Shown here: in pieces, positions 1 through 64,000 of the stretch
How the letters are laid out: the number at the start of each line of letters is the position of its first letter
Position numbering within the stretch: position 1 is the first letter of the stretch
Assembly: GCA_046350775.1 (NCBI GenBank)
Contig: JAXLZS010000001.1
Span: 481,838-545,837 of the forward strand
From: Minisyncoccota bacterium
Lineage (GTDB): Bacteria; Patescibacteriota; Minisyncoccia; Phycocordibacterales; UBA5272
DNA length: 64,000 bases
Direction of reading: 5' to 3'
Made by a program: the position numbers and the translations under genes
Notes under the pieces: generated by a model
What the model was told of the DNA's origin: nothing
Seen by the model: only the letters and a program-made list of their open reading frames with translations
Databases searched by the model: none

Positions 1-535
1 CAGGATGTGTATTTTTTATAGCATTTCCTACCGCCTGTATTAAATGTGTCTTTCCTAGTCCTGTATTTCCATATATAAACAGAGGATTATAGACTATTCC
101 AGGACTCTTTATAATAGCCTGAGAGGCAGCATAAGCCAACTCATTGAATGTTCCTACCACAAAGTTATTAAAGGTGTATTTTTGATTAAGTCCATCGTCT
201 TTGTTTATATATAAATCTTGGAGCGGAAGAGAGCTGGTTGGCTCAATAATTTTATTTTTATTAGCCACAGCCTTTTTTTGAAGAGTTTCAAGTTTTACGG
301 TGTGGAATTCTACCCCTCTCACATCTTCATGGATCTCTCTCAGTATTCTGAGTACAAATTTATGATGTTTTTGGAAAAGCCACTCTTTTACGAACTCATT
401 TGGTACGCCAACTATGACTATATTGTCTTTATAGTTAATAATTTGTGTATTACGGAACCAGGTGTTGAAATTAACTCGAGATAGTTCAAGTTCTATTCTT
501 GATAGGGCCATGTCCCAGATTTGTTTGTAGTCCAT
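1..535 (-). CDS. dnaA: Chromosomal replication initiator DnaA, N-terminal part (gene continues beyond the window start)
   Basis: Reverse-complement translation starts with ATG at 533-535 (MDYKQIWDMALSRIELEL...). It runs to the window edge and contains the Walker A motif GNTGLGKTHLIQAVGN typical of DnaA. It is absent from the ORF track because it is truncated by the window. Confidence 0.85.
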   Translation of the reverse strand, partial: MDYKQIWDMALSRIELELSRVNFNTWFRNTQIINYKDNIVIVGVPNEFVKEWLFQKHHKFVLRILREIHEDVRGVEFHTVKLETLQKKAVANKNKIIEPTSSLPLQDLYINKDDGLNQKYTFNNFVVGTFNELAYAASQAIIKSPGIVYNPLFIYGNTGLGKTHLIQAVGNAIKNTHP

Positions 536-701
536 AATTAAGTAATTTTTTAAAAAAGAGAATCAAAACCTGTATTGCATCACATTATACAAAAGAATTA
601 AAAAATATACAACAAATTTTTAGTAAAATAATAAAAAAATAATAAACTTGTTTTTTTATTAAATTTGTTATATATTATGTAAAAATAAACACAACAAATA
701 T

Positions 702-908
702 ATGGCATCAGGAGGAGTAACTTATAAACCAAAAAACAAAAAAAGATACACAACTCACGGTTTTTTGACACGTATGCAGACAGCTGGAGGTAAGAATATT
801 ATTAAAAATAGAAGAATTAAAGGCAGAAAGAAATTGTCAGTTTCTGATGAAAAGAAGGTTCTTGTAAAGAGAATGCTCACACATAAGTCTTCTAAAGGTT
901 CTAAATAA
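702..908 (+). CDS. rpmH: 50S ribosomal protein L34 with a C-terminal basic extension
   Basis: [35 protein letters not shown] matches the L34 core motif (KRTxHGFRxRM...GRxVLxxRRxKGRKxL). It lies divergent from dnaA and upstream of rnpA, the classical synteny. Confidence 0.8.
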
Positions 909-943
909 TCCTTATTTTATCTGTGTTTTGCAGATATTAATTA

Positions 944-1336
944 ATGTTATCTAAAAAAAATAAATTAAATATAGAAGAAATTAAAAGCCTTTTTGATAAA
1001 AAAGAAGGTTTTTCTTTTAATTTAAAGACAACTAGAAATGATTTTTTTGACGCAAAGATATTTTCTAAAAACAAAAAGGAAAGCGCTGGTTCTTTTTCTG
1101 ACATATTTAGTAATAAATTTGCTGTAATTTTGTCTAGCAAGACCTTTAAAAAAGCTGTAGAAAGAAATAAGATAAAAAGACAAATTTATTCTATAATAGA
1201 AAGCTATTTAAAAGATTTGAAAAACACAAATAGTTTTTATTTTGTTTTAATTTATCCCAAAAAAGATATTTTAAATATTAAATTTCAAGATTTAAAGAAA
1301 GAGTTGTATAATACTTTTAATAATAACCTTTTATAA
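944..1336 (+). CDS. rnpA: RNase P protein component
   Basis: Small basic protein with a KKAVERNKIKRQIY motif resembling the RnpA RNR-type motif. Its position between rpmH and yidC supports the call. Confidence 0.7.
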   Translation: MLSKKNKLNIEEIKSLFDKKEGFSFNLKTTRNDFFDAKIFSKNKKESAGSFSDIFSNKFAVILSSKTFKKAVERNKIKRQIYSIIESYLKDLKNTNSFYFVLIYPKKDILNIKFQDLKKELYNTFNNNLL

Positions 1337-1348
1337 TAAATAATTTTT

Positions 1349-2098
1349 ATGTTCCATACCCTATTTTTAGAGCCAATTTATAATATTGTAGTAATGTTTT
1401 TAAACATAATACCAGGACAAGATATTGGTATTGCTATTATCTTAACTACACTTTTAGTGAAAATTGTACTTTTACCACTAAATCTCTCTTCACAGAGAAG
1501 TTCTTATCTTATGCGTGAAGCTCAAGTAGAAATAGACGAAATAAAAAAGAAACACTCTGGAGATAATAGAAAGATAGCAGAAGAGACGATGATTCTCTAT
1601 AAAGAGAAGAAAATAAAGCCTTTTACAAGTATTTTGACTTTGATTATTCAACTCCCTGTATTTTTTGCCCTATATTTTGTTTTTAAAGATGGAATAAAAT
1701 TTGAACCTTCATTAATATATTCTTTTGTGCATTTTCCACAAAACATAGAGCATTTAGCTTTTGGATTTTTGGACATCACAAAGCATTATTGGTGGATCGG
1801 TGTTTTGACTGGTATATCAATGTTTATCTTTTCTAAAAGACAAGCTGACACTCTTAAAAAGATGTCAGGTAATAAAAACAATGAAAATAAAAATGATTTT
1901 AAATCTATCTTTGCAAAAAATATGCAAATGCAAATGACTTATTTATTGCCAATCATATCTGGATTTTCAGCTGCAGTATTACCTGGAGTAATAGGTGTTT
2001 ATTGGACTATTAATAATATTCTAAATATTTTTCAAGATATTTATATTAAAAGAAAATTAAATATAGAAAAATTTATAAAGGAGCATAAGAATAATTAA
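1349..2098 (+). CDS. yidC: Membrane protein insertase YidC/Oxa1 family (short form)
   Basis: Multi-TM protein with the hydrophobic/charged pattern of YidC C-terminal cores (LPLNLSSQRSSYLMREAQ..., KKIKPFTSIL..LIQLPVFFALYFVF). It sits in the rpmH-rnpA-yidC position. Confidence 0.8.
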   Translation: MFHTLFLEPIYNIVVMFLNIIPGQDIGIAIILTTLLVKIVLLPLNLSSQRSSYLMREAQVEIDEIKKKHSGDNRKIAEETMILYKEKKIKPFTSILTLIIQLPVFFALYFVFKDGIKFEPSLIYSFVHFPQNIEHLAFGFLDITKHYWWIGVLTGISMFIFSKRQADTLKKMSGNKNNENKNDFKSIFAKNMQMQMTYLLPIISGFSAAVLPGVIGVYWTINNILNIFQDIYIKRKLNIEKFIKEHKNN

Positions 2099-2544
2099 TC
2101 AAAAGCACCCCCTGTTTTTGGCTGTATGTCTTGAGCAGGGATATTTTTTGTATTTACTGGATCGTTGCTACTATAATTATTTGAATCTAAGGTTTTTATT
2201 TTGATACCAGTATCTTGAATATTAAGTAAATTTTGAGACATTTTGACTATTCCGTAGGCTGAGACCATGACAAATATTGCTATCAAACCCCAAAGCATAA
2301 ATTTTCTACCCTTTTCTAGATCGGCCATATCACCTTTTCCTGTGACCCTTCCTAAAATAAACATAACCCCACCATAAAAAAACAAAATAAAAGCCGAAGC
2401 TATTAGAATATTGGCTACAGTAGAAAAAACATTATTTGTGACATTGTTCGCAAGATTTTTAAAATTTTGATTAGTATCAGCAGCTAATGAATTATTTATA
2501 TATAGCGTAGTTAATATTATTGAAAAATATATTTTAAATTTCAT
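2095..2544 (-). CDS. Small secreted protein with two hydrophobic helices separated by a short charged loop; candidate VirB2/TrbC-like T4SS pilin
   Basis: Signal-peptide-like N-terminus (…NNSLAADTN), then TM1 (ANILIASAFILFFYGGVMFILG), a short loop (RVTGKGDMADLEKGRK) and TM2 (FMLWGLIAIFVMVSAYGIV). This is the VirB2/TrbC pilin architecture. It is the last gene of the T4SS-like cluster. The call rests on topology only. Confidence 0.35.
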   Translation of the reverse strand: MKFKIYFSIILTTLYINNSLAADTNQNFKNLANNVTNNVFSTVANILIASAFILFFYGGVMFILGRVTGKGDMADLEKGRKFMLWGLIAIFVMVSAYGIVKMSQNLLNIQDTGIKIKTLDSNNYSSNDPVNTKNIPAQDIQPKTGGAFD

Positions 2545-2569
2545 TTTTTTATTATATCACTAAAAATAA

Positions 2570-3994
2570 TTAATCACCTTGATAAAGTATATTTTCTATA
2601 TTGAGTGACCAGAGAGATCCGTCATTTTTATTTATAAACAGTACATGTGAGTAACTGTCATTTATTTTTAAATCTTTAGCGTCAACATTTTCAAATACTC
2701 CTCCATCTGTATTTATATTAAATAAAAGCGCCCCATTTGGATAATCAGCACTGACCACATACAAGTTGTCGTCCCAAGTGGTAAAGCCTTGATACCAGGC
2801 ATCTGGTAAGCCAGAATCATAACCTTTTATCTCTTTTGGCACAGAGCAGATAATTAGATTTTCAGAAGTGTCATTTTCTCCACACTTGTTGCTCAAAGTT
2901 GTAAAACTTAGACCAGAGAGACTTGAATCTGAAAAATTTGACCCAGTAAAATTATTATTTAAATAAGTTTTTAAACCCTCTCCTGTGGTCATAGAAATAA
3001 TCGTGGATTTATCATTTATTAAGAAAGATATACCGCTATGAGGACTATAGACCTGCTCTAAATCGCCTAGTATATTATTTTTTGTATCTAGTTTGTATAG
3101 ACTGCTCAATTCGTAATTGGAATCTTTTTTGTATGCATATATATTACCAGAATTAGTGATATTTAATTTCCAGTCAGTTAATTCAGAGTTATATATTCTA
3201 GTACCATAAGTATCACTAATGTTATTTATTAAATACCAATCACTATAAATATCAGGTCTTCCATTTGTGGTCTTGTTTTTATTTACAATATAAATTAGAT
3301 TCTTATTATTTGAAGAAGTGTTTATAAAACTTATATTGTCAGGCATCGTGTTTATATTTTGTAAAGAAATTGGTACTCCTGCAAAATTTGGCACATTAGC
3401 CGAAATAGTTTTAATAGTATTATTTTTTAAATATTGCATTATCACCCTACTCTTTCCACCGTTTTTATTGTTCAAAAAGTAAGCTTTACGAATATTTGGA
3501 TAATATGTGTCTGTGATTTGTGTTGGTGTAGAAGTCGGAGCGGATAAATCTTTTTCATATATAAATCCTGTTGAACTATCTACAAACATCAAAATAGTCT
3601 CTGTAGATGTTTCTGTAACATCTTTATTGAGATCGTCATTATGGTATGTGTAAGGTATATTTTTATAATAAAACCCATATCCAGCGACTGGTTTATCCCA
3701 GATTTTTATTAGACCTTCATTATAAAAATAATTTTGCTGCTCAGTATTTTGATCAGGACTAGTATTTCCAGAATTTCCATTATTTTTATTTTTACTATTT
3801 ACTAAACCAAATAAACTAGAAAAAGTAAAACCAGAATTGGATTGTAAACTAGGATTTGAGTTGTTTACTATCTGTGTATTTCTAAAAAATAAAAAATATA
3901 TTAGACCAACAAAAAGAACTAAAGCTAAAACCGCAATAATTATTTCTTTTTTGTATTTTTTAAAAAATGATTGATTTGGTTGCATATTTAACAA
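2570..3994 (-). CDS. Membrane-anchored extracellular protein (N-terminal TM, N/S/T-rich ectodomain), unknown function
   Basis: Long intact ORF with an N-terminal TM (IIIAVLALVLFVGLIYFLFF). It overlaps the upstream hydrolase gene by 7 nt, so it is operonic. No recognisable catalytic motif. Confidence 0.5.
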   Translation of the reverse strand: MLNMQPNQSFFKKYKKEIIIAVLALVLFVGLIYFLFFRNTQIVNNSNPSLQSNSGFTFSSLFGLVNSKNKNNGNSGNTSPDQNTEQQNYFYNEGLIKIWDKPVAGYGFYYKNIPYTYHNDDLNKDVTETSTETILMFVDSSTGFIYEKDLSAPTSTPTQITDTYYPNIRKAYFLNNKNGGKSRVIMQYLKNNTIKTISANVPNFAGVPISLQNINTMPDNISFINTSSNNKNLIYIVNKNKTTNGRPDIYSDWYLINNISDTYGTRIYNSELTDWKLNITNSGNIYAYKKDSNYELSSLYKLDTKNNILGDLEQVYSPHSGISFLINDKSTIISMTTGEGLKTYLNNNFTGSNFSDSSLSGLSFTTLSNKCGENDTSENLIICSVPKEIKGYDSGLPDAWYQGFTTWDDNLYVVSADYPNGALLFNINTDGGVFENVDAKDLKINDSYSHVLFINKNDGSLWSLNIENILYQGD

Positions 3995-5991
3995 TTTTGT
4001 AAAGATATTTGTAACCCCTCAAAATGCCACGACTCAGAAGGTATTTGCCGCACTCCATATTTAGCAGCATTTTGCCTTAACCATATTTGTTGTTGAGAAT
4101 TAAAAGTCGCAGGATTAGAACATGTGGCACCAGGTTTGTATCCTGGTTTTCCGTTGTCTGCTCCGGCACTATTAAAATCTATGGCGGCACCTAGTTGGTG
4201 AGGTGATGTCCCCGGAGATGCACAACCACTTCCTCCGACACTCCCACAAGAATCAGCAATTCTTGTTGAAGCATTAGATGTTAAGTATGTTTTATATTGA
4301 TCATAATAAGCTTTACCTAAATTTTCAAATTTTTGTGCCACAAGCGAATTAACAAAAGCTCCCTTATTATCAGAGGCTGGCATTTTAGGTAATAAATCTC
4401 CTTTTATGTAGTGTAATCTACAAAGTTTTATTTTTGGTTTATTAATTCCATTAGCTCTATAATTACTATCTATTATTTTAGATTCAGAATTGTTTGGACA
4501 AGGAGTGTCTAGACTTTTATTTGCCAGATCTTGAATATTTTTTAACCTGTCCTGACTTATATTACTCAGAGATTCTTGATTATTATTTGTCTGTATGGTA
4601 CTTTTACACTGCCCAGCCATAAGACCTACAAGTCTCCCGCATCTGTCCCCGGTTTGACTACAATAAGGAGATATTTTTGTTTCTTCCAAGTCTGAATATT
4701 TTATTTGTCCTGCTGCTTTTACATAATTTCCTTCTTTCACAAATTTGAGCATGTTTTTAAAATCATCAAAAGTTCCTTCCCCAGCATAAGACATGTCTAT
4801 CAAAACATTTTTTACATTAAGAGGTAAAGATTCAAAATTTATACCATTTTTTTCTGAAACTCTTTTTGCAATAGCTGTAAAAGTACCAAGATCTTTTTCT
4901 AGTAATTTTTTTACTTGATCAGGTGTTATTGTATATCCTGGTACTTGTTTTCCTGCTTTACTTGGATCTTTTGTAAGACTTGCTAATTTACTAGCATTTG
5001 CTTCATCAACTCCAGCAGCTATTAATTCTTGCTTTACATTATTATTTCTTATTAAATTGTATCCTACACCAATAGTAGGTATGCCTTTTGTATCATAATA
5101 AGCCGTAGTCTTGCTTCCTTCATCTTGAAGAAGCATATTTTCAATATCTGTCTTTGTATAACCAGCAATACTACCACAATCTCCGTTATTACTTGAGCCA
5201 GTACTCCCTAAACCGGTCACACTTTGTATAAATGTCCAACCTGTAAGATCTGGATTAATAAATGAAAGAACTGCATAAGCAAGTATAAAAATCAAAAGCG
5301 CCTTTCCCGCTGTCTCCATTAATTTTTTACCTTTTTGTTGATCGTATATATTCTCAAAAGCTCCTTTGGTTATGGCCCCCTCAATTATCCTAAATGCCAC
5401 TAAAACAATGATGGCTACAGCCATCAAGGTTAAAATATAATTAAAAGCATCTCCTAGTCCGCCGGTGTTTGTATTAGTAAAAGTGGTAGAAGTCGCCTCT
5501 CCACTAAAAGAAGAAATGTTTTGATATGTCTGAACAGCTCCCCCTAATGATCCTCCGTTTGCTGTTTTGTCTCCACAGTCAAACACAAGATCTCCACTTT
5601 TAGTTTTTTCTCCAGCTTTTAACATTAAAGCCTCCCAAGTATATATTCCTACATTTTTTTCTTGAGTGATACCGTTAATATTTCTGAAGGAGTTTATGGC
5701 GTTTAAGGAAGTATTTGTCATTACAGCGGTGTCTATATTATATGAAGAATCTAGACATTTATGATTTTTTAAAGATGTTATAAATAATTTTTCTTTATCT
5801 GCTGCCAGACTAGCATTTACTGCCAGCTCTATTCTAGGATATTTTACTGTGTCTTCATAGGTTGGGTCTGTAGCTGGAGCGGCATGAGATATTTTTACTG
5901 AGTTAAAATTAGCAATAAAAATAAACAAAAAAAATAAAAGAGAAAACATTTTTTTGCCAAAAGAGTTTTTATTTTGAGTATTAAGAAACAT
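3988..5991 (-). CDS. Bifunctional peptidoglycan hydrolase: GH24 (T4-lysozyme-like) domain plus M15/VanY-like D,D-carboxypeptidase domain, membrane-anchored; candidate VirB1/PrgK-like T4SS-associated hydrolase
   Basis: N-terminal signal/TM, then two internal TMs (…LTLMAVAIIVLVAFRII…, …LLIFILAYAVLSFI…). QDEGSKTTAYYDTKGIPTIGVGYNL aligns with the T4 lysozyme motif [24 protein letters not shown]. C-terminal SPHQLGAAIDF and ESWHFEG match the M15 SxHxxGxAxD / ExxH motifs. Confidence 0.7.
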   Translation of the reverse strand: MFLNTQNKNSFGKKMFSLLFFLFIFIANFNSVKISHAAPATDPTYEDTVKYPRIELAVNASLAADKEKLFITSLKNHKCLDSSYNIDTAVMTNTSLNAINSFRNINGITQEKNVGIYTWEALMLKAGEKTKSGDLVFDCGDKTANGGSLGGAVQTYQNISSFSGEATSTTFTNTNTGGLGDAFNYILTLMAVAIIVLVAFRIIEGAITKGAFENIYDQQKGKKLMETAGKALLIFILAYAVLSFINPDLTGWTFIQSVTGLGSTGSSNNGDCGSIAGYTKTDIENMLLQDEGSKTTAYYDTKGIPTIGVGYNLIRNNNVKQELIAAGVDEANASKLASLTKDPSKAGKQVPGYTITPDQVKKLLEKDLGTFTAIAKRVSEKNGINFESLPLNVKNVLIDMSYAGEGTFDDFKNMLKFVKEGNYVKAAGQIKYSDLEETKISPYCSQTGDRCGRLVGLMAGQCKSTIQTNNNQESLSNISQDRLKNIQDLANKSLDTPCPNNSESKIIDSNYRANGINKPKIKLCRLHYIKGDLLPKMPASDNKGAFVNSLVAQKFENLGKAYYDQYKTYLTSNASTRIADSCGSVGGSGCASPGTSPHQLGAAIDFNSAGADNGKPGYKPGATCSNPATFNSQQQIWLRQNAAKYGVRQIPSESWHFEGLQISLQNC

Positions 5992-6041
5992 AGTCTTAAT
6001 TTGATTTAATATTTCTTAATTATATCACATCAAAATATTTT

Positions 6042-6848
6042 TTATCTTCCAGTATTTTCTTTGATTTGATTTATATTAAAATTAATTAAAGTCTCACCTT
6101 CTTGCATATTTTTGTTTGGATTTTCATTACTTAATTTTAATGTTATGCCAGATTTATATCCATTAGAGCTGGGAGCAGAATAATTAAAAATATTTGTAGA
6201 ATTATCAGTTCCAACGATACCATTTAATTCCCAGGCGTAAAAAAGACTTTTGTCGGTAGGATTTTTAACTGAAAAATAAAAAGGCTCGGCCAAAATGTTA
6301 AAATTTTCATTCGTAAACACCTGATATGTTTCATACTTTTTATTAATAGTATTTGCGTAAGTAATTATAGGATTATCATTTTCTCTATATAAAGCAATTA
6401 TAGGATTGTGAGGATATATTTGTATATTTTTTTCAGCTAAAAGATTTTCTTGTCTATTATTTAAATAAACACTTAATTTTAAATTGTTTACATTTTTAAG
6501 CTGATCAAGAGTAATATAAACAACTTTGCTGTTCGTGTTTGAATAATCATAAAGATAATTACCATTATATTCCCACGCATAAAATAGTTTTTCAGGATCT
6601 AGATCTCCTGCCAGTGTTGATATTTTAACTTCAGCGACAGCTTTTATATAAGCCTGTTCGCCAGGGATAGCTCTACCTTCATAAAATGGTGGAGTATAGC
6701 TGTCTATGGCTTGATAATTTATATTTATTTGAGTATTAGTAGTACCTGTTTGTGAATAAGAGTTGGAGGTTTTTAAAAAATAAAAGCCAGGAATTATTAA
6801 AAATAAAAACAGATAAACATATTTATTAATAAAAAACTTTCTTTTCAT
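6042..6848 (-). CDS. Secreted/anchored protein with two internally duplicated ~100-aa domains (LFYAWEYNG / LFYAWELNG); possible T4SS periplasmic component
   Basis: N-terminal hydrophobic signal (YVYLFLFLIIPGFYFL), an internal domain duplication and intact ORF between the VirB4 and hydrolase genes. Confidence 0.45.
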   Translation of the reverse strand: MKRKFFINKYVYLFLFLIIPGFYFLKTSNSYSQTGTTNTQININYQAIDSYTPPFYEGRAIPGEQAYIKAVAEVKISTLAGDLDPEKLFYAWEYNGNYLYDYSNTNSKVVYITLDQLKNVNNLKLSVYLNNRQENLLAEKNIQIYPHNPIIALYRENDNPIITYANTINKKYETYQVFTNENFNILAEPFYFSVKNPTDKSLFYAWELNGIVGTDNSTNIFNYSAPSSNGYKSGITLKLSNENPNKNMQEGETLINFNINQIKENTGR

Positions 6849-6884
6849 TGCTATATTATAGCAAATTATTTTAGATGATTTTAT

Positions 6885-8690
6885 TTAAGATTTTTCAGTT
6901 TCTTCTTTTTTTCTTCTTTCTAAAAGTTGAGCTGGATTTGTGCTTACTATCTGGTCTTCTACATAAGATGCTATCACCTTTATTGCAACATGCTTCTGGC
7001 CAGCAAAAAATATACCTTCTCCTATACCAGATTCTAATAGTAAATATTTTTCTTCATCAGTCAGGTTGAATGTTTTTTGTACAAGATCTATACTTGATGG
7101 AGATTGTTTTAAAAGTAGCTGCATACTCGAGTTGGTAATAATGGGAAGACCATAAGGGGATCTCAAAAAGTCTCCTACGTCTTGAGAAATAGTAGCTAGC
7201 CCTAAATAGTATTTTCTTCCCCTTTTTGCAAGACCAAACAAAAAGGAAGCGGTGTCTTCATTTTTCATCATTATCCAAGCCTCGTCTATTATTAAAAGTC
7301 TCTTTTTTAATTCTTTTCTTACTTCATTCCATATAAAGTGTGTAATTATATACATGGCTACTGGTTTTAGTTCATCTTCCATATCGCGTATAGAAAAACA
7401 AATTAATTTTTTATTAACATCAACGTTTGATGGTTTTCCTATAAATCCTGACCATACTCCGTCTATATATTTTGATAGTCTTTGCATTATATTGTCTGCG
7501 CCTTCTATTCCAGATAATACTTCAGCAAAATCCGAGAGAAGTGGAAATTCTACATCTTCCAAGGATTCTGTTTCTTCAGTAATATCTTTTATTGCGTAAG
7601 TTTCTGTCAAAGCCCTGTCCACTATAGCGTCCTCTTCTGGTGTTAGGCCTCCAAGCATCACTCTCATCAGTCCGACGAGACTTATAATGTTACTTCTTAG
7701 TACCTCACCGACAGATTCGTCTGGCCCAGGTTTTGGAAGATCAAAAGGATTTATGTGATGATTTGAATTTAAAGATATATCAAAATATCTTCCTCCTACA
7801 GACTCCGCCAAGTATTCATACTCTTTTTCCGGATCTATAATAATCACGTTTGTATCAAACATGAGGGTACGCAAAATCTCCAGTTTTGTATAATAAGATT
7901 TTCCAGAACCAGAAGTAGCAAAAACCATACTGTTGTAGTTTTCTAGAGAAAATCTATCAAAAAGTATAAGCGAGCCATTGTGTCTATTTAGCCCATAAAG
8001 AATACCATTGTCTTTTGACAGATCAAAAGATATAAATGGGAAAAATGAAGATAGTGGAGAAGTGTTTAATTCATTTGTTATCTTTAACATATCGGTAGCA
8101 AACGGAAATACAGTCTTTAATGCTTCAGATTGTTGAAATAGTGCCGGCTTAAAATATATAAGTTTACTCTCTAGAATATTTTTTATTTGAGTCTCGGTCT
8201 TCTTTATTTCATCCTCATTATCACCGTATATTGTGACGTATAGTCCTACGTCGAACATTTTTTCACTAGATTGTTGAAGAGAGTCACGAAGATCCTCCAG
8301 GTCTTGTAGAGCTGTCTCAAGTTTTGGGTCGCGCACCTCACCTTTTTCCTGTTTTGTATATATTTGGCTCTCCACCTCAGCCACTTTTTTTTGAAATTTT
8401 TTCATCATTTCAGCTGTTGCGAGTGGGGTTATATGTATAGAGACATTAAAAACCTTGTCTAAATTTATTATAGGAGCAAGCCAAGAGTCGTCTAAATATC
8501 TAGGATAAGAAGTCACAAAAAAACTTTTTGCAATTTTTCCAGAAAGATTTAAAGATTGAGATTCTATTTTTAGACCAGCTGGAGCAATAATATTTTTTAA
8601 TTCTGCATTAGCTTTGTCATAAACCTCTTCATTTGAAATAGTTTTTTCTTTTTCTGTATTATTTTTTGAAAATATATCTAAAAGTCCCAT
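6885..8690 (-). CDS. virB4: VirB4/TrbE/PrgJ-family T4SS ATPase, central plus C-terminal ATPase part
   Basis: Walker A FATSGSGKSY, IIIDPEKEY, Walker B LLIIDEAW and ATISQ motifs. An upstream conserved segment, IAPAGLKIESQSL..FFVTSYPRYLDDSWLAPI, is typical of VirB4 of Gram-positive-type systems. Confidence 0.85.
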   Translation of the reverse strand: MGLLDIFSKNNTEKEKTISNEEVYDKANAELKNIIAPAGLKIESQSLNLSGKIAKSFFVTSYPRYLDDSWLAPIINLDKVFNVSIHITPLATAEMMKKFQKKVAEVESQIYTKQEKGEVRDPKLETALQDLEDLRDSLQQSSEKMFDVGLYVTIYGDNEDEIKKTETQIKNILESKLIYFKPALFQQSEALKTVFPFATDMLKITNELNTSPLSSFFPFISFDLSKDNGILYGLNRHNGSLILFDRFSLENYNSMVFATSGSGKSYYTKLEILRTLMFDTNVIIIDPEKEYEYLAESVGGRYFDISLNSNHHINPFDLPKPGPDESVGEVLRSNIISLVGLMRVMLGGLTPEEDAIVDRALTETYAIKDITEETESLEDVEFPLLSDFAEVLSGIEGADNIMQRLSKYIDGVWSGFIGKPSNVDVNKKLICFSIRDMEDELKPVAMYIITHFIWNEVRKELKKRLLIIDEAWIMMKNEDTASFLFGLAKRGRKYYLGLATISQDVGDFLRSPYGLPIITNSSMQLLLKQSPSSIDLVQKTFNLTDEEKYLLLESGIGEGIFFAGQKHVAIKVIASYVEDQIVSTNPAQLLERRKKEETEKS

Positions 8691-8699
8691 AAAATTTTA

Positions 8700-9293
8700 T
8701 TAATTTTGATTTAAAATAGGTGTATCAAGCTCATTTGGATTAAATAGTTTGTAAAAAAGACTCACTATCTCCTCGGTTTTTAATAATTCAATTTTTAGTC
8801 CGAGAGAAGATAGGCCACTAGTCACTATAGAAACTCTCTGTAAAAGCTGATTTTCATTTTTTGTAAATTCTACATCACTCAATCTTTTACTAGAAGTAGT
8901 TAAGCTTGGTGCCTCATAAGGTACTACTATATAAAAACTTTTTGTCATTATATTTTGTTCTTCTGTGAATTTTTGTATAAAATCTATATATTCTTTGATT
9001 TGTATTTTTAAGAGATCCTCTTCTACCACTTTTTGTCTTTCTTTTAATAGGGTAATATAGTTTCTAATATCTAATTTTTTGGATTGTAAAAATATTTGAA
9101 TATTAAAATCTAAAGAATTTAAAAAAGTTTGAAATCCTGTTATTATACCCATTTGCTCGTCCTCGCTTTTTAAGGACAGATTGAGAGAGCTAGAAGAAAG
9201 TATGGCTCGCATACTTCCGTCGCTCAAAATTAAAATACCATTTCTTACTTCACTTATCGGGACAAAACTCTGTGTAGCATTTTTTATTATCAT
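8700..9293 (-). CDS. VirB4 N-terminal domain encoded as a separate ORF (split gene or pseudogene fragment)
   Basis: FVPISEVRNGILILSDGSMRAIL resembles the VirB4 N-terminus (…PI..IrDG.i.lkDGS.ravl). It ends with TAA about 10 nt before the ATG of the ATPase ORF. Together the two ORFs total ~800 aa, a full VirB4. Confidence 0.55.
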   Translation of the reverse strand: MIIKNATQSFVPISEVRNGILILSDGSMRAILSSSSLNLSLKSEDEQMGIITGFQTFLNSLDFNIQIFLQSKKLDIRNYITLLKERQKVVEEDLLKIQIKEYIDFIQKFTEEQNIMTKSFYIVVPYEAPSLTTSSKRLSDVEFTKNENQLLQRVSIVTSGLSSLGLKIELLKTEEIVSLFYKLFNPNELDTPILNQN

Positions 9294-9341
9294 ACTAAAT
9301 ATTATAGCATTTAATTTTTTAGTATTAGAATTTATAAAAAA

Positions 9342-9833
9342 TTAAATCTGATATTTTCCTGATCTTTTCAAAATGCTTTCTCTTAGATTGAGTCTTTTTT
9401 CTTGTTTTTCTTCTAAAATATCAAGCTTTCCTGCTAGTTCTTTTATTTTATCTTGAGTTATAATTTTATTTTTTATTGCCTCCTCTTCTTTCTTTTTATT
9501 TATTTCATTTTGTCTTAAGATTTCGCTACTTAATTCTTCTTTTTTAATTTCTTGTTGTTTTTCCCAGACAAAAGTTTTATTTCCAATTAAGAATTTATAA
9601 GCCGATTCTAAAACATCAGCAAAAGGTCTGGTATTTATTTTTACAAAAGCCAATGCTAAAAACGTGCCAGAAAATATAAGTATTAGAAAAATAGAGATTA
9701 TTGCACTTGGTATCAGTTTCCAGAAAATATATGCAAAAGCAATAGCTCCTAAAAGATAACCAAATTGTTTAAAAGTAAAAGGGCCAAAAACCTTATCTTC
9801 AATATCTAAAAATTGAGGAATTCTAAATTGCAT
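9342..9833 (-). CDS. PrgI/VirB3-like small membrane protein (two TM helices plus a C-terminal coiled-coil tail)
   Basis: MQFRIPQFLDIEDKVFGPFTFKQFGYLLGAIAFAYIFW… followed by a second TM, located immediately upstream of VirB4 as in Gram-positive T4SS (prgI-prgJ order). No catalytic motifs are expected for this family. Confidence 0.45.
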   Translation of the reverse strand: MQFRIPQFLDIEDKVFGPFTFKQFGYLLGAIAFAYIFWKLIPSAIISIFLILIFSGTFLALAFVKINTRPFADVLESAYKFLIGNKTFVWEKQQEIKKEELSSEILRQNEINKKKEEEAIKNKIITQDKIKELAGKLDILEEKQEKRLNLRESILKRSGKYQI

Positions 9834-9859
9834 AATTATATTTTAGCACAATAAATCAA

Positions 9860-10960
9860 TCAGATTGTCTCTCTATAAGGATCAAAAGCCTCTTCTACTG
9901 ATGTAGATTCTTGTAAAGAATTTGAATTTTCTTTTACATTTTTCATCTCTTTTGCATAATAAGTTGGATTTTTTGCTTGTCTGTATGCTTCCTCCTTTTC
10001 TCTTTCTTGTTTCAATAAATCCAGATCTTGATTTTCTTTTTCTCCGTTTTCAATTTTTTCTTTTAGAGTCTCAGCAAAAATTTTACTTATTTCTTCATTT
10101 TCTTTATCTGGCTGAATATCTATATTTTTATATTCTTTATTTTCTTTTGCTGCTGTTTGAGATTGGTTTTCTTTATCTCTTTCCTCTCTTAATGCTTTTT
10201 CCTCTTGCTTTTTTCTTTCTGTTTCAGCTATTCTTTCTTCTTCTTCTTTTTTAATTTGAGCCATTCTTTCTTTTATCTTATCAGTATCTGAGACGTTTTT
10301 TAGATTTAGTTTAGCCAATAAAGAGTCTCTGTTTAGCTCAGATTTTTCTTCTTGTTTTTCTGTGATATTTTGTTTGTTTGATTCTCTGTTTTTATATCCT
10401 ACCAAGATTTCACCTTTACCATTTAGATTGCCGGTTCTTTCTAAAAGAATTTTTCGTAGTTCTTCTTTTTCTTTTTCTTCGTTACTTTCTTTTAATGTTA
10501 AATGTCTTATTTCTTTATTTGTATCAGATTTACTTTGAAGTATTTGTTTTCTTATGTCAGATAAAATATAGGCGTCTATATTTTTCATTATAAGTCCAGC
10601 TGAAAAGTCTTCTAATAATACCCCGCTAGCTTTAAAGCTTTCCATTAGAGTATTTTTTGCTTCAGTTATAGGAAGTATTCCCACTAATATAGACACAGCT
10701 ACATTTTCTATTATGATATTTGCTTTTTCATCATCCAATTTTTCTATTTTACAAATTAATCTTATATTTTCTTCAAATTTGTCACTTAAAATGTAGTTTT
10801 GTATTGCTGGAGAGGATTGATTAAAAGCTAAATCAAATTTATCAGAAAAATTTTCCTCTGAATTATTTTTTTGATCCTCATGTAAAAAAGCATAATCAGA
10901 TGTATTTTCTTCTTCTTTATTTTGGAGTGTCTCTATATTTTCTTGAGTATCATTTGGCAT
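9860..10960 (-). CDS. Highly charged (E/K-rich) predicted coiled-coil cytoplasmic protein, unknown function
   Basis: Long intact ORF of low-complexity E/K-rich composition with heptad-like patterns. It sits between the VirB6-like and VirB3-like genes. Confidence 0.45.
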   Translation of the reverse strand: MPNDTQENIETLQNKEEENTSDYAFLHEDQKNNSEENFSDKFDLAFNQSSPAIQNYILSDKFEENIRLICKIEKLDDEKANIIIENVAVSILVGILPITEAKNTLMESFKASGVLLEDFSAGLIMKNIDAYILSDIRKQILQSKSDTNKEIRHLTLKESNEEKEKEELRKILLERTGNLNGKGEILVGYKNRESNKQNITEKQEEKSELNRDSLLAKLNLKNVSDTDKIKERMAQIKKEEEERIAETERKKQEEKALREERDKENQSQTAAKENKEYKNIDIQPDKENEEISKIFAETLKEKIENGEKENQDLDLLKQEREKEEAYRQAKNPTYYAKEMKNVKENSNSLQESTSVEEAFDPYRETI

Positions 10961-11019
10961 AATTAATAAAAATTAATTTATTAATTATATTTTAACATGA
11001 ATTATTTTTAATTCATCTT

Positions 11020-13803
11020 TTATTTAAGTAGTCCCCTTATTTTTGTGTTTGTTAAAGGTAGTTGATCAGAAGCTTTAGAAGATGGTCTTTTTCTGTTTTT
11101 TAATCTTTCTTGTGTTATAGCTTTTAATGTTTCTGCCATAGATTTTTGTTTTTTTGGATTAGCTCCAATAAAAGCTTTACCAAAGCCGCCTTCTTTTAAT
11201 GCTTGTCTTACGTCTTTATCTTTTAATATTTCTCTAGCTTGATTATTCCTGGAGCTGTTTGGACTGATTGGTGATACAGAAGAATTTGTATTTTGAGTAG
11301 AATTTATACTTTCTGTCGTCAAATTATCTGAGCCGTTTGTTATGGGATTTTTGATTTCCACAGTCTTTAATTTTTGATTATTTTTTGAGCTTTTATTGTT
11401 TTCATTACCAATTTTAGCTTGGCTTCTAGCTAAATTTCTTTGAATCCTTTTTTGTTCATCAGAATTTATTTCTGACACGCTTACTCCTTTTCTTTTAGCT
11501 TTATCCTCTTGAGATTCTATTTGTGTCCTGTCTTTATAAGGTTTATAAGAATTAATATTTAAATTCTCTGGTTTTTTTGTGGGCTCTTTACCTGTCATCA
11601 TTTTAATTTGAGATGATCTCCATTCTTGTTTTGTTCTTTTTTTATTTTCTAATGAGTCTCCAAATTTTTCTCTATTTGCAGCATTTATCGTATCAAAAGA
11701 ATTCGCGATGTTTTGGTTTTGTATAGATGGTTTTTGTCCAGTAGGAGCTATTACGCTACTTTGCGCTGTTTGTAGAGGTATTGGTCTACGATTTTGTGTA
11801 TTATTATTTTGCCAAGGGTTTTCGGTGGCATTTCCACTTCCCGTATTACTTGTAGTATTTATCTGTCTGTTTCCTCTTATTCTATTAAATGCTTTTGTGG
11901 CACCACTTGCTACTCCGCCAGTAAAGCTAGATACAGCTCCGGATATTGTACCACCAACCTCTCCGCTTAGATTTTTAGCAACTGTTATAGCCAACTGCAT
12001 CACCACTACCACAACTATTGTCTTTATTATACCAGCCAAAAATCCTGGATTATCAACCGTTGCAGCATCTAGTTCACTGTTTGTTTTAATAAGATCGCCA
12101 GAAATATTTCCTATTCTGATAGCGATCATCATCATAAACATAAAAATAGGAGCAAGTAAAAGGTTGTTTATAAAATTTGTCATCACCATACCTTTATATT
12201 TCTTGAGCACATCGCCAAACTTTCCAGGAAGATCATCAGGCAGTACCATAATTGGAGAAAATATTAAGCATAACAGCAAGACTATACTTCTTGAAAAAAT
12301 TAATATCATAGCTTGAAATAAAACGTATAAACCTAATACATTTACACATATTTGTCCAAATGTGTACGCGACAGTACTCCAATCCCCTAAATATTTTATA
12401 TTATCTATAGTTTTTTGATTGTCTCCTGCTGATATTCCTAGTGTATTACTTATAACATCTCCAAAATTTTGAGAAGTGTCTCCACCATGAATGGCTCTGT
12501 ATGTATATATTGTGACGATATTAGATTGATCTACCAGCCACCCTGCTATACCAAAAGAGAAATATATAAATAGTGCGGTAAATAAAATTTTTGGCAGGAC
12601 TTTCTCTATTTTTTTTGTATCATTTTCTATCAACATCATTATAATTAAATAAAAAACTAGAGGTAGCATAAGAGATGCTATGGCTGCAAGTATTATCGTC
12701 TTATAAATTTCTACAGCATGTGAATTTTGGACCCAGTCTTTGAAATTTAAGACACTCATATCAAAGATCCAATTAAATAAAGTTCCTAACCATCCTAATA
12801 CTATTCCTATTGTACTAGCTATCAATTTGAACATACCATTAACTACATATGCTGCTAGACTACAATTTGGATTGTCTATAACATTATTAGTTCCAACTCC
12901 CCACAGAATTTTTGTTTGGCATTTATTGTTAAATTCCGCTTGGATGCCTCTTGGCTGATCTGGAAGTGTTGAACCGACTGAGTCATCAGTAATATCTGTA
13001 AACTTTACTATTGTATTTAAATCTATTTTTTCATTTGAGCTTAGGCCGTAACCATTTCTGTCGGCGTAGACTGTCTTACTATTAATTTCTTCATCTGTAA
13101 GAGCCCTCTCTGCCCGAGACCAATTTAGATTTCCTCCATCGTGAGTAAATTTTTGTATACCCTCAGCTTCTTTTCTTATCTCAGGATCCATCATAGTGTA
13201 AAGTGATGATGTGGCGTTTAGAAATTTTGTAACTTGTATATAGTTATACAAACGTACAGCCCTATGTAAAGTGTCAGAAACATCATCGGTAGAATCAATC
13301 CCATTATTAGGTTTTGATGTTACATTTGCAAGATTTGGTATAGCTATTTGTCTGTTTATACCCAATTCATACTCATCTTTTCCTTTTCTTAAAACATCAA
13401 AAGTGTTATCGTATTCATTTTTTGCTATGGTTAGTCCATTAGTTATAGTTTGAATTAAGAATTTTTTTAATAATGTAGAGCTTGCGTCATTAGCTGTAAT
13501 ATCATTAATACCTTTTATATAATCTCCAAGATTATTTGTCTCATCAATAATATAAGCCTTTTTTGCTTCTTCTTGAATTATTTTTATATTTTCGTTTTCT
13601 TTTGTGGTGTTTGTGGTAGTTGCTTTTATGAAATCTATCTGATTAGATTTATTAATTGTGTCATAAAAGTTTATGTTTATTGCAGCGTTAGCTTTATTTT
13701 GTTTCTTTCCTGCTCCGAATACAAAGATTAAACAAACTATCACTACAAATAATAATTTTAATGAATAAAAAGAGAAAATTTTAGAAAATATATTTCTAGA
13801 CAT
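11020..13803 (-). CDS. VirB6/TrbL/PrgH-like polytopic membrane protein with a large N-terminal extracellular domain and a low-complexity basic C-terminal tail
   Basis: Signal/TM, then a ~330-aa ectodomain, then at least 5 TM helices (ILAAIASLMLPLVFYLIIMMLIE, ILFTALFIYFSFGIAGWLV, VLGLYVLFQAMILIFSRSIVLLLCLIFSPIMVL, LLLAPIFMFMMMIAIRI, IIKTIVVVVVMQLAITV), then a G/S/T/N/K-rich tail. The topology and cluster position match VirB6-like channel proteins. No sequence-level proof. Confidence 0.5.
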   Translation of the reverse strand: MSRNIFSKIFSFYSLKLLFVVIVCLIFVFGAGKKQNKANAAININFYDTINKSNQIDFIKATTTNTTKENENIKIIQEEAKKAYIIDETNNLGDYIKGINDITANDASSTLLKKFLIQTITNGLTIAKNEYDNTFDVLRKGKDEYELGINRQIAIPNLANVTSKPNNGIDSTDDVSDTLHRAVRLYNYIQVTKFLNATSSLYTMMDPEIRKEAEGIQKFTHDGGNLNWSRAERALTDEEINSKTVYADRNGYGLSSNEKIDLNTIVKFTDITDDSVGSTLPDQPRGIQAEFNNKCQTKILWGVGTNNVIDNPNCSLAAYVVNGMFKLIASTIGIVLGWLGTLFNWIFDMSVLNFKDWVQNSHAVEIYKTIILAAIASLMLPLVFYLIIMMLIENDTKKIEKVLPKILFTALFIYFSFGIAGWLVDQSNIVTIYTYRAIHGGDTSQNFGDVISNTLGISAGDNQKTIDNIKYLGDWSTVAYTFGQICVNVLGLYVLFQAMILIFSRSIVLLLCLIFSPIMVLPDDLPGKFGDVLKKYKGMVMTNFINNLLLAPIFMFMMMIAIRIGNISGDLIKTNSELDAATVDNPGFLAGIIKTIVVVVVMQLAITVAKNLSGEVGGTISGAVSSFTGGVASGATKAFNRIRGNRQINTTSNTGSGNATENPWQNNNTQNRRPIPLQTAQSSVIAPTGQKPSIQNQNIANSFDTINAANREKFGDSLENKKRTKQEWRSSQIKMMTGKEPTKKPENLNINSYKPYKDRTQIESQEDKAKRKGVSVSEINSDEQKRIQRNLARSQAKIGNENNKSSKNNQKLKTVEIKNPITNGSDNLTTESINSTQNTNSSVSPISPNSSRNNQAREILKDKDVRQALKEGGFGKAFIGANPKKQKSMAETLKAITQERLKNRKRPSSKASDQLPLTNTKIRGLLK

Positions 13804-13866
13804 GAATATATTGTATCATAAAAACGGTCACTACGAGAGTGTAGTGACCGTTTATTTTCAATGTTT

Positions 13867-16383
13867 TTATTCGCTGCAATTACTTTCTACAAATTGCTGG
13901 ATAAGCTCTGTGGTCGATGCTGTAGACTTACAATATTCATTTGATGTACCATCCGAAGATGAACAGAAATTTTTTATCTCTGTCTCTGGTGAGGCGCATA
14001 TTTCAGAAACATTCTTACTTACAGCTACGAAATTTGGATCATTTTGTAGTTGATAAACTAAATTATTTATCGTATTTTGAGTCATCGTCAGATTTTTAAG
14101 ATCACAAATACCTATACCTATTTTTTCACAATAAGCTTTTTCAGAATATGTGGAGCTATTTTTACTAGAAACTTGGAATGGATAAGCTTTTCTAGGTACG
14201 TCTGGAGTAAATCTTAATAGTGAAGTGTATCCAAAACCATTTAAAAATGAAGGTATATATGGATTTGATGTTGAGCTATTTATTGCATAATTTTTTACTA
14301 ATTGAAAAGCTCTTAATCTTATATTTTCTAAATAGTGAGCACTAAATGGAGCAGAAGTCTCATAATCTGTTGGTATAAATTGTTTTGTTGATTTATCATC
14401 TATGTTTGGTGTATTTTCGCTACTTGTAAACTTTGAAATAAAGTTCCAGTCTAGAGTCACTTCTGCGAGCTGTTCTTCTGTTATTGTATTGTCTAGAGCT
14501 TTTGCTATTTTATCCATATTGTCTTCTGGTCTAGCGTTTGTACTTAAAAAGAGATTTTGTAGCTCGTTTAATTTTTGCTCTTTGTAATTGTTATACGCCA
14601 TCTGACTTATAAGACTACGTATATCTTTACCTAAATTATTAAAAGCAGTATTAAATTTATTTGTTGCTGATCTAATATTAATCAGGTCAGCATAAGCTTT
14701 TTTGTTCTTTTTATTTCCTCCTAGCAATCCGTATAGATTATAAGTAAATACGTTTAATATTGCGCCTTTTGTTCTCACCTCTTGTAATTCTGTCTTATAG
14801 TCTTGATTGATTTGGCCTGTATATCCTAATGCTAATTTTAATATTGAGTAAGTATAAACTTCTTCATTAAGTTTTTCAGTATTTATTTCTCTGGCTTGTT
14901 TATAAAGGTCTAAGACTACAGGTATCCTATCTGCTGTCGCTGTAGCTGTGATGCCGAGAGCATATTCTTTATTTGAATTTCTACTTGCATCTCCTAGGTC
15001 AAAGCTACTCTTGGTTATTCCGACTACATTGTCTAGCGTGGTGGCAAGTTGAGCATAAGTATTGTTGGTTGTAAAATCTGGAGATTGACCATTATTATTA
15101 CTGTATCCCATACCAAGAATACTATTTGCTATATCTAAAAATGAATTGGCTTGATTTGCGTATTTAGAAATACCACAAGCTATATCATTGAATGAGGCTC
15201 CTCCACTTGATGACCCTCCCTGCAATTGGGAAAGAGCTGAAATATCAGAAGCAGATCCACCGCCAGATCCAGAAAGAGATGATATATCAGAAGAAGACAT
15301 GCTACTTCCACCACAAGAAGCGTTTGTTGATTGTGCTTTTGCTAATATGTCTAGATATGGAGAAAGTCTCGCTGCGTCGATATTTGATTTTATTACAGCC
15401 GCACTACTAGATGCTGACGTCACTAAATTATCACAAAGAGCTTTATTAGGATCAGAAGCGTCAAACTTTTTTGCTTTTCCATCTTTATCGACACATATCT
15501 GACTTCCTATTATCCCACCATTGCTTGTGTATTGATTTGTGGCGTTAGTTATACTTTCATTATAAGCTTTATTAATTTTATCCTCTAGTGCTGCTGCTAC
15601 TCCACTAGGCGTGTTTGCTGGATCTGCTAGAGCGACATTTGTTAGTGGTCCACCGTATCCAGCTTTTGCTAAACCAATAAATACTACTTGAGCGGACTTG
15701 CCTTCTGTTTCAGAAGAAAGATCTGTGTTACATAATTTGTCTATATCTACATTTTTAACTGAAGGTTTTGGATTTATGTATGTTTTTGGTTCTCCATTTT
15801 TCACTATATTTTTTAATTTATCACTATTACAAATCTCTTTTTGGGCGACAAAGGGCAACTTGATTGCTATGCTTTCATTAGCCTCACTTCTTATTTTCTT
15901 TGTCACATTTTTTAAAGCTGTACTTATGTATGGATTTGTGCCAGATTGAGTAGCTTGATCATTTAATACATTTCTTATGGCATTTTCTCCATTACTCTTT
16001 AAAAATCCTTTTAGATCAGTCACTACTTGAGCTCCGTTTGTTAGAGGATTTGTAAAGGCATCACGCTTTATAGATATTGATTGGGTCACAGCGTCTCCGA
16101 TTTGTTTTATAGCTACACCAGAAAGATTTGAAGCCAGCATAGACATGTCAAAATTTTTTATATTTTTAGCAAGAGCGGCTGCACTTTTTGCAGTAGTTAC
16201 AACAGTTTTTGCTGCTTGTACTCCGAGTCTTATATCGTCAATTACCATATTTGCGGTTTGGACAATAGTTAAAGCGTTTTGTACAGGATCAAGAGCAAAG
16301 GCTCGCATAGAAAAGGTACTTAAATATACAAAAATCCCTAGTATAAGAATGTATTTTTTGATTTTTAGATTTATTTTTTTCAT
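13867..16383 (-). CDS. Large secreted protein (838 aa) with signal peptide, helical N-terminal region, S/G-rich linker and Cys-containing C-terminal domain; possible T4SS surface/adhesin component
   Basis: Intact ORF with a clear signal peptide (ILILGIFVYLSTFSMRAFA) and a central SSDISSLSGSGGGSASDISALS linker. Its position within the T4SS-like cluster is the only functional clue. Confidence 0.55.
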   Translation of the reverse strand: MKKINLKIKKYILILGIFVYLSTFSMRAFALDPVQNALTIVQTANMVIDDIRLGVQAAKTVVTTAKSAAALAKNIKNFDMSMLASNLSGVAIKQIGDAVTQSISIKRDAFTNPLTNGAQVVTDLKGFLKSNGENAIRNVLNDQATQSGTNPYISTALKNVTKKIRSEANESIAIKLPFVAQKEICNSDKLKNIVKNGEPKTYINPKPSVKNVDIDKLCNTDLSSETEGKSAQVVFIGLAKAGYGGPLTNVALADPANTPSGVAAALEDKINKAYNESITNATNQYTSNGGIIGSQICVDKDGKAKKFDASDPNKALCDNLVTSASSSAAVIKSNIDAARLSPYLDILAKAQSTNASCGGSSMSSSDISSLSGSGGGSASDISALSQLQGGSSSGGASFNDIACGISKYANQANSFLDIANSILGMGYSNNNGQSPDFTTNNTYAQLATTLDNVVGITKSSFDLGDASRNSNKEYALGITATATADRIPVVLDLYKQAREINTEKLNEEVYTYSILKLALGYTGQINQDYKTELQEVRTKGAILNVFTYNLYGLLGGNKKNKKAYADLINIRSATNKFNTAFNNLGKDIRSLISQMAYNNYKEQKLNELQNLFLSTNARPEDNMDKIAKALDNTITEEQLAEVTLDWNFISKFTSSENTPNIDDKSTKQFIPTDYETSAPFSAHYLENIRLRAFQLVKNYAINSSTSNPYIPSFLNGFGYTSLLRFTPDVPRKAYPFQVSSKNSSTYSEKAYCEKIGIGICDLKNLTMTQNTINNLVYQLQNDPNFVAVSKNVSEICASPETEIKNFCSSSDGTSNEYCKSTASTTELIQQFVESNCSE

Positions 16384-16394
16384 ATTTTTTATTT

Positions 16395-17327
16395 TTATTT
16401 AGCATCAACTCCTAAACTTTTAAAATAATTTAAAAAGTCATTTATTGCTTTTGTAAAAGATGTCTCGAAATTATTTAAGTAATTATCTCCACCTAGAGCC
16501 AAAAATTTCATCGGGTCAGTTTGTATTTTTATTAAAGATTGCATATATGCATTTTGCTCCTCAAGTAAATTTATTATTTCTAGCTGATAGCTAGCTCCTC
16601 CTACTGTTGCTGGTATAGATATAAGAGAGTTTATTAATTCTAGATTTGCGTTTATTTTTTTATTTATTTGGTCAGACACAACATTTGGCATTGTGCCATC
16701 TGAATTTAGTACCAATTTTGAATTATCTATACTTTTATATTTATTGATAGATTCAGAAATTTTTTCTCCATATTTCTGAAAAGCAGAAGATACTTGGTTG
16801 TAGTATTCTTGGTAAGAATTAAAATTTTCTTCTCTTGTCACATTTAAAGCGCTCAAAGTTTGTATATTTCCCTCTGCTTGAGCTTTATATTTTAATAGGA
16901 CATCAGCTAAAACCTTTCCCCTTGTGACCTCATCAGTCACTCCATTTTGTTGTAAATAAAGATTGGTCATTATCAAGTCTTGTGAAAGATCGTAAGTCAA
17001 ATTATTATTTGGATTATTTACATAGTCACTATTGGTATCGTATTTTGTACCGGACAAATCGATGCCATAATCTTTAGCTATCTGATCTATCATTATGCAG
17101 CTTTCTCCATTTTTAGGATCGATTGTGACCATATTCCCATAAATATCTCTACATGTATTATTTTTATTATCAGATAGATAGTTTTTATTATTACTTTTTG
17201 TCTGTGTAAGTATAAAAATCAAAACCACCATGACCAATATTCCATAAAGATAAGTCTTTATGCTGACCTGTTGTAACAAGTCTTTTGTTTTATTTAAAAA
17301 ACTATTTTCACTATTTTTAAATTGCAT
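16395..17327 (-). CDS. Bitopic membrane protein (short cytoplasmic N-terminus, one TM, ~260-aa ectodomain); VirB8/TcpC-like topology
   Basis: TM at about residues 25-45 (YLYGILVMVVLIFILT) and cluster context. Only the topology is seen. Confidence 0.4.
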   Translation of the reverse strand: MQFKNSENSFLNKTKDLLQQVSIKTYLYGILVMVVLIFILTQTKSNNKNYLSDNKNNTCRDIYGNMVTIDPKNGESCIMIDQIAKDYGIDLSGTKYDTNSDYVNNPNNNLTYDLSQDLIMTNLYLQQNGVTDEVTRGKVLADVLLKYKAQAEGNIQTLSALNVTREENFNSYQEYYNQVSSAFQKYGEKISESINKYKSIDNSKLVLNSDGTMPNVVSDQINKKINANLELINSLISIPATVGGASYQLEIINLLEEQNAYMQSLIKIQTDPMKFLALGGDNYLNNFETSFTKAINDFLNYFKSLGVDAK

Positions 17328-17414
17328 ATATTTATAATACTAATAATTAATAAAATGACCGATTATAAATATATTGTATCACGAAAAAAAATCTAAAAGT
17401 CAATACTTTTTATT

Positions 17415-18203
17415 TTATTTATCGATAATTAGATTTGTTATTTTTATAAAATCATCCTTACTTAAATCCTCTGCTCTTATCTTAGTATTAATTTTTAATT
17501 TTTTAAATATTTCTTCCCAATCTACATTTTTTATTTCATTTTTCAAATTTCCGATCATGATTTTACGTTTATGAGTGAAGGATTTTTTAACTAAGTTCAA
17601 ATATTGTTTTTCTAGTTCTTTATTTATTTGTTCTTTATATAGATCTATAGAAATTACAGCACTGTCTACTTTTGGTTTTGGGAAAAATGATCCAGCTGAT
17701 ACCTTGTATACCATCTTTACATTTCCATATAGTTTTGTGGCTAGTGAGAGGATAGATTCTTTTTTATCTTTAGCTATAATTCTTTCTGCTACTTCTTTTT
17801 GCATCAAAAGCACCATTTTTTCTGGCTTTTTATTTATAGATAAGAATTTTTCTATTATAGCCCCAGTTATATAATATGGAATATTGGCTATTATTTTGTA
17901 TTTTTCATCTTTTTTAAAGATTTTTTCAATATCTATTTCCAAAATATCTCCTTCGATCAAAGAAAAGCTCTTATTTTTTATCTCTTTTTCAAATTTTTCT
18001 GTCAAAAAAGCTATTAAATCACTATCTTTTTCTATAGCCAGCACTTTTCCTCCAGCTTCAAGTATTTTTTCGGTCAAAGCTCCCTTTCCTGGTCCAATTT
18101 CCAGTATATTTTCGCCTTTTACTATTTCTCCAGCCTTAATTATCTCAAAAATAGCCTTTTGATTGTTTAAAAAGTTTTGTCCGAGGGATTTTTTGGGTTT
18201 CAT
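17415..18203 (-). CDS. rsmA: 16S rRNA (adenine1518/1519-N6)-dimethyltransferase RsmA/KsgA
   Basis: LGQNFL motif and a SAM-binding EIGPGKGALT motif; length 262 aa. Confidence 0.9.
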   Translation of the reverse strand: MKPKKSLGQNFLNNQKAIFEIIKAGEIVKGENILEIGPGKGALTEKILEAGGKVLAIEKDSDLIAFLTEKFEKEIKNKSFSLIEGDILEIDIEKIFKKDEKYKIIANIPYYITGAIIEKFLSINKKPEKMVLLMQKEVAERIIAKDKKESILSLATKLYGNVKMVYKVSAGSFFPKPKVDSAVISIDLYKEQINKELEKQYLNLVKKSFTHKRKIMIGNLKNEIKNVDWEEIFKKLKINTKIRAEDLSKDDFIKITNLIIDK

Positions 18204-18227
18204 TTAGATAATATAGCAGATATTCTT

Positions 18228-20273
18228 TTATATTTCCAAAAAATCTTCTTCCCATTCATCGTCAGCAAAATCCCAATTCTTTTTCTTTAGTTTTTGAAAG
18301 GCAGTACTATTTTCTAAAGCGTTTTGATAGTAGATATCATTATGATTGACTTGACTCTCATCAAGCTCATTTACATCTTCTAAAAATTCACTAGGTAGAT
18401 TTATTTTTTTATCTCCATAAATAGTACGCATCTCCGCAAAACATAAAAACAATTTTCTTCTCGCTCTGGTGACTGCCACATAAAATAATCTCCTCTCTTC
18501 TTCCTCTTCTTCAAGACTTTTCTTTTTATTACCAATGTCCATATGTGGAAATAGGTCTTGTTCTAGGCCAACTAAAAATACATAATCAAATTCCAATCCT
18601 TTTGAAGCGTGGATGGTCATGAGTCTCACACCATTTTTATTTTCATCTTCATCATCTTGGTCACTCTTGAGTGAAGATTCTTCTAAAAATATTTCTAGAG
18701 CCTCAGCTGTATTCATCTCATCAAATTTTTTAGTGATAGTCACAAGTTCACGGATATTTTCGAGTCTGTCTTTGTCTTCACTAGACCCTTCGAGCAATTC
18801 TTTTTCTATACCAGAATCCACTATTATCATATTCATCACTTCGCTTAATTTTTTAGTACTATTTTGTATTGCTTCATTTATTTTTTCTAAAAAATTGTAG
18901 ATAGATTTCACTTTTTCTAAAACAGAAAAAGAAAGATCTGATTCTTGTCCGGCAAAGATTTTAGCAATTGTAGTTTTTCCAATTCCCTTTTTGGGAGTTT
19001 CAAATACTCTTTTGAGATCAGCTAGATTGTTTCTATTTTGGCTTGACCTTAGATAGCTCATGACATCACGCACTTCTTTTCTTTCAAAGAATTTTGTACC
19101 AAGAAGATTGTAGGGAATATTATTTTTTATCATCGCTTCTTCTAATATACGAGATTGAAAATTTGTCCTAAAAAGTACAGCCACCTCTTTTAAATCCTCT
19201 CCATTTCTTTTTAATTCTAAGATTTTTTTAGCCACAAAATCAGCCTCTGATTTTTCATCAAAAGCTGGACAGATCTCTATTTTTTCACCTTCTTTTTTAT
19301 TGGTAAATAGATTTTTTGGAAATCTGGCTTTATTTTTTTGAATAGAAACGTTCGCTAGAGTCAGTATATTTTGACTCGATCTATAATTTTCCTCTAAAAG
19401 TATAACTTTGGCACCCGGAAAATCTTTTTCAAAGTGTAAAATATTTTTCAAATTTGCACCTCTCCAAGAATATATATTTTGGTCAATATCTCCTACTACG
19501 CAGAGATTTTTTGTATTTTCATCTATCAGACACTTTACCAGTTCGTATTGAGAATTATTAGTATCCTGATACTCGTCTATATGTATATATTTAAATCTAT
19601 TTTGATAATATTTTCTGACATTTTCATTTTTTTGTAATAGCTCTACTGTCTTTATAATCAGATCATCAAAATCAGCCGCTCCCTGCTTTCGTAATTCTAT
19701 TTCGTACTGCCTCCAGACTTTTTCTATTATTTCCATGTTAAAGCTGGCCACCTTTTTCGCAAAATCTTCTACTGATTGCCAATTTGATTTTTCACGACTG
19801 ATTGCATTTTTTATTTTACTAGCGTCGTGCACTTTTGGATCAAGACCCATCGAGACTAAGATATTTTTTATTAGCGAATTCGTATCAGAAGAGTCTAATA
19901 TAGAAAGATTTTTATGAAAGTCTAATTCTTTTCCATGCTCTTTTAATATAGATAATCCAAGAGAGTGAAAAGTTTTGATAGTAGGACTGCCTATACCACG
20001 ATACATTCTAAAATTAGAAGAGCTGAAAGATTTGTTAATTAGATTCTCTTCTTCCATTCTTATTAATATTCTTTCAAGCATTTCTTTGGCTGCTTTGTTT
20101 GTGAAAGTCACACAAAGAATATTTTCTGGCTCGACTCCACTTTTTATTATTTGTATCACTCTCTCGGTGATGGTTTTAGTTTTTCCAGCTCCAGCTCCAG
20201 CCAAAATTAAAAGCGGCCCATGTATAGTTTGTACCGCTTCTAATTGTTTTTCGTTTAGAGAAATATTTTGCAT
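18228..20273 (-). CDS. pcrA: ATP-dependent DNA helicase PcrA/UvrD family
   Basis: LNEKQLEAVQ..GPLLILAGAGAGKTKTITERV (helicase motif I) and downstream UvrD-type motifs; 681 aa. Confidence 0.9.
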   Translation of the reverse strand: MQNISLNEKQLEAVQTIHGPLLILAGAGAGKTKTITERVIQIIKSGVEPENILCVTFTNKAAKEMLERILIRMEEENLINKSFSSSNFRMYRGIGSPTIKTFHSLGLSILKEHGKELDFHKNLSILDSSDTNSLIKNILVSMGLDPKVHDASKIKNAISREKSNWQSVEDFAKKVASFNMEIIEKVWRQYEIELRKQGAADFDDLIIKTVELLQKNENVRKYYQNRFKYIHIDEYQDTNNSQYELVKCLIDENTKNLCVVGDIDQNIYSWRGANLKNILHFEKDFPGAKVILLEENYRSSQNILTLANVSIQKNKARFPKNLFTNKKEGEKIEICPAFDEKSEADFVAKKILELKRNGEDLKEVAVLFRTNFQSRILEEAMIKNNIPYNLLGTKFFERKEVRDVMSYLRSSQNRNNLADLKRVFETPKKGIGKTTIAKIFAGQESDLSFSVLEKVKSIYNFLEKINEAIQNSTKKLSEVMNMIIVDSGIEKELLEGSSEDKDRLENIRELVTITKKFDEMNTAEALEIFLEESSLKSDQDDEDENKNGVRLMTIHASKGLEFDYVFLVGLEQDLFPHMDIGNKKKSLEEEEEERRLFYVAVTRARRKLFLCFAEMRTIYGDKKINLPSEFLEDVNELDESQVNHNDIYYQNALENSTAFQKLKKKNWDFADDEWEEDFLEI

Positions 20274-20294
20274 TCAAATATTCTAGCACATTTT

Positions 20295-21344
20295 TTAATT
20301 TTCTTCTCTATATTTTTTTTGATAGCATCTTTTCAAAAAGTTTTCTATATTTTCTTCTTCTTTTGGATCTATGTTTAAAGAATCCATTAGATTTATCAGT
20401 ATATTTGTCATTTTTTCCTTGTCTTCTTGATTTATATTTTTACTCTCGCCAGTTTCGTTTAAAAACTCTTCAACATTCAAATCTTTTATTTTTGAAGTGA
20501 AAATATTTTTTTTAAAAAACATGCCATCTTTTTTAAAATTATCTGAAACATTTTTTAATTTTTCTGTAATATATTCTTCTTCTTTTTCTCTAGCATTCTC
20601 TCCAAAATAATAATTTTCTATTTTTGGATCTTTTGTCTTGTGCTCCTCTTGCACTTGTTGAGTCAATGAAGAGTTTAATATTTCTTTCATGTCTTCAATA
20701 GTGTTTTTATTTTTTTGGCCTTCTCCAGATTCATTCTTTTTTTCTGTGATCACGATAGTGTACTCTTCTTCTTTATCTATATTATCTTTTATTTGGTTTT
20801 TGATATTTTTATTTATTTTTGTTTCTTCTGTAAGAGAAAATACCTCCAGATCTTTTAGCCTGTTTTCTATATCAGACAATAAAGAGTCAATTCTTTGTAT
20901 ATTTGAATTTATTTTTTCACTCAAGACACTTTCTACTTCGGATAAATTTTGATTTTGAGTTATCAGATTATCATACATTGTCTGCTCAAAATAATTTAGC
21001 TTTTCAGAGATTTGGTTTTGATTTTTTCTTTCTAGTCTTTTTTCTAAATTTTCAAATTCTTGTGAAATTTCTTTTCCCGCTATCTCGGCAAATTTTCTTA
21101 TCTCTTCACCGACTATTTTTTTTGATACATTTGTGATTTTTTGACGAAAGAGAGTGTCGCTACCCCCTTTTTCTAAATCTTTATTAATAGATAATAAATT
21201 AGAAGCCATTTTTTCTTGCAGACCAGAAGCTCTTTTAGATATTCTTTCTCTTACTTCTTCTATACTGTAAGTATTATTTTTAATATAAGGACTCTTGATA
21301 TCTAAAATATCCTCTCCATTAAAATTTTCATTATGATTATTCAT
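20295..21344 (-). CDS. Charged (E/K/N-rich) coiled-coil protein, unknown function
   Basis: Intact 349-aa ORF of low complexity, co-directional with and adjacent to pcrA. Confidence 0.45.
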   Translation of the reverse strand: MNNHNENFNGEDILDIKSPYIKNNTYSIEEVRERISKRASGLQEKMASNLLSINKDLEKGGSDTLFRQKITNVSKKIVGEEIRKFAEIAGKEISQEFENLEKRLERKNQNQISEKLNYFEQTMYDNLITQNQNLSEVESVLSEKINSNIQRIDSLLSDIENRLKDLEVFSLTEETKINKNIKNQIKDNIDKEEEYTIVITEKKNESGEGQKNKNTIEDMKEILNSSLTQQVQEEHKTKDPKIENYYFGENAREKEEEYITEKLKNVSDNFKKDGMFFKKNIFTSKIKDLNVEEFLNETGESKNINQEDKEKMTNILINLMDSLNIDPKEEENIENFLKRCYQKKYREEN

Positions 21345-21576
21345 AGCATTTTCTATTTTCTTATTATGATTATATCACAACTTAAATAATAAAATATTAA
21401 AAAACTATTTTATTATTTAAGTTTGTGGATATTTTTCTATTTCATTTTTTAATTCATAAATGTTATAATATGTATATAAAAAATAGCTAGTTTATATAGC
21501 AATTTTTAAAGACAAAAGAGATTTTTATAGAAAATTCAGAATATATATTCATCCTGCCTTTCTCTTTTATTAATTT

Positions 21577-22671
21577 ATGAAATTAAAAAATCAAACAAAT
21601 ACACCATCTCTACTAATTTTTTTTAGTACTTCTGTTTTGATTTCCTATTTTATTATAAATATTATCCCAGCCAAAGCTGGAATTTTTGAAAATATTATAA
21701 ATCTTTTTACAAGAAGCTCTTCCGCTCAAGAAAATAATACCAAAGACTCTCTTAGTGATAATGATCTATTGAGGCCTACAATAAATTCATACATAGCAAA
21801 AGATTCATCATCTTCCAAATCTAAAAATAAAGACGAAGAAGACTCTGAAGATATAAACATAAGTGAAGATGGTCTTTTGGTCGTACAATCTGGCCCAATG
21901 CGTCTTTCTACAGAAAAGGAAAAGCCGATAAGCGACACAATTAGTCTTTATGAAGTAAAAAAGGGAGACACTCTTGATACTGTCGCCAGTCTTTTTGGGG
22001 TTAGTAAAAATACTATTATTTGGGCGAATAATTTAAAAAGTAAAAAGCTTACAGTTGGAGACTCTCTACTTATTTTCCCTATTACAGGTGTGCAATATAC
22101 GGCCAAAGGATCTACCAGTCTTGCTGCTATAGCAAAAAAATATGGAGCAGATGCAGAAGAGATAGCCGAATACAACGGTATCAGCATAGATGCTAAATTG
22201 GCTAAAGGAGATGTCATTTTTATACCTGATGCAGAAATGGAATTAGAAGTTGATATTACAAAAAATAAAACTACAACTACTAAAAAGGTAGTCACTCCTA
22301 AGTATAAAAATAATGTAGTAGCTGGATATTTTATGAAGCCAGTATCTGGATGTGTGAGAACTCAAGGACTTCATGGTCCATATGGCACAGCTATAGATTT
22401 TGGTTGTAAGGTTGGTACTTCAATAGTTGCTGCAGCTGATGGGGTTGTCATCCGAGCAGCATCCAGTGGATATAATGGAGGATATGGTGAAGTGGTGATC
22501 ATATCTCATCCAAATGGAACTCAGACAATCTATGCCCACCTATCTCAAGTCAGTGTATCAAATGGACAAAAAGTGTCTCAAGGTCAAGTAATAGGTGCTA
22601 CAGGAAATACTGGTCGCTCAACAGGTCCACATCTTCACTTTGAGACTCGTGGTACGACAAATCCATTTTAA
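21577..22671 (+). CDS. Secreted LysM-domain M23 family metallopeptidase (peptidoglycan endopeptidase)
   Basis: N-terminal signal. LysM motif YEVKKGDTLDTVASLFGVSKNTIIWANNL and a second LysM-like segment. M23 motifs HGPYGTAIDF and GNTGRSTGPHLHFE. Confidence 0.85.
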   Translation: MKLKNQTNTPSLLIFFSTSVLISYFIINIIPAKAGIFENIINLFTRSSSAQENNTKDSLSDNDLLRPTINSYIAKDSSSSKSKNKDEEDSEDINISEDGLLVVQSGPMRLSTEKEKPISDTISLYEVKKGDTLDTVASLFGVSKNTIIWANNLKSKKLTVGDSLLIFPITGVQYTAKGSTSLAAIAKKYGADAEEIAEYNGISIDAKLAKGDVIFIPDAEMELEVDITKNKTTTTKKVVTPKYKNNVVAGYFMKPVSGCVRTQGLHGPYGTAIDFGCKVGTSIVAAADGVVIRAASSGYNGGYGEVVIISHPNGTQTIYAHLSQVSVSNGQKVSQGQVIGATGNTGRSTGPHLHFETRGTTNPF

Positions 22672-22738
22672 TAAAGCATTTTAAATGAAAATATGTTATA
22701 TTTTTATAAATTACTAAGTTATTATTTAAAATAAAAAT

Positions 22739-22864
22739 ATGGCAAAAAGAGCAACAAGTGTAGGAAACAATAAAAAATCTCATTCACACAAAACAAAGAA
22801 AAGATTAGCAATAAAAAAGGAAACTTTAGCAGCATTAGCTGCTAAAAGAAAAAAGAGAAAGTAA
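22739..22864 (+). CDS. Small very basic 41-aa protein (MAKRATSVGNNKKSHSHKTKKR…), possibly a ribosomal bL32-like protein
   Basis: ORF below the track's length threshold. The MA-KR-TS start and K/R/H richness resemble bL32 N-termini. It is followed directly by a strong intrinsic terminator. The call is weak. Confidence 0.3.
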   Translation: MAKRATSVGNNKKSHSHKTKKRLAIKKETLAALAAKRKKRK

Positions 22865-22870
22865 AAAACA

Positions 22871-22906
22871 AAAACCGCTTCAAATTTAAGAAGCGGTTTT
22901 TGTTTT
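22871..22906. terminator. Bidirectional rho-independent terminator (aaaaccgcttc-aaattta-gaagcggtttttgtttt)
   Basis: Perfect 8-bp GC-containing stem with A-run upstream and T-run downstream, between convergent genes. Confidence 0.8.
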
Positions 22907-22928
22907 ATTTTATACCAGTTTCTTTAAT

Positions 22929-23459
22929 CTATTTTTCGTAAAGTGGCCAATTATTTTTTATATATTCAATTGTAATTATTGTTTTTGCGTCTTCAAATGG
23001 GTATGCCAACAATTCGTTGATAGAAAATTTGACTGTTTCTATTTGTTCTCCTTCATGATCAAGCCCTCCACCCTTTCCAATTTTATTTGATACAAACGCA
23101 ATGTAGATACCAATTTTTTCTGTAGAGCCACCAGGAGAGAGATAACATTTTGTCACAAAGTCTAGGTGGTCTACCTGATAGCCCACCTCTTCGATAATTT
23201 CTCGAGAAATTGCATCTTCATTAGATTCATTTTCATCTATCACACCGGCAACAAGTTCTAAAATTTCTTTTTTTGCACCAGGGCGCCACTGCTTTACAAG
23301 AATAAACTTTTTTGTTTCCTTGTCGTACACAAGAGCACAAACTGTGTTTTTTCTTTCTACAACAATTCTGGAATAGATAGCACCCTTTTTTGTTTCAACA
23401 GTTAGTTCGTTGAGATCAAAAAATCCTTTGTAAATATTTTTTGTTTTAATTATTTTCAT
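22929..23459 (-). CDS. NUDIX hydrolase (ADP-ribose pyrophosphatase-like)
   Basis: Nudix box GVIDENESNEDAISREIIEEVGY (GX5EX7REUXEEXGU). Confidence 0.8.
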   Translation of the reverse strand: MKIIKTKNIYKGFFDLNELTVETKKGAIYSRIVVERKNTVCALVYDKETKKFILVKQWRPGAKKEILELVAGVIDENESNEDAISREIIEEVGYQVDHLDFVTKCYLSPGGSTEKIGIYIAFVSNKIGKGGGLDHEGEQIETVKFSINELLAYPFEDAKTIITIEYIKNNWPLYEK

Positions 23460-24268
23460 ATACTTTTGTTATATAACTCTTTTACTCTACGAATGTGTGT
23501 TTTTTGCTCAGTAAAGTAATCTTTGCTGAAATAAGGGTTTGGAACATAAATATCTCGCTCGACAAACCCTTTTTCTGAAATTAAGTGCCCAGAAACACGT
23601 TGCACTAATTCGTAAGGAGTAATCCAAAACTGAGGATTTACATTTGTTCCAAATATAAATGGACGTTCTAGCATCTCATCAGCCGCACACAAAGTACTTG
23701 TGTTAAATAAGTAAAAATTAATATTAGAATATTTTTGTTTTATACTTCTAGAATAGTTTTTAACTATCTCGCGTGATTTCCAAAAGGATTGAAAACAATT
23801 AAGCTTGTATGGATCAGCAAGAGACCCAAAGGAAATAATATTAATTTTTTTAATCTTAATAAGCTCACTTTCAATAATATTTGAAACAATATATTTATAT
23901 GTATCTGCCACAAGAGATCTCACGTCATTATCAATACCGTCAATATCATTTTCAATGATGATCTTACCCTTCTCGTCAAGTTCAGTTTTAAACTCTCCTA
24001 CTAGATGAAAATATGAGATACTTTCATATTGTTGCTTTGGAATTTTTGAGACAAATGAATGTATATCTGAGTTATTAGTAAGATCAACGTTTACAATTAA
24101 ATTATGATTTGGAAGTGATTTAAAATCGTGAATAGGTATTCCCTTTCTGGAGATGCCATATATGATAGTATTTGGTTCAATAATGTATTTACGTAAAAAT
24201 TCTTGCCCCATTGATCCGGTAACTCCAGAAATAATTATTAATTTTTTCATATTTTTTTTAATTAACAC
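23456..24268 (-). CDS. NAD(P)-binding Rossmann-fold protein (atypical SDR/epimerase-like)
   Basis: N-terminal IIISGVTGSMGQEF glycine-rich dinucleotide-binding motif. It overlaps the NUDIX gene start by 4 nt, so it is operonic. Confidence 0.5.
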   Translation of the reverse strand: MLIKKNMKKLIIISGVTGSMGQEFLRKYIIEPNTIIYGISRKGIPIHDFKSLPNHNLIVNVDLTNNSDIHSFVSKIPKQQYESISYFHLVGEFKTELDEKGKIIIENDIDGIDNDVRSLVADTYKYIVSNIIESELIKIKKINIISFGSLADPYKLNCFQSFWKSREIVKNYSRSIKQKYSNINFYLFNTSTLCAADEMLERPFIFGTNVNPQFWITPYELVQRVSGHLISEKGFVERDIYVPNPYFSKDYFTEQKTHIRRVKELYNKSI

Positions 24269-24394
24269 TATATTATTAATATGTCAAGTATATTATTAAT
24301 ACGAATTAATATCAAAAAAAAGCTTTATTTTAAATAGCTAGTAAACTAACAGTTGACTAGCTATTTACTTTTTGTTATATTATATTCTAATAAT

Positions 24395-25225
24395 ATGTTT
24401 AAAAAACAAAAGAAAATAGAAGATTTAATATTAGAAATATTAATAGAAGGAAAAATAAGCACTCTGGACTTAATAAAAAGAATTCTCAAGATACTTCCCT
24501 ATTCTAGTAAGCAAGCAATATATAAATCTTTAAAAGATCTAAGAGAAAATGAAATAGTTATTTATAAAAGAGAAGAGGTCTCTCTATCTTCTCTTTGGCT
24601 CAAAAGGGTCAGTGAATTTTTAGAAAAAGCAGAGCAAGAATATAAAGTTGATGATGGAAGAATAAATATTCTTTCTTTAAAAGAAGGGGAAAAAGTTTCT
24701 TATCAATTTAATAGTTTTTATAATACTGATATTTTTTGGGCTCATGCATTTAATTTAATGTATGATGGAACAAACAAAGATACAAATGTCTTGATTTATA
24801 ATCCGCACGAGTGGTTTTTACTTGTCCGTGAAGAAAGTGAGACTTATCTTTTTAATAAATTTATAACAGATGATAGAAAATTATTTAATTATGTCCCAGA
24901 AATAGACCCGTTAGACAAATTTGTATCAAAATATTTTGATCAAAAAAATATTAAATATTATTCTAATAATAAACATCATTTTAAAAATAAAAATTACTAT
25001 GTAAATGTATTTGGAGATTTTATTATTGAAGCATGGCTTGATAAAAAAGTTTCTAATGAGATAGATAAATTTTATAAAGAAACAAAAGAATTTAGCGAAG
25101 AAGCAAAAGTAAAATTATTAGAAATAGTAAATAAAAAAGGAAAAAGTAGACTGCAAATTAGTAAAAATAAAAAGAAAGCACAAGAAATCAGAAAGATTTT
25201 TGAAAAGTATTTTATTTTTAATTAA
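24395..25225 (+). CDS. Hypothetical protein with a possible N-terminal winged-helix region
   Basis: The track ORF starts at 24353, but TTGACT-17nt-TATATT promoter-like boxes at 24351-24379 lie inside that extension. The Met at 24395 (MFKKQKK…) is the more plausible start. Confidence 0.5.
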   Translation: MFKKQKKIEDLILEILIEGKISTLDLIKRILKILPYSSKQAIYKSLKDLRENEIVIYKREEVSLSSLWLKRVSEFLEKAEQEYKVDDGRINILSLKEGEKVSYQFNSFYNTDIFWAHAFNLMYDGTNKDTNVLIYNPHEWFLLVREESETYLFNKFITDDRKLFNYVPEIDPLDKFVSKYFDQKNIKYYSNNKHHFKNKNYYVNVFGDFIIEAWLDKKVSNEIDKFYKETKEFSEEAKVKLLEIVNKKGKSRLQISKNKKKAQEIRKIFEKYFIFN

Positions 25226-26784
25226 TCACTAATTTTTGGTCTATATTGCAAGGCTTCTAGTATATGAGCTATCTCTATATTATCTTTTTCATCAAGATCG
25301 GCTATAGTTCTCGCTACTTTTAATACTCTATGATAAGCACGAGGCGAAAGATGAAGTTTTGTGGCATAAAGATCCAGCTCCCTCTTTGTCTCAGCGGTCA
25401 ATCCAGAAAAATTAGAAATATCCTTTGAGTTCATATCACGATTTAGATCTATTTTGATATTTTCTTTTTCAAATCTTTCTTTCATTTTATTTCTGGCTTT
25501 ATTTATTTTTTCTTTAAATGTTTTACTACTTTCGCCACTCACCTCTTTTGTACCAAGTTCATCATAAGAAATATTTGAGACCGAGACCCACATATCAATA
25601 CGATCCATGATTGGCCCTGAAAGTTTTCTTTCATATCTCGCGATATCATTTGGTGTACAAATACATTTTTTATCTTTATTTCCTTTATTGCCACATGGGC
25701 ATGGATTCATAGCTGCTATCAGCATAAATTTTGCTGGAAATCTTTCCGTACCCTTTGCGCGAGAAATAGATATATATCCTTCTTCGAGTGGCTCACGAAG
25801 TGCTTCTATAGTTTTCTTTTCAAATTCTGGAAATTCGTCCAGGAAAAGTACTCCACCATGAGCAAGTGTCACCTCGCCTGGCTTTGGAGTTGATCCTCCG
25901 CCAACAAGTGAGACATAACTCGATGTATGATGAGGAGAGCGAAATGGTGCTTTTAATATTAAATTATTTTTTGAGATTTCATTTGAGCCTGCTATCGAAT
26001 GTATCCTGGTGACTTCTAAAATATTTTTATAATCAAGATCTGGCAATAGTGCTCTGGCTGCTCTTGCGAGCATGGTCTTGCCTGTGCCTGGTGGTCCGTA
26101 CATGGCTAGATTGTGTCCTCCGGCTGTCGCGACGAGGAGCGCTCTCTTGGCGGCGGTCTGACCTTTCACATCTTGCATATCTATTTCTACTATCTCTTCA
26201 CTGTATTTTTCTTGAAATTTTTTAGGATCTGTAGCGGGAGTTTTTAAAATTTTCTTTTTTCCAGAAACGTGATTTATCACATCTTCAAGATTTTCTACTC
26301 CATAAATATCTATATTTTTTACAAGAGCAGCTTCTTCTTCGTTTTCTTTTGGTAAAAATAAATTTTTAATTTTATTTTTTTCAGCTAATTCAGCTAATGC
26401 TAGAGCGCCCTTTAATTTTCCAACTGTCCCCTTTAAAGATAGTTCACCAACGAACATCGAGTCATTTATTTCTTGCTCGTTAAATTCTATTTCCTTATTA
26501 GCAAGAAGATAAGATATGGCGATAGGTAAATCAAAATTTGTCCCTTCTTTTTTTAAATCTCCTGGCGCGAGTGAGATTGTTGTCCTGTGTGCAGACTGTT
26601 GAGGATTACTGTATTTTGCATTGCGGAGTGCGGCGCAAACTCTGTCTTTACTTTCATCTATTGCTTTATCACCAAGACCAATAAGAGAAAAAGCACTGAT
26701 TCCTCTACCAATGTCACATTCTACTTTTATAAGTTGCGCTTTTAGTCCAATTATTAATCCTGATTTTATTGAAATAAAAGACAT
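25222..26784 (-). CDS. comM: YifB/ComM family Mg-chelatase-like AAA+ ATPase
   Basis: N-terminal Lon-protease-like domain (GLIIGLKAQLIKVECDIGRGISAFSLIGLGDKAIDESKDRV), Walker A GPPGTGKTMLA and a C-terminal MgChl-type domain. Confidence 0.85.
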   Translation of the reverse strand: MSFISIKSGLIIGLKAQLIKVECDIGRGISAFSLIGLGDKAIDESKDRVCAALRNAKYSNPQQSAHRTTISLAPGDLKKEGTNFDLPIAISYLLANKEIEFNEQEINDSMFVGELSLKGTVGKLKGALALAELAEKNKIKNLFLPKENEEEAALVKNIDIYGVENLEDVINHVSGKKKILKTPATDPKKFQEKYSEEIVEIDMQDVKGQTAAKRALLVATAGGHNLAMYGPPGTGKTMLARAARALLPDLDYKNILEVTRIHSIAGSNEISKNNLILKAPFRSPHHTSSYVSLVGGGSTPKPGEVTLAHGGVLFLDEFPEFEKKTIEALREPLEEGYISISRAKGTERFPAKFMLIAAMNPCPCGNKGNKDKKCICTPNDIARYERKLSGPIMDRIDMWVSVSNISYDELGTKEVSGESSKTFKEKINKARNKMKERFEKENIKIDLNRDMNSKDISNFSGLTAETKRELDLYATKLHLSPRAYHRVLKVARTIADLDEKDNIEIAHILEALQYRPKISD

Positions 26785-26792
26785 AATTTTAT

Positions 26793-27677
26793 TTATTGTA
26801 AGCTATCAATAGCATCAAAAAAATCTTTGAGTGAAGTAGCAAATATTACATAGTTATTATTTTTGGCATATCCGTAAATAAGTGTGACTACTCCAGCATT
26901 AGCAATCTGAAAATCTTGATTGTTTAAAGTCTTACTTTCCCAGACTAATTTATCACCAGAAATTGGTGCTTGAGGTGCAAAAGAATTTAAAGCGCTATTG
27001 ATTTGTTTTTGTAAGTTTGTAGGATCGAAAAAGTTTACAACTTGCTCCAAAGAGCTCGATGTGGAATTGATATTTATACTTGTACTGCTATTTAAATTAT
27101 TATCACTACTTGTGGATATGACAGCATTTAAGTCTATATTATCTGCCGCTATTTGCTCTAGATTAAAAGTCTGTACCAGGTCTCGTCCAAGATCTTTTTG
27201 GTGCGATAATATATATGCATAAAGTTGGCTATAATTGTCTATCCCAGTACTAGGATCGTTTGGCTTGATAGTCAGTATTATGAGATTATTATTTTGAGTG
27301 GAGGTCTTTATGTATGGAGCTATTCCTATAGCAAGATTTGGAAATAGTTGATTGATACTATTTTTATCATAGCTTGACTGGTCTGCTAATTTTTTCATCT
27401 CTTCTGCTTGTTTGTTTATCAAGTCTTGTGCTTGCTTTGCTTTGTAATTTGTATAAAAATAATATCCTACAGCCGATACAGATCCTAAGACAAACAAAAT
27501 AGACACAAGTGTAAGAATTTTTTTTGTAATAGAGCTTCCACCATCAGTATTTTCTGATACCAAGATACTATTTGTACCAACAATTTTTTCCACTCCTCCA
27601 GTGATTGGAGCTTCGTCAAAATTTCTATTTTCATTTACATCGTCTTCAAATGTGTGAATAGTTGGTATGTATGCCAT
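26793..27677 (-). CDS. Bitopic membrane protein, unknown function
   Basis: Single TM (ILTLVSILFVLGSVSAVGYYFY) after a ~50-aa N-terminus; N/S-rich ectodomain. Confidence 0.45.
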   Translation of the reverse strand: MAYIPTIHTFEDDVNENRNFDEAPITGGVEKIVGTNSILVSENTDGGSSITKKILTLVSILFVLGSVSAVGYYFYTNYKAKQAQDLINKQAEEMKKLADQSSYDKNSINQLFPNLAIGIAPYIKTSTQNNNLIILTIKPNDPSTGIDNYSQLYAYILSHQKDLGRDLVQTFNLEQIAADNIDLNAVISTSSDNNLNSSTSININSTSSSLEQVVNFFDPTNLQKQINSALNSFAPQAPISGDKLVWESKTLNNQDFQIANAGVVTLIYGYAKNNNYVIFATSLKDFFDAIDSLQ

Positions 27678-27794
27678 AAATATATTTTATCACGTTTTAT
27701 TTAAGAAAATTTTTATCTTGCTATTATTTTCTGTTTATATTAGTATAAAGTCAGTCTTGTAATTTATTTTTAACCTAAAACAATCATTAATAAA

Positions 27795-28778
27795 ATGAGA
27801 AGTTTAAAATTTCTTTTGCTAGGAGTTGTTTTTATTTTTCTGTTTGTCGGCTTGCCGGTTTATCTTTTTACAAAATCGGTCTTTATTACCAAAATGGTAA
27901 TTCTTTTTATTGCTGGTTTCTATCTTGGTTTTTTGAGTTTGGTGCATTGGCTGAAAAAGATTTTTCACAACAGATCAATTTCAATCATTTTGGATGGTAT
28001 TTCTACTATACTTATAGTGGTGATATCTATACCTATAATGATAGTATTACGATATGTTTGGTTGTTTCTGTTAAAATATTTTCCTGAAAGTAGGTACAAG
28101 TATTCACACTTTATAATTACCGGGATATTATTTTTAATAGGAATAAAGCTCAAGTTTGAAGGAAAATTTTGCCTTGATGCAAAAATTGCCATCTTTAACC
28201 ATTCAAGCCCTTTAGATTATCTCCTTATTCCTTATTTTATGCCAATGCTGCCTTATAATATTGTAGCAGGTATAAATCTTAAGAACAACAAAAAAACATT
28301 AGAAGATAAGGTTGTTTCTTGGTTTATAGGCGACATTATAAAAGATTGTCTGATTCCTGTAGACAGAGAAGATGACATTTCAAAAATGAAAGCATATAAA
28401 ACCATGTTAAGGGAATTAGGAAAAGGAAAGATTGTAGGACTTTCTCCTGAAGAGGGTAGGATTTCGAAGAAACTGGTAAATAAAGGATCTGTATTAAAAC
28501 CCGAAGAAGAGTTTTCTGAAAGTGCTTTTAGAGCCTCATTTAAGTATGGTTATAAAATTCAAGTTGTTATGCTTGATTGGCCGGTTATTTGGTTCGGAAA
28601 AGACGATGAGCGTTTTGGTATCCATCCCACAACTATCAGAATATCTTACACAACAGTACTTTCTCAAAAAGATTTTAAATCTAAAGAAGATATGAGAGAA
28701 TATTGTTATGATTTGATGGAGCAAAAACTTTCTTCATCAAAAAACGTTCAAAGATTCCTAAAAGAATTACAAAAGTAA
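27795..28778 (+). CDS. Membrane-anchored PlsC-family acyltransferase (lysophospholipid acyltransferase-like)
   Basis: N-terminal multi-TM region followed by an FNHSSPLDYLL acyltransferase motif (HX4D) and a downstream PEEGRIS (PEGTR-like) motif. Confidence 0.6.
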   Translation: MRSLKFLLLGVVFIFLFVGLPVYLFTKSVFITKMVILFIAGFYLGFLSLVHWLKKIFHNRSISIILDGISTILIVVISIPIMIVLRYVWLFLLKYFPESRYKYSHFIITGILFLIGIKLKFEGKFCLDAKIAIFNHSSPLDYLLIPYFMPMLPYNIVAGINLKNNKKTLEDKVVSWFIGDIIKDCLIPVDREDDISKMKAYKTMLRELGKGKIVGLSPEEGRISKKLVNKGSVLKPEEEFSESAFRASFKYGYKIQVVMLDWPVIWFGKDDERFGIHPTTIRISYTTVLSQKDFKSKEDMREYCYDLMEQKLSSSKNVQRFLKELQK

Positions 28779-28800
28779 GAAAGAAAAAACAAACCAATAA

Positions 28801-28836
28801 GGTCAGGACACATTAGTTCTGACCTTTTTTATTTCT
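28801..28836. terminator. Intrinsic terminator (ggtcaggacacattagttctgacctttttt)
   Basis: 7-bp stem plus T-run immediately after the acyltransferase stop codon. Confidence 0.7.
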
Positions 28837-29373
28837 CGAAAATCTTTTTCCAGATTTATTTTTCATTCCTCTGTGAGAAATTATAAATTTTTCTGGATTG
28901 TCACACATATCCACAAACTCTTCACAAGCTTCACGAAGTCTTGAAGAGGTAGATTTGCCGAAAGATATCACTTCTACCTGAGTTGTGATTTTTAGATATT
29001 CTACTAATGGTTCAAAGTCTCCATCACCTGTCGCCAGGACGATAGCGTCTACTTTTGGTGAGATACGGATCGCATCTATTGCTAGTCCGACATCCCAGTC
29101 GCCTTTTTTGTTTCCTCCATAAAAGATTTGTAGATCTTTAGTTTTGGTCTCGATTCCAATTTTTGTTAATGCGTCAAAAAAGTTTGCTTCATCTCTTTCT
29201 TCTGTTGAGATGACATAAGCGATAGCACGTATGATATGTCTCCCTGCCACAGCTTCGTCGAGTACATTTTTAAAATTAACTTTTGCATTATAAAGATTTT
29301 TTGCACTGTGATATAGATTTTGAGCATCAATGAGCACAGCCACTCTCTGATCTTTATGTTTTATTATAGACAT
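28813..29373 (-). CDS. NYN/LabA-like PIN-fold domain protein
   Basis: VAVLIDAQNLYHSAK and ATGDGDFEPLV motifs characteristic of the NYN (LabA) domain. Confidence 0.75.
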   Translation of the reverse strand: MSIIKHKDQRVAVLIDAQNLYHSAKNLYNAKVNFKNVLDEAVAGRHIIRAIAYVISTEERDEANFFDALTKIGIETKTKDLQIFYGGNKKGDWDVGLAIDAIRISPKVDAIVLATGDGDFEPLVEYLKITTQVEVISFGKSTSSRLREACEEFVDMCDNPEKFIISHRGMKNKSGKRFSRNKKGQN

Positions 29374-29482
29374 ACAGTTTGTTTATTTAATTATTTTTAA
29401 AATATAAAATTGCACTTTTTAATTTAATATGAAAATTCTTACTTACTTATTATAGCAAGATTAATTAGATAGTTTAACAATT

Positions 29483-29511
29483 AAAAAGTCTTCAACTAGT
29501 GAAGACTTTTT
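29483..29511. terminator. Bidirectional intrinsic terminator (aaaaagtcttcaactagtgaagacttttt) downstream of rpsO
   Basis: Perfect 8-bp stem flanked by A- and T-runs. Confidence 0.75.
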
Positions 29512-29514
29512 AAT

Positions 29515-29781
29515 TTATCCACGAAGACCTAGTTTGTTTACTACCACCTTGTGTCTTTCTGGTTTATTTTTTGAAAGATATTTTAGGTGGGCTCTTCTAT
29601 CTGCTACCATTTGGATCAATCCTCTTCTTGAATGATTGTCTTTTTTGTGAGTTTTAAGATGATCAGTGACTTCTTCTATTCTGCGTGACAAAATAGCAAT
29701 CTGAGACTCTGCAGATCCTGTATCGTTGGCATGCATCTGTACATCCTTGATAGCGTTAGCTTTTTTTCTTTTTGTAAGCAT
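29515..29781 (-). CDS. rpsO: 30S ribosomal protein S15
   Basis: 88 aa; the segment ESQIAILSRRIEEVTDHLKTHKKDNHSRRGLIQMVADRRAHLKYL is a canonical S15 match. Confidence 0.9.
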   Translation of the reverse strand: MLTKRKKANAIKDVQMHANDTGSAESQIAILSRRIEEVTDHLKTHKKDNHSRRGLIQMVADRRAHLKYLSKNKPERHKVVVNKLGLRG

Positions 29782-29904
29782 AAAAATTTGTTAATTAATC
29801 TTGACTTGTATAAGTTTATATATCATATCATACTTTCCGGAAAAATGCAAGTATTATATCAAAAATTAAAAGGCTTTAAGTTCACATCTTAAAGCCTTGA
29901 TATT

Positions 29905-30090
29905 TTATCCATGTATTGGACATTCTGGGTCTGGGTTTGGGTTATCATTGTGTACTGGGCAATAATTACTTACATGATAAACTCCTTTTTTTTCATCCCA
30001 GTTCTCAGGTGGTGGATTTTGACAATCGCATTTAGTTGGGCACGTACATTTTTTAATTCTAAAAATCTTTTTCAATATTTTTTTTAACAT
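29905..30090 (-). CDS. Small Cys-rich protein (8 Cys; CTCPTKCDCQ…CPVH…CPIH) with a basic amphipathic N-terminus
   Basis: Intact 61-aa ORF in its own intergenic slot between rpsO and the xer gene. No recognised family. Confidence 0.35.
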   Translation of the reverse strand: MLKKILKKIFRIKKCTCPTKCDCQNPPPENWDEKKGVYHVSNYCPVHNDNPNPDPECPIHG

Positions 30091-30198
30091 AATCTTAATT
30101 TTATGTGTGAAAAATATAATTTATATATAACTTATTTAATATTATTAAATAACCAAGTTTTTGTCAATTATATTTTTCTTTATTTTTTCTGTTAAAAT

Positions 30199-31236
30199 AT
30201 GTATATGTCGCAAAATATTTCAAAAAAAGACCTTATAGATTTGAAAAATAGCTTCTTAGAGTATGTAGAAATTGAAAAAGGGCGCTCTCTTTTGACGGTT
30301 AGAAATTATGATCACTATCTAAATAGATTTATAAAATTTCTCGAGCAAAGCAAAGTCAGCTCTGTCGACGATAGAGTTATGCGTGAGTATAGACTTTATA
30401 TAAATCGCCTCCCTGCTACGACCAATAAAAGCTCAAAAAATAAATTATCAGAAACTCTTGATAAAAAGACTCAAAATTATCATCTGATTGCCCTCCGTGC
30501 TTTTTTAAAATATTGCCGCAAAAAAGGAGTTTTGATTTTTGATCCAGAAAAAATAGAATTGGCTAAGACTTCTCAAAGAGAGCTAGATCTAATTTCCGAA
30601 AAAGATCTAGAAAATCTACTAGATTCACCAAGTAAATTTTATGAGATGAAAGTGAATGAGGACATTGGAAAGAAAAATAAAAATACAGCACTTTTGAGAC
30701 AAAAATTATTTTTAACTTCACTTCGTGATAAGGCTATACTAGAGACATTTTTTTCTACAGGTCTACGTGTCTCCGAGCTTTGCTCTCTTGATCGTGATGA
30801 AGATCTTTCTTCTGGTGAAATATCAGTCAGAGGAAAAGGCGGAAAGATAAGAGTGGTCTTTTTTTCTGATGCAGCCATAGATGCTATAAAAAAATATTTA
30901 AAAGAAAGAGTGGATGTAGATGACTCTATGTTTATAGATTTGTCTCTCACATCTGGCGGGAGAATAAAAAATGGTAAAGACCTAAGGCTCACACCTCGCT
31001 CAGTAGAGAGGATTATAAAAAAGTATGCAGAGTTTGTTGGTATTTCAAAAAAGTGTACCCCTCATGTTCTTCGTCACTCTTTTGCGACAGATCTACTTCG
31101 TAATGGCGCCGATCTGCGTACTGTGCAAATGATGCTTGGACATGCAAGTATTTCTACGACCCAGATTTATACCAATGTCACCAACAAATTCCTTAAAGAT
31201 CAGTTTAAAAAATTTCACGGGAAAGATCGTAAATAA
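30199..31236 (+). CDS. Tyrosine site-specific recombinase, XerC/XerD family
   Basis: C-terminal catalytic region HVLRHSFATDLLRNGADLRTVQMMLGHASISTTQIYTNV (R..HxxR…Y) and an N-terminal SAM-like core-binding domain. Confidence 0.85.
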   Translation: MYMSQNISKKDLIDLKNSFLEYVEIEKGRSLLTVRNYDHYLNRFIKFLEQSKVSSVDDRVMREYRLYINRLPATTNKSSKNKLSETLDKKTQNYHLIALRAFLKYCRKKGVLIFDPEKIELAKTSQRELDLISEKDLENLLDSPSKFYEMKVNEDIGKKNKNTALLRQKLFLTSLRDKAILETFFSTGLRVSELCSLDRDEDLSSGEISVRGKGGKIRVVFFSDAAIDAIKKYLKERVDVDDSMFIDLSLTSGGRIKNGKDLRLTPRSVERIIKKYAEFVGISKKCTPHVLRHSFATDLLRNGADLRTVQMMLGHASISTTQIYTNVTNKFLKDQFKKFHGKDRK

Positions 31237-31238
31237 AA

Positions 31239-31296
31239 GAAAAGTATTTTTTCAAGTTGGGCCCCGCAAGCGAAAAACTTTCAAAAACACTTTTCT
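31239..31296. repeat. Copy A of a ~56-nt palindromic element with AT-rich complementary arms and a GC-rich core (gccccgcaagcg)
   Basis: Left arm gaaaagtattttttcaagtt and the reverse complement of the right arm, gaaaagtgtttttgaaagtt, match at 17 of 20 positions. It is one of three related elements; the others are at 42340 and 45241. Confidence 0.6.
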
Positions 31297-31319
31297 TTTA
31301 TTTGTGCTAAAATATTTTT

Positions 31320-32087
31320 ATGAAAATAATAACTTGGAATGTAAATGGTCTTAGAGCGATAGAGAAAAAAGGAGAGTTGGATAATCTTATTAAAAAATAT
31401 AATCCTGATATCCTTTGTCTTCAAGAGACAAAGTCGGAAATGGAGCAGCTTCACGATAATACTAAAAATAAAGAAGGATATTATTCTTTTTTCGAGTCCT
31501 CAAAAATGAGAAAAGGATATAGTGGTGTGGCTATTTATACAAAGATTCATCCAGTAAAAGTGACTGGTACAATGGGATATAAAGAAGAGGAATTTTTAGA
31601 TAATGAAGGTAGGACTATCATTGCTGAGTACCAAGATTTTTATTTAATAAACTGTTATTGGCCAAATGGAGGAAAAAGTGAAGAGCATTTTAATTATAAA
31701 TTAGAATATTATAAAAGATTTTTAGATCTGGCTAGAAAATTAGAAAAGAAAAAACCTGTCATCTTTTGTGGTGATGTAAATGCGACAGTGGCTGACATTG
31801 ATCTTGCTAGGCCAAAAGAAAATGCTGGACATGTTGGTTGTACTAGAGAAGAGAGAGACCTGTTAGCTGATTTTAAAAAATATTTTTTGGATATATGGAG
31901 AGAAGAAAATCCTAAAAAAGAAGAATACACTTGGTGGGATATGAAGACAAGAGCGCGTGATAGAAATATTGGATGGAGAATTGACTATTTTTTCATTTCA
32001 AAAATTTTAAAAAATAAAGTTAAACAAATAAAAATACTGGGCGATCAACTCGGTTCTGATCATTGCCCAGTATTTTTAGAAATCTAA
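31320..32087 (+). CDS. xth: Exodeoxyribonuclease III (AP endonuclease)
   Basis: MKIITWNVNGLRA…DILCLQETK and a C-terminal SDHCPV motif. Confidence 0.9.
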   Translation: MKIITWNVNGLRAIEKKGELDNLIKKYNPDILCLQETKSEMEQLHDNTKNKEGYYSFFESSKMRKGYSGVAIYTKIHPVKVTGTMGYKEEEFLDNEGRTIIAEYQDFYLINCYWPNGGKSEEHFNYKLEYYKRFLDLARKLEKKKPVIFCGDVNATVADIDLARPKENAGHVGCTREERDLLADFKKYFLDIWREENPKKEEYTWWDMKTRARDRNIGWRIDYFFISKILKNKVKQIKILGDQLGSDHCPVFLEI

Positions 32088-32098
32088 TTTTTTATTTT

Positions 32099-32947
32099 CT
32101 ATTTTACAAATATTGAAGGAGGGGTATTTGTATTTATGCAGGTATTAATAGTTATGATTTTTGTTTCTGCGCATATTCCAGGATAAACATTGAGATATCC
32201 CCACTCTGGTCCAGATACGGTGCCATATTCTGCACATATATTTTGATTTGGAGCAATATCTTCATTTGTGTGCTGAATACCAGAAGGATCTATGTATGAA
32301 TTATTTTTTATAGTTGCTCCAGTATTATTATAGTATTCTGTATAAGTCTTTATAATTTGTTTATTTGTGTCACAGTCTAAGATAGTTATAGGTTTACTGT
32401 AAATTCTTACAGTTGTACTTATCGAATTGCTACCGTATGCATACAGATCTACAATTCTGCTAGAATAATAGTCATCAGCAGGTGTATTACTTGGTATTAT
32501 CATTGTGTCTTCAAAATAAGGTTCAACGTCTTGTATGCTATTTCCAGATAAAGATATGTCATTTTGAGTTTCTATATTTGGATTGCCAAAAGAAATTTTT
32601 AGAAGTGAAGGAGCTCTAGATACATAGTGAGGGGGTACAGGTGTGCAATTAGTATCGTCTCTTACAACAACATTGTCCTCTATTACATATTGTTCATTAC
32701 ATTCTGTTGAATCAGTAATGTTTGATATTTGTCTCAATGTTTCACCTTTGCCATATAAATCCTTATCCGTAGATAGTGTTAAGGTAAGAGTATTATACCA
32801 GCGAGATTCCGTCCAACTTGATCCAGCTCCCGCAGCTACGCTAGCTGTAGTGTATTCGATAACATAATAAGTGTATGCACTGGCAGTATGTATTTCTATC
32901 AAAAATATTATCGCCAATAAAATCATCTTATAGTTTTTAAATTTCAT
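32099..32947 (-). CDS. Secreted protein, unknown function
   Basis: Signal peptide (MILLAIIFLIEIHTASA) and Cys-containing T/N-rich mature region; intact ORF. Confidence 0.5.
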   Translation of the reverse strand: MKFKNYKMILLAIIFLIEIHTASAYTYYVIEYTTASVAAGAGSSWTESRWYNTLTLTLSTDKDLYGKGETLRQISNITDSTECNEQYVIEDNVVVRDDTNCTPVPPHYVSRAPSLLKISFGNPNIETQNDISLSGNSIQDVEPYFEDTMIIPSNTPADDYYSSRIVDLYAYGSNSISTTVRIYSKPITILDCDTNKQIIKTYTEYYNNTGATIKNNSYIDPSGIQHTNEDIAPNQNICAEYGTVSGPEWGYLNVYPGICAETKIITINTCINTNTPPSIFVK

Positions 32948-32952
32948 AAATT

Positions 32953-34257
32953 TTAATTGTCCATACTCTCTCTCTTTTTAAGAGATGTTATTCCGTATCC
33001 GACTAATACTAAGACTATCAAGAATACAAACATGTATATTTTATTTATGCCATTTATGGTTGTAGCAGTATGTACATCTGGATTTATATTTATATCTGTC
33101 ACAGGATTATTAAGATTAATCTTGGTCGAGTCCAATATATTTCCTTTTTCATCAGCTATACTTACACTAGCAACGTCTCCAGCACAATCTCTCTCGATAT
33201 TTATTTTTAGGCTTTCTTTTCCTATGGATACTGGCGTACTAGAACTTGATTTAGAATACGATCCACAAACATTTCCATTTTTATCAGATATTGTAGCTTT
33301 TATAGTATTCTTTGATAGGTTTGACCCATTCCAAAATACTTCAAGGTTTGCAATATCGCCTTTTTTGTATTCTGTTTTATCTAGTATTGTATTTTGTATT
33401 GTCGCAGAAGACCCAGTGACTCTATACACTATTTTATTTGAAAGAGAAATTTTTGCTTGAGAGCTATTAATTAAAAACGTGTCTACAAAATAAATTTGTG
33501 GATTTGTATTCGTTGGCAATTCAAAAGATATGTCCTGTGAAGTTTTTGCTTTTATTGAGATATCCTGCTCTATGATGTTTTTGGAAACAATATCACCAAA
33601 CTGATCTCTTTTGTGAGTAATGAGGCTTATTTTTAGATTGTTGAGATTGTTGTTTCCATTGTTTGATATTTTACAATTTGTAATCAAAATATCATTTGAG
33701 GAAATACTTATTCCTTGTTCAGAGGCGTATTTTGTAGAAGAAGCATCGTCTTTTATTGATAAGTAGCAGCCATCTATAGTGGGCGCTATATAGTTATTAT
33801 TTATTGTAATAATTCTTTCTGGAAATCCAGCTGGCATATATGCTAAAGGAAGACCATTTTGATTTTTTACAACTATCATCAATTTATATTTACCGCTTAT
33901 TATAAACTTAGGTAGTGTATATTTGATTTGAATATTTTTTGATCCTTGAGGCCCAAGTGTCAGAGCTTCATTTGCTAATTGAGTATCAATGATAGCAGAA
34001 GTCGATGCGTCTAAAAGTTGGAGTCCGTATCTGATATTTGACTGTATTCCTTCATGATTATAAATTTGGAATGATACAGAATAATTGTCTGCATCTATTT
34101 TTGTACTGGTAGCATTGTACACATCGACTGTGGCTACAAGCAGAGCAGTTGTTTTTATTGGTGTTGTAGTTTTTGAAGCGGTAGCAGCTTTTACTTTTAC
34201 CCCCACAAAACTAATTATCAATAAAGTCGATAAAAGTATTGTTAATATTTTTTTCAT
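32953..34257 (-). CDS. Cell-surface protein with N-terminal signal peptide and C-terminal TM anchor, unknown function
   Basis: Signal (LLSTLLIISFVGVKVKA), ~380-aa T/S/N-rich probable beta-rich ectodomain and a C-terminal IYMFVFLIVLVLVGYGITSLKKRE anchor. Confidence 0.55.
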   Translation of the reverse strand: MKKILTILLSTLLIISFVGVKVKAATASKTTTPIKTTALLVATVDVYNATSTKIDADNYSVSFQIYNHEGIQSNIRYGLQLLDASTSAIIDTQLANEALTLGPQGSKNIQIKYTLPKFIISGKYKLMIVVKNQNGLPLAYMPAGFPERIITINNNYIAPTIDGCYLSIKDDASSTKYASEQGISISSNDILITNCKISNNGNNNLNNLKISLITHKRDQFGDIVSKNIIEQDISIKAKTSQDISFELPTNTNPQIYFVDTFLINSSQAKISLSNKIVYRVTGSSATIQNTILDKTEYKKGDIANLEVFWNGSNLSKNTIKATISDKNGNVCGSYSKSSSSTPVSIGKESLKINIERDCAGDVASVSIADEKGNILDSTKINLNNPVTDININPDVHTATTINGINKIYMFVFLIVLVLVGYGITSLKKRESMDN

Positions 34258-34432
34258 TTTTTTGTTTTGTAAATAAATTAATAAATATAAAGTTTAATAA
34301 TAAACCAAACTCTATAGAATCTCTCAATTCATACTTGAATTATATCAGAGTATCTATGTTTATTATTTTATTTTATCCACAAAAATACTCACCAGTTTTA
34401 TTTGATGAGTATTTTATGTTGTCTTGTATTGA

Positions 34433-34678
34433 TTAGTCTTTTTGGCTTTTTTTAATTCGCATTTTTTTGTGTTCATGTTTTTGCCCTCTATTTTCTTTTA
34501 CGGCTTTATGGAGCTGGGATTCTATTTTTGTCTGATAATATTTATAGGCAGGAGATATCGCATTCCCATTGCTATTACTAATATTTTGAGCGCTACTAAA
34601 CATCATTGTAGATGCCAGAGCCGCTCCAGATAAAGCTATTAAAGTTTTTTGTATTCTTTGTGATCTGTATCTTCGCAT
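34433..34678 (-). CDS. Small secreted basic protein, unknown function
   Basis: 81 aa with a signal-like LIALSGAALASTMMFSSAQN segment. Weak support. Confidence 0.3.
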   Translation of the reverse strand: MRRYRSQRIQKTLIALSGAALASTMMFSSAQNISNSNGNAISPAYKYYQTKIESQLHKAVKENRGQKHEHKKMRIKKSQKD

Positions 34679-34892
34679 AATTATTTTAATAATTAATATG
34701 TTTTTAAAATTTTAAATGAGCTTATAAAATAAAACTAACTAAATTTTGTTTGAAATTACACACCATTTTCTTATTTTTTTGGATTTTCTGTAATTTATCT
34801 CATCCAGTATGCTTTATATTACAATGTTTTTTTAAAAATATTACAAAAATTATAACGACTTTTGCTTTTTAACAAATAAACAAATATTTTTG

Positions 34893-35993
34893 TTATTTCA
34901 AAGCCTTAATTCCTGGTAATTTTCCTTCATTTGACAGGAAATCTAACATTGCTCCACCGGCTGTTGAGACAAAGATATTATTTTCTGATTTTATTTTTAA
35001 TTTTTTAGTGAAAACCAATGTATCTCCTCCGCCAATGAGTATATTGTTCTTATTTTTTTTGATTTCTTTTAGTGTGGCTATAGTCCCAAAAGAGAATCCT
35101 TGTTCATAATTACCTAATGGTCCATTCATTATTATATTTTTAGAATTTTTAATCTCTGCTTTAAGTATTGAGAAAGTAGCTGGTCCTATATCAGAGATTT
35201 TATCTTTTTTATTTAAAAGATTTATATCTTTTAAATTGTTATCTGCCAATATAGTATCCACAGGTAGTAGTATTTTTTTATTTTTTATATTGTTGAATAA
35301 ATCTTTCTTTTCAGATTCGGATAATTTAAAATTCTCCTCTACGGCCGATTGCCCAATTTCATTATTTATTACGTCTTTTAGTATTTGGTTGGCTATTCCT
35401 CCCCCCACAAATATCTTATTTCCATTTTTTAATAATTTTTTTATAAGAGGTAATTTTGTAGATATTTTTATACCAGAAATTATGACTAAAGTATTATTTT
35501 TTGGATTTTTAGATAATTTGATAGTCTTATTTATTGTGTTTATCTCTTTTTTTGCCAAATCTCCCAGTCTTATTTTTTTTCCTTGTCTTTTAAAGATTTT
35601 TGGGATACCTACTATTGAAGCGTGGGCTCTGTGCATACTAGCAAAGGCGTCATCAATATATTCATCTCCCTTGTCTGAAAAATATTTTGATGTTTTTATG
35701 AATTCTTTAGAATTTAGTTTGGCAGTTTCCCCTTTTTGCCAACGAACATTTTCTAAAATTTCAATATTTTCATTTTCTTTTTTATCAAGTTTTTTCCTGA
35801 GATAGTTTTCGACTGGTTTTAAAGTTTCATTTTTTTCTCCTTTTCCTAGATGTGACAATATTATGATTTTATTTTTTTTAGAGAGTTTTTTGATTTCTGG
35901 TATGACAGCGTCAATTCTTTCTGTTTCCAATATTTTATTATTTTGATAATCAATAGGCACATTTAGATCAAGTCTTAAAAGTATTTTTTTCAT
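34893..35993 (-). CDS. pgk: Phosphoglycerate kinase
   Basis: RLDLNVP, DAFASMHRAHAS, GGGIANQIL and STAGGAMLDFL motifs. Confidence 0.85.
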   Translation of the reverse strand: MKKILLRLDLNVPIDYQNNKILETERIDAVIPEIKKLSKKNKIIILSHLGKGEKNETLKPVENYLRKKLDKKENENIEILENVRWQKGETAKLNSKEFIKTSKYFSDKGDEYIDDAFASMHRAHASIVGIPKIFKRQGKKIRLGDLAKKEINTINKTIKLSKNPKNNTLVIISGIKISTKLPLIKKLLKNGNKIFVGGGIANQILKDVINNEIGQSAVEENFKLSESEKKDLFNNIKNKKILLPVDTILADNNLKDINLLNKKDKISDIGPATFSILKAEIKNSKNIIMNGPLGNYEQGFSFGTIATLKEIKKNKNNILIGGGDTLVFTKKLKIKSENNIFVSTAGGAMLDFLSNEGKLPGIKALK

Positions 35994-36012
35994 GATTTTT
36001 ATTTTTTGTGAT

Positions 36013-36969
36013 TTATTTTATAGTATAAATTATTTTTGCTAAAACTTCTGGTGATAGTGATTCTTCATTCACCAAGACTCCATCTACTCCACCGCTTTTC
36101 ATTATTTCTTTTATATTGTTTTCTGTTATTTTTCCACTGTAAACTATTTTTATTTTTTTTGCATTATCAATACCAAACATATTTGCTACAGTTCTTCTTA
36201 TGGCTATTGTCTTTTCCAAACAATCGTCCATGTCTGTTTGCTCTATTTTTGAAAATTCTCCTCCTGGCTCATAGCATATTATCAATTTATCAAATAGATT
36301 GTAGTGTAGATTTTTTATAGTTTTTTTAATTATTTCATTTATACTTTTAAAGTCTTCTAAATTATTTTCTTTTATAAAAAAGATTGCAATCACTCCATTT
36401 TCTAGTGTCGCTCTTATTTTTTCTTCTAGTTTTTCTAGCTTTTTTAAAGCTGGTGATATTATTTTACTTTCCTCTCTTTTTTCTTCTTCTATTTTTCTAC
36501 TTACACCATTTAGTCTTTCTAGCAATATCTTATTTGCTTCTATCTTTCCATTTTTTCTATCCTCTTTTTTAGCTTTCTCCATCTCTTTATCATTTATATT
36601 TTCTAAAATATTCTCTTCGTGAAATATATCCGAATCATTTAGTATTACAAACTGGGCGCCCACACTCTTTAGTTGTGTGAGAGATATAGAATTGTTTATA
36701 TTTGAGACCTCTACTTCGTCAAAGTTTTGAGCCCCAATGAGTATATTTTTTAAATTTCTATTCTTTTTTTCATTTATAAAAGTTTGGATTGGAAATATAA
36801 ATGGTGATGGTAAAGATAAAAGAAAATTTAAACTCTTATTTTTCTTATTTTTCTTTTGTAAAATATCAAATTCTTTACTTAATTTTTCTAGCGTTTTTTT
36901 AGCTTCTGATAGACTTTTTGGATTGCTTTTCCAATTACTTATAATTATAGGTGTTTTTAATTTTGACAT
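36013..36969 (-). CDS. tpiA: Triosephosphate isomerase-like protein (divergent, with insertions; canonical GHSERR loop replaced)
   Basis: IISNWKSN (catalytic Lys region), IGAQNF, ICYEPGG (catalytic Glu region), YSGKI…VDGVLVNEESL. It lies next to pgk, the usual pgk-tpiA synteny. The His-loop reads VILNDSDIFHEE instead of VILGHSERR. Confidence 0.6.
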   Translation of the reverse strand: MSKLKTPIIISNWKSNPKSLSEAKKTLEKLSKEFDILQKKNKKNKSLNFLLSLPSPFIFPIQTFINEKKNRNLKNILIGAQNFDEVEVSNINNSISLTQLKSVGAQFVILNDSDIFHEENILENINDKEMEKAKKEDRKNGKIEANKILLERLNGVSRKIEEEKREESKIISPALKKLEKLEEKIRATLENGVIAIFFIKENNLEDFKSINEIIKKTIKNLHYNLFDKLIICYEPGGEFSKIEQTDMDDCLEKTIAIRRTVANMFGIDNAKKIKIVYSGKITENNIKEIMKSGGVDGVLVNEESLSPEVLAKIIYTIK

Positions 36970-37005
36970 GAAAATATTTTATCATAAAAAATATTTTCTG
37001 ATAAA

Positions 37006-37503
37006 TTATTTTAATTTGTCAGCTGCTTCCGTTGCTAGCTTGTCAGCCATCTCATTACCTTTTATGCCAGCATGACCCTCGACATATTCCCAGGATATTT
37101 CTTTAAATCCTCTTTCTTCTAATTTTTCATTTATTATATTTTTTAATTTTAACAATTCTTGCCAAAGCTCTTTGTTGGCGACTTCTTTTCTATTAGATCC
37201 TTTCCAGTTATTTTTCTCCCAACCTTTTATCCATTCTGTGATTCCATGTTTTACATATTTAGAATCAAGCTTTATTTTTATTTTTACTTCTTGATTATCT
37301 AATATTTTAGAAATATTCTTTTTAAGATATTTCAGAGACTCAATCGCTGCGATCAGCTCCATCTTGTTATTTGTTGTATCTTTTTCTCCTCCAGAAAGAT
37401 TGGTAGTATAAAGTTTATCTTTTATTACTTCAATATAAACTCCCCACCCACCAGGTCCAGGATTGCCACGACTTGCTCCATCGGTATAAAGTGTTATTTT
37501 CAT
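37006..37503 (-). CDS. rnhA: Ribonuclease HI
   Basis: ITLYTDGASRGNPGPGGWGV… and C-terminal EGHAGIKGNEMADKLA motifs. Confidence 0.85.
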   Translation of the reverse strand: MKITLYTDGASRGNPGPGGWGVYIEVIKDKLYTTNLSGGEKDTTNNKMELIAAIESLKYLKKNISKILDNQEVKIKIKLDSKYVKHGITEWIKGWEKNNWKGSNRKEVANKELWQELLKLKNIINEKLEERGFKEISWEYVEGHAGIKGNEMADKLATEAADKLK

Positions 37504-37532
37504 AAAAATATTTTAACACAAAACTTATATAT

Positions 37533-39182
37533 TTATTTAATAAATTTTATCAATATATCTCTCCTAAAATTATCCCATTCTATATTTACAAGATGCTCTT
37601 TTTTGGATAATAATTCTTTTTCTCTATTTTCACTAACAAAAAACTCTATACCTCTCTTTTCTCCAATAATTATTTCCAAATGCTCTTTATTTTTACCAAA
37701 TCTTTTAGATTTTACATTATGATTTCCATCTAATTTTATTTTAAATTTAGGCTTTGGATTTTCTACGCCAAAAGGTGAAAAGATTTTTATTTCTTCATAT
37801 ATTTTTCTATTTATCTCTCCTATTTTAATTAATATAAAATCTTTTTCTAGTTTTTCTTTTTTATCTTCTTTTAGATTTCTATTTATATTTTTACTATATT
37901 CTTTTAAAAAATTTTCAAAATCTTTTATTTGGTCTTTATGAATAGCAAAACCTCCAGCAGCTTCATGTCCTCCAAAATTTTCTAAAAATATTTCACCTTT
38001 TATCATTATTTCTACTACATTTAGGTTGTCTTCCCCTACTCTCACACTCCCTTTCATGATATTTTTATCTTCCCCCATCCCCCAGATAAAGCAAGTCTTA
38101 CCAGTTGTCTCACCTATTTTAGCAGCAATCAGCCCCAGTATCCCTGGTCCCCAATTTTCATCTCCCAAAAATATTATTTCCTCCTCTTTTAATTTTTCTA
38201 TATCTATAGATTCTATCGCCTCTTTAGTGTTAAATTTTCTATTGGTATTAAATTTTTCTAATTTTTCAGCGTAGTCTACAGACTCATCGTTGTGAAGTAA
38301 AGCGTTAAATGCGTCTATAGGATCTGCCATCCTTGATGCAGAGTTTATTCTTGGTGCAATACCAAAAGCTATGTCGTCTTCATTTATTTTGGTCTGATCT
38401 ATTTTTGCGTTGGCTAAAATTTTTTGCAATCCTGGCCTGCTTGATTTTCTCAAGACTTGCAGCCCATATTTTACTAAAAGTCTATTTTCATTTTTGAGTG
38501 GTACTAGATCAGCGACAGTCGATATAGCTACCATATCGAGTAGCCACTTTTCCCAGCCCTCTTTTACATTATATTCCTCTCTGTATTTATTTAAAAAAGC
38601 ATGTACAAGCTTCCATGCTGTAGAGCAACCACACAAAAATTTTTCTTCATATTTATCGTCTGCTTGCTTTGTGTTTATTATTGCAAAAGCATCTGGTAAA
38701 ATTTGCTTATTTTTTTCATTCAAGATTGGCAGATGATGATCCGTTAGTATCACATTTATATTATTTTCTTCGGCAAACTTTATCTCTTCAATATTTGTGA
38801 TACCAATGTCGATAGTGATCATGAGAGAATATTTTTCCTCAATAAATTTTTCTATAGCCTTTTTATTTAATCCATAGCCCTCATTGTGGCGATGTGGAAT
38901 ATAGACTGAGAAATTTTCATAATTTATTTTTTTAAAAAAGTCGTGCAACACAACAGCCCCGGGTATGCCGTCACAATCATAGTCAGCATAGATTACTATT
39001 TTCTGATTCTCATCTATTGCTTTTTTAATTCTCTCTAGAGACTTATCTATATCTTTAATTTTTTCAGCAGGGTAAAGATCTCTCTCCCAATTTGGTTTAA
39101 AATATTTTTCCATCTCCATTTCGTTTTCTAGATCAAGACCAAGCGTCTTAGAAATTTGCTTTTGTAAGTCTGAGAGTATCAT
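37533..39182 (-). CDS. recJ: Single-stranded-DNA-specific exonuclease RecJ (DHH/DHHA1 family)
   Basis: DHH-family motifs YADYDCDGI, ILTDHHLP and GGHEAAGGF. Confidence 0.75.
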   Translation of the reverse strand: MILSDLQKQISKTLGLDLENEMEMEKYFKPNWERDLYPAEKIKDIDKSLERIKKAIDENQKIVIYADYDCDGIPGAVVLHDFFKKINYENFSVYIPHRHNEGYGLNKKAIEKFIEEKYSLMITIDIGITNIEEIKFAEENNINVILTDHHLPILNEKNKQILPDAFAIINTKQADDKYEEKFLCGCSTAWKLVHAFLNKYREEYNVKEGWEKWLLDMVAISTVADLVPLKNENRLLVKYGLQVLRKSSRPGLQKILANAKIDQTKINEDDIAFGIAPRINSASRMADPIDAFNALLHNDESVDYAEKLEKFNTNRKFNTKEAIESIDIEKLKEEEIIFLGDENWGPGILGLIAAKIGETTGKTCFIWGMGEDKNIMKGSVRVGEDNLNVVEIMIKGEIFLENFGGHEAAGGFAIHKDQIKDFENFLKEYSKNINRNLKEDKKEKLEKDFILIKIGEINRKIYEEIKIFSPFGVENPKPKFKIKLDGNHNVKSKRFGKNKEHLEIIIGEKRGIEFFVSENREKELLSKKEHLVNIEWDNFRRDILIKFIK

Positions 39183-39328
39183 AATGATAGAGATTATAGC
39201 AGTATTTTCAGTTTCAGAAAAAGACTTGCAAAAAATATTTTATTATGTTATTCTATTTTTAGATTTTAGAATTTATTTAATGGGTTAGTAAGAACAAGCC
39301 ACGATGAAAATCGTGGCTCTCTTTATTT

Positions 39329-40828
39329 TTATAGTCTAAATTTCTTTTTGATTTCCTCTTTTTGTTTTTCGTTTTCTTGCTCCATTTTTTCTTTTCCACT
39401 ATTTGCCAGATTTTCTATTTTTTTTATATCTAAATTATTTAATTCTATAGTTCTAGCTTTCAAATATTCTTCAGTATTTTTACTTGCGTCATCTATAACC
39501 TCCTCAAACAGAGCATTCAAAATAAGGCCAATTTTTTTTCCAGGTTTTTCATTTAGTATCTGCATTATTTTTTCACCATTAATTTTTAGAGTTTTGAGTG
39601 ATATTGGATCTCTTAAAGCTTCTTCTATCATACTTTCAAACATTCTTAATCTGTAAGGTTCTTCTTTTTTTGTTCCTGAACCCATTCTGTCACAGATTCT
39701 TACATTTATAAGATCCCAAATATTTTCTTTTCCAATATTGACTATCAATCTTCGTACAGCTGCTAGAGTAATTTGTTCTGTATCAGAGAAAAACATATGC
39801 CAGCGGACCATCTTTGAGACTTTATCAATAAACTTTTTATCAAATTTCAATCTTTCTAAAATTTTCTTTGTCATTTTTTCACCGACAACCTCATGTCCAT
39901 AAAAAGTGTAATCATTTCTATTTTGATCATATCTTCTAGTTTTTGGTTTTCCGATATCATGAAATAGTGCAGTCATCCTAGTTTCTAGATCGTAATTCTT
40001 TTCTGCAGCATGATTGAGTGATCGGAGTGAATGCTCAAAGACATCATAAGTGTGATGACCATTTTGCTCTACTCCAACAGAAGAATCTAATTCTGATGAA
40101 ATATATTTTAAGAGTCCAAGCTTTTGTGAAATGACTAAAGCTTGCATTGGCTCAGGTGACATAATAATTTTTATAAATTCGTCACGAATTCTTTCTTGAG
40201 ATATTTTTTCTAAATTATTTGCAAGTTTAAATATCGCAGAAAATGTCTCACTAGAAATCACATATCCAAGCTGTGCTGAGAAGCGTATAGCACGAAGCAT
40301 GCGAAGTGCGTCTTCATTAAATCTTTCTTCTGCATCACCAACACATTTAATATTTTTATTTTTTATATCTTCTTGACCAGCAAATGGATCTACTAAAATA
40401 TTTTTTATTGGATCATAGGCAATAGCATTGATTGTAAAATCTCTTCTCTTAAGATCTTCTTCTATAGTTTTGCCCCATTCAACTTTTGTTGGATGACGAA
40501 AGTCTTCATATTCACCTTCTGTCCTATAGGTTGTGACTTCGATTATTTTTTCTGTCTCATCATTTTCATTTCTGATTTTTACTCCAACAGTACCAAATTT
40601 ATTTTCGTAGACAGTATCGTCTTCACCAAAAATGTTTATTATTTCTTCTGGTATTGCATTTGTTGCTATGTCCCAGTCATTTGGCTCTCTATCGATAATC
40701 ATGTCACGAACACATCCACCGACAAGATAGCTTTCAAAATTATTTTTAGACAACATTTCACAAACCCAAATTACATCTTCTGGAATTTTATTATTATTTA
40801 TTTGGTTTTGTGAATTATTTTGTCTCAT
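39329..40828 (-). CDS. cca: CCA-adding tRNA nucleotidyltransferase with HD domain
   Basis: GGCVRDMIIDREPNDWDIAT (class II nucleotidyltransferase GGxVRD), RFSAQLGY, and HD motif HDIGKP. Confidence 0.85.
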   Translation of the reverse strand: MRQNNSQNQINNNKIPEDVIWVCEMLSKNNFESYLVGGCVRDMIIDREPNDWDIATNAIPEEIINIFGEDDTVYENKFGTVGVKIRNENDETEKIIEVTTYRTEGEYEDFRHPTKVEWGKTIEEDLKRRDFTINAIAYDPIKNILVDPFAGQEDIKNKNIKCVGDAEERFNEDALRMLRAIRFSAQLGYVISSETFSAIFKLANNLEKISQERIRDEFIKIIMSPEPMQALVISQKLGLLKYISSELDSSVGVEQNGHHTYDVFEHSLRSLNHAAEKNYDLETRMTALFHDIGKPKTRRYDQNRNDYTFYGHEVVGEKMTKKILERLKFDKKFIDKVSKMVRWHMFFSDTEQITLAAVRRLIVNIGKENIWDLINVRICDRMGSGTKKEEPYRLRMFESMIEEALRDPISLKTLKINGEKIMQILNEKPGKKIGLILNALFEEVIDDASKNTEEYLKARTIELNNLDIKKIENLANSGKEKMEQENEKQKEEIKKKFRL

Positions 40829-40830
40829 TT

Positions 40831-41226
40831 TTATTCATCAACTTCTCCATCAAATACGTCATTCTTTTCATCAGCTTCTGCGTCAGCTTTGGTGACATGA
40901 ATAGTTCCTTTTTTATGATTTGGTGTAGCGTAAACTGTGTATAGTTTTAGATCTTCACTACCAGTATTTACAATATTATGCTCTGTGCCAGCTGTGATGA
41001 CTACCACATCTCCGTCTACTAAATCCCTCTCGACCCCATTGAGTATAGATTTTGCGTTTCCTTTTTCAATTCTAATAAATTGATCAATGTGATGAATCTC
41101 CATACCAATATCTCCTCCAACAGGAATACTCATGACTACGATTTGCATAAATTTAGAAGTGTAGAGTACTGTTCTAAAATTTGTATTCTCCAAACTAGCT
41201 TTTTCAATATTTGTTATAAATGACAT
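40831..41226 (-). CDS. Cupin-domain protein
   Basis: 131 aa; G(X)5HXH-like segment PVGGDIGMEIHHIDQF plus a second cupin motif GDVVVITAGTEHNIVN. Confidence 0.6.
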   Translation of the reverse strand: MSFITNIEKASLENTNFRTVLYTSKFMQIVVMSIPVGGDIGMEIHHIDQFIRIEKGNAKSILNGVERDLVDGDVVVITAGTEHNIVNTGSEDLKLYTVYATPNHKKGTIHVTKADAEADEKNDVFDGEVDE

Positions 41227-41289
41227 AAATTTATTTTATTTAACCAAAGATTTCTAATATCATTATTATACACCAGTCAGATTTTAATG

Positions 41290-41361
41290 TGCCCCCGCCA
41301 GGATTCGAACCCAGAACAGCGGTTCCGAAGACCGATGTGATATCCATTTCACCACGGAGGC
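41290..41361 (-). tRNA. tRNA-Arg (anticodon read as UCG; tentative)
   Basis: Reverse complement GCCTCCGTGGTGAAATGGATATCACATCGGTCTTCGGAACCGCTGTTCTGGGTTCGAATCCTGGCGGGGGCA folds as a cloverleaf with acceptor GCCTCCG/CGGGGGC, T-loop TTCGAAT and anticodon loop CTTCGGA. Confidence 0.6.
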
Positions 41362-41422
41362 TTTATTTAATGATAACAAATAAAAGACTGAAGTCCTATA
41401 AAAATTTAGAGTTTATTTTTTG

Positions 41423-41493
41423 TGCGGCGTAAGGGAATCGAACCCTTGTCCCCTGCTTGGAAGGCAGGTATTCTACCACTAAACCAACACCGC
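41423..41493 (-). tRNA. tRNA-Gly (anticodon UCC)
   Basis: Reverse complement GCGGTGTTGGTTTAGTGGTAGAATACCTGCCTTCCAAGCAGGGGACAAGGGTTCGATTCCCTTACGCCGCA has anticodon stem CCTGC/GCAGG, loop CTTCCAA and T-loop TTCGATT. The CCA end is not encoded. Confidence 0.7.
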
Positions 41494-41584
41494 ATTAATG
41501 TAATAATATCACAAAAAAGATTTTTTTACAAAACTATAATATATAATAAAAGAAAAACCACTCATTTAAGCGAATGGTTTTTCA

Positions 41585-41875
41585 TAGTCCTCTAACTCAT
41601 AAGCGGAATTCTGTTTATATGATCATTTATCTGGGAATATTATTACTAATATCCTCAAGCGGCACTCTTCAAAATATTTGAAGCACGGCCTTGCACACAG
41701 GTAAGTATTTTGCCGTTTCATCCGAACTAAATCGGTTCGTCACTGTTCGCAACTCTCGCCTTGCGGCGGACGGGCGTTACCCGCTACCATTTTAACTTTT
41801 TACAAAGTATGTGTTCCGACTTTCCTCAAGATTTAAAATAAGTTAAATCTCGCGATCATTTGAGGAAGAGATGTA
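41585..41875 (-). ncRNA. rnpB: RNase P RNA (bacterial type A-like, compact); ends approximate
   Basis: On the minus strand, the conserved P4 5' strand GAGGAAAGTCGGAAC (reverse complement of 41811-41830) and the P4 3' strand ACAGAATTCCGCTTATGAG (reverse complement of ~41590-41625) are both present. A P3-like hairpin (agattta…taaatct) is also seen. The segment is a GC-elevated non-coding island between tRNA genes. Confidence 0.6.
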
Positions 41876-41933
41876 TATAATAACAAAATTAATATTTAAA
41901 TTCAATTATTTCAATATAGTGAAATTAAAAAAA

Positions 41934-42197
41934 TTATTCCCAATTTTCCCACTCCCCTCCATTTTCTACATTCACAAAACCTTTTTCTTCTAAAAAATTT
42001 TTTGCCATTTCTGCTCTGCTACCACTTCTACAAACTAGCAGTATCTTTTTATCTTTATCTATTTTAGCTAATTCTGTTTCATCAAAATTTTCTTCAAGCT
42101 CATCAAGTGGAATATTCACACTTCCTTCCGCATGTTCTAGATCAAACTCTTCTTTTGTTCTTACATCAATAAAAAAATCAAAATCTTTTTTATTCAT
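41934..42197 (-). CDS. Rhodanese-domain sulfurtransferase (single domain)
   Basis: 87 aa; active-site loop LLVCRSGSRAEMA and the rhodanese N-terminal pattern DVRTKEEFDLEHAEGSVNIPL. Confidence 0.75.
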   Translation of the reverse strand: MNKKDFDFFIDVRTKEEFDLEHAEGSVNIPLDELEENFDETELAKIDKDKKILLVCRSGSRAEMAKNFLEEKGFVNVENGGEWENWE

Positions 42198-42205
42198 ATC
42201 TTTTG

Positions 42206-42278
42206 TCGGAGTGCAGGGATTCGAACCCTGAGTCGCTGGTACCCAAAACCAGAATGTTAGCCGTTACACCACACTCCG
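42206..42278 (-). tRNA. tRNA-Pro (anticodon UGG)
   Basis: Reverse complement CGGAGTGTGGTGTAACGGCTAACATTCTGGTTTTGGGTACCAGCGACTCAGGGTTCGAATCCCTGCACTCCGA has a C1-G72 acceptor, anticodon loop TTTGGGT and T-loop TTCGAAT. Confidence 0.7.
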
Positions 42279-42339
42279 AAACATTCTTATAAAACGATTT
42301 TATCACAAAAAAGACTTTTCTCAAAACATATTGATATAT

Positions 42340-42393
42340 AAAATACTTTTTAAAATGAGGTCCCGCTTCGCGAAACATTTTCAAAAGTATTTT
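42340..42393. repeat. Copy B of the ~56-nt palindromic element (arms aaaatactttttaaaatg / cattttcaaaagtatttt, core gaggtcccgcttcgcgaaa)
   Basis: The arms are near-perfect reverse complements, matching at 17 of 18 positions. The core is shared with copies A and C. Confidence 0.65.
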
Positions 42394-42404
42394 ACATATT
42401 TAGG

Positions 42405-43517
42405 TTATTTTATTTTTATTTTTTTTAATCCCACCAATCTCTCATCAGCTAAAACTCTCACCCTCCACTCCCCTTCAGAAATATTTTTCATATAAGAATA
42501 TCCCCTATATCCAGTCTCTCTTCCACCGGATACAGAATAATTTATTCTCGCCATTTCTATCCAAATTTCTTTTGTATAATCATATTTTTCCCAGACATGA
42601 GATATTTCAGCTGTGACATTTGATGGAGATATGATACTAGAAAAGAAATAGATTCCACTATCTTTTATATTTGTAAAATTATAATAATTATCTTCTAGAT
42701 ACCAAAATTTTTTATTTTCTACTAATCCATTTTTCTCTTTTATATAATTTAAATCAGAAGCGTATTCTTCTTTGTAGATATTTGAATAAAACCCAGATTC
42801 TCCCAAAGCTAGAGGTACAGCAGGAATATAGTTTATATAATAAAGTCTTAAAAGTAAAAATGGAAAAAAAACCGAAAATACAATCAATAATACAAATTCT
42901 TTTCCTGAAAGATATATTCTCTGCAGTATCAGTGTCATGATAGAGATCAAAATCGCAGAGACTAAAATAGAAATCAAAAAGGTATTGCTATTTACTTTGT
43001 TTAAAACTATAGGCACATCAAATATTACAAATAAGGTCACTCCGATGAAAAATAGTAAAATATCTGGGACGATACCATATAAAAATTCATTAGCTAATAT
43101 CGCTAGTATCACAATCAAAAATATAGGCCACATCTGAATAACATCAGAGCTCCTAAAATAATACACTAGTACATGAGACAAAAGTGTTCCTAAAAAGAAT
43201 GAGACAAGATATGTCACCCAACTATTCATTTTTTCTAAAAATCTATGAGTTCTACTTTTAGTATTTTCAGACTCAGATTTTTCTTGGTCTTTATTTTTTT
43301 CTTGTTCTTGCTTTTTTATAGATTTATTTCTGGCTCTTAGTCCCCTTTTTATCCATTGTCTTATTAGGAGTAAAGCGAAGACAAGTCCTATATCAAATGG
43401 TGCTACCCATATATAATACGGAGAAGTCACTTTTGGTAAGAAAAATAAATCTACACCAAATCCAACCACAAATGAGATAGTTTTAAAATGCTTTATAAGT
43501 GCTTTTATGAAATTCAT
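42405..43517 (-). CDS. Polytopic membrane protein with C-terminal extracytoplasmic domain, unknown function
   Basis: At least 6 predicted TM helices in the N-terminal 250 aa; intact 370-aa ORF. Confidence 0.5.
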   Translation of the reverse strand: MNFIKALIKHFKTISFVVGFGVDLFFLPKVTSPYYIWVAPFDIGLVFALLLIRQWIKRGLRARNKSIKKQEQEKNKDQEKSESENTKSRTHRFLEKMNSWVTYLVSFFLGTLLSHVLVYYFRSSDVIQMWPIFLIVILAILANEFLYGIVPDILLFFIGVTLFVIFDVPIVLNKVNSNTFLISILVSAILISIMTLILQRIYLSGKEFVLLIVFSVFFPFLLLRLYYINYIPAVPLALGESGFYSNIYKEEYASDLNYIKEKNGLVENKKFWYLEDNYYNFTNIKDSGIYFFSSIISPSNVTAEISHVWEKYDYTKEIWIEMARINYSVSGGRETGYRGYSYMKNISEGEWRVRVLADERLVGLKKIKIK

Positions 43518-43569
43518 TATCTAATTATAATATAAATTATTACAATAAAATATTTTTTGTTGAAAAATT

Positions 43570-43959
43570 TTATAAAATCATTTTTTCATATATTTTGATC
43601 TTGGCCTGCTTTCTTTCTGTGTTTAAAAATATTATTATGCTCATAATTTCTATTTCCGTCTTAGTCTCATCTATTTTTTTATAATTTAAATAGTTTTTTA
43701 TAGCTTTTAAAAGCCTTTTTCTTTTTTCATGTGAAATGTTGTTTTCAGGTCTAAAAGACATATCTTTTATTTCGTTAAAAGACGAAATTTTTTTAGTTTT
43801 TACTTCTATAAAGTACAGTTTATTGTTTTTTCTTGCCACAATATCTATTTCCCCTCCTCTACAATTGTAATTTCTATCTAAAATCGTGAAATTTTTATTT
43901 TTTAAATAAAAATACGCTACATCTTCTCCTTTTTTACCAATTTCATTATGTTGAGCCAT
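43570..43959 (-). CDS. YraN/UPF0102 family endonuclease-like protein
   Basis: GEDVAYFYLKNKNFTILDRNYNCRGGEIDIVARK…FIEVKT matches the UPF0102 pattern (GE.lA..yL...G..il.rN.r...GEiDli…vEVK). Confidence 0.7.
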   Translation of the reverse strand: MAQHNEIGKKGEDVAYFYLKNKNFTILDRNYNCRGGEIDIVARKNNKLYFIEVKTKKISSFNEIKDMSFRPENNISHEKRKRLLKAIKNYLNYKKIDETKTEIEIMSIIIFLNTERKQAKIKIYEKMIL

Positions 43960-44526
43960 AATTTATACAAATTATTTATATTTTATCATGAATAATATTT
44001 TATTTTTGTGTTACACATGAAATTTTAATACTAATTATGTATACATATTTCATATGTAACGGTACGGGTCTATAGATGTATGTTTTTTAGTTAACTTTTC
44101 ATATGTAACGTTTATTTATATTTTAATTTAATTAAGTAGATAAATTGTATTAAAAACTAATTAATTTATCTTTCACAAGAAACCATTTATTATATTATTT
44201 TATTATATTATTATATAAATTAGTTTCACATGAAACAATATTTAAATATTATTCTAGATAATCTCTACAATATTTTCTACAAAAAGTCATTTTTTAGAGA
44301 CATTCTTATTTTGTCCTTATAATACATAGACATTTTGTCGATTAAAAAATTAAAATCTTTAAAAATAAAGGTATTTTATAATCGTCATAAGCTTTAAAAA
44401 GACTTTTCAAAGTGTCTTTTTATCCCCATATACACGGACTTGTCCACTGTTTTGACGTTTATAAACATTTTTGAGCATGTCTCTTTAGTACAATATCAGC
44501 CTGATTTATTGTGATATCATATAAAT

Positions 44527-45219
44527 ATGAAAGAATCAGGAAACTATAAAAATATAAAGATAAATCTTGAATGGGCTCAAGTTTTAAAAGATTATTTCGA
44601 GACTAATAACTGGAAAGATTTATCTATATTTATCAAAAGCGAATATTTGGACAAAAATAAAAAGATATTTCCAGAAGCAAAAAATGTCTTTAAGGCTTTC
44701 GATTTGACTCCTTTTTCTAAAGTAAAGGTCATAATTTTAGGCCAAGACCCATACCATGATGATAAACAGGCGAATGGATTATGTTTTTCTGTCCCTAAAG
44801 GTCTGGTTTTGCCGCCATCACTTAAAAATATATATAAAGAAATTGAAACAGATCTGAATATTAAAAAGGATTTCACGGATGGAGATCTTGGAAAATGGGC
44901 AGAGCAGGGGGTATTTTTATTAAATAGTATATTGACTGTAATAGCTCATAATCCAGCTTCACACAGAAATAAGGGATGGGAAAGTTTCACGAATGAAGTA
45001 ATAAAGACTCTATCTGATAAAAGACAAAATTTAGTATTTATGCTTTGGGGTAATTATGCTAAATCAAAAAAGTCTTTAATAGATACAAAAAGACATTTAG
45101 TATTGGAAGCTCCACATCCTTCACCATTTTCTGTGCACACAGGATTCTTTGGTTGTAAGCATTTTTCTAAATGTAATGAATATTTAAAGAAAAATCAAAT
45201 AGGGGAGATTGATTGGTAG
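44527..45219 (+). CDS. ung: Uracil-DNA glycosylase (family 1)
   Basis: VIILGQDPYHDDKQANGLCFSV (water-activating loop GQDPYH) and EAPHPSPFSVH (HPSPLS motif). Confidence 0.9.
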   Translation: MKESGNYKNIKINLEWAQVLKDYFETNNWKDLSIFIKSEYLDKNKKIFPEAKNVFKAFDLTPFSKVKVIILGQDPYHDDKQANGLCFSVPKGLVLPPSLKNIYKEIETDLNIKKDFTDGDLGKWAEQGVFLLNSILTVIAHNPASHRNKGWESFTNEVIKTLSDKRQNLVFMLWGNYAKSKKSLIDTKRHLVLEAPHPSPFSVHTGFFGCKHFSKCNEYLKKNQIGEIDW

Positions 45220-45240
45220 TATTTTTTATATTATCCTAAC

Positions 45241-45296
45241 AAAATATTTATTTCGAATGGGGCTCCGCTTCGCTAAACATTCTCAATAAATATTTT
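45241..45296. repeat. Copy C of the ~56-nt palindromic element (arms aaaatatttatttcgaatgg / aacattctcaataaatatttt, core ggctccgcttcgctaaac)
   Basis: Arms are reverse-complementary, with 12 perfect pairs plus extensions. The core is shared with A and B. It lies directly after the ung stop codon. Confidence 0.65.
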
Positions 45297-45355
45297 GTTC
45301 TAATTAATATTATATTTTGGAAAAATATAAATTTTGTGATAAAATATAAATCAAT

Positions 45356-45426
45356 GCGGTGTTGGTTTAGTGGTAGAACACGTCCTTGCCAAGGATGAGA
45401 CAGGAGTTCGATTCTCCTACGCCGCA
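45356..45426 (+). tRNA. tRNA-Gly (anticodon GCC)
   Basis: GCGGTGTTGGTTTAGTGGTAGAACACGTCCTTGCCAAGGATGAGACAGGAGTTCGATTCTCCTACGCCGCA has the same acceptor stem as the UCC isoacceptor. Anticodon loop TTGCCAA. Confidence 0.75.
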
Positions 45427-45450
45427 CAAAAGTTTCACAAGAAACATAAA

Positions 45451-45480
45451 ACAAAATACCCTTATATATAAAGGGTATTT
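45451..45480. terminator. Bidirectional intrinsic terminator (aaaatacccttatatataaagggtatttt)
   Basis: Perfect 8-bp stem ACCCTTTA / TAAAGGGT flanked by A/T runs, after tRNA-Gly and at the 3' end of the convergent minus-strand gene. Confidence 0.75.
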
Positions 45481-45508
45481 TGTTTATTTCTTATTTGTAG
45501 TATTTTAA

Positions 45509-46057
45509 TTACCAATTAAAAAAAGATTTTACTTTTTGAAACCAAGAGCTGTTCTCTGTACGAATAGGAGCTTGATTGTTTATAGCGTTTACTACAGGAC
45601 TGACTACATTTTTGTCTACTGTCTCATCTATAGAATATTTTTTTACAGTATCTGTGGTGACAGTTTTTAGAGTTTTAATAGGAGCTTTTAAAGTTTTAGT
45701 ATTTGCCGCAGGCTTTACCTCTGTCACACCGTCCGTAGTTGTAAGGGGAGATAATTCTGCATCACCAACTAAATTAATGAAAGATTTTTGATAATCAGCC
45801 TTTAATGCTTGAAATTTAGATGTAAAATCTTTTCTGAGTTCATTTATCTTTGTGTTTGTCTCCGGATCTTTTGTTGTGCCATAAAATAAAAGAAAATCAT
45901 CTTTTTCTATAGGGAAAGAAATCTCTACCTGAGAAGAAGTTGTGCCAGTATTAAGAGTAGAAGATGCTGAAGCATCTGTCTCAGCATAAGCAAAAGACAC
46001 TGCCAAGGAGCAGGCGATAAAAGACAATATCAATATATTTTGCAAATTTCTTTTCAT
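45509..46057 (-). CDS. Secreted protein, unknown function
   Basis: The track ORF extends to 46138. The internal Met at ~46057 (MKRNLQNILILSFIACSLAVSFAYA) gives a proper signal peptide and avoids overlapping the rny terminator, so it is the more plausible start. Confidence 0.5.
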   Translation of the reverse strand: MKRNLQNILILSFIACSLAVSFAYAETDASASSTLNTGTTSSQVEISFPIEKDDFLLFYGTTKDPETNTKINELRKDFTSKFQALKADYQKSFINLVGDAELSPLTTTDGVTEVKPAANTKTLKAPIKTLKTVTTDTVKKYSIDETVDKNVVSPVVNAINNQAPIRTENSSWFQKVKSFFNW

Positions 46058-46116
46058 TGCTTGTAATATAGCAAAAACTTCATAAAATATAAAATCATTA
46101 TTTAACAAACTTAACA

Positions 46117-46148
46117 AAAAACCAGTGATATGTTTCACTGGTTTTTTG
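46117..46148. terminator. Intrinsic terminator downstream of rny (aaaaaaccagtgatatgtttcactggtttttt)
   Basis: 7-bp stem ACCAGTG / CACTGGT flanked by A- and T-runs. Confidence 0.7.
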
Positions 46149-46173
46149 TTTCATATGAAATTTTATTATGTTT

Positions 46174-47661
46174 TTATCTGGCAAATTCTATGACTCTGCT
46201 TTCTCTTATGACATTTATTTTGATTTCACCTGGATATTTTACTTCTGTTTCTATTTTTATAGCTATATTACGAGCTAGCTCTATAGCTTCAAAATCATTT
46301 ACTAATTTTGGTTCTACAAAGACTCTCACTTCTCTTCCTGCCTGCAAAGCATAGACTTTTTCTATACCCATAAAGCTCATAGCTATATTTTCTAGATCAT
46401 TTAGTCTTTTTATATAATTTTCTACAGAATCTCTTCTGGCTCCTGGTTTACTTCCAGATATTGCGTCCGCCACTTGGACTATAATTGATTCTATAGTTTC
46501 ATAAGGATATTCTTCATGATGAGCTTGCATAGCTAGTATGATTTTTTCATCTACACCATATTTCATAAGTATTCTTCTTCCTATTTCTACATGTGTACCA
46601 TCTATTTCATGATCAACCGCTTTTCCAATGTCATGCAACAGAGCTCCAGCTTTTGCGGTAGGGACATCTACACCGAGTTCTGCCGCTAAAATTCCAGCTA
46701 TATGAGCCATTTCTATTGAATGGTCTAATACATTTTGCCCATAGCTCGTCCTGAAATATAATCTCCCTAAAATTGGCAATATCTCATCTGGGATGGAAAG
46801 TAATCCACATTCCATGACGGCTTCTTCTCCTTTTTTTCTCATAAAAGTACCAATATCTTTTTTTGCTTTTTCTAAAAACTCTTCTATTTTGACTGGTTGA
46901 ATACGTCCGTCTTTTATAAGCATCTCAAGTGCATTTTTAGCGATAGCTCTGCGGACAGGGTCAAAACAAGATACTACGACTGCATTTGGTATCTCATCTA
47001 CCAATACTTCTACACCACTTGCCCTTTCAAAAGCTTTTATATTTCTTCCTTCTTTTCCAATTATTTTACCTTTAGTTTCTTCGTCTTGTATTTCTACGAC
47101 GCTAGACATGAATTCTGTGATATTAGAATTACCAATTCTATAAATCGCATTGGCTAATATATCTCTTGCTCTCGCTTCAAATCTCTGCTCGCCATCACGA
47201 GACAATTTTAATAGGCGAGATTGCAAATCCTCACTTGCTTCTTTTTCTATTTTTTTAATTAAAAGATTTTTAGCTTCTTCTTTTGTGAGAGAGGCGACTT
47301 TTTCTAATTCGCCATCAATACTATTTTCTTTTTTTAATATTCTAGCTTTGATTTCTTTTACTTCCTCAGCAGCATTTAAAAGTTTTTCTTTTTCAAGTTT
47401 CACAGCTTCTTCGCGAGATTCTAATTCATCTTCTTTTTTATCAAGTCTAGCTTCTGTCTTGTCTAGTCTTTGTTTTATTTCTTCAGAAAATTTAAGAGCT
47501 TCTTCTTCTATTTTTTTAGCTTCTCTTTTTGCTGACAATATTCTTTCTTCTAATTTATTTTCAATAGAGTTTCTATTTAGAAGAGCGACATAGTGTCTAC
47601 CGATATAGCCAATAGCCATTCCGGCTATGCCAGCGATAACTGTATAAATAATCCATGTCAT
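46174..47661 (-). CDS. rny: Ribonuclease Y
   Basis: N-terminal TM, coiled-coil, KH domain (GKIIGKEGRNIKAFERASGVEVLVDE) and HD domain (HSIEMAHIAGILAAELG…LLHDIGKA). Confidence 0.85.
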   Translation of the reverse strand: MTWIIYTVIAGIAGMAIGYIGRHYVALLNRNSIENKLEERILSAKREAKKIEEEALKFSEEIKQRLDKTEARLDKKEDELESREEAVKLEKEKLLNAAEEVKEIKARILKKENSIDGELEKVASLTKEEAKNLLIKKIEKEASEDLQSRLLKLSRDGEQRFEARARDILANAIYRIGNSNITEFMSSVVEIQDEETKGKIIGKEGRNIKAFERASGVEVLVDEIPNAVVVSCFDPVRRAIAKNALEMLIKDGRIQPVKIEEFLEKAKKDIGTFMRKKGEEAVMECGLLSIPDEILPILGRLYFRTSYGQNVLDHSIEMAHIAGILAAELGVDVPTAKAGALLHDIGKAVDHEIDGTHVEIGRRILMKYGVDEKIILAMQAHHEEYPYETIESIIVQVADAISGSKPGARRDSVENYIKRLNDLENIAMSFMGIEKVYALQAGREVRVFVEPKLVNDFEAIELARNIAIKIETEVKYPGEIKINVIRESRVIEFAR

Positions 47662-47670
47662 GTATTTATT

Positions 47671-48291
47671 TTATTTCTTTTTTGGTTTTAAAATATCGTC
47701 GACTATACCGTATTTTTTTGACTCATCAGCGCTCATCCAGTAATTTCTGTCCATATCTTTTTCTATTTTATCTTTTGTATTTCCTGTAGCCTTTGCAAGC
47801 ATGTCTCTCAAATTATCTTTCCATTTCAAAACATTTTTTGCTGTGATTTCTATATCAGAAGCCTGACCTTGGACTCCTGTTAAAGGTTGATGGATCATGA
47901 CTTCAGAATTTGGTAATACAAATCTTTTACCTTTTGTTCCTTGAGACAAAATCATTGCGCCCATAGAAGCTGCTACCCCTGTGCAAACAGTAGAAACGTC
48001 AGGCTTTATGTGGTTCATGGTATCTATGATAGCCATGCCAGAATTAACATCTCCTCCTGGAGAGTTGATGTACATAGTTATGTCTTTTTTTGGATCCTCA
48101 GCTTCCAAAAACAAAAGTTGAGCAACAGTTATTGAAGCTGTTTGGTTGTTTATTTCATCGTGAAGAAATATAATCCTTTCTTTTAATAGGCGAGAGTAAA
48201 TGTCATAAGCACGCTCGCCGTTTTGAGTTTTTTCAAGTACGGTTGGTATAAGCATAATATTAAATTTGATTAATCTAACTAATAATTTCAA
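47671..48291 (-). CDS. clpP: ATP-dependent Clp protease proteolytic subunit
   Basis: [17 protein letters not shown] and catalytic-triad context ASMGAMIL…MIHQP. The true start is probably the internal Met at ~48255 (MLIPTV…). Confidence 0.9.
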
Positions 48292-48390
48292 ACATTTTTA
48301 AGTTTCACAATTTTCTAATTTTTATTTTCTTTGAATTTTCAGTCTATCAGTATTTTGACAATATAGCATATCTCTATAAAAATAGAAAAC

Positions 48391-48420
48391 AAAAAACTGA
48401 TTGTTTTCAATCAGTTTTTT
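48391..48420. terminator. Intrinsic terminator downstream of hup (aaaaaactgattgttttcaatcagtttttt)
   Basis: 7-bp stem CTGATTG / CAATCAG flanked by A- and T-runs. Confidence 0.7.
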
Positions 48421-48442
48421 GTTTATAAAGTTTAAGTGTAAA

Positions 48443-48715
48443 TTACTTTACAGCTTCTTTAAGAGCTTTAGCAACTGAGAATTTTACAGCTTTTGATGCT
48501 GGAACTTTAACAGTTTCACCAGTCTTTGGATTTCTAGCATCACGAGCTTTTCTGTGTTTTACAGAAAACTTTCCGAATCCTGCTACAGATACTTCTTCTC
48601 CTTTTTTAAGAGCGTGGATAATAGAGTCAAATAAAGCTTCAACAACTCTTTCAGCTTCTGCTTTTGAAGTGTTTAATACTTTGTTAATTTCCTCTGCTAG
48701 GGCTACTTTATTCAT
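48443..48715 (-). CDS. hup: DNA-binding protein HU
   Basis: 90 aa; GFGKFSVKHRKARDARNPKTGETVKVPA is a canonical HU arm. Confidence 0.9.
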   Translation of the reverse strand: MNKVALAEEINKVLNTSKAEAERVVEALFDSIIHALKKGEEVSVAGFGKFSVKHRKARDARNPKTGETVKVPASKAVKFSVAKALKEAVK

Positions 48716-49595
48716 ATTTTTATATTTATTTTTTAATATATTTAAAATATTTGTCTAAGATAAATTTCCTAGGATTATCTTAAATAATATTTGTTGTTAA
48801 TTAATGTGCACATTCTCTCAGTAATTTTTTCTTCTATTTCTAGTATCAAAAATTAACTTTAAGAATACCCTTATATTATAAAGCTTTTTTTTATAAAAAT
48901 ACAAGTTGACAAATTGTATATACGTTGCACTTTATAAAAGTCTTGTCTTAAGTGATTATTTTATATAAAAATTTAGACAAATAAAAAACTCCCCATAATT
49001 ACAGCCGGGAGCGGAGCTCGACCTGTCGCTGGACATGATTGGGAAGCTTTTAGGAGTCTTCTCATGTCCAGCGATTTATACTATTTTCACACTAGTACAA
49101 GTCGCTGGACACGAATAAACCAAATTGATTGTTTTTTTTGAGGTGTCATCCTCTAGTATTTGAGATTGTCCTTTATTCACATAAGGGACGAGATTGGCTT
49201 TATCTAAAATTATTAAAGAGATAAAGCAAAATATATAAGTTTGGGTGCTATTATTTATAACATTTAGTTATGTTTTTAAAAGATCTATTTGGCGAGTCCA
49301 GCTGATGAATACTTTAATTTATACCCATAAGCTGGGTGAGGCTTTGTATCATCACTACTCACCCTGTACTTATTATAAACGACATATAAATATTTGCAAT
49401 ACTTTGTCTTATAAATACTGTGGATAACTGTCCTTTATAAAATAAAATATAAATGTCTCTTATAAAATTTTATTTGTCTGTTATAAAAACCCTTGAAAAA
49501 TATTGTCCTTTTAAATATTTGCAATGTCTCTGTGAATTCGCTAAATTGAATGAATTAATAAATAAAAATATTAATACCTCTTGGTGAAGAGAAAT

Positions 49596-49625
49596 AAAAA
49601 GCGGAGAATTGATCTCCGCTTTTTA
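49596..49625. terminator. Intrinsic terminator downstream of tig (aaaaagcggagaattgatctccgcttttt)
   Basis: 7-bp stem GCGGAGA / TCTCCGC with flanking A/T runs. Confidence 0.75.
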
Positions 49626-49639
49626 TTTTTATAAACTTT

Positions 49640-50791
49640 TTAATTATTATCTCCATCTAAAAATTTCATTACTTTTTCATTTAAGAGTATTTGTGTGACA
49701 TAGCTTTTCACATGATCTTCATTTGCTTCTGGCATCTGATTCATAATCTTTAACGCCTCGGCAAATACTTCTTCTTTTGACACTTCTATTTTCTCTTTTT
49801 TAGCTATTTCATTTAGAATAAGTTGTGATTTAGTTCTTTTTTCTGCTGTCTCACGCCAATCTTTTTTAATCTCTTCTTCAGTCTTTTTGATATGCTCTAG
49901 ATACTCTTCCCATTTACTGCCATATCTTTCCATATCAGCTTTCATGGTTGCCTTCATCCTCTCAAGCTCATCTTCTATTAGGATCTCTGGTAATTTTATA
50001 CTTGTCTCTGCTACCAATCTTTCTAAGATATGATTTCTCTTTTTGTCTAAAAGCTTTGAATTTTTCTCAAGAGTAAGATTTTCTTTTATTTTAACTTTTA
50101 AATCTTCTAAAGTCTTGAAATTTTCTCCAAAACTTTGAGCAAATTCATCATTTAATTCTGGAAGACTATCATCGGCCTTGTTTCCATTTTCCTCAACATG
50201 TTCATGGCTCTCAGTATGCACTGTGCCATCTTCATGGACATGCCCGCCAACATTTCTAGCTTTGCGAAGATTTTCTAATACTTCTAAAAGTTCTTCATCG
50301 CTAACAGTAGTAAGATTTTCTAATGTAGCTTTGTCATTTTTCTTTTTTAATTCATCTAATTCATTTTTTATGACAGATTCAGATTCTTCTTTTGAGATTT
50401 TTTTATAATCAGCTAAATCTACTTTTGGTAAAATAGGGAATACGGCCTCATACTCAAAGTCAGAGCCTTTACCGATTTTAGTGATTGAAATTTTAGGATT
50501 TGAGATAGGTAGTATTTTCTCATCATCTTTCTTATTTTCATTTTCTTTTACTAGAGAATTATAATAAGTCTCATTGATAGCCAAGTGGGCCATCTCTTCT
50601 AAAATGATCATCTCTCCATATTTTTCTATTATAAGATTTTCAGGAGCGTTTCCTTTACGAAATCCATCAATTTCTACAAATTCTTGTACTTTTTTAAATC
50701 CAAGATCGTGATATTTAGTAAAAGCCTCACTGTCGATATTCACTACTAATTTCATCTCGCCACTATCTAATTTTTCAAATTTTGTTTTCAT
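49640..50791 (-). CDS. tig: Trigger factor (short form; N-terminal ribosome-binding domain clear)
   Basis: N-terminal VEIDGFRKGNAP matches the trigger factor ribosome-binding signature (GFRxGxxP). 383 aa, so reduced relative to E. coli. Confidence 0.7.
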   Translation of the reverse strand: MKTKFEKLDSGEMKLVVNIDSEAFTKYHDLGFKKVQEFVEIDGFRKGNAPENLIIEKYGEMIILEEMAHLAINETYYNSLVKENENKKDDEKILPISNPKISITKIGKGSDFEYEAVFPILPKVDLADYKKISKEESESVIKNELDELKKKNDKATLENLTTVSDEELLEVLENLRKARNVGGHVHEDGTVHTESHEHVEENGNKADDSLPELNDEFAQSFGENFKTLEDLKVKIKENLTLEKNSKLLDKKRNHILERLVAETSIKLPEILIEDELERMKATMKADMERYGSKWEEYLEHIKKTEEEIKKDWRETAEKRTKSQLILNEIAKKEKIEVSKEEVFAEALKIMNQMPEANEDHVKSYVTQILLNEKVMKFLDGDNN

Positions 50792-50797
50792 ATTTTT

Positions 50798-51322
50798 CTA
50801 TTTCTTCTTTTTAAATAATTGAATTGATTTCTTTATCACTTCTAGAGTTTCTTTTTTGTCGTGAGTACTTGGTATTTCTACTTTTTTATTTTCTAGCATT
50901 TTATAGGTCTCAAAGAAATGATTTATCTCATCAAGAGTATGAGGATTTATGTCTTCTATATCTTTTAGATTTTTAAATCTAGGATCATTCTCTGGTACGG
51001 CTATGACTTTCACATCTGATTCATTGTTGTCTATCATATTGATATAGGCTATAGGTCTCGCTTCTACCAATACACCAGGATGAATAGAATAAGAGGTGAG
51101 TAATACGACATCTAGAGGATCTCCATCATGCCATAAAGTATTTGGTATAAATCCATAATCAAAAGGATATGATTGGGCAGTATACATGACTCTGTCTAAT
51201 TTTATGAGTCCTGTATTTTTATCTAATTCATATTTATTTTTTGATCCTTTTTCTATTTCTATAATCACATTAATTGTGCCATTTTTGTTTTGTGGCTTTA
51301 TTGTTTTTAAAATGTTTTTCAT
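50798..51322 (-). CDS. ppa: Inorganic pyrophosphatase (family I)
   Basis: YPFDYGFIP…DGDPLDVVLL motifs. Confidence 0.9.
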   Translation of the reverse strand: MKNILKTIKPQNKNGTINVIIEIEKGSKNKYELDKNTGLIKLDRVMYTAQSYPFDYGFIPNTLWHDGDPLDVVLLTSYSIHPGVLVEARPIAYINMIDNNESDVKVIAVPENDPRFKNLKDIEDINPHTLDEINHFFETYKMLENKKVEIPSTHDKKETLEVIKKSIQLFKKKK

Positions 51323-51332
51323 AAAAATTATT

Positions 51333-52631
51333 TTATTCTTCTATGATTTTTTGTCCTTCTGCTAGGTGAGATACGTCAGATTCAGTTTTATTTTCATTTT
51401 CTTTTAATTCTTCTGCGATCTCTTGATCAATACTTTCACCATGAGCCTCTGGTTCATCTTCTAAAACTTCTCCATCTACAACACCCTCATCATCAGCCTC
51501 TACAATCAAGTCTCCACCCTCACTTGTGACGTCAATTTTCCATCCGGTCAATTTAGCTGCTAGGCGTACATTTTGTCCTCCACGTCCAATAGCGAGTGAT
51601 TGCTCCTCGACACTGACTTTCACAGAAGCTTTTTTCTCTTCTTCATCTATCTCAATACTAAGAACTTTGGCAGGGGAAAGAGATGATGAAATATTTTTCT
51701 TTATATCATCACTCCACTCTATGATGTCTATTTTTTCTCCACCTAGTTCGTTAGTTATAGCGTTTACTCTCACGCCACGTTGACCAACACAAGCTCCAAT
51801 AGGATCAACTCTCTCATCATTACTTTTTACAGCGATTTTTGATCTTGCTCCTGGCTCACGAGCTACAGAGATTATTTCTACTGTACCTTCTGATATTTCA
51901 CTTGATTCATTTTTAAATAATTCAATCAAAAATTTTGGATGGCTTCTTGATAGGCGAATTGAAAGACCACGAATACCTTCTTCTAAAGAAAATAAATAAG
52001 CTTTAATTCTTTGTCCTGGATGAAATCTTTCTCCTCTGATTTGTTCTTCAAAGGGAAGTATAGCTGTAGTTCTACCAAGATCTACAAAAATATTTCCACG
52101 CTCCATCCTTTGGACTATTCCAGATACAACTGATCCTTCTTTTCCTTCAAATTCACTAGTAATAGATTCATTTTCAGCTTCACGAATTTTTTGTACTATT
52201 ACTTGCTTGGCTGTCTGTGCAGCAATACGGCCAAAATCATTTTTGTTTTCTAAAGAAAAAGAAATCTCTTCTCCTAGTTCAGCATTTTTCTTTAGGAGTT
52301 TGGCGGTAGACATAAGAATGTGTTTTTCTTCGTTGTATCTAGGGAGGACAATTTCATCTTCATTAGCTTCTTCAGTGGTAATTAATTCTTCTTCATCATC
52401 TTCTACTATTCTCACAGTAGTCTCATCTGCGACAATTTTAATTTGCTCAAAAGTGGTTTCTCCTGTATCAAAATTTATATGACAACGAATTAGTTGTCCT
52501 TTTTTTCCATATTCTTTTTGATAAGCTGCAGCTAGAGATTTTTCTACTGCATCTATAATTCTCTCGCGAGATATTTTCTTTTCTTGCTCAATAGTATTTA
52601 GGGCAAGATTGAGGGCTTTTATATCTAACAT
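51333..52631 (-). CDS. nusA: Transcription termination/antitermination factor NusA
   Basis: N-terminal NusA domain, S1 region and two KH regions (…IGACVGQRGVRV…, …LAIGRGGQNVRLAAKLTGWKIDV). Confidence 0.9.
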   Translation of the reverse strand: MLDIKALNLALNTIEQEKKISRERIIDAVEKSLAAAYQKEYGKKGQLIRCHINFDTGETTFEQIKIVADETTVRIVEDDEEELITTEEANEDEIVLPRYNEEKHILMSTAKLLKKNAELGEEISFSLENKNDFGRIAAQTAKQVIVQKIREAENESITSEFEGKEGSVVSGIVQRMERGNIFVDLGRTTAILPFEEQIRGERFHPGQRIKAYLFSLEEGIRGLSIRLSRSHPKFLIELFKNESSEISEGTVEIISVAREPGARSKIAVKSNDERVDPIGACVGQRGVRVNAITNELGGEKIDIIEWSDDIKKNISSSLSPAKVLSIEIDEEEKKASVKVSVEEQSLAIGRGGQNVRLAAKLTGWKIDVTSEGGDLIVEADDEGVVDGEVLEDEPEAHGESIDQEIAEELKENENKTESDVSHLAEGQKIIEE

Positions 52632-52743
52632 AATTTTATTTATTTTTAAATTTTTGAATTAAAAAAATCGAGCACTGCTCGACCTGACGACTCACATTAC
52701 TACCTAATAATAAATATATATTACCAAATCATTTTTAAAAAGT

Positions 52744-52775
52744 CAAATAAAAAATCCCGACTCGAGCCGGGATTT
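52744..52775. terminator. Intrinsic terminator (aaaaaatcccgactcgagccgggattttt)
   Basis: GC-rich stem ATCCCG / CGGGAT flanked by A/T runs, at the 3' end of the minus-strand gene 52793-53242. Confidence 0.7.
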
Positions 52776-52792
52776 TTAAATCGCAGTCTTTT

Positions 52793-53242
52793 TTATTTTC
52801 TGTCCTCTAGCCACCTAAACCAAAAGATTAATGCTAAAAACATGATCACAAAAATTATTATTCCAAGAGGAATATAGTTTGTCTCATTAGAATAATGATC
52901 TCTTTGATCTGGGGCTACCAGTATCATGTTTTCTTTTGTATCCAAATACAATATTCCGGAGGATACAGTATGGATTTCTTTTGTGTACAGATTAAGCCAT
53001 CTCTCTTTAGCTTTGTGCTGGTAATCAACACAAACAGTATCGAGATTATTTTGTATCATGAAGTCCAGCTCCTCACGATAATCTATGGCCTCTTCTGAAA
53101 TTTTATAAAACATTTTTGTCCCAGAAGAATCGAATACTCCATACTCCATATTTCTGTATTCAATTATTTTTTTCTGGCCAAAAGAAAAAGATTGAAAATA
53201 GAAGATGATGATTAATGACAGAACGAACAAAATTTTTTTCAT
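52793..53242 (-). CDS. Small membrane-associated protein (N-terminal signal and C-terminal TM), unknown function
   Basis: Intact 149-aa ORF with hydrophobic N- and C-termini. Confidence 0.45.
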   Translation of the reverse strand: MKKILFVLSLIIIFYFQSFSFGQKKIIEYRNMEYGVFDSSGTKMFYKISEEAIDYREELDFMIQNNLDTVCVDYQHKAKERWLNLYTKEIHTVSSGILYLDTKENMILVAPDQRDHYSNETNYIPLGIIIFVIMFLALIFWFRWLEDRK

Positions 53243-53394
53243 CGCGTAAAATTTATTGATTTAAAATTTGGTTTTGAAAAAGCTGAATTTAAACTATCAC
53301 ATTATAAAAACTTTGTCAAACAAAGAAAAATAACATATAAAATTATTTTACATGTTAAAAATATTTTTTTGTATAGCGTGATAAAATTATCTGT

Positions 53395-54987
53395 ATGTAC
53401 TATAGATATATAGTCGCCATTACGTCAGGTTTATTTTTAGGATTAATTATTTCCTACAAATTAGATTTCTCTACAGAAATATTTTTCGTCTCTCTAATTT
53501 TAATATTTATAAATTTTTTGATTTACAAATTCCAAAAAAGATCTTTTGGGGTTTATAAATCTTTTGTGCCGATCTTAGTATTAGTATTTTTTATTGGTAC
53601 GGCTCTCGGAATATTACTGGGCCAATATGATTTGTCTTATGATTTAGAAAAAAAAAATAATTTTCAAAATTATATTTCACAGAAAAATGATTTTGAAGGA
53701 ATGGTAAGTAATGTGTCCATTTCACAATCATCTCAAAAATTTATTTTAAACGTAAATGATGAAACGGAAATTTTTAAAATAAAAATAATCACAGGACTTT
53801 TTCCAAAATATAATTCAGGAGACATGATATCTGTATCAGGAAAAGTCTCTGACGGTGATGTGGTTTTACCAGACATTACACAAAGTAAAAAGTCCTTTAA
53901 TGTAAAAGACAAAGATGATCTACTGGATATAGATGGAGAGATGGCTTTTCCAAAAATAAAATTTGTCTCTGAAAGTGTTTCAGGAAACGTATTTTCTAAA
54001 TTGGAAAATACAAAAAATAATTTTCTAAATATTTTAGAAAAAGATATACCTCTCGATGCGGCTGCCCTTTCGGCTGGTACTACTTTGGGCGACTCTTCCC
54101 TCTTCACAAAGGAGGATATAAATGCGTTTCGTGTTTCCGGTCTTTCACATATCATAGTCTTGTCTGGATTTAATATTACAATTTTGATTTTTGTTTTGAT
54201 TTATATTTTTTCATTATTTCGTTTAAGATTATTTTGGCGTGTAACGCTATCAATTTTTTCTATAATATTTTTTATTTTATTTGTGGGTGGCGGACCGTCT
54301 CTTGTGAGAGCCGGGATCATGGGAGGTGTCTTACTTATAGCTTCACTCTTTGGTAGACAATATATCGCAAAGCAAGCTTTGTTTGTCTCTGCATTTTTTA
54401 TGATGATAGCAAATCCTAAAATTGCTCTCTATGATGTCTCTTTTCATTTGTCTTTTTTAGCGACATTTGGGATACTATATCTTGTGCCAATATTCGACAA
54501 TTATAGATTTTTTCAAAAAGACAAAAACGATAAAATCGAGTACAATCTTTCAGAAAATAAATCCGAGAAAGATAAAAATAAATTTTCAAAAAAAATCTGG
54601 GATAGTATTTTGGAAATATTAAAAGTCACACTAGCTGTACAGATCATGGTCTTGCCATACATAATGTTTGTCTTTGGAAAGGTGTCCATCTTTAGTCTCA
54701 TCGCAAATATTTTAGTTGTACCACTAGTGCCGGTCATCATGCTCCTCTCTGTGTTGATTTTATTTTTTTCTTTCTTTGCAAATTTTATATCAATATTTTT
54801 AGGCTGGGTATCTTATCTATTTTGTGAGTACATATTTATCATCGCAAGATTTATTTTTACTTTACCTTTTTCACAAGTTGAAAATTATATTTCAGGTTTG
54901 ACTTTATTTTTACTTTATCTGATTTTATTTCTTTTTATATATTTTGAAAACTTTAGACAAAAGATAAATTCATATCTGAATAGTTAA
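53395..54987 (+). CDS. comEC: ComEC/Rec2 DNA-uptake channel protein, membrane (DUF4131 + competence) part
   Basis: The multi-TM LSAGTTLGDSSLFTKEDINAFRVSGLSHIIVLSGFNITIL segment is the ComEC competence-domain signature. Confidence 0.8.
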   Translation: MYYRYIVAITSGLFLGLIISYKLDFSTEIFFVSLILIFINFLIYKFQKRSFGVYKSFVPILVLVFFIGTALGILLGQYDLSYDLEKKNNFQNYISQKNDFEGMVSNVSISQSSQKFILNVNDETEIFKIKIITGLFPKYNSGDMISVSGKVSDGDVVLPDITQSKKSFNVKDKDDLLDIDGEMAFPKIKFVSESVSGNVFSKLENTKNNFLNILEKDIPLDAAALSAGTTLGDSSLFTKEDINAFRVSGLSHIIVLSGFNITILIFVLIYIFSLFRLRLFWRVTLSIFSIIFFILFVGGGPSLVRAGIMGGVLLIASLFGRQYIAKQALFVSAFFMMIANPKIALYDVSFHLSFLATFGILYLVPIFDNYRFFQKDKNDKIEYNLSENKSEKDKNKFSKKIWDSILEILKVTLAVQIMVLPYIMFVFGKVSIFSLIANILVVPLVPVIMLLSVLILFFSFFANFISIFLGWVSYLFCEYIFIIARFIFTLPFSQVENYISGLTLFLLYLILFLFIYFENFRQKINSYLNS

Positions 54988-54996
54988 AATACATTT

Positions 54997-55983
54997 ATGC
55001 AAAGTACAAATCTAAAAGAAATATTTTTTTCACTAAAGACAAAAATAAAAAATTTTAATAAATCTTATGGGAGAATTTTTTGGGTTTTAATTTTTATAAT
55101 TTTATTTTTTATTTTGATTTATATTTATGAAAATATTTTTTCTTCTCAAGACTTACAAATAACTTTCTTTGATATTGGTCAGGGTGACGCAGCTCTGATC
55201 AAAACTCCTGGTCGAGAAAATATTTTGATAGACGCCGGACCAAATAATCTGATTTTGAAAAAATTAGAAGACTCACTTTCTATTTTTGATAGGAATATTG
55301 ATCTGGCTATACTCTCACATCCGGACGCTGATCATGTGGCTGGATATATTTCAATTTTTCAAAATTACAAAGTAAAAAATATTTTAGAAAATGGTGACGA
55401 GACAAAAGAGAGTGAGATCTATCAAGAAATAAAAAAATCTATTCAAAAGGAAAAAGATGAATATGATACAAAAGAATATTTTGCGAATTGTGGCGATGAG
55501 ATTTCTTTCCCTGGTAAGCGGGATGAAAAATTAAAAATCTATATCATACATCCGATGAAAAATAATTTAGTCATCAATGATACAAATGATAACTCTATAG
55601 TCGCTCTCGTCACTTTTGATCAGTATGGATTTCTTTTTACCGGGGACGCCAGTCAAGATGTAGAAAAGAAAATATTTTTTGAAATAGAAAATTGTTTTAA
55701 TAAAAATGATAGCGAGTCCATAAAAAAATATTTTAAAGATCTGACAGTCTTGAAAGTCTCACATCATGGATCAAAGTCTGGCAGTAGTGAGGATTTTATA
55801 AGAAAAATTAGTCCAGAATATTCTATTATCAGTGCGGGCAAAAATAATAGATATGGTCATCCAAATGACGAGGTTCTAAAAATTTTAGAAAAGTATAGTA
55901 AAAATATTTTGAATACCATAAATGACGGTGATATCACTTTTGTGACCGATGGAAAAAATTTAATTATTAAAAAGTCAAGATGA
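54997..55983 (+). CDS. Metallo-beta-lactamase-fold protein corresponding to the ComEC C-terminal domain, encoded separately
   Basis: ITFFDIGQGDAALIKTPGRENILIDAGP and LSHPDADHVAG (HxHxDH-like) motifs, immediately downstream of the comEC membrane part. Confidence 0.75.
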   Translation: MQSTNLKEIFFSLKTKIKNFNKSYGRIFWVLIFIILFFILIYIYENIFSSQDLQITFFDIGQGDAALIKTPGRENILIDAGPNNLILKKLEDSLSIFDRNIDLAILSHPDADHVAGYISIFQNYKVKNILENGDETKESEIYQEIKKSIQKEKDEYDTKEYFANCGDEISFPGKRDEKLKIYIIHPMKNNLVINDTNDNSIVALVTFDQYGFLFTGDASQDVEKKIFFEIENCFNKNDSESIKKYFKDLTVLKVSHHGSKSGSSEDFIRKISPEYSIISAGKNNRYGHPNDEVLKILEKYSKNILNTINDGDITFVTDGKNLIIKKSR

Positions 55984-56070
55984 TTTTGATTATATATAAA
56001 AATGTGGTATCTTTTAATTCTTAAACGTTCTTTTCAACAATTTATTTTAAACCTGTTAAATTTTTAAAAA

Positions 56071-56400
56071 ATGAATTTAGAGATAAGAGAAATCGCTGAT
56101 CTTAGAGCAATTCTTCTACTCGAAGACAAGTTGTCCCGTCAGATCTATAAAGATGCACAAAAATTGTTAATCTCTCACAGAGATGCAAACAAAGAAGATT
56201 GGATAAATATTATCGAAAATGAAAATTCAGAACCCTTAAATAGAGATCAGGCATTTTCTAAGATGTGCAGAGAAACTGCGAGAAGAGATTTACCTTCTTT
56301 ATTAAAAAGGCTTGTGTCAGAACTTGAAGATAGGCCTCACGCTGCTAATATTTTAGAAAAGGCTAAAGAATATTTAGAGCATTTTGAAGATTTTGCTTAA
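56071..56400 (+). CDS. Hypothetical cytoplasmic protein
   Basis: Intact 109-aa ORF followed by a strong bidirectional terminator. Confidence 0.45.
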   Translation: MNLEIREIADLRAILLLEDKLSRQIYKDAQKLLISHRDANKEDWINIIENENSEPLNRDQAFSKMCRETARRDLPSLLKRLVSELEDRPHAANILEKAKEYLEHFEDFA

Positions 56401-56404
56401 TCAA

Positions 56405-56434
56405 AATCCCGTCATTTATGGTGACGGGATTTTT
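56405..56434. terminator. Bidirectional intrinsic terminator (aaaatcccgtcatttatggtgacgggatttttt)
   Basis: Perfect 9-bp stem between the convergent ORF 56071-56400 and rpmB. Confidence 0.8.
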
Positions 56435-56445
56435 TCTTTTACTTT

Positions 56446-56652
56446 TTAGAGAGGCTTTACTTCTAAATGGACGCCTCTTTTCATACAGCTGGTACAGATC
56501 TTTACTCTTGGACCATTTGGAATACGAGCCCATTGTAGATTTGGATATTTTCTTCTTTTACCACAAGGGTTGAATTTGGTAGCACGAACAGAGTTGGAGT
56601 ATTTTCCTACAACTTTTGTTCCTTTTAGACATGATGGGCAGATATTTGACAT
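56446..56652 (-). CDS. rpmB: 50S ribosomal protein L28 (Zn-ribbon form)
   Basis: CPSC…C…KRRKYPNLQWARI…CTSC matches L28 (C-x2-C … KRRWNPNLQ … C-x2-C). Confidence 0.8.
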   Translation of the reverse strand: MSNICPSCLKGTKVVGKYSNSVRATKFNPCGKRRKYPNLQWARIPNGPRVKICTSCMKRGVHLEVKPL

Positions 56653-56740
56653 AGATTTGATTTCTTAATATTCGAACATATTAACATAAAAATCTATTTT
56701 TTGCAAAGTTTAAGGAGACAATTTGAGTTATTCACAGAAT

Positions 56741-56835
56741 TTTTTATAAAAGACTTGTCTTTTATAATATGTCGTTTATAATTAAAACAAGGGTGCTAAG
56801 ACTAAAGTCTTTTTGGTCTTAGCATTTTTGTTTTA
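56741..56835 (+). promoter_or_regulatory. Promoter/leader module 1: TTGTCT-16nt-TATAAT promoter-like segment, then aacaagggtgct and a hairpin (ctaagactaaagtctttttggtcttag) plus T-run, ~30 nt before the ATG of the BNR-repeat gene
   Basis: A 47-nt segment, tttttataaaagacttgtcttttataat(a/g)tgtcgtttataat, is almost identical to 60617-60663. It is followed by a structurally analogous but sequence-different hairpin+U-run. Confidence 0.5.
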
Positions 56836-56866
56836 AAATCTCAATTTATTAAATAACTTTATATAT

Positions 56867-59068
56867 ATGAATATTACAATTAATTTAAAGAAAATAGCAT
56901 TATTTAGTGTTTTTTCTTTTGTTTTATTATTTAATTTATCATCTGTAGCTTTTGCGGCTAATGGGTGGACTATACAAACAGGAGCTGGTCAACATGCTTG
57001 GCATTCTATAACTTCTTCTTCCGACGGCACAAAGCTTGCAGCTGTAGATATTAATGGTTACATATACACTTCCACAGACTCAGGTGTCACCTGGACAGAG
57101 CAGACAGGATCAGGACAACGTGCCTGGTATACTATTGTATCATCATCTGATGGAACAAAATTAGCAGTTACAGATTCTAACAATGGTTACATATATACTT
57201 CTACCGACAGCGGTGTCACATGGACGCAACAAATAGGATCAGGACAAAGAAATTGGTATTTTATTACTTCCTCTGCAGACGGCACTAAACTAGCCGCTAC
57301 TAGTATGAGTGGTAATATTTACACTTCCACAGACTCAGGTGTCACCTGGACAGAGCAGACAGGATCAGGCTCGCATTATTGGTTTTCTATTACCTCATCA
57401 TCTGATGGTACAAAATTAGCTGCAGTGTCACGTTATGGCTATATTTACACTTCCACAGACAGCGGCGTAACCTGGACAGAGCAGACAGGATCAGGACAAC
57501 GTATTTGGCAAGATATAGCCTCTTCTGCTGATGGTACAAAGTTGGTAGCGGTAACAGACAGTAACGGATACATATATACTTCTAACGATAGTGGTGTCAC
57601 CTGGACAGAGCAGACAGGATCAGGACAATATTCCTGGAACGCTGTTAGCTCCTCTGCTGATGGTACCAAATTGGCTGCTCTTGTTTCAGAGGGTTATATG
57701 TATTTATCTAATGACAGCGGCGTCACTTGGACAGAGCAGACAAATGTTGGTCAACATGGTTGGTATTCTATAACTTCTTCAGCCGACGGTACAAGATTAG
57801 CCGCCCCAGTAATTAATAACTATATTTATACTTATGGAGAACTTGGAGCTCCAAGAGTTAATTTAATAGCAGCTTCTATTTCTGGCTCTAATTCTATTTC
57901 ATTAAGTGCTTTTTCTACAACAGAAAGTACAATTAGAGGTTTTGAATATGGTTTAACAGCCAGCTACGGTTCTTCAACAGAAGAAACTGGGGATCTTGGT
58001 GTAGGTATATTTACAGCTAATTTGATAGGGCTAGAAAATAATAGAATCTATCATTATAGAGCTTATGTTATGAATTCTGCTGGAACAACTTATACGTCTG
58101 ATAACACCATTCTTCTTCGATATCAATCTTGGACAGAGCAGACAGGATCAGGACAACACACCTGGGTATCTATAGCCTCATCTGCAGATGGTACAAAATT
58201 AGCAGCAGTGGATTCTGCTAACGGATACATTTACACTTCCACAGACTCAGGTGTCACTTGGACAGAGCAGACAGGATCAGGACAACGTTCTTGGAGATCA
58301 ATTACTTCCTCTTCTGACGGTACAAAACTAGCGGCAATAGATCAAGGTGGGTATGTCTACACTTCCACAGACTCTGGAGTAACATGGACAGAGCAGACAG
58401 GATCAGGACAAAAAATGTGGACTTCGATAACATCTTCTGCTGATGGTGTAAAATTGGCAGCAACTGTAGCTTTAGATGGATACATTTACACTTCCACAGA
58501 CTCTGGAATAACTTGGACAGAGCAGGTAAATTCTGGACAGTATAATTGGCAGACAATTAGTTCTTCAGAAGATGGAACAACAATTATTGCTGCAGCGACT
58601 GATCCTTGCGGAGGATGTATGGGCTTCGGATATGTATCTATTTCAAAAGATAGTGGTCTTACTTGGACAGCCCAAGAGTCAATAGGTTCTCATTCATGGT
58701 CTTCAGTATCTTCTTCTGCTGACGGAACAAAATTGGTCGCGGTAAACGGTGGTTTTGGTTATGTTTACACTTCTACAGATGGTGGCACAACATGGACAGA
58801 GCAAACTGGTTCTGGAGATCGTAATTGGCACGCTATCACTTCATCTTCGGATGGAACTAAATTAGCTTTAGTGGACGGGGAATATGTATACACATCTAAT
58901 GATGGCGGCATAACCTGGGTACAAAATCTAGGGTCCACTCAACATAATTGGTTTTCTATAACTTCTTCATCTGATGGTACAAAATTAGCCGCCGGAACAT
59001 CTAATGATTATATACATACTTACAAAAACGACTTTCCCCAAGCCCAAAACGTATCAGTAGAATATTAA
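56867..59068 (+). CDS. Secreted BNR/Asp-box repeat (beta-propeller-type) protein, 733 aa, with a central inserted domain
   Basis: Signal peptide, then ~13 repeats of ~42-45 aa, each ending YIYTSTDSGVTWTEQTGSGQ (Asp-box S-x-D-x-G-x-T-W). The non-repeat insert at ~57830-58120 interrupts the repeats. Confidence 0.75.
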   Translation: MNITINLKKIALFSVFSFVLLFNLSSVAFAANGWTIQTGAGQHAWHSITSSSDGTKLAAVDINGYIYTSTDSGVTWTEQTGSGQRAWYTIVSSSDGTKLAVTDSNNGYIYTSTDSGVTWTQQIGSGQRNWYFITSSADGTKLAATSMSGNIYTSTDSGVTWTEQTGSGSHYWFSITSSSDGTKLAAVSRYGYIYTSTDSGVTWTEQTGSGQRIWQDIASSADGTKLVAVTDSNGYIYTSNDSGVTWTEQTGSGQYSWNAVSSSADGTKLAALVSEGYMYLSNDSGVTWTEQTNVGQHGWYSITSSADGTRLAAPVINNYIYTYGELGAPRVNLIAASISGSNSISLSAFSTTESTIRGFEYGLTASYGSSTEETGDLGVGIFTANLIGLENNRIYHYRAYVMNSAGTTYTSDNTILLRYQSWTEQTGSGQHTWVSIASSADGTKLAAVDSANGYIYTSTDSGVTWTEQTGSGQRSWRSITSSSDGTKLAAIDQGGYVYTSTDSGVTWTEQTGSGQKMWTSITSSADGVKLAATVALDGYIYTSTDSGITWTEQVNSGQYNWQTISSSEDGTTIIAAATDPCGGCMGFGYVSISKDSGLTWTAQESIGSHSWSSVSSSADGTKLVAVNGGFGYVYTSTDGGTTWTEQTGSGDRNWHAITSSSDGTKLALVDGEYVYTSNDGGITWVQNLGSTQHNWFSITSSSDGTKLAAGTSNDYIHTYKNDFPQAQNVSVEY

Positions 59069-59094
59069 TGATATAATAATCAAATAATAAAAAT

Positions 59095-59820
59095 ATGAAA
59101 AAAATAATCACATCAATAATATTTCTATTCATGCTAACCGTGAGTATAAATATGGTAAAAGCTACAGTCATACCTGTAGGCACATCAATAACTGGTCAGT
59201 ATACATATTATGACCCAGAAGGAGATCTGGAAGGTCAATCATTATTTCAATGGTATAGAGATGGTGTAGCTATAGACGGAGCTACTTATAGATCCTACAC
59301 AATAACATCTCAAGATGTTGGTCATACGCTTGTCTTTGAAGTGACACCTGTCTCATTGACCGGTATCTCTCCTGGAGAGCCAATCAGAAGTGAAGGTATC
59401 GCAATCACCGCACAATCTGCTGGAAATAGTGGTGGTGGAGGATCTTCTGGTGGAGGTATGATATCAGTAATCGTACCAGCTAGCACCTCTACACCAGTCA
59501 TTACTTTTTTGACATCTGGGGCTACAACTTCTTCTACTACAGTAGTTATTAATAACAATTCAAATCTAGGTGGTATCATCTCACAGATTGCTAGAACGTT
59601 AAAATATGGCATGTCAGGTGTAGATGTGAAAGCTCTTCAAATATATCTAAATACTAATGGATATATAGTAGCTAAATCAGGAGCAGGATCACCTGGTCAT
59701 GAGACTAACTATTTTGGTCTTGCTACTAAAGCTGCAGTCATGAGATTCCAAAAAGCTAATAAGATCACTCCTGTTTCAGGTCTCGTTGGCCCTTTAACAA
59801 GAGCGGTGATTAATAAATAG
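59095..59820 (+). CDS. Secreted protein with N-terminal Ig-like/beta domain, Gly/Ser/Thr linker and C-terminal peptidoglycan-binding (PG_binding_1-like) domain
   Basis: Signal peptide. C-terminal LKYGMSGVDVKALQIYLNTNGY…ATKAAVMRFQKANKITPVSGLVGPLTRAVIN matches the PG-binding helical repeat pattern. Confidence 0.65.
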   Translation: MKKIITSIIFLFMLTVSINMVKATVIPVGTSITGQYTYYDPEGDLEGQSLFQWYRDGVAIDGATYRSYTITSQDVGHTLVFEVTPVSLTGISPGEPIRSEGIAITAQSAGNSGGGGSSGGGMISVIVPASTSTPVITFLTSGATTSSTTVVINNNSNLGGIISQIARTLKYGMSGVDVKALQIYLNTNGYIVAKSGAGSPGHETNYFGLATKAAVMRFQKANKITPVSGLVGPLTRAVINK

Positions 59821-59844
59821 ATATCTATTTACAAATAAATAAAT

Positions 59845-59870
59845 AAAAACCATCCGAGAGGGTGGTTTTT
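59845..59870. terminator. Intrinsic terminator (aaaaaccatccgagagggtggttttt)
   Basis: Stem CCATCC / GGTGG(T) with flanking A/T runs, directly after the 59095-59820 gene. Confidence 0.65.
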
Positions 59871-59890
59871 ATGATATTATTAATAATATT

Positions 59891-60592
59891 ATGATAACTT
59901 CAATATTTTTTATAATAATTCTCTTTTATTCTATAGTTTTTCATGAGATTGCTCATGGATATGCAGCTTATAGAAATGGCGATATGACAGCTTTTAATGC
60001 TGGTCGCCTAACGCTCAATCCATTAAGACATATTGATATGATTGGGTCTATTATAGTACCCATAATTTCTTATTTTGCTTTTAATTTTGCTTTTGGTTGG
60101 GCAAAGCCAGTACCGTACAATCCTGAAAATATAAAACATAAAAAATATGGTGAATTGGAGGTGGCTTCAGCTGGAATAATTATTAATCTTTTTATTGCTG
60201 GACTAGCTATTTTAATATTTTATATTTTAAAAGGACAATTTTTAATAAATTCTGCTGTGGCAAATATCTTAATACTTACTACTACCATCAATTTATTTTT
60301 AGCTTTGTTTAATCTTTTACCATTTCCACCAGCTGATGGATTTTCTATATTTTCTGAGCTTTTCACACACATTAGATCTTTTTATGTCAATATAAAAAAT
60401 AAATTTAGTAAAAAGAAGATATACGAGGCAAATTATATAAATAATAATCCTATAAGAAATAAATCTTTTTATATAAAATCATTGTTTTCTAATCCTTTTA
60501 TGATGATAGTCATAATATTTGTAGCGGTAAATGTGTTTAGTCTGCTTGTGCCATTCGTCTTGTCTTTTATAAATTATTTATATTCTTTTTAA
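59891..60592 (+). CDS. Peptidase M50-like (site-2 protease family) small polytopic membrane metalloprotease
   Basis: HEIAHGYAAY (HExxH within a TM) and LLPFPPADG (M50 NxxPxxxLDG-like) motifs; 233 aa with multiple TMs. Confidence 0.65.
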   Translation: MITSIFFIIILFYSIVFHEIAHGYAAYRNGDMTAFNAGRLTLNPLRHIDMIGSIIVPIISYFAFNFAFGWAKPVPYNPENIKHKKYGELEVASAGIIINLFIAGLAILIFYILKGQFLINSAVANILILTTTINLFLALFNLLPFPPADGFSIFSELFTHIRSFYVNIKNKFSKKKIYEANYINNNPIRNKSFYIKSLFSNPFMMIVIIFVAVNVFSLLVPFVLSFINYLYSF

Positions 60593-60616
60593 TTTGTCTT
60601 TTAGTTATCCACACAT

Positions 60617-60712
60617 CTTTTTATAAAAGACTTGTCTTTTATAATGTGTCGTTTATAATATATACATATAAGCAAGGGTCGCTCAACTTTATAGTTGGCG
60701 ACTTTTGTTTTT
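60617..60712 (+). promoter_or_regulatory. Promoter/leader module 2 (paralogous to 56741-56835): same 47-nt promoter-like segment, then caagggtcgct and a hairpin (caactttatagttg within gtcgctcaac…gttggcgac) plus T-run, 15 nt before the ATG of the giant repeat gene
   Basis: Near-identity of the first ~47 nt with module 1. The hairpin differs in sequence but keeps the stem + U-run architecture. A perfect DnaA-box sequence TTATCCACA lies just upstream at 60605-60613. Confidence 0.5.
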
Positions 60713-60726
60713 ATGAATTATTAATT

Positions 60727-63700
60727 ATGAAAAAAATATTAAAACTAATCATAAATACATTTTTAGTTTTTTCACTATTGTTTTCTTTTTCTTTTGCGGC
60801 AATTAATGATTCTTCTTCTGCCAGTCTTTGGGATAAAATCTCTGTGCGTGTATATTGTGGACTTAATAATATTTTAAACATTACCAATCTATGTAAAAGT
60901 AAAGAACAATCTGTTAAAAGTAAAAGCACTTATTCTATAAACTCTTCTGTTATTTCTATAGCTACATCTACTCCTACGACTACATTATCATCAAAGCCTC
61001 TCACTTGGAATTATGTACCAGTAGCCAATAATAATGTAAACAATCTTGTTGGTCCGCAAGGACCACAAGGCCCAGCCGGACCTCCTGGTCCACCAGGTCC
61101 TGTAGCTACTTCTTCTTGGGTTAATTATGTACCTGTGCAAGGACCACCAGGCCCAGCCGGCCCCCAAGGTCCAGCTGGACCTGCTGGCGGAGGAGGTTCT
61201 GCTTCTACTACTAATTCTATTCTTAGTGCGACAAATCTACTTACTTCAATAGTGAATGGAGAAGTGTCTACAACTTCAATAATAAATTCAAATATCGCCT
61301 CATCATCAAACAATCTTCTTCAGACCATTGTGAATGGTGTCTACTCTAATACAATATCTATAATATTTTCAAATGATCTTTCTTTTGATGGGAATATCTT
61401 AACTTCTTCTGTAAATGGCGTATCAACAAGTACGGATTTGTCATCATTGAGACCAAAATGGTATGCGGAAAATATTGATGCACCGACCGTTTCTCCTACT
61501 TCTACAGGTGTAGGGTCTATTGCTCTTGGTGATGGAGCTCAAGCTTTGTCTGATAATATGTTTGTCTATGGAAATAATGCTGGGGTTGATGCTATAAACG
61601 CGAATAATTCAAACTTTGTAGGAAATAATGCTGGAGCTAGTTCTACACGTGCTAGCAACTCAAACTTTTTAGGATATAATTCTGGATATGAAGCGACAGA
61701 TGCATACAACTCAAATTTCTTAGGATATCAATCAGGAAAAAATGCTACAAATGCATCTTATTCAAACTTTTTTGGTGCTAATTCTGGCTCTCAAGCTTCT
61801 GAGGCTAGCTATTCAAACTTTTTTGGTCAATTTTCTGGCTACAATGCTACATATGCTAGTTTATCAAACTTTTTAGGAGTAAGTGCTGGAGAATCAGCTA
61901 CATATGCAAATAACTCAAACTTTTTTGGCCAGCAAGCTGGATATGGAGCGGCAGGTGCTTATAGTTCAAATTTCTTTGGTATGTATGCAGGAATTTTAGC
62001 CGGAAACGCATATAGATCAAACTTTTTAGGTGAAAATGCTGGATACATGGCAACAAATGCATATATGTCAAACTTTTTAGGTAGAAACGCTGGAAATGGT
62101 GCTACCGGGTCAAGTAACTCAAACTTTTTAGGCAATGGTGCAGGTCTTGTAGCTAATAATGCGTATCAGTCAAATTTTCTTGGAAATGCAGCAGGTCTTA
62201 GAGCTTACAATGCATTTCATTCAAATTTTTTAGGATATGAAGCTGGAAAAGATGCTCAAAATGCAAACAACTCTTTCTTTGTAGGAAGAGACGCTGGATA
62301 TTTAGCTCCAAATGCTTCTTATTCTAATTTTTTCGGTTCAAATTCTGGCCTTGGTGCTACAAATGCAAACAATTCAAACTTTATGGGCCAAGGCTCAGGT
62401 CAAGGTGCTGTAAATGCAAATAATTCAAACTTTTTTGGTTGGGGTGCTGGATTTTCGGCTGAGAATGCTATAAATTCTAATTTCTTAGGTAGCTTTTCTG
62501 GAGCTTACGCTCCATACGCTTCAAGCTCAAACTTTTTAGGGTATTATTCTGGATATGGGGCAACAACCGGAAACAATTCAAACTTTTTTGGATATCAATC
62601 AGGTTATCAAGCTACAAATGCAAACAATTCAAACTTTTTGGGATATGGTTCTGGATATGAGGCTGTAGTCGCTTCAAGCTCTAACTTTTTAGGATATCAA
62701 TCCGGATATAAAGCAACAACCGGAAACAATTCAAACTTTTTTGGATATCAATCAGGTTATCAAGCTACAAATGCAAACAATTCAAACTTCTTTGGTCAAG
62801 GAGCTGGAAATGGAGCTGCAAGTGCATACAACTCTACTTTTATAGGAAATAATGCAGGATATGGTGCAACTTATGGAACTCGCTCTACATTTATAGGTCA
62901 AGAAGCTGGATATCAAGCTGGAGCTAATTCTGATTATGATGGTGATAACACTAGCCAGTATTTTGATTCTAATTTTATAGGATACCAATCTGGCTACCAA
63001 GCTACAAATTCTTATAACTCAAACTTTTTAGGTTTTAAATCTGGCTATCAAGCATCAAGCGCTAATAACTCTAACTTTTTTGGTAACAGTACTGGTTTTG
63101 GAGCCACAAATGCAAATAACTCTAATTTTTTAGGAACTGGTGCTGGCTATCAAGCAACAAGCGCATATGATTCTAATTTTTTAGGACAAAATGCTGGCAA
63201 TGCTGCCGCAAATGCAAATAACTCTGTATTTTTTGGTAATCAATCTGGAGATGGGGCTGCGAATTCAAATAATTCAAACTTCTTTGGAAGACTATCTGGT
63301 TATACAGCTATAAATGCATACAACTCTAACTTCTTTGGACAAAGTGCTGGATATGGTGCAACAAATTCTCACCTTTCTAACTTTTTAGGTTATAGTGCTG
63401 GCTATGGTGCGACGGACGCTCACGATTCCAATTTCTTAGGAGATTCAGCTGGTTATCAAGCAACATCCGCTTTCTTTTCTAACTTCTTTGGTCAAAATGC
63501 TGGATCTGGTGCGTACAATGCAGTCAGCTCAAACTTCTTAGGAAACAGTTCTGGTTTTAATGCTTATGGTGCAGAATATTCAAACTTCTTAGGTTATAGA
63601 GCTGGATATGTTGCAGTAAGTGCCGACTATTCAAACTTCTTAGGTTATAGCGCTGGCTATGGTGCGACAAACGCCAACTATTCCAACTTTTTTGGATCAA

Positions 63701-64000
63701 ATGCTGGAAATGGAGCATCCAATGCTTCATATTCAAATATCTTTGGCTATAAAGCAGGACAAACATTTACAGGTAATAACATAGGTACAAATAATATAAT
63801 AATAGGTACCAATATTTCTCTACCAGATGCGACAGCTAATGCTATAAATATCGGCGGAGTACTATTTGGTAGTGGAACATATGCGACTACTACAGGCGAC
63901 CCAATCATTACCCCAGTCTCTAACGGAAAAATTGGTATCGGAGTAGTATCGCCTGCATATACACTAGATGTAGGAAATAGTTCTGTATCTGGAGTAGTAG
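60727..64000 (+). CDS. Giant secreted fibrous surface protein (partial; no stop in window): signal peptide, collagen-like G-x-y tracts, then ~42 tandem 17-aa repeats (consensus SNF[LF]GxxAGYxATNAxN), then a distinct C-terminal-ward region
   Basis: ATG at 60727 (MKKILKLIINTFLVFSLLFSFSFAA…). GPQGPQGPAGPPGPPGP at ~61054-61105 and QGPPGPAGPQGPAGPAGGGG at ~61138-61195. Uninterrupted plus-strand reading frame to the window end. It is absent from the ORF track because it is unterminated, and the minus-strand track ORFs inside it are artefacts. Confidence 0.8.
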   Translation, partial: MKKILKLIINTFLVFSLLFSFSFAAINDSSSASLWDKISVRVYCGLNNILNITNLCKSKEQSVKSKSTYSINSSVISIATSTPTTTLSSKPLTWNYVPVANNNVNNLVGPQGPQGPAGPPGPPGPVATSSWVNYVPVQGPPGPAGPQGPAGPAGGGGSASTTNSILSATNLLTSIVNGEVSTTSIINSNIASSSNNLLQTIVNGVYSNTISIIFSNDLSFDGNILTSSVNGVSTSTDLSSLRPKWYAENIDAPTVSPTSTGVGSIALGDGAQALSDNMFVYGNNAGVDAINANNSNFVGNNAGASSTRASNSNFLGYNSGYEATDAYNSNFLGYQSGKNATNASYSNFFGANSGSQASEASYSNFFGQFSGYNATYASLSNFLGVSAGESATYANNSNFFGQQAGYGAAGAYSSNFFGMYAGILAGNAYRSNFLGENAGYMATNAYMSNFLGRNAGNGATGSSNSNFLGNGAGLVANNAYQSNFLGNAAGLRAYNAFHSNFLGYEAGKDAQNANNSFFVGRDAGYLAPNASYSNFFGSNSGLGATNANNSNFMGQGSGQGAVNANNSNFFGWGAGFSAENAINSNFLGSFSGAYAPYASSSNFLGYYSGYGATTGNNSNFFGYQSGYQATNANNSNFLGYGSGYEAVVASSSNFLGYQSGYKATTGNNSNFFGYQSGYQATNANNSNFFGQGAGNGAASAYNSTFIGNNAGYGATYGTRSTFIGQEAGYQAGANSDYDGDNTSQYFDSNFIGYQSGYQATNSYNSNFLGFKSGYQASSANNSNFFGNSTGFGATNANNSNFLGTGAGYQATSAYDSNFLGQNAGNAAANANNSVFFGNQSGDGAANSNNSNFFGRLSGYTAINAYNSNFFGQSAGYGATNSHLSNFLGYSAGYGATDAHDSNFLGDSAGYQATSAFFSNFFGQNAGSGAYNAVSSNFLGNSSGFNAYGAEYSNFLGYRAGYVAVSADYSNFLGYSAGYGATNANYSNFFGSNAGNGASNASYSNIFGYKAGQTFTGNNIGTNNIIIGTNISLPDATANAINIGGVLFGSGTYATTTGDPIITPVSNGKIGIGVVSPAYTLDVGNSSVSGVV
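61565..63770 (+). repeat. Tandem array of ~42 imperfect 51-nt repeats encoding the 17-aa units of the giant protein; includes an exact higher-order ~150-nt duplication (62521-62670 vs 62671-62820)
   Basis: Periodic recurrence of tcaaactttttagg / tcaaacttttttgg every 51 nt. The identical stretch ttttttggatatcaatcaggttatcaagctacaaatgcaaacaattcaaac occurs at ~62581 and ~62731. Confidence 0.85.

Follow-up and report, generated by a model that had tools for sequence, protein, structure and literature searches.

The closest described relatives of the locus analyzed here are the T4SSs of Patescibacteria. In Southlakia epibionticum, T4SS genes were found by Tn-seq to be essential for epibiotic growth (Wang et al. 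2023, Cell, PMC10633639); pilins are present in this system, while a relaxase and a coupling protein are absent (PMC10633639). A phylum-wide analysis agrees, reporting a content of TrsD, PrgI, VirB6, and VirB2 (Quiñonero-Coronel et al. 2025, Microb Genom, PMC12102498), and places the T4SS genes of Patescibacteria, those of Paceibacteria among others, close to dnaA, dnaN, rnpA, rpmH, and ksgA (PMC12102498). The T4SSs of this group have also been reviewed (PMC12857230), and a reading as domesticated, non-conjugative systems has been reached in all 3 publications (PMC10633639, PMC12102498, PMC12857230). As such, an origin-proximal system of this type, devoid of conjugation genes, has already been published between 2023 and 2025.

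Two further groups of systems invite comparison. The first comprises the MPF_FATA modules of Bacillota, such as trsC-D-E-G of pGO1, prgH-I-J-K-L of pCF10, and the modules of Clostridium plasmids of the CD1110/CD1115 type (e.g., NZ_CP143494.1). On a clostridial conjugative plasmid, the genes for MobC, relaxase, and VirD4 are found directly upstream of those for PrgI, VirB4, and an SLT hydrolase. The second comprises archaeal Ced and Helicobacter ComB, which use a VirB4-family ATPase without a relaxase or coupling protein.

The window, i.e., the whole stretch of 64,000 nucleotides that was analyzed, derives from the genome of an ultra-small member of Patescibacteria that resembles Paceibacteria / Ca. 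Elulimicrobiales. It contains eleven minus-strand genes at 2095-17327, all co-directional and enclosed by yidC/rnpA/rpmH/dnaA on one side and ksgA/uvrD on the other. A preliminary description of this DNA had placed the cluster next to the replication-origin genes and listed nine of its members as a run following yidC and two more as lying upstream; every one of these ORFs was found at its coordinates, and dnaA, rpmH, rnpA, and yidC were all confirmed to adjoin the cluster. The ORFs of all eleven genes are intact, and GC content is even over the cluster and its flanks. The features are as follows.

1..535, minus strand: dnaA, N-terminal 178 codons (DnaA N-terminus and Walker A GNTGLGKTH in the translation)
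702-908, plus strand: rpmH (counterpart in L001, a contig with an identical VirB4, annotated as Ribosomal_L34)
944-1336, plus strand: rnpA (Pfam Ribonuclease_P, 2e-11)
1349-2098, plus strand: yidC (Pfam 60KD_IMP, 1e-38)
2095..2544, minus strand: VirB2/TrbC-like pilin, 149 aa (Pfam T4SS_pilin, borderline)
2570..3994, minus strand: membrane-anchored beta-propeller protein (p474), 474 aa
3988..5991, minus strand: cell-wall hydrolase, 667 aa (Pfam Phage_lysozyme, VanY, hairpin family profile)
4051-4221, minus strand: M15/VanY peptidase domain of the hydrolase (aa 591-647)
4702-5124, minus strand: GH24 lysozyme domain of the hydrolase (aa 290-430)
5242-5484, minus strand: VirB2-like two-TM hairpin of the hydrolase (aa ~170-250)
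6042..6848, minus strand: tandem Ig/FN3-like beta-sandwich protein (p268), 268 aa, N-terminally anchored or secreted
6885..8690, minus strand: VirB4 ATPase, C-terminal two-thirds, 601 aa (NF045971, Pfam P-loop_TraG, PDB 4ag5)
8700..9293, minus strand: TrsD-like protein, the VirB4 N-terminal domain as a gene of its own, 197 aa (NF045971 and NF041427)
9342..9833, minus strand: PrgI/VirB3-like two-TM protein, 163 aa (Pfam PrgI)
9860..10960, minus strand: soluble protein, 366 aa (N-terminal domain conserved, coiled-coil tail rich in E and K)
11020..13803, minus strand: VirB6-like "extended" polytopic membrane protein, 927 aa (topology, position, TrbL matches of relatives)
13822..13853, minus strand: perfect 14-bp hairpin followed by TTTTTAT (terminator scan and sequence reading)
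13867..16383, minus strand: large secreted protein (p838), 838 aa (signal peptide visible)
16395..17327, minus strand: TM-anchored ectodomain protein (p310), 310 aa (conserved adjoining ksgA)
17415-18203, minus strand: ksgA/rsmA (Pfam RrnaAD, 1.6e-58)
18228-20273, minus strand: uvrD/pcrA-like helicase (Pfam UvrD-helicase, 2e-86)

The dnaA fragment serves as context that marks the replication origin region. At the matching position, contigs with an identical VirB4 protein carry the full dnaA and then dnaN. The hairpin at 13822-13853 sits between the stop codon of the p838 gene and the start of virB6, and is possibly an intrinsic terminator or attenuator that divides two transcription units. A search for RNA families in the gap at 48.7-49.6 kb yielded nothing significant.

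The protein encoded at 6885-8690 was best assigned to the CD1110-type VirB4 family, with a score above the NCBIfam cut-off (NF045971, VirB4-like, CD1110 family; 385.9 bits, cut-off 325). It also matched Pfam P-loop_TraG (3e-24) and the VirB4 structure PDB 4ag5 (1.5e-37), and both its Walker A (SGSGKS) and Walker B (LLIIDEAW) motifs are intact. The adjacent ORF at 8700-9293 matched the TrsD family (NF041427, 1.4e-9), and in L001 the identical gene carries the annotation PF26593 (TraC-like). Together, the 2 ORFs tile a single VirB4 profile, covering positions 3-171 and 169-734, respectively, of the 752 in NF045971.

The preliminary description had rightly recognized both ORFs as VirB4; they form an ancient pair of TrsD-like protein and VirB4 rather than a split gene. 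One could read the 2 ORFs, which in the window lie in the same frame with TAA TAA between them, as a broken gene in a decaying conjugation remnant. In 80 of 81 loci, however, the TrsD-like gene stands as an ORF of its own, and it corresponds to a known family. Across these 80 loci, all three frame relations between trsD and virB4 occur and TAA or TAG dominate, which rules out a frameshift, a pseudogene, or stop-codon read-through; the gaps between the 2 genes are mostly 1-10 nt among the loci compared. With intact Walker motifs, no disrupted ORF among the eleven, and a VirB4 that is conserved above the neighboring housekeeping genes, decay is refuted by conservation and hardly credible as an explanation of this locus.

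Directly upstream of trsD, the PrgI/VirB3 identity proposed for 9342-9833 was borne out by a Pfam PrgI match (4.3e-10, 40.4 bits, cut-off 27), and PrgI occupies the same position in 82 of 86 loci. The next protein (9860-10960) had been described as an E/K coiled-coil protein, and it does have such a tail, along with a conserved N-terminal domain. It matched no family, but an iterative profile search recovered 76 homologous ORFs in 71 loci. Apart from two that are located further upstream, nearly all of these immediately precede prgI, at a distance of 1.6-3.3 kb from the start of virB4, and this clustering argues against compositional drift.

The large membrane protein at 11020-13803 consists of a signal/TM segment, an ectodomain of ~290 aa, a six-TM core (aa ~300-640, 11884-12906), and a hydrophilic tail of ~290 aa. 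Profile searches against Pfam, NCBIfam, and PDB gave no direct match, and a word-indexed protein search returned only 2 matches. For the TM core, however, 1290 of the 50% cluster representatives searched were recovered as relatives at E <= 1e-3. TrbL/VirB6 was the sole recurrent Pfam match among the relatives of this protein (best 2.2e-7), matched by 4 of 54 relatives (phmmer E <= 1e-10) and by 1 of 39 syntenic homologs. Its position upstream of prgI is conserved in related loci. Of the VirB6/PrgH likeness proposed earlier, the polytopic topology thus stands, while the family assignment finds its support in a few relatives rather than in the protein itself; a VirB6-like identity is supported only transitively, with a fitting topology and position.

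The small protein encoded at the yidC end (2095-2544) has a signal peptide and two hydrophobic helices separated by a Lys-rich loop. It had been likened to VirB2/TrbC on the basis of its topology, and the two-TM hairpin is indeed present, but its T4SS_pilin score falls 0.4 bits short of the Pfam cut-off (8.5e-6; 26.2 bits, cut-off 26.6), and TrbC scored 19 bits. This free pilin gene was found only in contigs with an identical VirB4 (L001, L002, L004, and L005) and is absent in the next species.

A second pilin-like module is contained within the hydrolase, which is laid out as a signal peptide, an N-terminal ectodomain, a VirB2-like two-TM hairpin, a GH24 lysozyme domain, and an M15/VanY peptidase domain. 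The earlier assignment of the 2 enzymatic domains holds: Phage_lysozyme scored above its cut-off (26.1 bits against 22.3) and VanY/M15 below (20.3 bits against 25), and the motifs EG..Y.D..G..TIG, SPHxxGxAxD, and ESWH are readable. For the hairpin, an HMM built from four pilin sequences was uninformative (3-6 bits against the hydrolase), and a family profile of syntenic homologs was used in its place. The window hydrolase matched this profile at E = 8e-5 when its close relatives were left out of the construction. The hairpin is the sole part conserved across 71 syntenic homologs, and 42 of 70 members of the hairpin family matched Pfam T4SS_pilin at E <= 1e-3. Two of ten members examined individually reach the T4SS_pilin cut-off; the window copy scores below it, and the ortholog in L007 shows a weak T4SS_pilin match together with lysozyme and VanY.

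The hydrolases fused in this slot of the locus vary, with GH24 and M15 in the window and VanY, NlpC/P60, or SLT in Paceibacteria relatives. By its sequence, the protein is a member of a syntenic family in which a VirB2-like hairpin is fused to interchangeable wall hydrolases. We tentatively consider, as an unlikely but specific option, that it could act as a pilin-type subunit in the T4SS pilus or channel, carrying the enzyme outward and breaching the host wall at the contact site. Alternatively, the hairpin may merely anchor a VirB1-like enzyme that remodels the cell's own wall.

The remaining surface proteins are specific to the lineage and comprise p268 with its tandem Ig domains, the beta-propeller protein, the apparently helical p310, and the large secreted p838. 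For p268, described earlier as a secreted protein with a duplicated domain, the two repeated domains were confirmed and can now be specified as Ig/FN3-like sandwiches. Likewise, the TM anchor reported for the ectodomain protein at 2570-3994 (p474) was found, followed by a disordered linker of ~50 aa and an ectodomain that proved to be a beta-propeller. By position, these 2 proteins are the best candidates for VirB8, which has an NTF2-like fold; they were rejected in view of their sandwich and propeller folds, respectively. The propeller is of a generic kind, without a match to any known T4SS part.

At the other end of the cluster, p838 has a Ser/Gly-rich center and a Cys-rich carboxyl terminus, evolves fast, and matched no Pfam or NCBIfam family. 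Its homologs occur only in the 4 closest species, and its position suggests that it may be part of the machine. Judging by its sequence, the ectodomain of p310 appears to be mostly helical. An iterative profile search recovered 53 syntenic homologs of p310, and bacterial TSP3 repeats, which are extracellular and bind Ca, were found in 13 of 47 relatives; the family matched neither VirB8/PrgL in Pfam nor any PDB entry. No VirB8-like component was thus found among the cluster proteins examined. Many other Paceibacteria loci contain a small ORF with 2-4 TM helices after virB4, which is absent from the window and had no Pfam match.

Relatives of the window VirB4 were found in at least 530 GTDB species representatives, and the best 80 of these are all Patescibacteria MAGs, with 65-89% identity. 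The nearest plasmid-encoded VirB4s are conjugation ATPases of Bacillota and Actinomycetota with only 29-35% identity; the window VirB4 may belong to the monophyletic Patescibacteria clade. The gene order uvrD-ksgA-...-virB6-cc-prgI-trsD-virB4-p268-hydrolase slot-p474-yidC-rnpA-rpmH-dnaA, in which cc is the coiled-coil protein gene, recurs in almost every locus whose flanks are long enough. It extends over ~80 species-level Patescibacteria genomes, and the same housekeeping flanks are present in about 60 or more species: ksgA and uvrD are conserved upstream of the cluster, and the rpmH-rnpA-yidC flank is kept in most related loci. VirB4 (median identity 67.6%) is more conserved than the products of the flanking genes, i.e., DnaA (54%), UvrD (50%), KsgA (47%), and YidC (35%), and TrsD (51%) is on a par with or above them. 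The shared order and flanks, along with this conservation of VirB4 above its flanks, indicate a vertically inherited core system rather than an ICE. The core-chromosomal, not obviously mobile context claimed at the outset is thereby upheld, and the uniform GC content is consistent with it.

This bears on the possibility that the cluster is an ordinary ICE or a conjugation module of plasmid origin, with its relaxase, VirD4, and integrase encoded immediately beyond the examined region. It has the component set and the PrgI-VirB4-hydrolase order of a Gram-positive conjugation module, and a tyrosine recombinase is encoded at 30199-31236. However, this recombinase is Xer-like in domain content and separated from the cluster by 13 kb that include ksgA, uvrD, and further core genes, and housekeeping genes continue past the window start (dnaA, dnaN, and a PBP gene in the contigs with an identical VirB4). 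The reported lack of VirD4, relaxase, and VirB11 was corroborated by domain searches of every ORF of 110 aa or more within the 64-kb window, where the only P-loop NTPases were DnaA, VirB4, UvrD, and a ComM-like protein. Clostridial VirD4 (CD1115 type), relaxase, and MobC gave no tblastn match in the window and 86 related loci (1.48 Mb), no relaxase, coupling protein, or VirB11 was found within 10 kb on either side of virB4 in related loci, and no ICE boundaries were found in the window or the related loci. Given the shared housekeeping flanks, the missing relaxase and VirD4, and the distant plasmid VirB4s, such a mobile element is largely refuted and very improbable. In most Patescibacteria genomes, VirD4-like matches are found far from virB4 (PMC12102498). 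While no coupling ATPase is encoded near the cluster, a distant VirD4-like gene may thus exist elsewhere in the genome.

When the locus is set beside the Patescibacteria T4SSs, nothing essential differs. It shares with them a VirB4 that goes back to MPF_FATA, a TrsD-like protein encoded separately, PrgI/VirB3, candidates for VirB6-like and VirB2-like proteins, lysozyme/peptidase genes downstream of virB4, and a chromosomal site near dnaA/dnaN, rnpA, rpmH, and ksgA without a relaxase or coupling protein nearby; the system is the one described in PMC10633639 and PMC12102498. Three details are absent from these 2 studies: the pilin-like hairpin in the hydrolase, the folds of the conserved Ig-tandem and beta-propeller partners, and, in the lineage of the window, one free pilin gene at the yidC end instead of a pilin array.

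With the Bacillota MPF_FATA modules, the cluster has in common the CD1110-family VirB4 with PrgI directly upstream and a wall hydrolase directly downstream, and the lack of an outer-membrane core complex; the Gram-positive-like gene order noted before matches that of the clostridial conjugative plasmid. Like pGO1, it encodes TrsD as a separate protein resembling the VirB4 N-terminus. In contrast to these modules, it lacks MobC, relaxase, and VirD4, genes for a VirB8-like protein or a PrgB-type adhesin were not recognized, and it occupies a constant site in the chromosome core, not a mobile element. Furthermore, it has putative VirB2-like pilin modules, whereas Gram-positive systems are without pilins (PMC12857230).

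These family assignments establish, at the level of predicted proteins, a descent from monoderm conjugation machinery (MPF_FATA, CD1110/pGO1-like). In the predicted translocon that has been retained, PrgI/VirB3 is joined by a candidate VirB6-like protein and by a VirB4 made up of two polypeptides (the TrsD-like protein and the ATPase); it is accompanied by putative VirB2-like pilin modules, one free and one inside the lysozyme-M15 hydrolase. The absences, the fixed flanks, and the literature all support the original view of a domesticated T4SS-like apparatus, not a plasmid or ICE module. Very probably, the cluster is a chromosomal, vertically inherited T4SS typical of Patescibacteria that would serve contact and exchange with a host rather than conjugative DNA export. 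In such an apparatus, PrgI would anchor VirB4, which would associate with its separately encoded N-domain and energize the assembly of the channel and pilus; a VirB6-based channel and a VirB2-type pilus would pass through a wall locally opened by the hydrolase, allowing contact and material exchange with the host cell during epibiotic growth. For the lineage of the window, this function is proposed by analogy with a different class, the Saccharimonadia.

Two other functions were weighed. The channel or pilus driven by VirB4 could import host DNA, RNA, or other nutrients, in the manner of the Ced and ComB systems. As in these import systems, coupling protein and relaxase are absent, and VirB4 gave a partial match to CedB (7e-11). 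Moreover, Patescibacteria generally lack nucleotide synthesis. A 2026 preprint (10.64898/2026.06.21.733656) reports feeding on host RNA and describes tubular structures at the interface with the host "that may be T4SS pili". However, the CedB match is far under the cut-off (41 bits against 700) and does not extend beyond the ATPase core common to both, and the conjugative CD1110 type is the family matched best; CedA/CedA1-like, other Ced-specific, or ComB-specific subunits were not identified, and the gene content is of the bacterial monoderm conjugation type. In S. epibionticum, deletion of comEC ended competence while viability was kept, so that the essential role must be another than taking up DNA by transformation (PMC12857230). 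As the sequence is also silent on the direction of transport, we regard a dedicated uptake machine as unlikely, if worth keeping in mind.

Alternatively, VirB4, VirB3, and VirB6 might only build a VirB2-type filament and display surface proteins with which to attach to the host, without any translocation. VirB4 is a pilus-biogenesis ATPase in known systems (PMC12102498), the coupling ATPase that would feed substrates is missing, putative pilin modules are present, and extracellular partners are numerous (the Ig tandem, the propeller, the p310 relatives with TSP3 repeats, and p838). Against this, adhesion in Saccharibacteria is already achieved via type IV pili (PMC12857230), the free pilin gene at the locus is not conserved outside the closest contigs, and a large VirB6-like channel protein has been kept. 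A device limited to pilus or adhesin assembly is thus quite unlikely, and contact combined with exchange remains the preferred reading.

Patescibacteria, which live on other cells, account for much of bacterial diversity. No T4SS before theirs had been shown to be required for its owner to survive, a demonstration made in Saccharibacteria. The window does not present a new kind of system, but a clean and complete example of the Paceibacteria type. To the existing picture, it adds a family of pilin-hydrolase fusions, the finding that a VirB8-like fold is not present among the partners examined, and 2 conserved, previously unannotated surface partners with defined folds. Such details are testable and could inform structural or genetic studies when a tractable Paceibacterium becomes available.

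The cluster at 2095-17327 is genuine: a complete, well-conserved type IV secretion system (T4SS) of the Paceibacteria type, a kind already known in the literature. It comprises eleven minus-strand genes, tightly packed with spacings of 9-63 nt or overlaps, between two housekeeping flanks, in a window with a GC content of about 30% throughout. Every ORF named in the preliminary description was found where it had been placed.

Annotated genes of the cluster and its flanks
1-535, minus strand: 5' part of dnaA, in the same flank as the next three genes
One side of the cluster, plus strand: yidC, rnpA and rpmH
2095-2544, minus strand: VirB2-like pilin with VirB2 topology; T4SS_pilin 26.2 bits against a cut-off of 26.6
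3988-5991, minus strand: wall hydrolase; GH24 lysozyme above cut-off, VanY/M15 below cut-off with readable zinc-ligand motifs
8700-9293, minus strand: TrsD-like VirB4 N-domain; NF045971 positions 3-171, TrsD family 1.4e-9
9342-9833, minus strand: PrgI/VirB3; Pfam score above cut-off
11020-13803, minus strand: VirB6-like protein; N-terminal signal/TM, large ectodomain, six-helix hydrophobic core, long hydrophilic tail
Other side of the cluster: ksgA and a uvrD-like helicase gene

The ORF at 6885-8690, proposed earlier as VirB4, exceeds the cut-off of NCBIfam NF045971 ('VirB4-like conjugal transfer ATPase, CD1110 family'; 385.9 against 325 bits) over profile positions 169-734 of 752, and also matches Pfam P-loop_TraG (3e-24) and the VirB4 structure 4ag5 (1.5e-37). 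As the 8700-9293 product covers positions 3-171, the two ORFs tile one VirB4, and a full-length clostridial VirB4 aligns across both. Their junction in the window consists of TAA TAA, 6 nt and then ATG. Damage to a single gene was rejected as the origin of the split, since trsD and virB4 were always separate genes in 80 related loci, in all three frame relations and with a usual gap of 1-10 nt; the split is ancient. This two-gene arrangement is known from pGO1, and a published survey reports it as the most frequent T4SS component of Patescibacteria (PMC12102498).

For the 11020-13803 protein, no direct match was found in Pfam, NCBIfam or PDB. Among representatives of clusters at 50% identity, 1290 are relatives of its core. 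TrbL/VirB6 was the sole recurring Pfam family, matched by 4 of 54 relatives (best 2.2e-7) and by 1 of 39 syntenic homologues, making the protein a probable VirB6 by transitive support through these relatives. A terminator scan and reading of the sequence revealed a perfect 14-bp hairpin with a T-run at 13822-13853, in the spacer from the 838-aa gene's stop codon to the start of virB6. This strong, terminator-like hairpin could act as a terminator or attenuator and may set the genes at 13867-16383 and 16395-17327 apart from the core operon. An extended -10-like element, TGATACAAT, stands just 9 nt or so ahead of the virB6 ATG, and the virB6 leader may be very short.

Several JGI metagenome contigs encode an identical VirB4 in unchanged gene order, and on these dnaA, dnaN and a PBP gene continue past the window start. 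Scanning one genome per GTDB species yielded at least 530 VirB4 relatives, the best 80 of which all came from Patescibacteria MAGs (65-89% identity), including Paceibacteria, Parcubacteria, Nomurabacteria and Ca. Elulimicrobiales. Nearly all loci with enough flank shared the order uvrD, ksgA, variable genes, virB6, an E/K-rich coiled-coil gene, prgI, trsD, virB4, a tandem Ig/FN3 gene, the hydrolase slot, a beta-propeller gene, yidC, rnpA, rpmH and dnaA. Median identity in these loci was higher for VirB4 (67.6%) than for the DnaA N-terminus (53.9%), UvrD (49.9%), KsgA (47.2%) and YidC (34.6%). The kept order and flanks, together with a VirB4 more conserved than the flanking genes, argue that the cluster is a core, vertically inherited and strongly selected system, not a mobile element, bearing out the conserved chromosomal context claimed for it.

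When every ORF of 110 aa or more was scanned against Pfam, the 64 kb yielded neither a relaxase nor a VirD4/TraG-type coupling protein nor a VirB11, as had been noted before; beyond 60.6 kb lies a single very long repeat protein. The closest plasmid VirB4s share 29-35% identity. A Clostridium perfringens plasmid carries the order MobC, relaxase, DUF3801, VirD4, two small genes, PrgI, VirB4 and SLT hydrolase; tblastn with its VirD4, relaxase and MobC found nothing similar in the window or across the related loci (1.48 Mb). A caveat to the absence of VirD4 from these 64 kb is that, in most Patescibacteria, VirD4-like matches are reported far from virB4 (PMC12102498). The tyrosine recombinase at 30199-31236 has Xer-like domain content, and core genes lie between it and the cluster.

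Several partners are unannotated. The Ig/FN3 (6042-6848) and beta-propeller (2570-3994) genes keep their position in 79 and 65 of 86 related loci, the coiled-coil family (9860-10960) in 71 loci, and the family of the TM-anchored 16395-17327 product in 53, with bacterial TSP3 repeats in some relatives; the 13867-16383 protein has homologues only in the four closest species. Many Paceibacteria encode, directly 3' of virB4, a family of 105-230 aa proteins with 2-4 TM segments and the conserved motif E-x-IP-x-x-x-x-LP-x-WT, without a Pfam match. The window lacks this gene, and the Ig-tandem gene follows virB4 after 36 nt.

Examples of the post-virB4 family in related loci
L038:11822-12238
L059:11862-12281
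L060:11811-12230

Elsewhere in the window, the competence genes comEC (53395-55983, plus strand; with a separate metallo-beta-lactamase-fold gene) and comM-like (25222-26784, minus strand) indicate a machinery for DNA uptake distinct from the T4SS. The long secreted protein at ~60730-64000 (plus strand), which runs past the window end, contains collagen-like GPQGPAGPPGP and then dozens of 'SNFLG/SNFFG'-type repeats, and is probably a fibrous surface adhesin. Approximately 900 nt without an ORF (48716-49600, minus strand) separate tig (49640-50791) from an HU-like gene (48443-48715) that itself lies upstream of clpP; a GC-richer part (~49000-49370) holds repeated GTCCAGCGAC / GCTGGACAT elements and a T-run at its end. 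No Rfam family matched this gap at E <= 0.1, and it may encode an unrecognised RNA. The RNase P RNA (41585-41871, minus strand; 107.7 bits, cut-off 100) spans 287 nt against the 367 positions of the bacterial class A model, a shortening consistent with a reduced genome.

The hydrolase slot, between the Ig/FN3 and beta-propeller genes, is occupied by a family of 71 ORFs in 64 loci, whose common part is a two-TM hairpin only (residues ~170-250 of the window hydrolase; 5242-5484). Pfam T4SS_pilin matched 42 of 70 members (best 2.6e-9). In single polypeptides, this VirB2-like hairpin is followed by varying hydrolases (VanY, NlpC/P60, or lysozyme (GH24) plus VanY); some members are a small pilin alone, and SLT-type domains also occur.

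Examples of the slot family in related loci
L036:3479-5206
L041:6558-8759
L043:12827-14482
L055:4294-6075

With the closest relatives left out of the family profile, the window hydrolase matched at E = 8e-5, and its orthologue in locus L009 at 2.4e-13. The hairpin may be a simple membrane anchor or a genuine pilus subunit. Given VirB2 topology, the N-terminal ectodomain and C-terminal enzymes of the hydrolase would lie outside the membrane. No description of the fusion was found in the literature searched; the consecutive accessions of T4SS_pilin (PF18895) and SLT_3 (PF18896) suggest that Pfam curators may have seen it. The free pilin gene adjoining yidC (2095-2544) is present only in contigs with the identical VirB4. 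As loci L007 and L009 of the next species (VirB4 identity 85-89%) have no room for it between the beta-propeller gene and yidC, it looks recently gained or very fast-evolving.

By Tn-seq, Wang et al. 2023 found that epibiotic growth of Southlakia epibionticum requires an origin-proximal T4SS cluster (SEML1_0006-0019); this system most resembles Gram-positive conjugative T4SSs, with pilins and no recognisable coupling or relaxase proteins (PMC10633639). Quiñonero-Coronel et al. 2025 detected VirB4 in 2,417 of 3,035 genomes, mostly as one clade nested in MPF_FATA, with TrsD, PrgI/VirB3, VirB6 and VirB2-like pilins near virB4, and hardly any relaxases; Paceibacteria are among the groups whose virB4 is close to dnaA, dnaN, rnpA, ksgA and rpmH (PMC12102498). 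A review from 2025 presents the system as a newcomer, by now established, in the superfamily (PMC12857230). The domesticated T4SS-like apparatus of the preliminary description was thus correctly observed and interpreted, but restates published work.

The machine parts comprise VirB4 as an intact ATPase with its N-domain on a separate polypeptide, PrgI, a polytopic protein conserved alongside them, pilin modules, a lysozyme/peptidase outside the cytoplasm and several surface proteins. We infer that VirB4, VirB3, TrsD and VirB6 would form a membrane translocon driving assembly of a VirB2-type filament through locally opened wall, and that filament and translocon would serve host contact and exchange. 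Alternatively, the apparatus might import host material, or have a pilus-only role. The pilin-hydrolase detail, a VirB2-like hairpin fused to interchangeable wall hydrolases at one conserved slot, is a possible addition to the published picture.

Follow-up and report, generated by a model that had tools for sequence, protein, structure and literature searches.

A lineage-specific promoter and leader-hairpin cassette ahead of surface-protein genes in a group of Paceibacteria

Within one family-level group of Paceibacteria (CPR), genes for secreted and surface proteins are preceded by a promoter-plus-leader cassette, which is a real lineage-specific control module of a familiar kind. In order, it comprises an TTATCCACA box, TTGTCnTTTATAA repeats, TTGnnn-16-TGTCGTTTATAAT and then a transcript beginning at the foot of a hairpin. 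That the promoter part, taken alone, defines a surface-protein regulon of this lineage is very likely. The whole is probably best explained as a cassette-defined regulon combined with a hairpin protecting the 5′ end of the RNA, while the protective role as such is a tentative proposal, drawn from sequence, to which we would give slightly less than an even chance. The window, that is the whole stretch analysed, covers 64 kb of the genome, at least ~614 kb in size, of a tiny uncultivated bacterium of this group, and regulon membership in that genome is what was seen within these 64 kb; the features of the window are collected in Table 1.

Table 1. Positions in the window of the modules, their products and neighbouring features
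Feature	Position	Strand	Remarks
RNase Y gene	46174-47661		Assigned from visible KH (GKEGRNIK) and HD (HDIGK) motifs, not from a family search
Stray half-site-like word TATAAAAGTCTTGTCTT	48933-48949	+	Just past the ncRNA terminator
Conserved ~380-nt non-coding RNA	48983-49365	-	From third module; 5′ hairpin GGGUGAG...CUCACCC; own terminator CUCCC...GGGGAG-U6
Third true module	49372-49428	-	GTTATCCACA box 49428-49419; -35 TTGCAA 49399-49394; TGTCGTTTATAAT 49384-49372
Module 1 upstream box TTATTCACA	56728-56736	+	TTATCCACA in the 97% strain (L007)
Module 1 palindrome TTATAAAAGAC-TT-GTCTTTTATAA	56744-56767	+	Right arm is the TTGTCTTTTATAA repeat supplying -35 TTGTCT 56755-56760
Module 1 extended -10 TGTCGTTTATAAT, conserved	56770-56782	+	TATAAT 56777-56782; predicted start ~56789
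Leader hairpin 1, GGGUGCUAAGAC...GUCUUAGCA	56783-56835	+	U-run 56825-56834; 5′ UTR of the BNR/Sortilin-repeat gene
Module 1 gene	56867-59068	+	Signal-peptide BNR/Sortilin-Vps10 repeat protein, 733 aa
PG_binding protein gene, 241 aa	59095-59820		Same operon, after the BNR/Sortilin gene
Extra CTTGTCTTTTATAA repeat	60559-60572	+	Within the end of the M50-like gene
Module 2 upstream box TTATCCACA	60605-60613	+	Identical to the DnaA-box consensus
Module 2 core	60621-60659	+	Palindrome/repeat 60621-60644; -35 TTGTCT 60632-60637; TGTCGTTTATAAT 60647-60659; predicted start ~60666
Leader hairpin 2, GGGUCGCUCAAC...GUUGGCGAC	60665-60715	+	U-run 60703-60712; 5′ UTR of the collagen-like/17-aa-repeat fibre gene
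Module 2 gene	60727-64000	+	Signal-peptide collagen-like/tandem-repeat fibre protein; continues past the window end

The initial annotation had described two near-identical segments as paralogous modules, each with a sigma70-like promoter and a leader hairpin, and so they prove to be: their similarity spans 68 nt at 87% identity (56722-56789 versus 60599-60666), and both carry TTGTCT-16-TATAAT (56755-56782 and 60632-60659) and a strong hairpin. The coordinate it gave for the second segment is 1 nt off. The 42-mer TTTTTATAAAAGACTTGTCTTTTATAATRTGTCGTTTATAAT occurs exactly twice in the window (56741-56782 and 60618-60659, with 1 of 42 bases different between the two copies of this core) and never in 100 shuffled sequences; this count and the extended similarity place the repeat far beyond chance. 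Three elements had been missed: the perfect 11-2-11 palindrome of the core, a third half-site, GTCGTTTATAA, overlapping the -10, and the upstream box, with a further TTTGTCTTTTAG copy immediately upstream of that of module 2.

At least eight genomes of related Paceibacteria carry the cassette (loci L006, L007, L015-L018 and L021-L025); the proteins that they have in common with the window are 64-97% identical to its own. The related loci were chosen by the pattern itself, and the independent evidence comes from their extra modules and from L006, L007 and L023-L025, which were fetched via the M50 protein. Across these loci the box stands 34-36 nt before TGTC[G/C]TTTATAAT, and of the 23 perfect boxes counted over 164 kb, 19 belong to modules; in a few modules it departs from the CACA core of the DnaA box (TTATCCCCA, TTTTCCCCA). 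The spacing of the cassette, though not the bases of the spacer, is kept even in genomes with protein identities as low as 64-79%. The single difference between the window copies, and the perfect palindrome inside them, might also befit copies without function, produced lately by duplication or gene conversion, or left behind by a mobile element whose recombination site the palindrome could have been. This reading appears already contradicted by the comparative data, and we find it barely credible: besides the fixed spacing, conservation of the palindrome was not found in the relatives, the viral contigs searched gave no match, and neither a transposase gene nor a terminal-repeat architecture was seen.

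The promoter is of the sigma-70 type, with TTGnnn, a 16-nt spacer and a perfect TATAAT that always follows TGTCGTT. In every module the box, centred near -58, lies ~41 bp upstream of the -10 and 34-36 nt before TGTCGTTTATAAT; the mRNA versions carry one or two TTGTCnTTTATAA repeats in addition. Housekeeping promoters of the same organism differ (TTGnnn-17-TGTGATAAAAT); the box was not found in those of tRNAs, RNase P, rpmB and tuf, and tuf leaders showed no significant hairpin. Three leaderless orthologues have their ATG exactly 6 nt downstream of TATAAT, a distance that fixes the predicted start site and identifies this -10 as the working one. An extended -10 stands 5-8 nt before the ATG of 15 of 53 genes (~28%, which look leaderless), as against 1.4% of all ATG triplets, and a Shine-Dalgarno motif precedes only one of the 53. 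In the modules transcription would begin at the foot of the hairpin, 7 nt past the -10; promoter activity and the half-life of the RNA we infer.

The proposal that the segment marks a regulon of surface genes, possibly with an ncRNA, is borne out in the DNA examined: all ORFs downstream of a module encode a signal peptide or a membrane anchor, one module drives an ncRNA, and no complete module was found inside coding sequence. The Pfam domains downstream are BNR/Sortilin, PG_binding, fn3, Flg_new, Collagen and Peptidase_S74, and in L007 the fibre gene orthologue (1398 aa) is followed by a third module. A third, partial copy had been placed at 48921-48942. The word in question exists ~8 nt from there, but without box, TGTCGTTTATAAT or hairpin, and it was rejected as a module; the true third copy is the minus-strand one driving the ncRNA. 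The latter also starts with a hairpin, without a U-run; it is unclassified and had no match in Rfam.

The two window hairpins are very stable, at -28.7 kcal/mol (z -7.9) and -26.8 kcal/mol (z -8.4), with none of 200 shuffles as good in either case; they end ~31 nt and ~12-21 nt before their ATG (56867 and 60727). From the inferred +1, all 17 distinct leaders, among which at least 10 stem sequences occur, fold into a 5′-terminal hairpin of -11 to -32 kcal/mol (z-scores -3 to -9.6). The hairpin of the cassette measures 20-25 bp. Structure kept while sequence changes, first remarked between the two copies, is thus seen across the related genomes too. The covariation analysis called for at the outset gave a divided answer. 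RNAalifold on a plain MAFFT alignment yielded almost no covariation term, and the compensatory pattern appears only in a structure-anchored table, built from the minimum-energy fold of each sequence and representing ~10 incompletely independent lineages. There, stem ranks 3-12 swap between GC, CG, UA and AU, and the pair joining leader position -3 to the interrupting non-U base within the U-run is C-G (8), G-C (1) or A-U (2); this compensatory switch indicates that even the outermost 5′ end is kept paired. Promoter, hairpin and U-run formally make up a minimal sRNA gene, and a ~45-nt hairpin sRNA might be the product, the downstream gene being expressed otherwise. Yet the stem varies freely among copies, unlike that of a base-pairing sRNA, the 12-31 nt between hairpin and ATG in the window copies are too short for an alternative promoter, and the association with signal-peptide genes is strict, all of which makes this very improbable.

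Being rich in G·U pairs, the leader hairpin is strand-specific: its sense fold is on average 11 kcal/mol more stable than the antisense one, whereas genuine 3′ terminators of the window are nearly symmetric (+0.7 to -5.4). In tandem arrays it could nonetheless be viewed as the terminator of the preceding co-directional gene, in whose 3′ UTR the next promoter happens to sit: in the window the stretch from the upstream stop codon to the box (60592 to 60605) holds no other terminator, and the same arrangement recurs at L006 13560, L006 18570 and L007 11434. We consider such an insulator improbable as the main role. Module 1 has nothing co-directional upstream to terminate (rpmB is divergent and a 109-aa gene has its own terminator, 56403-56433), although its hairpin is the strongest; at L022 (12216) a leader hairpin persists even though the gene before it already ends in a terminator; and the strand-specific G·U design, together with the paired first nucleotides of the transcript, points to the downstream RNA.

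Downstream of every mRNA hairpin come 4-5 U's and then a U-rich tail, a layout resembling the real terminators of the genome (AAACAAAA-stem-UUUUGUUU), so that substantial termination of the module promoter's own transcripts is physically plausible. The hairpin could then be a conditional attenuator, aborting most transcripts at ~+45 unless a trans-acting factor allowed surface-gene expression by melting the stem or making RNA polymerase terminator-resistant. Such a factor might be a lambda-Q-like protein that is taken up at the special promoter, a NusG paralogue or some RNA-binding protein. Its GC-containing stem and UUUU(U)G/CUUU are in form indistinguishable from terminators of the window, and the conserved G·U pairs, with U opposite G0 in 13 of 13 leaders although C would pair better, could betray selection on the U-run itself. 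In most modules a conserved -10-like TATAAG at +2 to +7 is reminiscent of the sigma-dependent pause elements found in the late promoters of lambdoid phages. The lambda PR′-tR′ late-gene cassette, which is read through by Q, likewise joins a strong promoter, an immediate hairpin with U-run and long structural genes, here those of fibres. The likeness stops there: no candidate antiterminator gene was found, TATAAG is absent from module 1 and from the ncRNA promoters, and leaderless regulon members have no hairpin at all, so that the promoter can do without one. As terminators, the AU-rich hairpins of L022 (12216) and L023 (10711) would be poor, and covariation reaches the outermost 5′ nucleotides, where a terminator has no need of it. 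Finally, no RNA lies 5′ of the stem to form an antiterminator fold, which excludes all RNA-only mechanisms (riboswitch, T-box, leader peptide). The riboswitch-like reading of the initial annotation is excluded in practice, as the transcript starts at the hairpin foot and the leaders had no family match in Rfam 15 at gathering or relaxed thresholds; they share with Rfam leaders a conserved structured 5′ end, but consist of a single hairpin with no conserved ligand-binding loop or bulge. An attenuator seems to us rather unlikely, and a 5′-end-protecting stem-loop fits the data at least as well.

Such protection has precedents. According to works cited in PMC3997798, 5′-terminal stem-loops stabilise the ompA and papA mRNAs of Escherichia coli and the aprE mRNA of Bacillus subtilis; the Lactobacillus S-layer slpA mRNA is stabilised by a stem-loop in its 5′ UTR (PMC10221546), and the protection is against 5′-end-dependent decay (PMC10221546 and works cited in PMC3997798). 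As in these cases, only a few nucleotides separate the stem-loop from the 5′ end, here a predicted one, of an mRNA that encodes a presumably abundant surface or secreted protein and is made from a strong promoter. The cassette differs in being regulon-wide, placed before many genes and fused to a specific promoter, in having a U-run of terminator-like form as its 3′ arm, and in leaving no Shine-Dalgarno to expose; its function, unlike theirs, is a proposal from sequence.

We may therefore outline how a cassette coupling promoter and protective hairpin would work. The box would be an activator site coupling all module genes. DnaA is the obvious candidate, since the box equals the DnaA-box consensus TTATCCACA (PMC8203912), matching it at 9 of 9 positions and at a fixed upstream place typical of an activator site. 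DnaA-box promoters differ in that here a single putative box, not a pair or cluster, serves each promoter, some modules break the CACA core, and DnaA is not known to control such a set of surface proteins and an ncRNA. In the RNA, the purine-rich 5′ end (AUAUAAGCAAGGG) would be paired, mostly through G·U, with the U-rich 3′ side, so that the 5′ end would keep 0-4 nt unpaired. Partial attenuation may occur, and in tandem arrays the hairpin probably blocks read-through from the upstream gene, because it is at the same time shaped like an intrinsic terminator. Its most likely role, in a genome with many seemingly leaderless genes and next to no Shine-Dalgarno motifs, would be to shield the 5′ end of these unusual leadered mRNAs, long and presumably abundant, and of the ncRNA, from 5′-end-dependent decay, a context in which the RNase Y encoded in the window may be named.

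Two nearly identical segments, each with a promoter and a following hairpin, had been described in the initial annotation before two surface protein genes; segments, promoters and hairpins are confirmed at both places, beyond chance and with a coordinate offset of 1 nt. In the window, which has a G+C content of 31%, the 42-nt core TTTTTATAAAAGACTTGTCTTTTATAAT[A/G]TGTCGTTTATAAT is restricted to these two sites and is absent from shuffles, and the similarity of module 1 (upstream of the 733-aa BNR/Sortilin-repeat gene) and module 2 (upstream of the collagen-like fibre gene) spans 68 nt at 87%. Three features are additional to that annotation: a box (TTATTCACA in module 1, TTATCCACA in module 2) placed 41 bp before the -10 hexamer, a perfect 11-2-11 palindrome within the core, and a third half-site overlapping the -10. 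In all three modules of the window the -35 and -10 hexamers are 16 bp apart, within the 16-18 bp of sigma-70-type promoters, and TTG and TATAAT are unvarying across 22 aligned modules; the promoter reading of the cassette is well supported. Random occurrence, or occurrence inside coding regions, was not seen: under relaxed criteria (box, N39-42, TATAAT), a scan of the whole window returned three sites only. A mobile element, MITE or recombination site was considered and rejected, the sole inverted repeats being the internal palindrome and the hairpin, and the modules being found solely just upstream of genes. Viral contigs gave no match to the module.

Location of the cassette modules, the associated RNA and neighbouring features (window positions unless a fetched locus, L, is named)
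Feature	Position	Strand	Description
Module 1 core	56741-56782		42 nt
Module 2 core	60618-60659		42 nt
Module 1 promoter	56755-56782		sigma-70-type, TTGTCT-16-TATAAT
Module 2 promoter	60632-60659		sigma-70-type, TTGTCT-16-TATAAT
Third module	49428-49372	minus	GTTATCCACA, 35 nt, GTCGTTTATAAT; TTGCAA -35
Third module promoter	49399-49372	minus	sigma-70-type, TTGCAA-16-TATAAT
ncRNA	48983-49365	minus	~380 nt, upstream of hup
ncRNA homologue	L018 5550-6030	plus	same promoter
ncRNA homologue	L019 4274-4715	plus	same promoter
ncRNA homologue	L020 383-1	minus	same promoter
N-terminal motif	60727-60900		module-driven fibre protein
N-terminal motif	L006 13684-; L007 11597-; L015 1085-; L022 12341-		module-driven fibre proteins
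Collagen-like triplets	61056-61201		GPP/GPQ, module-2 gene
Tandem repeats	61523-63700		>30 repeats of 51 nt (17 aa), module-2 gene
Ordinary terminators	45449-45485, 46113-46150, 48387-48424, 52750-52777, 56403-56433, 59843-59872		
Extended -10 examples	6849-6870, 9294-9315, 18204-18225, 31298-31319, 53373-53394		
RNase Y gene	46174-47661		KH motif GKEGRNIK, HD motif HDIGK
RNase P RNA	41585-41871	minus	class A, 287 nt

A protein encoded between modules 1 and 2 is identical to one assigned at NCBI to a 'Candidatus Paceibacterota bacterium' MAG; an exact search gave no record of the 733-aa protein, and the M50-like protein recurs unchanged in two short Logan contigs. To follow the cassette in other organisms, loci were fetched via the M50-like protein encoded between modules 1 and 2, together with one metagenome scan using GTTATCCACA-N25-45-GTCGTTTATAAT. 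The 97% strain (L007) has a third module copy after the collagen-like gene, just past the window end, and the 79% relative (L006) has two copies, before genes for surface proteins of 1628 aa and >662 aa, the latter value being a lower bound because the gene runs off the locus. The cassette recurs in L015-L018, L021 and L022, where shared proteins are 65-68% identical, and in L023-L025 (64-70% identical). A gapless alignment of 22 distinct modules, with the -10 as anchor, gives their common layout, in order: an inverted TTATAAAnGACA, often present; (A)GTTATCCACA; 34-36 nt, with TTGTC[C/T]TTTA-type repeats in the mRNA modules; a TTGnnn -35 with its 16-nt spacer; TGTCGTTTATAAT; and 5-16 nt followed by (A)AGGG. 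The sequence covered, 164 kb, holds 23 perfect TTATCCACA boxes, of which 19 belong to modules, a count to be read knowing that loci were partly chosen with the box pattern; the independent evidence lies in the additional modules found inside them and in the protein-fetched loci. Metagenome loci L011-L014 were discarded as unrelated DnaA-box clusters beside an rnpA-like ORF, probably origin regions. They come from a higher-GC organism, with several DnaA boxes in both orientations (for example L011 8400-8560, minus strand), probably an origin or dnaA-rpmH region. The palindrome, perfect in the window copies, is degraded in module 2 of L007 and replaced by direct repeats elsewhere; by this comparison it is not what is conserved. 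Used as a probe against genome contigs, its 22 nt gave three unrelated chance matches only (Bacillaceae, Daejeonella); it was the wrong probe, since it was later found to be unconserved. The cassette brings familiar elements together in a new, lineage-specific form: the promoter of a regulon, a putative activator box and a 5′ stem-loop.

Use of this -10, with a predicted +1 at the seventh nucleotide after TATAAT, has its best available in-silico support in three orthologous PG-binding genes (L016, L021, L022) that are leaderless, their ATG standing exactly 6 nt after TATAAT. Housekeeping promoters are of another type, TTGnnn-17-TGTGATAAAAT without the box, as witnessed by the tRNAs, RNase P RNA and rpmB of the window and by tuf in relatives. 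A Shine-Dalgarno motif precedes 1 of 53 genes. Of the same 53, 15 have an extended -10 (TGnTAnnnT) 5-8 nt ahead of the ATG, compared with 1.4% among ATG triplets as a whole. It follows that leaderless mRNAs are frequent in this genome, and the organism seems to depend on such transcripts for the most part; the surface genes are exceptions, with leaders of 65-110 nt. In the literature searched, no relevant work on promoter motifs or maps of transcription starts in CPR bacteria came to light. A gene for RNase Y was recognised from its KH and HD motifs, and the RNase P RNA, matching a 367-position model at 107.7 bits (threshold 100), may be a reduced CPR-type form.

Both window hairpins fold much more stably than shuffles: hairpin 1 reaches -28.7 kcal/mol (z -7.9) and hairpin 2 -26.8 kcal/mol (z -8.4), with stem sequences that differ between the two. 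Seventeen distinct leaders, folded from the inferred +1, all begin with a 5′-terminal hairpin (-11 to -32 kcal/mol, z -3 to -9.6) that leaves 0-4 nt unpaired at the 5′ end, a figure that depends on the predicted start of transcription. The stems are of at least 10 different sequences, with inner stems that include CUAAGAC, CUUAGAGC, CGCUCAAC, CGCUAAC, CGCCAC, CUAACUAAAG, CGCUAAAGGAC and UGCUAAUUGAGC. The purine-rich conserved start, AUAUAAGCAAGGG, is paired to the U-run, with a G0-U pair in 13 of 13 leaders, and position -3 covaries with the non-U base that breaks this run (C-G 8, G-C 1, A-U 2). Covariation across loci, put forward in the initial annotation as a check, was borne out in part: a structure-anchored table displays GC/CG/UA/AU swaps at stem ranks 3-12 and at -3 and -4, and plain MAFFT with RNAalifold yielded little signal, a weakness that arises because two stem types are misaligned, so that compensation is under-reported; the table was used in its place. 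Judging from the variety of stems and from these swaps, the structure of the hairpin is conserved and its sequence is not. Rfam covariance models run against the leaders returned sub-threshold miRNA and sRNA noise only. A general rule of 5′ hairpins, with the tuf leaders as its test case, was discarded, tuf hairpins being non-significant (z -1.0 and -0.4).

In form, each leader hairpin is a terminator: a stable stem-loop directly followed by a U-tract (UUUUGUUUUU, CUUUUUCUUUG and similar), between start site and start codon, and the arrangement of stem, then UUUUGUUU, is that of the local terminators. The sense fold of the leaders is on average 11 kcal/mol more stable than the antisense, owing to G·U pairs; the true 3′ terminators of the window are nearly symmetric. 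The leader hairpins thus make a distinct, strand-specific class. The ordinary terminators share one fixed pattern, AAACAAAA-stem-TTTTGTTT, which is nearly symmetric, and they seem to be bidirectional.

What might such a hairpin do? Riboswitch-type control, entertained in the initial annotation together with attenuation, is excluded in practice, there being no upstream RNA for an alternative fold and no Rfam match. A conditional attenuator is possible, as its U-run is canonical, but both a mutually exclusive antiterminator and an effector-binding leader ahead of the stem are missing: only 0-4 nt separate the 5′ arm from the predicted +1, with no RNA before it to compete. With every alternative RNA fold thus barred, an attenuator would need a trans-acting factor, and the neighbouring 109-aa and 149-aa ORFs, considered as antiterminators of the lambda-Q type, show neither a Pfam match nor an obvious DNA-binding motif. 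We favour a role in protection of the 5′ end of the transcript, on the grounds of the maintained pairing of the very first nucleotides, of an ncRNA that starts from the same promoter with a helix yet without a U-run, of leaderless members of the regulon that do without the hairpin, and of module 1, whose hairpin is the strongest though no co-directional upstream gene needs a terminator; mRNAs of envelope proteins offer precedents. In tandem arrays the hairpin is also likely to insulate the downstream gene, because it is there the sole terminator-like element past the preceding gene.

The genes placed under the cassette have a common character. A signal peptide or a membrane anchor stands at the start of each ORF behind the cassette, and the Pfam domains met in this set are BNR/Sortilin propellers, PG_binding_1, fn3, Flg_new, Collagen and Peptidase_S74. 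In the window, hairpin 1 precedes the BNR/Sortilin-repeat protein and hairpin 2 the collagen-like tandem-repeat protein, both with a signal peptide; Pfam finds no domain in the 1091 aa visible of the latter, whose gene runs from collagen-like triplets into tandem repeats. Several module-driven fibre proteins display, past the signal peptide, an N-terminal motif of the approximate form (F/L)W(D/N)...(V/I)YC...LN(I)...C, a sign that they may share a domain for anchoring or assembly that has no Pfam match.

A third copy had been placed before hup, and there the initial annotation has to be amended: the TATAAAAGTCTTGTCTT found at 48933-48949 is devoid of box, -10 context and hairpin, and the real module lies on the minus strand. 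It drives a relatively G+C-rich ncRNA, with a 5′ hairpin GGGUGAG...CUCACCC and a terminator of its own at the end. This RNA and its homologues share the blocks AAUAAUAGCACCC, AAUAAUAGCACCCAAACUUAUA and CUCAAAUACUAGAG and a hairpin GUGUCCAGCGA...UCGCUGGAC, with compensatory changes in at least one helix; no family of Rfam 15 matches it. A tmRNA was rejected: the tag-like ORF GCA...UAAUAA that follows AAUAAUA in the window copy is in a frame that the three homologues do not conserve, and neither ARAGORN nor Rfam gives a match. In one relative (L018 5158-5543), a surface-gene module (minus) and an ncRNA module (plus) stand back to back, ~270 bp apart, with additional TGTC(G/T)TTTATAAT elements between them in both directions. 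The view at the core of the initial annotation, of paralogous promoter-leader modules that command a surface-gene regulon, with an ncRNA under the same control, is upheld and broadened.

CPR bacteria are genome-reduced and have few transcription factors. The upstream box TTATCCACA (TTWTNCACA) is the DnaA-box consensus (PMC8203912). It is also perfect in the ncRNA module and in most relatives, and a few modules have TTATCCCCA or TTTTCCCCA in its place. The fixed position of the box near -58 would suit a putative activator site, and because the genome has few regulators, DnaA is a reasonable candidate. Against it stand the variant boxes and the presence of a single box per promoter, and DnaA is to be taken as a lead. 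A signature search finds neither a dnaA gene nor oriC in the window. An origin of replication there was considered and set aside, no dnaA signature being present and the GC-skew minimum near 53 kb being devoid of DnaA boxes. Around 52.6-53.4 kb gene orientation turns from minus to plus and cumulative GC skew is at its minimum, with neither DnaA boxes nor dnaA nearby; this is probably a mere divergent gene boundary. A further TTATCCACA at 34373, inside a terminator-like hairpin without a promoter, was dismissed as a chance occurrence. A bolder scheme, which we deem unlikely, would make DnaA, bound at its fixed-position TTATCCACA box, the master activator of the cell-surface regulon (fibre, BNR, peptidoglycan-binding) and of the ~380-nt RNA, so that the making of the envelope would be linked to the replication cycle; only polymerases loaded at the module promoter would be able to pass the promoter-proximal terminator, in a chromosomal, regulon-wide analogue of the promoter-terminator switch of phage late genes.

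To our knowledge, almost nothing is known of transcriptional control in the Patescibacteria (CPR), and it is chiefly there, where such knowledge is nearly absent, that the worth of the finding lies. These bacteria cannot be cultivated alone, they attach to their hosts via surface structures, and genetic tools for them are now under development. The cassette would supply strong native expression signals for these tools, and it is a sequence handle with which the surface-protein regulon of related genomes at large can be listed. It puts forward a candidate regulator site equal to the DnaA-box consensus, it flags a conserved, unclassified RNA under shared control, and it shows how leadered mRNAs are made in a genome of leaderless transcripts without Shine-Dalgarno motifs.

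What the first reader, a model, noticed from the sequence alone, without database searches (positions are those of the whole stretch)
60727..64000. Giant secreted protein combining collagen-like triple-helix tracts with ~42 tandem 17-residue repeats (SNFxGxxAGYxATNAxN)
An ORF unterminated in the window and more than 1090 aa long starts with a signal peptide, has two G-x-y runs (GPQGPQGPAGPPGPPGP; QGPPGPAGPQGPAGPAGGGG) and then a strikingly regular 17-aa repeat array rich in N/S/G/A with an invariant aromatic-Gly (F/L-G) and A-G-Y core. The composition and periodicity resemble beta-roll/beta-helix fibrous repeats, such as trimeric-autotransporter head repeats of the NSVAIG type, ice-nucleation-like repeats and phage tail-fibre repeats. 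The 17-aa unit fused to a collagen-like stalk is not a textbook family. An exact ~150-nt higher-order duplication inside the array (62521-62670 = 62671-62820) indicates recent repeat expansion and suggests length/antigenic variation. Such a fibre is a candidate host-attachment structure.
Basis: seen in the sequence. Interest (0 to 1): 0.8.

Follow-up and report, generated by a model that had tools for sequence, protein, structure and literature searches.

The report
Phage-like surface fibre of a tiny bacterium
This is the first ~80% of a chromosomal gene from a small-genome (Patescibacteria-type) bacterium that encodes an exported fibre built from 42 copies of a 17-residue unit, a shaft module shared with many uncultured phage tail-fibre-like proteins that has no curated family model or solved structure, and its most likely job, attachment to other cells, is untested.

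Summary
An open frame runs from 60727 to the window end (1091 codons). It has a signal-peptide-like N-terminus, two 6-7-triplet G-X-Y tracts and 42 anchors spaced exactly 17 residues apart. The claimed "exact 150-nt duplication" is wrong: it is a 153-nt, three-unit duplication, about 87% identical, with a 77-nt exact core.

The repeat has no Pfam, NCBIfam or PHROG model and no sequence match among solved structures. It is nevertheless widespread: 1,632 cluster representatives at E<=1e-30. It occurs in Patescibacteria, Bacteroidota and over 200 viral contigs. AlphaFold2 predicts one beta-solenoid coil per repeat (pLDDT 97-98 over ten repeats).

A closely related genome (NusA 93% identical) carries colinear fibre genes in the same chromosomal slot. 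Both end in a Peptidase_S74 self-cleaving chaperone domain. All 12 relatives sharing the window's last 12 residues place that domain's cleavage motif 34 residues after the motif begins, so it should start about 23 residues past the window end.

The cellular copies sampled mostly carry a signal peptide and S74; the viral copies mostly carry neither. The fibre is only 36-39% identical between genomes whose neighbouring genes are 76-93% identical.

Best reading: a self-trimerising, phage-type cell-surface fibre, probably for attachment. I rate it a new variant of a known kind, of moderate interest.

The parts
60727..64000 (+). Open reading frame of the fibre protein, 1091 codons, cut off by the window end (predicted full length about 1300-1430 aa)
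   Evidence: No stop codon in frame. Relatives carry 190-315 more residues after the equivalent point.
60727..60798 (+). Signal-peptide-like N-terminus (aa 1-24, MKKILKLIINTFLVFSLLFSFSFA)
   Evidence: Read directly from the sequence. AF2 predicts a helix at aa 2-18. The same feature occurs in most of the cellular relatives sampled and in none of the viral ones.
60826..60894 (+). Conserved N-terminal segment with two Cys (LWDKISVRVYCGLNNILNITNLC); candidate cell-proximal attachment segment
   Evidence: Conserved in the L129 paralogue (FWDSLSIRVYCGLNDIFNINNLC), P0007 and P0005. Its function is inferred only.
61051..61104 (+). Collagen-like G-X-Y tract 1 (6 triplets)
   Evidence: Weak PHROG collagen-like tail-fibre hits. 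Pfam Collagen is below threshold.
61141..61203 (+). Collagen-like G-X-Y tract 2 (7 triplets), preceded by the conserved W..NYVPVQ motif
   Evidence: Colinear tracts occur in P0055 and the L129 paralogue.
61234..61449 (+). Ser/Thr/Asn-rich linker with three NLLxxxVNG-type units
   Evidence: Aligned to P0055 and the L129 paralogue. Low AF2 confidence as a monomer.
61456..61608 (+). N-terminal cap of the solenoid (KWYAEN...GSIALGDGAQALSDNMFVYGNNAG), including one degenerate 17-residue unit (aa 278-294)
   Evidence: Conserved in P0055 and, twice, in P0005. AF2 strands at 265-267 and 279-281, pLDDT rising to about 90.
61609..63783 (+). Array of 42 canonical 17-residue repeats (SNF[LF]GxxAGxxATxAxx), predicted as one beta-solenoid coil per repeat
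   Evidence: AF2 pLDDT 97-98 over ten repeats and mostly 70-97 across the full array, apart from a dip at aa 477-524.
62517..62822 (+). Three-unit (153-nt) higher-order duplication, about 87% identical, with a 77-nt exact core
62935..62967 (+). 11-residue insertion (YDGDNTSQYFD) between units 26 and 27, probably a surface loop
   Evidence: pLDDT below 50 at aa 734-743.
63784..64000 (+). Conserved C-terminal cap and tip (GTNNIIIGTNISLP..INIGGVLFG..GKIGIGVVSPAYTLDVGNSSVSGVV). The S74 chaperone domain is predicted to begin about 23 residues beyond the window.
   Evidence: 69% identical to P0007 851-939. The cap recurs in more than 100 places among relatives. All 12 proteins sharing the terminal motif have the S74 cleavage-type motif 34 residues after the motif begins.
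59891..60592 (+). Upstream Peptidase_M50 gene. The adjacency comEC - MBL - M50 - fibre recurs in a close relative and in a distant Nomurabacteria genome.
   Evidence: Any functional link is speculative.

Best explanation
The ORF is the N-terminal ~80% of a chromosomal gene of a Patescibacteria (Paceibacteria/Nomurabacteria-type) bacterium that encodes an exported fibre. SHOWN: The order of parts is a signal-peptide-like N-terminus, a short conserved Cys-containing segment, two short collagen-like tracts, and a Ser/Thr/Asn-rich linker. After the linker comes a single-chain beta-solenoid of about 45 coils, one coil per 17-residue repeat (42 canonical), closed by a highly conserved cap. The array-plus-cap module is shared with hundreds of proteins on viral contigs. 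The gene sits in a conserved chromosomal slot and diverges far faster than its neighbours. INFERRED: About 23 residues beyond the window the protein continues into a Peptidase_S74 intramolecular chaperone. In phage endosialidases and tail fibres this domain trimerises the preceding beta-helical region and then cuts itself off at a conserved Ser. The mature product would then be a homotrimeric fibre tens of nanometres long. As a rough estimate, 45 coils at about 0.48 nm give about 20 nm, to which the collagen tracts and linker add more. Its N-terminal end would stay at the cell, through an uncleaved signal anchor or the conserved Cys segment, and its C-terminal tip would be exposed after self-cleavage. 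The most likely job is recognition of and attachment to another cell's surface, that is, host attachment by an episymbiont. This would be the cellular counterpart of a phage receptor-binding fibre.
Against: The S74 domain and the stop codon are not in the window, and the source contig could not be extended. Only monomers could be modelled, so trimerisation is inferred. The collagen tracts are short and below Pfam's threshold. The N-terminal 250 residues and the cap have low model confidence. No cell-anchoring device (sortase signal, lipobox, wall-binding domain) was identified. If the signal peptide is cleaved and S74 cuts itself off, the fibre could simply be released. The exposed repeat positions are variable, so the array looks like a shaft, not a binding lattice. 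No experiment on any member of the family was found in the literature searched.
Confidence: 0.6

Rival explanations
1. It is a phage or prophage tail-fibre gene that happens to lie at the edge of the window, and not a cellular protein.
For: The array-plus-cap module is abundant on viral contigs (207 loci) and occurs in phage PAU gp257 and a Methanosarcinales virus 'virion structural protein'. What lies downstream in the window is unknown.
Against: It has a signal-peptide-like N-terminus, which is absent from the viral copies sampled. It lies in a conserved chromosomal slot between comEC/M50 and the ribosomal-protein/EF-Tu operon in a close and a distant relative, with no phage genes nearby. 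The upstream genes are housekeeping genes.
Confidence: 0.08
2. It is a secreted fibre that is released from the cell (signal peptide and S74 both removed) and acts at a distance. It could be a matrix or aggregation factor, a decoy for phages, or a bacteriocin-like targeting fibre, and not a cell-anchored adhesin.
For: No anchoring motif was found. Both ends are predicted to be processed.
Against: The N-terminal Cys segment is conserved among orthologues, and neighbouring PG_binding/BNR surface-protein genes suggest a cell-proximal partner. By established knowledge, phage S74 fibres are attached by their N-terminus.
Confidence: 0.15
3. It is a beta-helical polysaccharide-degrading enzyme (a tailspike/depolymerase or pectate-lyase-like protein).
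Against: These are generic beta-helix matches, and Foldseek finds nothing significant in the PDB (best E 1.1). The coil has only 17 residues and lacks the long loops that form active sites. Only 4.8% of array residues are charged. No enzyme family hit was found.
Confidence: 0.04
4. It is a trimeric-autotransporter-type adhesin with a YadA-like head.
Confidence: 0.02
5. It is an ice-binding or ice-nucleation-like, or mineral- or surface-binding, solenoid.
Against: The period is 17, not 16. No Pfam hit was found. The outward-facing positions are variable, not a repeated T-x-T-type lattice.
Confidence: 0.02

Closest known systems
Phage fibres and spikes with a C-terminal Peptidase_S74 intramolecular chaperone (K1F/endoNF endosialidase, T5 L-shaped tail fibre pb1, GA-1 neck appendage)
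   Same: A beta-helical shaft followed by an S74 domain with an S-D..LK.NI-type cleavage motif, seen here in the positional orthologues. By inference the logic is the same: the C-terminal chaperone trimerises the shaft and is then removed, exposing the distal tip.
   Different: Here the protein has a signal peptide and is a conserved chromosomal gene of a bacterium. The shaft is a 17-residue-per-coil solenoid that AF2 models as a self-contained single chain. The characterised phage examples, as I recall them, have an interdigitated triple beta-helix instead. The window itself stops before the S74 domain.
Uncultured-phage proteins carrying the same array-plus-cap module; among cultured phages, Sphingomonas (Sphingobacterium) phage PAU gp257
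   Same: True sequence homology of repeat and cap: 45-68% identity on IMG/VR contigs, and 37% by tblastn / 43% by Foldseek to PAU gp257.
   Different: The viral copies sampled have no hydrophobic N-terminus and mostly no S74 motif, and carry diverse phage-type N-terminal domains such as Mtd_N. None has a described function; PAU gp257 is annotated only as 'gp257'.
Receptor-binding tail fibre gp15 of Staphylococcus phage Andhra (PDB 8egr)
   Different: Only 12% identity and no sequence relationship. Foldseek finds no significant PDB match at all, so the resemblance is at the level of the general beta-helix class.
YadA-like heads of trimeric autotransporter adhesins
   Same: Short Gly/Ala/Asn/Ser-rich repeats with an 'S-N-hydrophobic-hydrophobic-G' core that form one narrow solenoid per chain, three chains per fibre. 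Automated pipelines give some relatives this label.
   Different: 17-residue, not 14-residue, repeat. No Pfam YadA_head or Hep_Hag hit. Poor superposition (rmsd 10-13 A). No membrane anchor in orthologues.
Bacterial collagen-like surface proteins (BclA of the Bacillus exosporium, streptococcal Scl1/2)
   Same: An exported protein with a G-X-Y stalk joined to a C-terminal trimerising region that projects from the cell surface (my knowledge of those proteins).
   Different: The G-X-Y tracts here are only 6 and 7 triplets and score below Pfam's Collagen threshold. The bulk of the fibre is the beta-solenoid, not collagen.

Membership tests
S74-chaperoned fibre ('tail fiber domain-containing protein', PF13884) | C-terminal Peptidase_S74 domain | not testable with these tools
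   The window ends at aa 1091, and the source contig could not be extended. Indirect evidence: the positional orthologue P0055, its tandem paralogue, P0007, P0005 and the L005 protein all carry PF13884 (E 3e-12 to 3e-16).
S74-chaperoned fibre ('tail fiber domain-containing protein', PF13884) | Conserved Ser-Asp self-cleavage motif at the start of the chaperone | not testable with these tools
   Predicted about 23 residues past the window end. All 12 proteins sharing the window's terminal motif L[DQ]VGN[SA]..SG[IV][IV] have [ST]SD..LK.NI exactly 34 residues after the motif begins.
S74-chaperoned fibre ('tail fiber domain-containing protein', PF13884) | Beta-helical shaft immediately upstream of the chaperone | tested here: met
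S74-chaperoned fibre ('tail fiber domain-containing protein', PF13884) | Homotrimer | not testable with these tools
   Only single-chain prediction was available.
17-residue SNFxG repeat plus NNIIIGTNISLP cap module (unnamed family) | Sequence homology of array and cap | tested here: met
   689 hits. The cap recurs in more than 100 places among the relatives. The 32-sequence alignment A1 has 63% mean column identity. A profile search gave 1,632 representatives at E<=1e-30.
Trimeric autotransporter adhesin | YadA_head / Hep_Hag repeats | tested here: not met
   No Pfam hit to the array even at E<=10.
Trimeric autotransporter adhesin | C-terminal YadA-type beta-barrel anchor | not testable with these tools
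   The C-terminus is outside the window. Orthologues end in S74 plus a low-complexity tail, with no anchor hit.
Collagen triple-helix repeat protein (PF01391) | Uninterrupted G-X-Y repeats reaching the family threshold | tested here: inconclusive
   Two real G-X-Y runs of 6 and 7 triplets, but Pfam Collagen scores 12.5 bits against a cut-off of 27.2 (E 0.13). The PHROG collagen-like tail-fibre hits are weak (E 0.004-0.03).
Ice-nucleation protein repeat | 16-residue AGYGSTxTAGxxSxLT-type repeat matching the Pfam model | tested here: not met
   The period is 17. No Pfam hit.
Prophage-encoded tail fibre | Location among phage structural genes | tested here: not met
   Upstream genes are trigger factor, PPase, NusA, comEC, MBL and M50. 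The same slot in L129 and L005 is followed by surface-protein genes and the EF-Tu or S12 ribosomal operon. The region downstream in the window itself is unseen.

The most novel reading that the evidence does not exclude
Episymbiotic Patescibacteria may have put a Sec signal peptide and an S74 self-cleaving chaperone on a phage tail-fibre shaft module to build their own receptor-binding fibres. These would sit in a fast-diversifying 'adhesion slot' next to comEC and be used to recognise host cells much as a phage recognises its host. The 17-residue solenoid would then also be a structurally undescribed fibre fold common to many uncultured phages.
Probability: 0.35. Interest if true: 0.7.

Novelty: new variant of a known kind. 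Interest (0 to 1): 0.5.

Why it matters
How ultrasmall Patescibacteria recognise and hold on to their host cells is largely unknown. The papers found in these searches centre on type IV pili and a few adhesins. This gene offers a concrete and very common candidate. It is a phage-type fibre that is exported by the cell and encoded at a conserved locus. That locus has diverged far more than the surrounding genome: 36-39% identity against 76-93% for its neighbours. Such a pattern is what one expects of a host-specificity determinant.

Independently of function, the 17-residue repeat defines a family with thousands of members that lacks a Pfam, NCBIfam or PHROG model and any solved structure. A family model and one structure would improve annotation of many phage and bacterial fibre genes.

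Tried and rejected
1. Extending the ORF failed. Exact search with the last 67 nt of the window found nothing in genome contigs or metagenome contigs. Look-up of the M50 neighbour found only two Logan contigs of under 1.7 kb, both of which break just before the fibre gene. A search with the last 89 aa returned only short fragments at 80% identity or less. The N-terminal search found one 97%-identical 185-aa fragment on a 1.2-kb contig.

2. The curated libraries gave nothing for the array: Pfam at E<=10, NCBIfam, and a PDB sequence search. PHROGs matched only the collagen tract, weakly.

3. Foldseek against the PDB was not significant. The afdb50 library was unavailable.

4. A PHROG scan of the neighbours of one IMG/VR copy was uninformative apart from a phage-type DNA polymerase and a weak adaptor hit.

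5. Literature searches for this family in Patescibacteria or CPR found nothing specific.

6. I rejected an assembly artefact. The units average 61% nucleotide identity, so only the 77-nt exact core at 62560 could confuse short-read assembly.

7. I rejected the trimeric-autotransporter, ice-nucleation and enzyme readings; see the rival explanations.

8. The precomputed labels PF26696, PF26209 and PF05658 on some relatives were not reproduced on the array by my own scans. What PF26696 and PF26209 describe remains unresolved.
Full report

Translation of 60727-64000 (+) gives 1091 codons without a stop. The nearest upstream in-frame stop is at 60538. The N-terminus MKKILKLIINTFLVFSLLFSFSFA|A has the charged, hydrophobic and small-residue layout of a Sec signal peptide, and AlphaFold2 models aa 2-18 as a helix.

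Two uninterrupted G-X-Y runs are present, at aa 109-126 (6 triplets) and aa 139-159 (7 triplets).

A simple anchor pattern, S-[NTFV]-[FI]-[FLVMI]-G, occurs 42 times between aa 295 and 1019. Forty of the 41 spacings are exactly 17 residues. The single exception is an 11-residue insertion, YDGDNTSQYFD, at aa 737-747. In 1,000 shuffles of the array residues the maximum number of anchors was 2. Tandem Repeats Finder independently reports periods of 51, 102 and 153 nt.

Within the unit, S1, G5 and G9 are invariant. N2, F3 and A12 are nearly invariant, and A/S8 and A15 are strongly preferred. Positions 6, 7, 10, 11, 13, 14, 16 and 17 vary and are rich in Y, N, Q, S, T and G. The array has only 4.8% charged residues, no Cys and two Pro.

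One detail of the finding is wrong. At the stated coordinates and a period of 150 nt, only 32 of 150 bases match. The real higher-order repeat has a period of 153 nt (three units, about 62517-62822). It is 131/150 identical and has a 77-nt exact core. All other units are old, with a mean pairwise nucleotide identity of 61%.

**2. What family is it?**

No Pfam-A or NCBIfam model matches the protein, even at E<=10 on the isolated array, cap or N-terminal part. The only exception is a sub-threshold Collagen hit (12.5 bits). No PDB chain matches by sequence. PHROGs gives only weak collagen-like tail-fibre hits to aa 100-161.

The protein nevertheless has many relatives. One search returned 689 proteins at E<=1e-3, the best of them 700-1850 aa long. 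Every one of the top 120 carries between about 5 and 35 units at 17-residue spacing. Many have a precomputed PF13884 (Peptidase_S74) domain. The few with names are called 'tail fiber domain-containing protein [Candidatus Paceibacterota bacterium]', 'Peptidase S74 domain-containing protein' or, from JGI, 'trimeric autotransporter adhesin'.

The array always ends in a strongly conserved cap: G-S-NNIIIGTNISLP..T.N.INIGGVLFG..TY...G.P.I....GKIGIGV. Some proteins contain two or three array-plus-cap modules.

A profile of the last ten repeats plus cap (alignment A1, 32 sequences) was searched against 1.84 billion cluster representatives. It found 1,632 proteins at E<=1e-30 and 6,543 at E<=1e-10. The repeat is therefore not a textbook family, but neither is it rare.

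**3. Who carries it?**

In one genome per GTDB species, the module was confirmed at 48 loci. These were mostly Patescibacteria (Saccharibacteria, Nomurabacteria, Paceibacteria, Minisyncoccia) and Bacteroidota, plus scattered others including one Methanobacterium. In IMG/VR it was confirmed at 207 loci, many on contigs of 80-300 kb.

Among cultured phages only three records matched. They are phage PAU gp257, whose host is in fact a Sphingobacterium (PMC3738902), a hypothetical protein of a Leptolyngbya phage, and a 'virion structural protein' of a Methanosarcinales virus.

A crude scan of the ORFs around these matches shows a clear split:
- Of the 16 cellular copies with a complete N-terminus, 9 have a strongly hydrophobic N-terminal stretch. 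Fifteen of the 24 cellular copies have an S74-type cleavage motif.
- None of about 60 complete viral copies has such an N-terminus, and only 3 of about 75 have the S74 motif.
- The viral copies begin instead with typical phage-fibre N-termini. One relative from the protein search (P0025) carries Mtd_N (PF18454). Viral copies reach up to 49 units.

**4. Genomic context and the missing C-terminus**

The window is chromosomal. It carries RNase P RNA and tRNAs. It also carries RNase Y, ClpP, trigger factor, pyrophosphatase, NusA, a comEC gene split into Competence and MBL parts, a BNR/sortilin-like protein, a PG_binding protein and an M50 peptidase just upstream of the fibre.

P0055 (893 aa) is colinear with the first 298 residues of the window ORF at 39% identity (E 2e-54). 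The colinear stretch includes the signal peptide, both collagen tracts, the NLLxxxVNG units and the N-terminal cap. Its contig (ENA, 612 kb) has the same gene order: trigger factor-PPase-NusA-small-comEC-MBL-small-M50-fibre. A second, 1628-aa paralogue follows, and then a PG_binding/fn3/BNR protein, EF-Tu, S10 and L3.

Both paralogues contain PF13884. The second has the same N-terminal motif as the window protein (FWDSLSIRVYCGLNDIFNINNLC against LWDKISVRVYCGLNNILNITNLC).

The last 89 residues of the window ORF are 69% identical to P0007 851-939, where PF13884 starts 23 residues later. All 12 proteins in hand that share the window's final motif, L[DQ]VGN[SA]..SG[IV][IV], have the motif [ST]SD..LK.NI exactly 34 residues after it begins. 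A conserved Cys pair precedes that motif, and 190-315 residues follow it to the stop.

I therefore infer, but cannot show, two things. The window ORF should continue into an S74 domain about 23 residues past base 64000, and it should total about 1300-1430 aa. Attempts to recover the real continuation failed.

A more distant Nomurabacteria genome has the same order: comEC-MBL-M50-fibre (1443 aa, S74). Its ComEC is 28% identical to the window's. In that genome the fibre is followed by a VWA/SdrD_B/SpaA adhesin-like protein and ribosomal protein S12. This argues for a conserved cellular locus holding surface proteins, not a prophage.

**5. Rate of change**

Between the window and the L129 genome the flanking proteins are 76-93% identical: NusA 93%, PPase 91%, trigger factor 87%, M50 79%, ComEC 79% and MBL 77%. 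The fibre is only 36-39% identical to either paralogue. It has 42 units against about 14 in P0055, and the BNR/PG_binding genes have moved.

This is the pattern expected of a surface protein under diversifying pressure or frequent module exchange. Within-population variation was not tested.

**6. Fold**

AlphaFold2 on aa 850-1091 with alignment A1 gives pLDDT 97-98 for all ten repeats. There is one short strand (N-F-x) plus a bridge per 17 residues, that is, one solenoid coil per repeat. The cap after NNIIIGT is poorly defined as a monomer.

The full 1091-residue model keeps the solenoid from about aa 255 to 1040, with pLDDT mostly 70-97. Confidence dips at aa 477-524 and at the 11-residue insertion. 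Residues 19-250 (collagen tracts and linker) are left unstructured, as expected for parts that would fold only in a trimer.

Foldseek finds nothing significant in the PDB. In the viral predicted-structure set it finds true sequence relatives. These are an uncultured-phage protein that UniProt labels 'YadA-like head domain-containing' (33% identity, E 3e-9) and an entry whose 669-aa length matches PAU gp257 (43% identity).

**7. Mechanism proposed**

Shown: the domain order, the solenoid prediction, the homology, the synteny and the divergence.

Inferred from the established behaviour of S74 intramolecular chaperones in endosialidases and phage fibres: three chains are brought into register by the C-terminal chaperone, the shaft and collagen tracts zip up, and the chaperone cuts itself off at the conserved Ser. 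This leaves the cap and tip region as the free distal end.

The N-terminal end, by analogy with phage fibres that attach through their N-terminus, would be the cell-proximal end. It could be held by an uncleaved signal anchor, by the conserved Cys segment, or by a partner such as the neighbouring PG_binding/BNR proteins.

Forty-five coils at about 0.48 nm would give a shaft of about 20 nm, and the collagen tracts and linker would add to this. This length is an estimate, not a measurement.

The function I consider most likely is recognition of and attachment to a partner cell. The anchoring mode and the function are the weakest links in the argument.

**8. Comparison with known systems and novelty**

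The protein works like an S74-chaperoned phage fibre and like collagen-stalked surface proteins. It is not a trimeric autotransporter, an ice-nucleation protein or a beta-helical enzyme; see the membership table and the rival explanations.

The kind of object is known, and databases already carry thousands of unnamed relatives. The 17-residue solenoid module, however, has no curated model, no structure and no publication that I could find. Its signal-peptide-bearing, S74-tipped cellular form at a conserved, fast-evolving locus in Patescibacteria likewise does not appear in the papers searched.

I rate it a new variant of a known kind, with interest 0.5.

Noticed in passing
window 2570-16383 (- strand): A run of large ORFs with no Pfam hit (474, 667, 927 and 838 aa) surrounds a TraG/VirB4-like P-loop ATPase at 6885-8690 (PF19044, E 3e-24). 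It looks like the type IV secretion-type cluster described for Patescibacteria.
   Followed up: no
window 53395-55983 (+); L129 5761-8322; L005 21-2994: comEC is split into two adjacent genes, a Competence domain and an MBL domain. In three genomes it is followed by a small M50 peptidase and then the fibre gene. This is a conserved linkage between the DNA-uptake channel gene and the fibre locus, and its meaning is unknown.
   Followed up: partly
window 56867-59820 (+): A 733-aa BNR/sortilin-like protein and a 241-aa Ig-like plus PG_binding_1 protein sit just upstream of M50. In L129 a related PG_binding/fn3/BNR protein (62% identical over 273 aa) sits downstream of the fibre paralogues instead. 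This suggests a rearranging cluster of surface-protein genes.
   Followed up: partly
L129 12806-17692: A second, tandem fibre paralogue of 1628 aa has three array modules, collagen tracts and an S74 domain. Whether the window's genome also has a second copy downstream is unknown.
   Followed up: partly
L005 8393-11695: In a Nomurabacteria genome the fibre gene is followed by a 1100-aa VWA/SdrD_B/SpaA/CarboxypepD_reg protein, which has a Gram-positive adhesin/pilin-type architecture.
   Followed up: no
relatives of the window ORF (P0007, P0010, P0015, P0026, P0038, P0055 and others): A conserved Cys..C pair (NSTGxCxINPxxxxLxCSSD) lies immediately before the S74 cleavage-type motif, possibly a disulfide-closed tip loop.
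   Followed up: no
L025 (Methanobacterium MAG) and BK063672.1 (Methanosarcinales virus): The same repeat module occurs in an archaeal MAG and in an archaeal virus 'virion structural protein'. The module therefore crosses the bacteria/archaea virus divide.
   Followed up: no
window 41290-42278 and 45356-45426: RNase P RNA (41585-41871, - strand) and four tRNA genes. These are ordinary chromosomal features.
   Followed up: no
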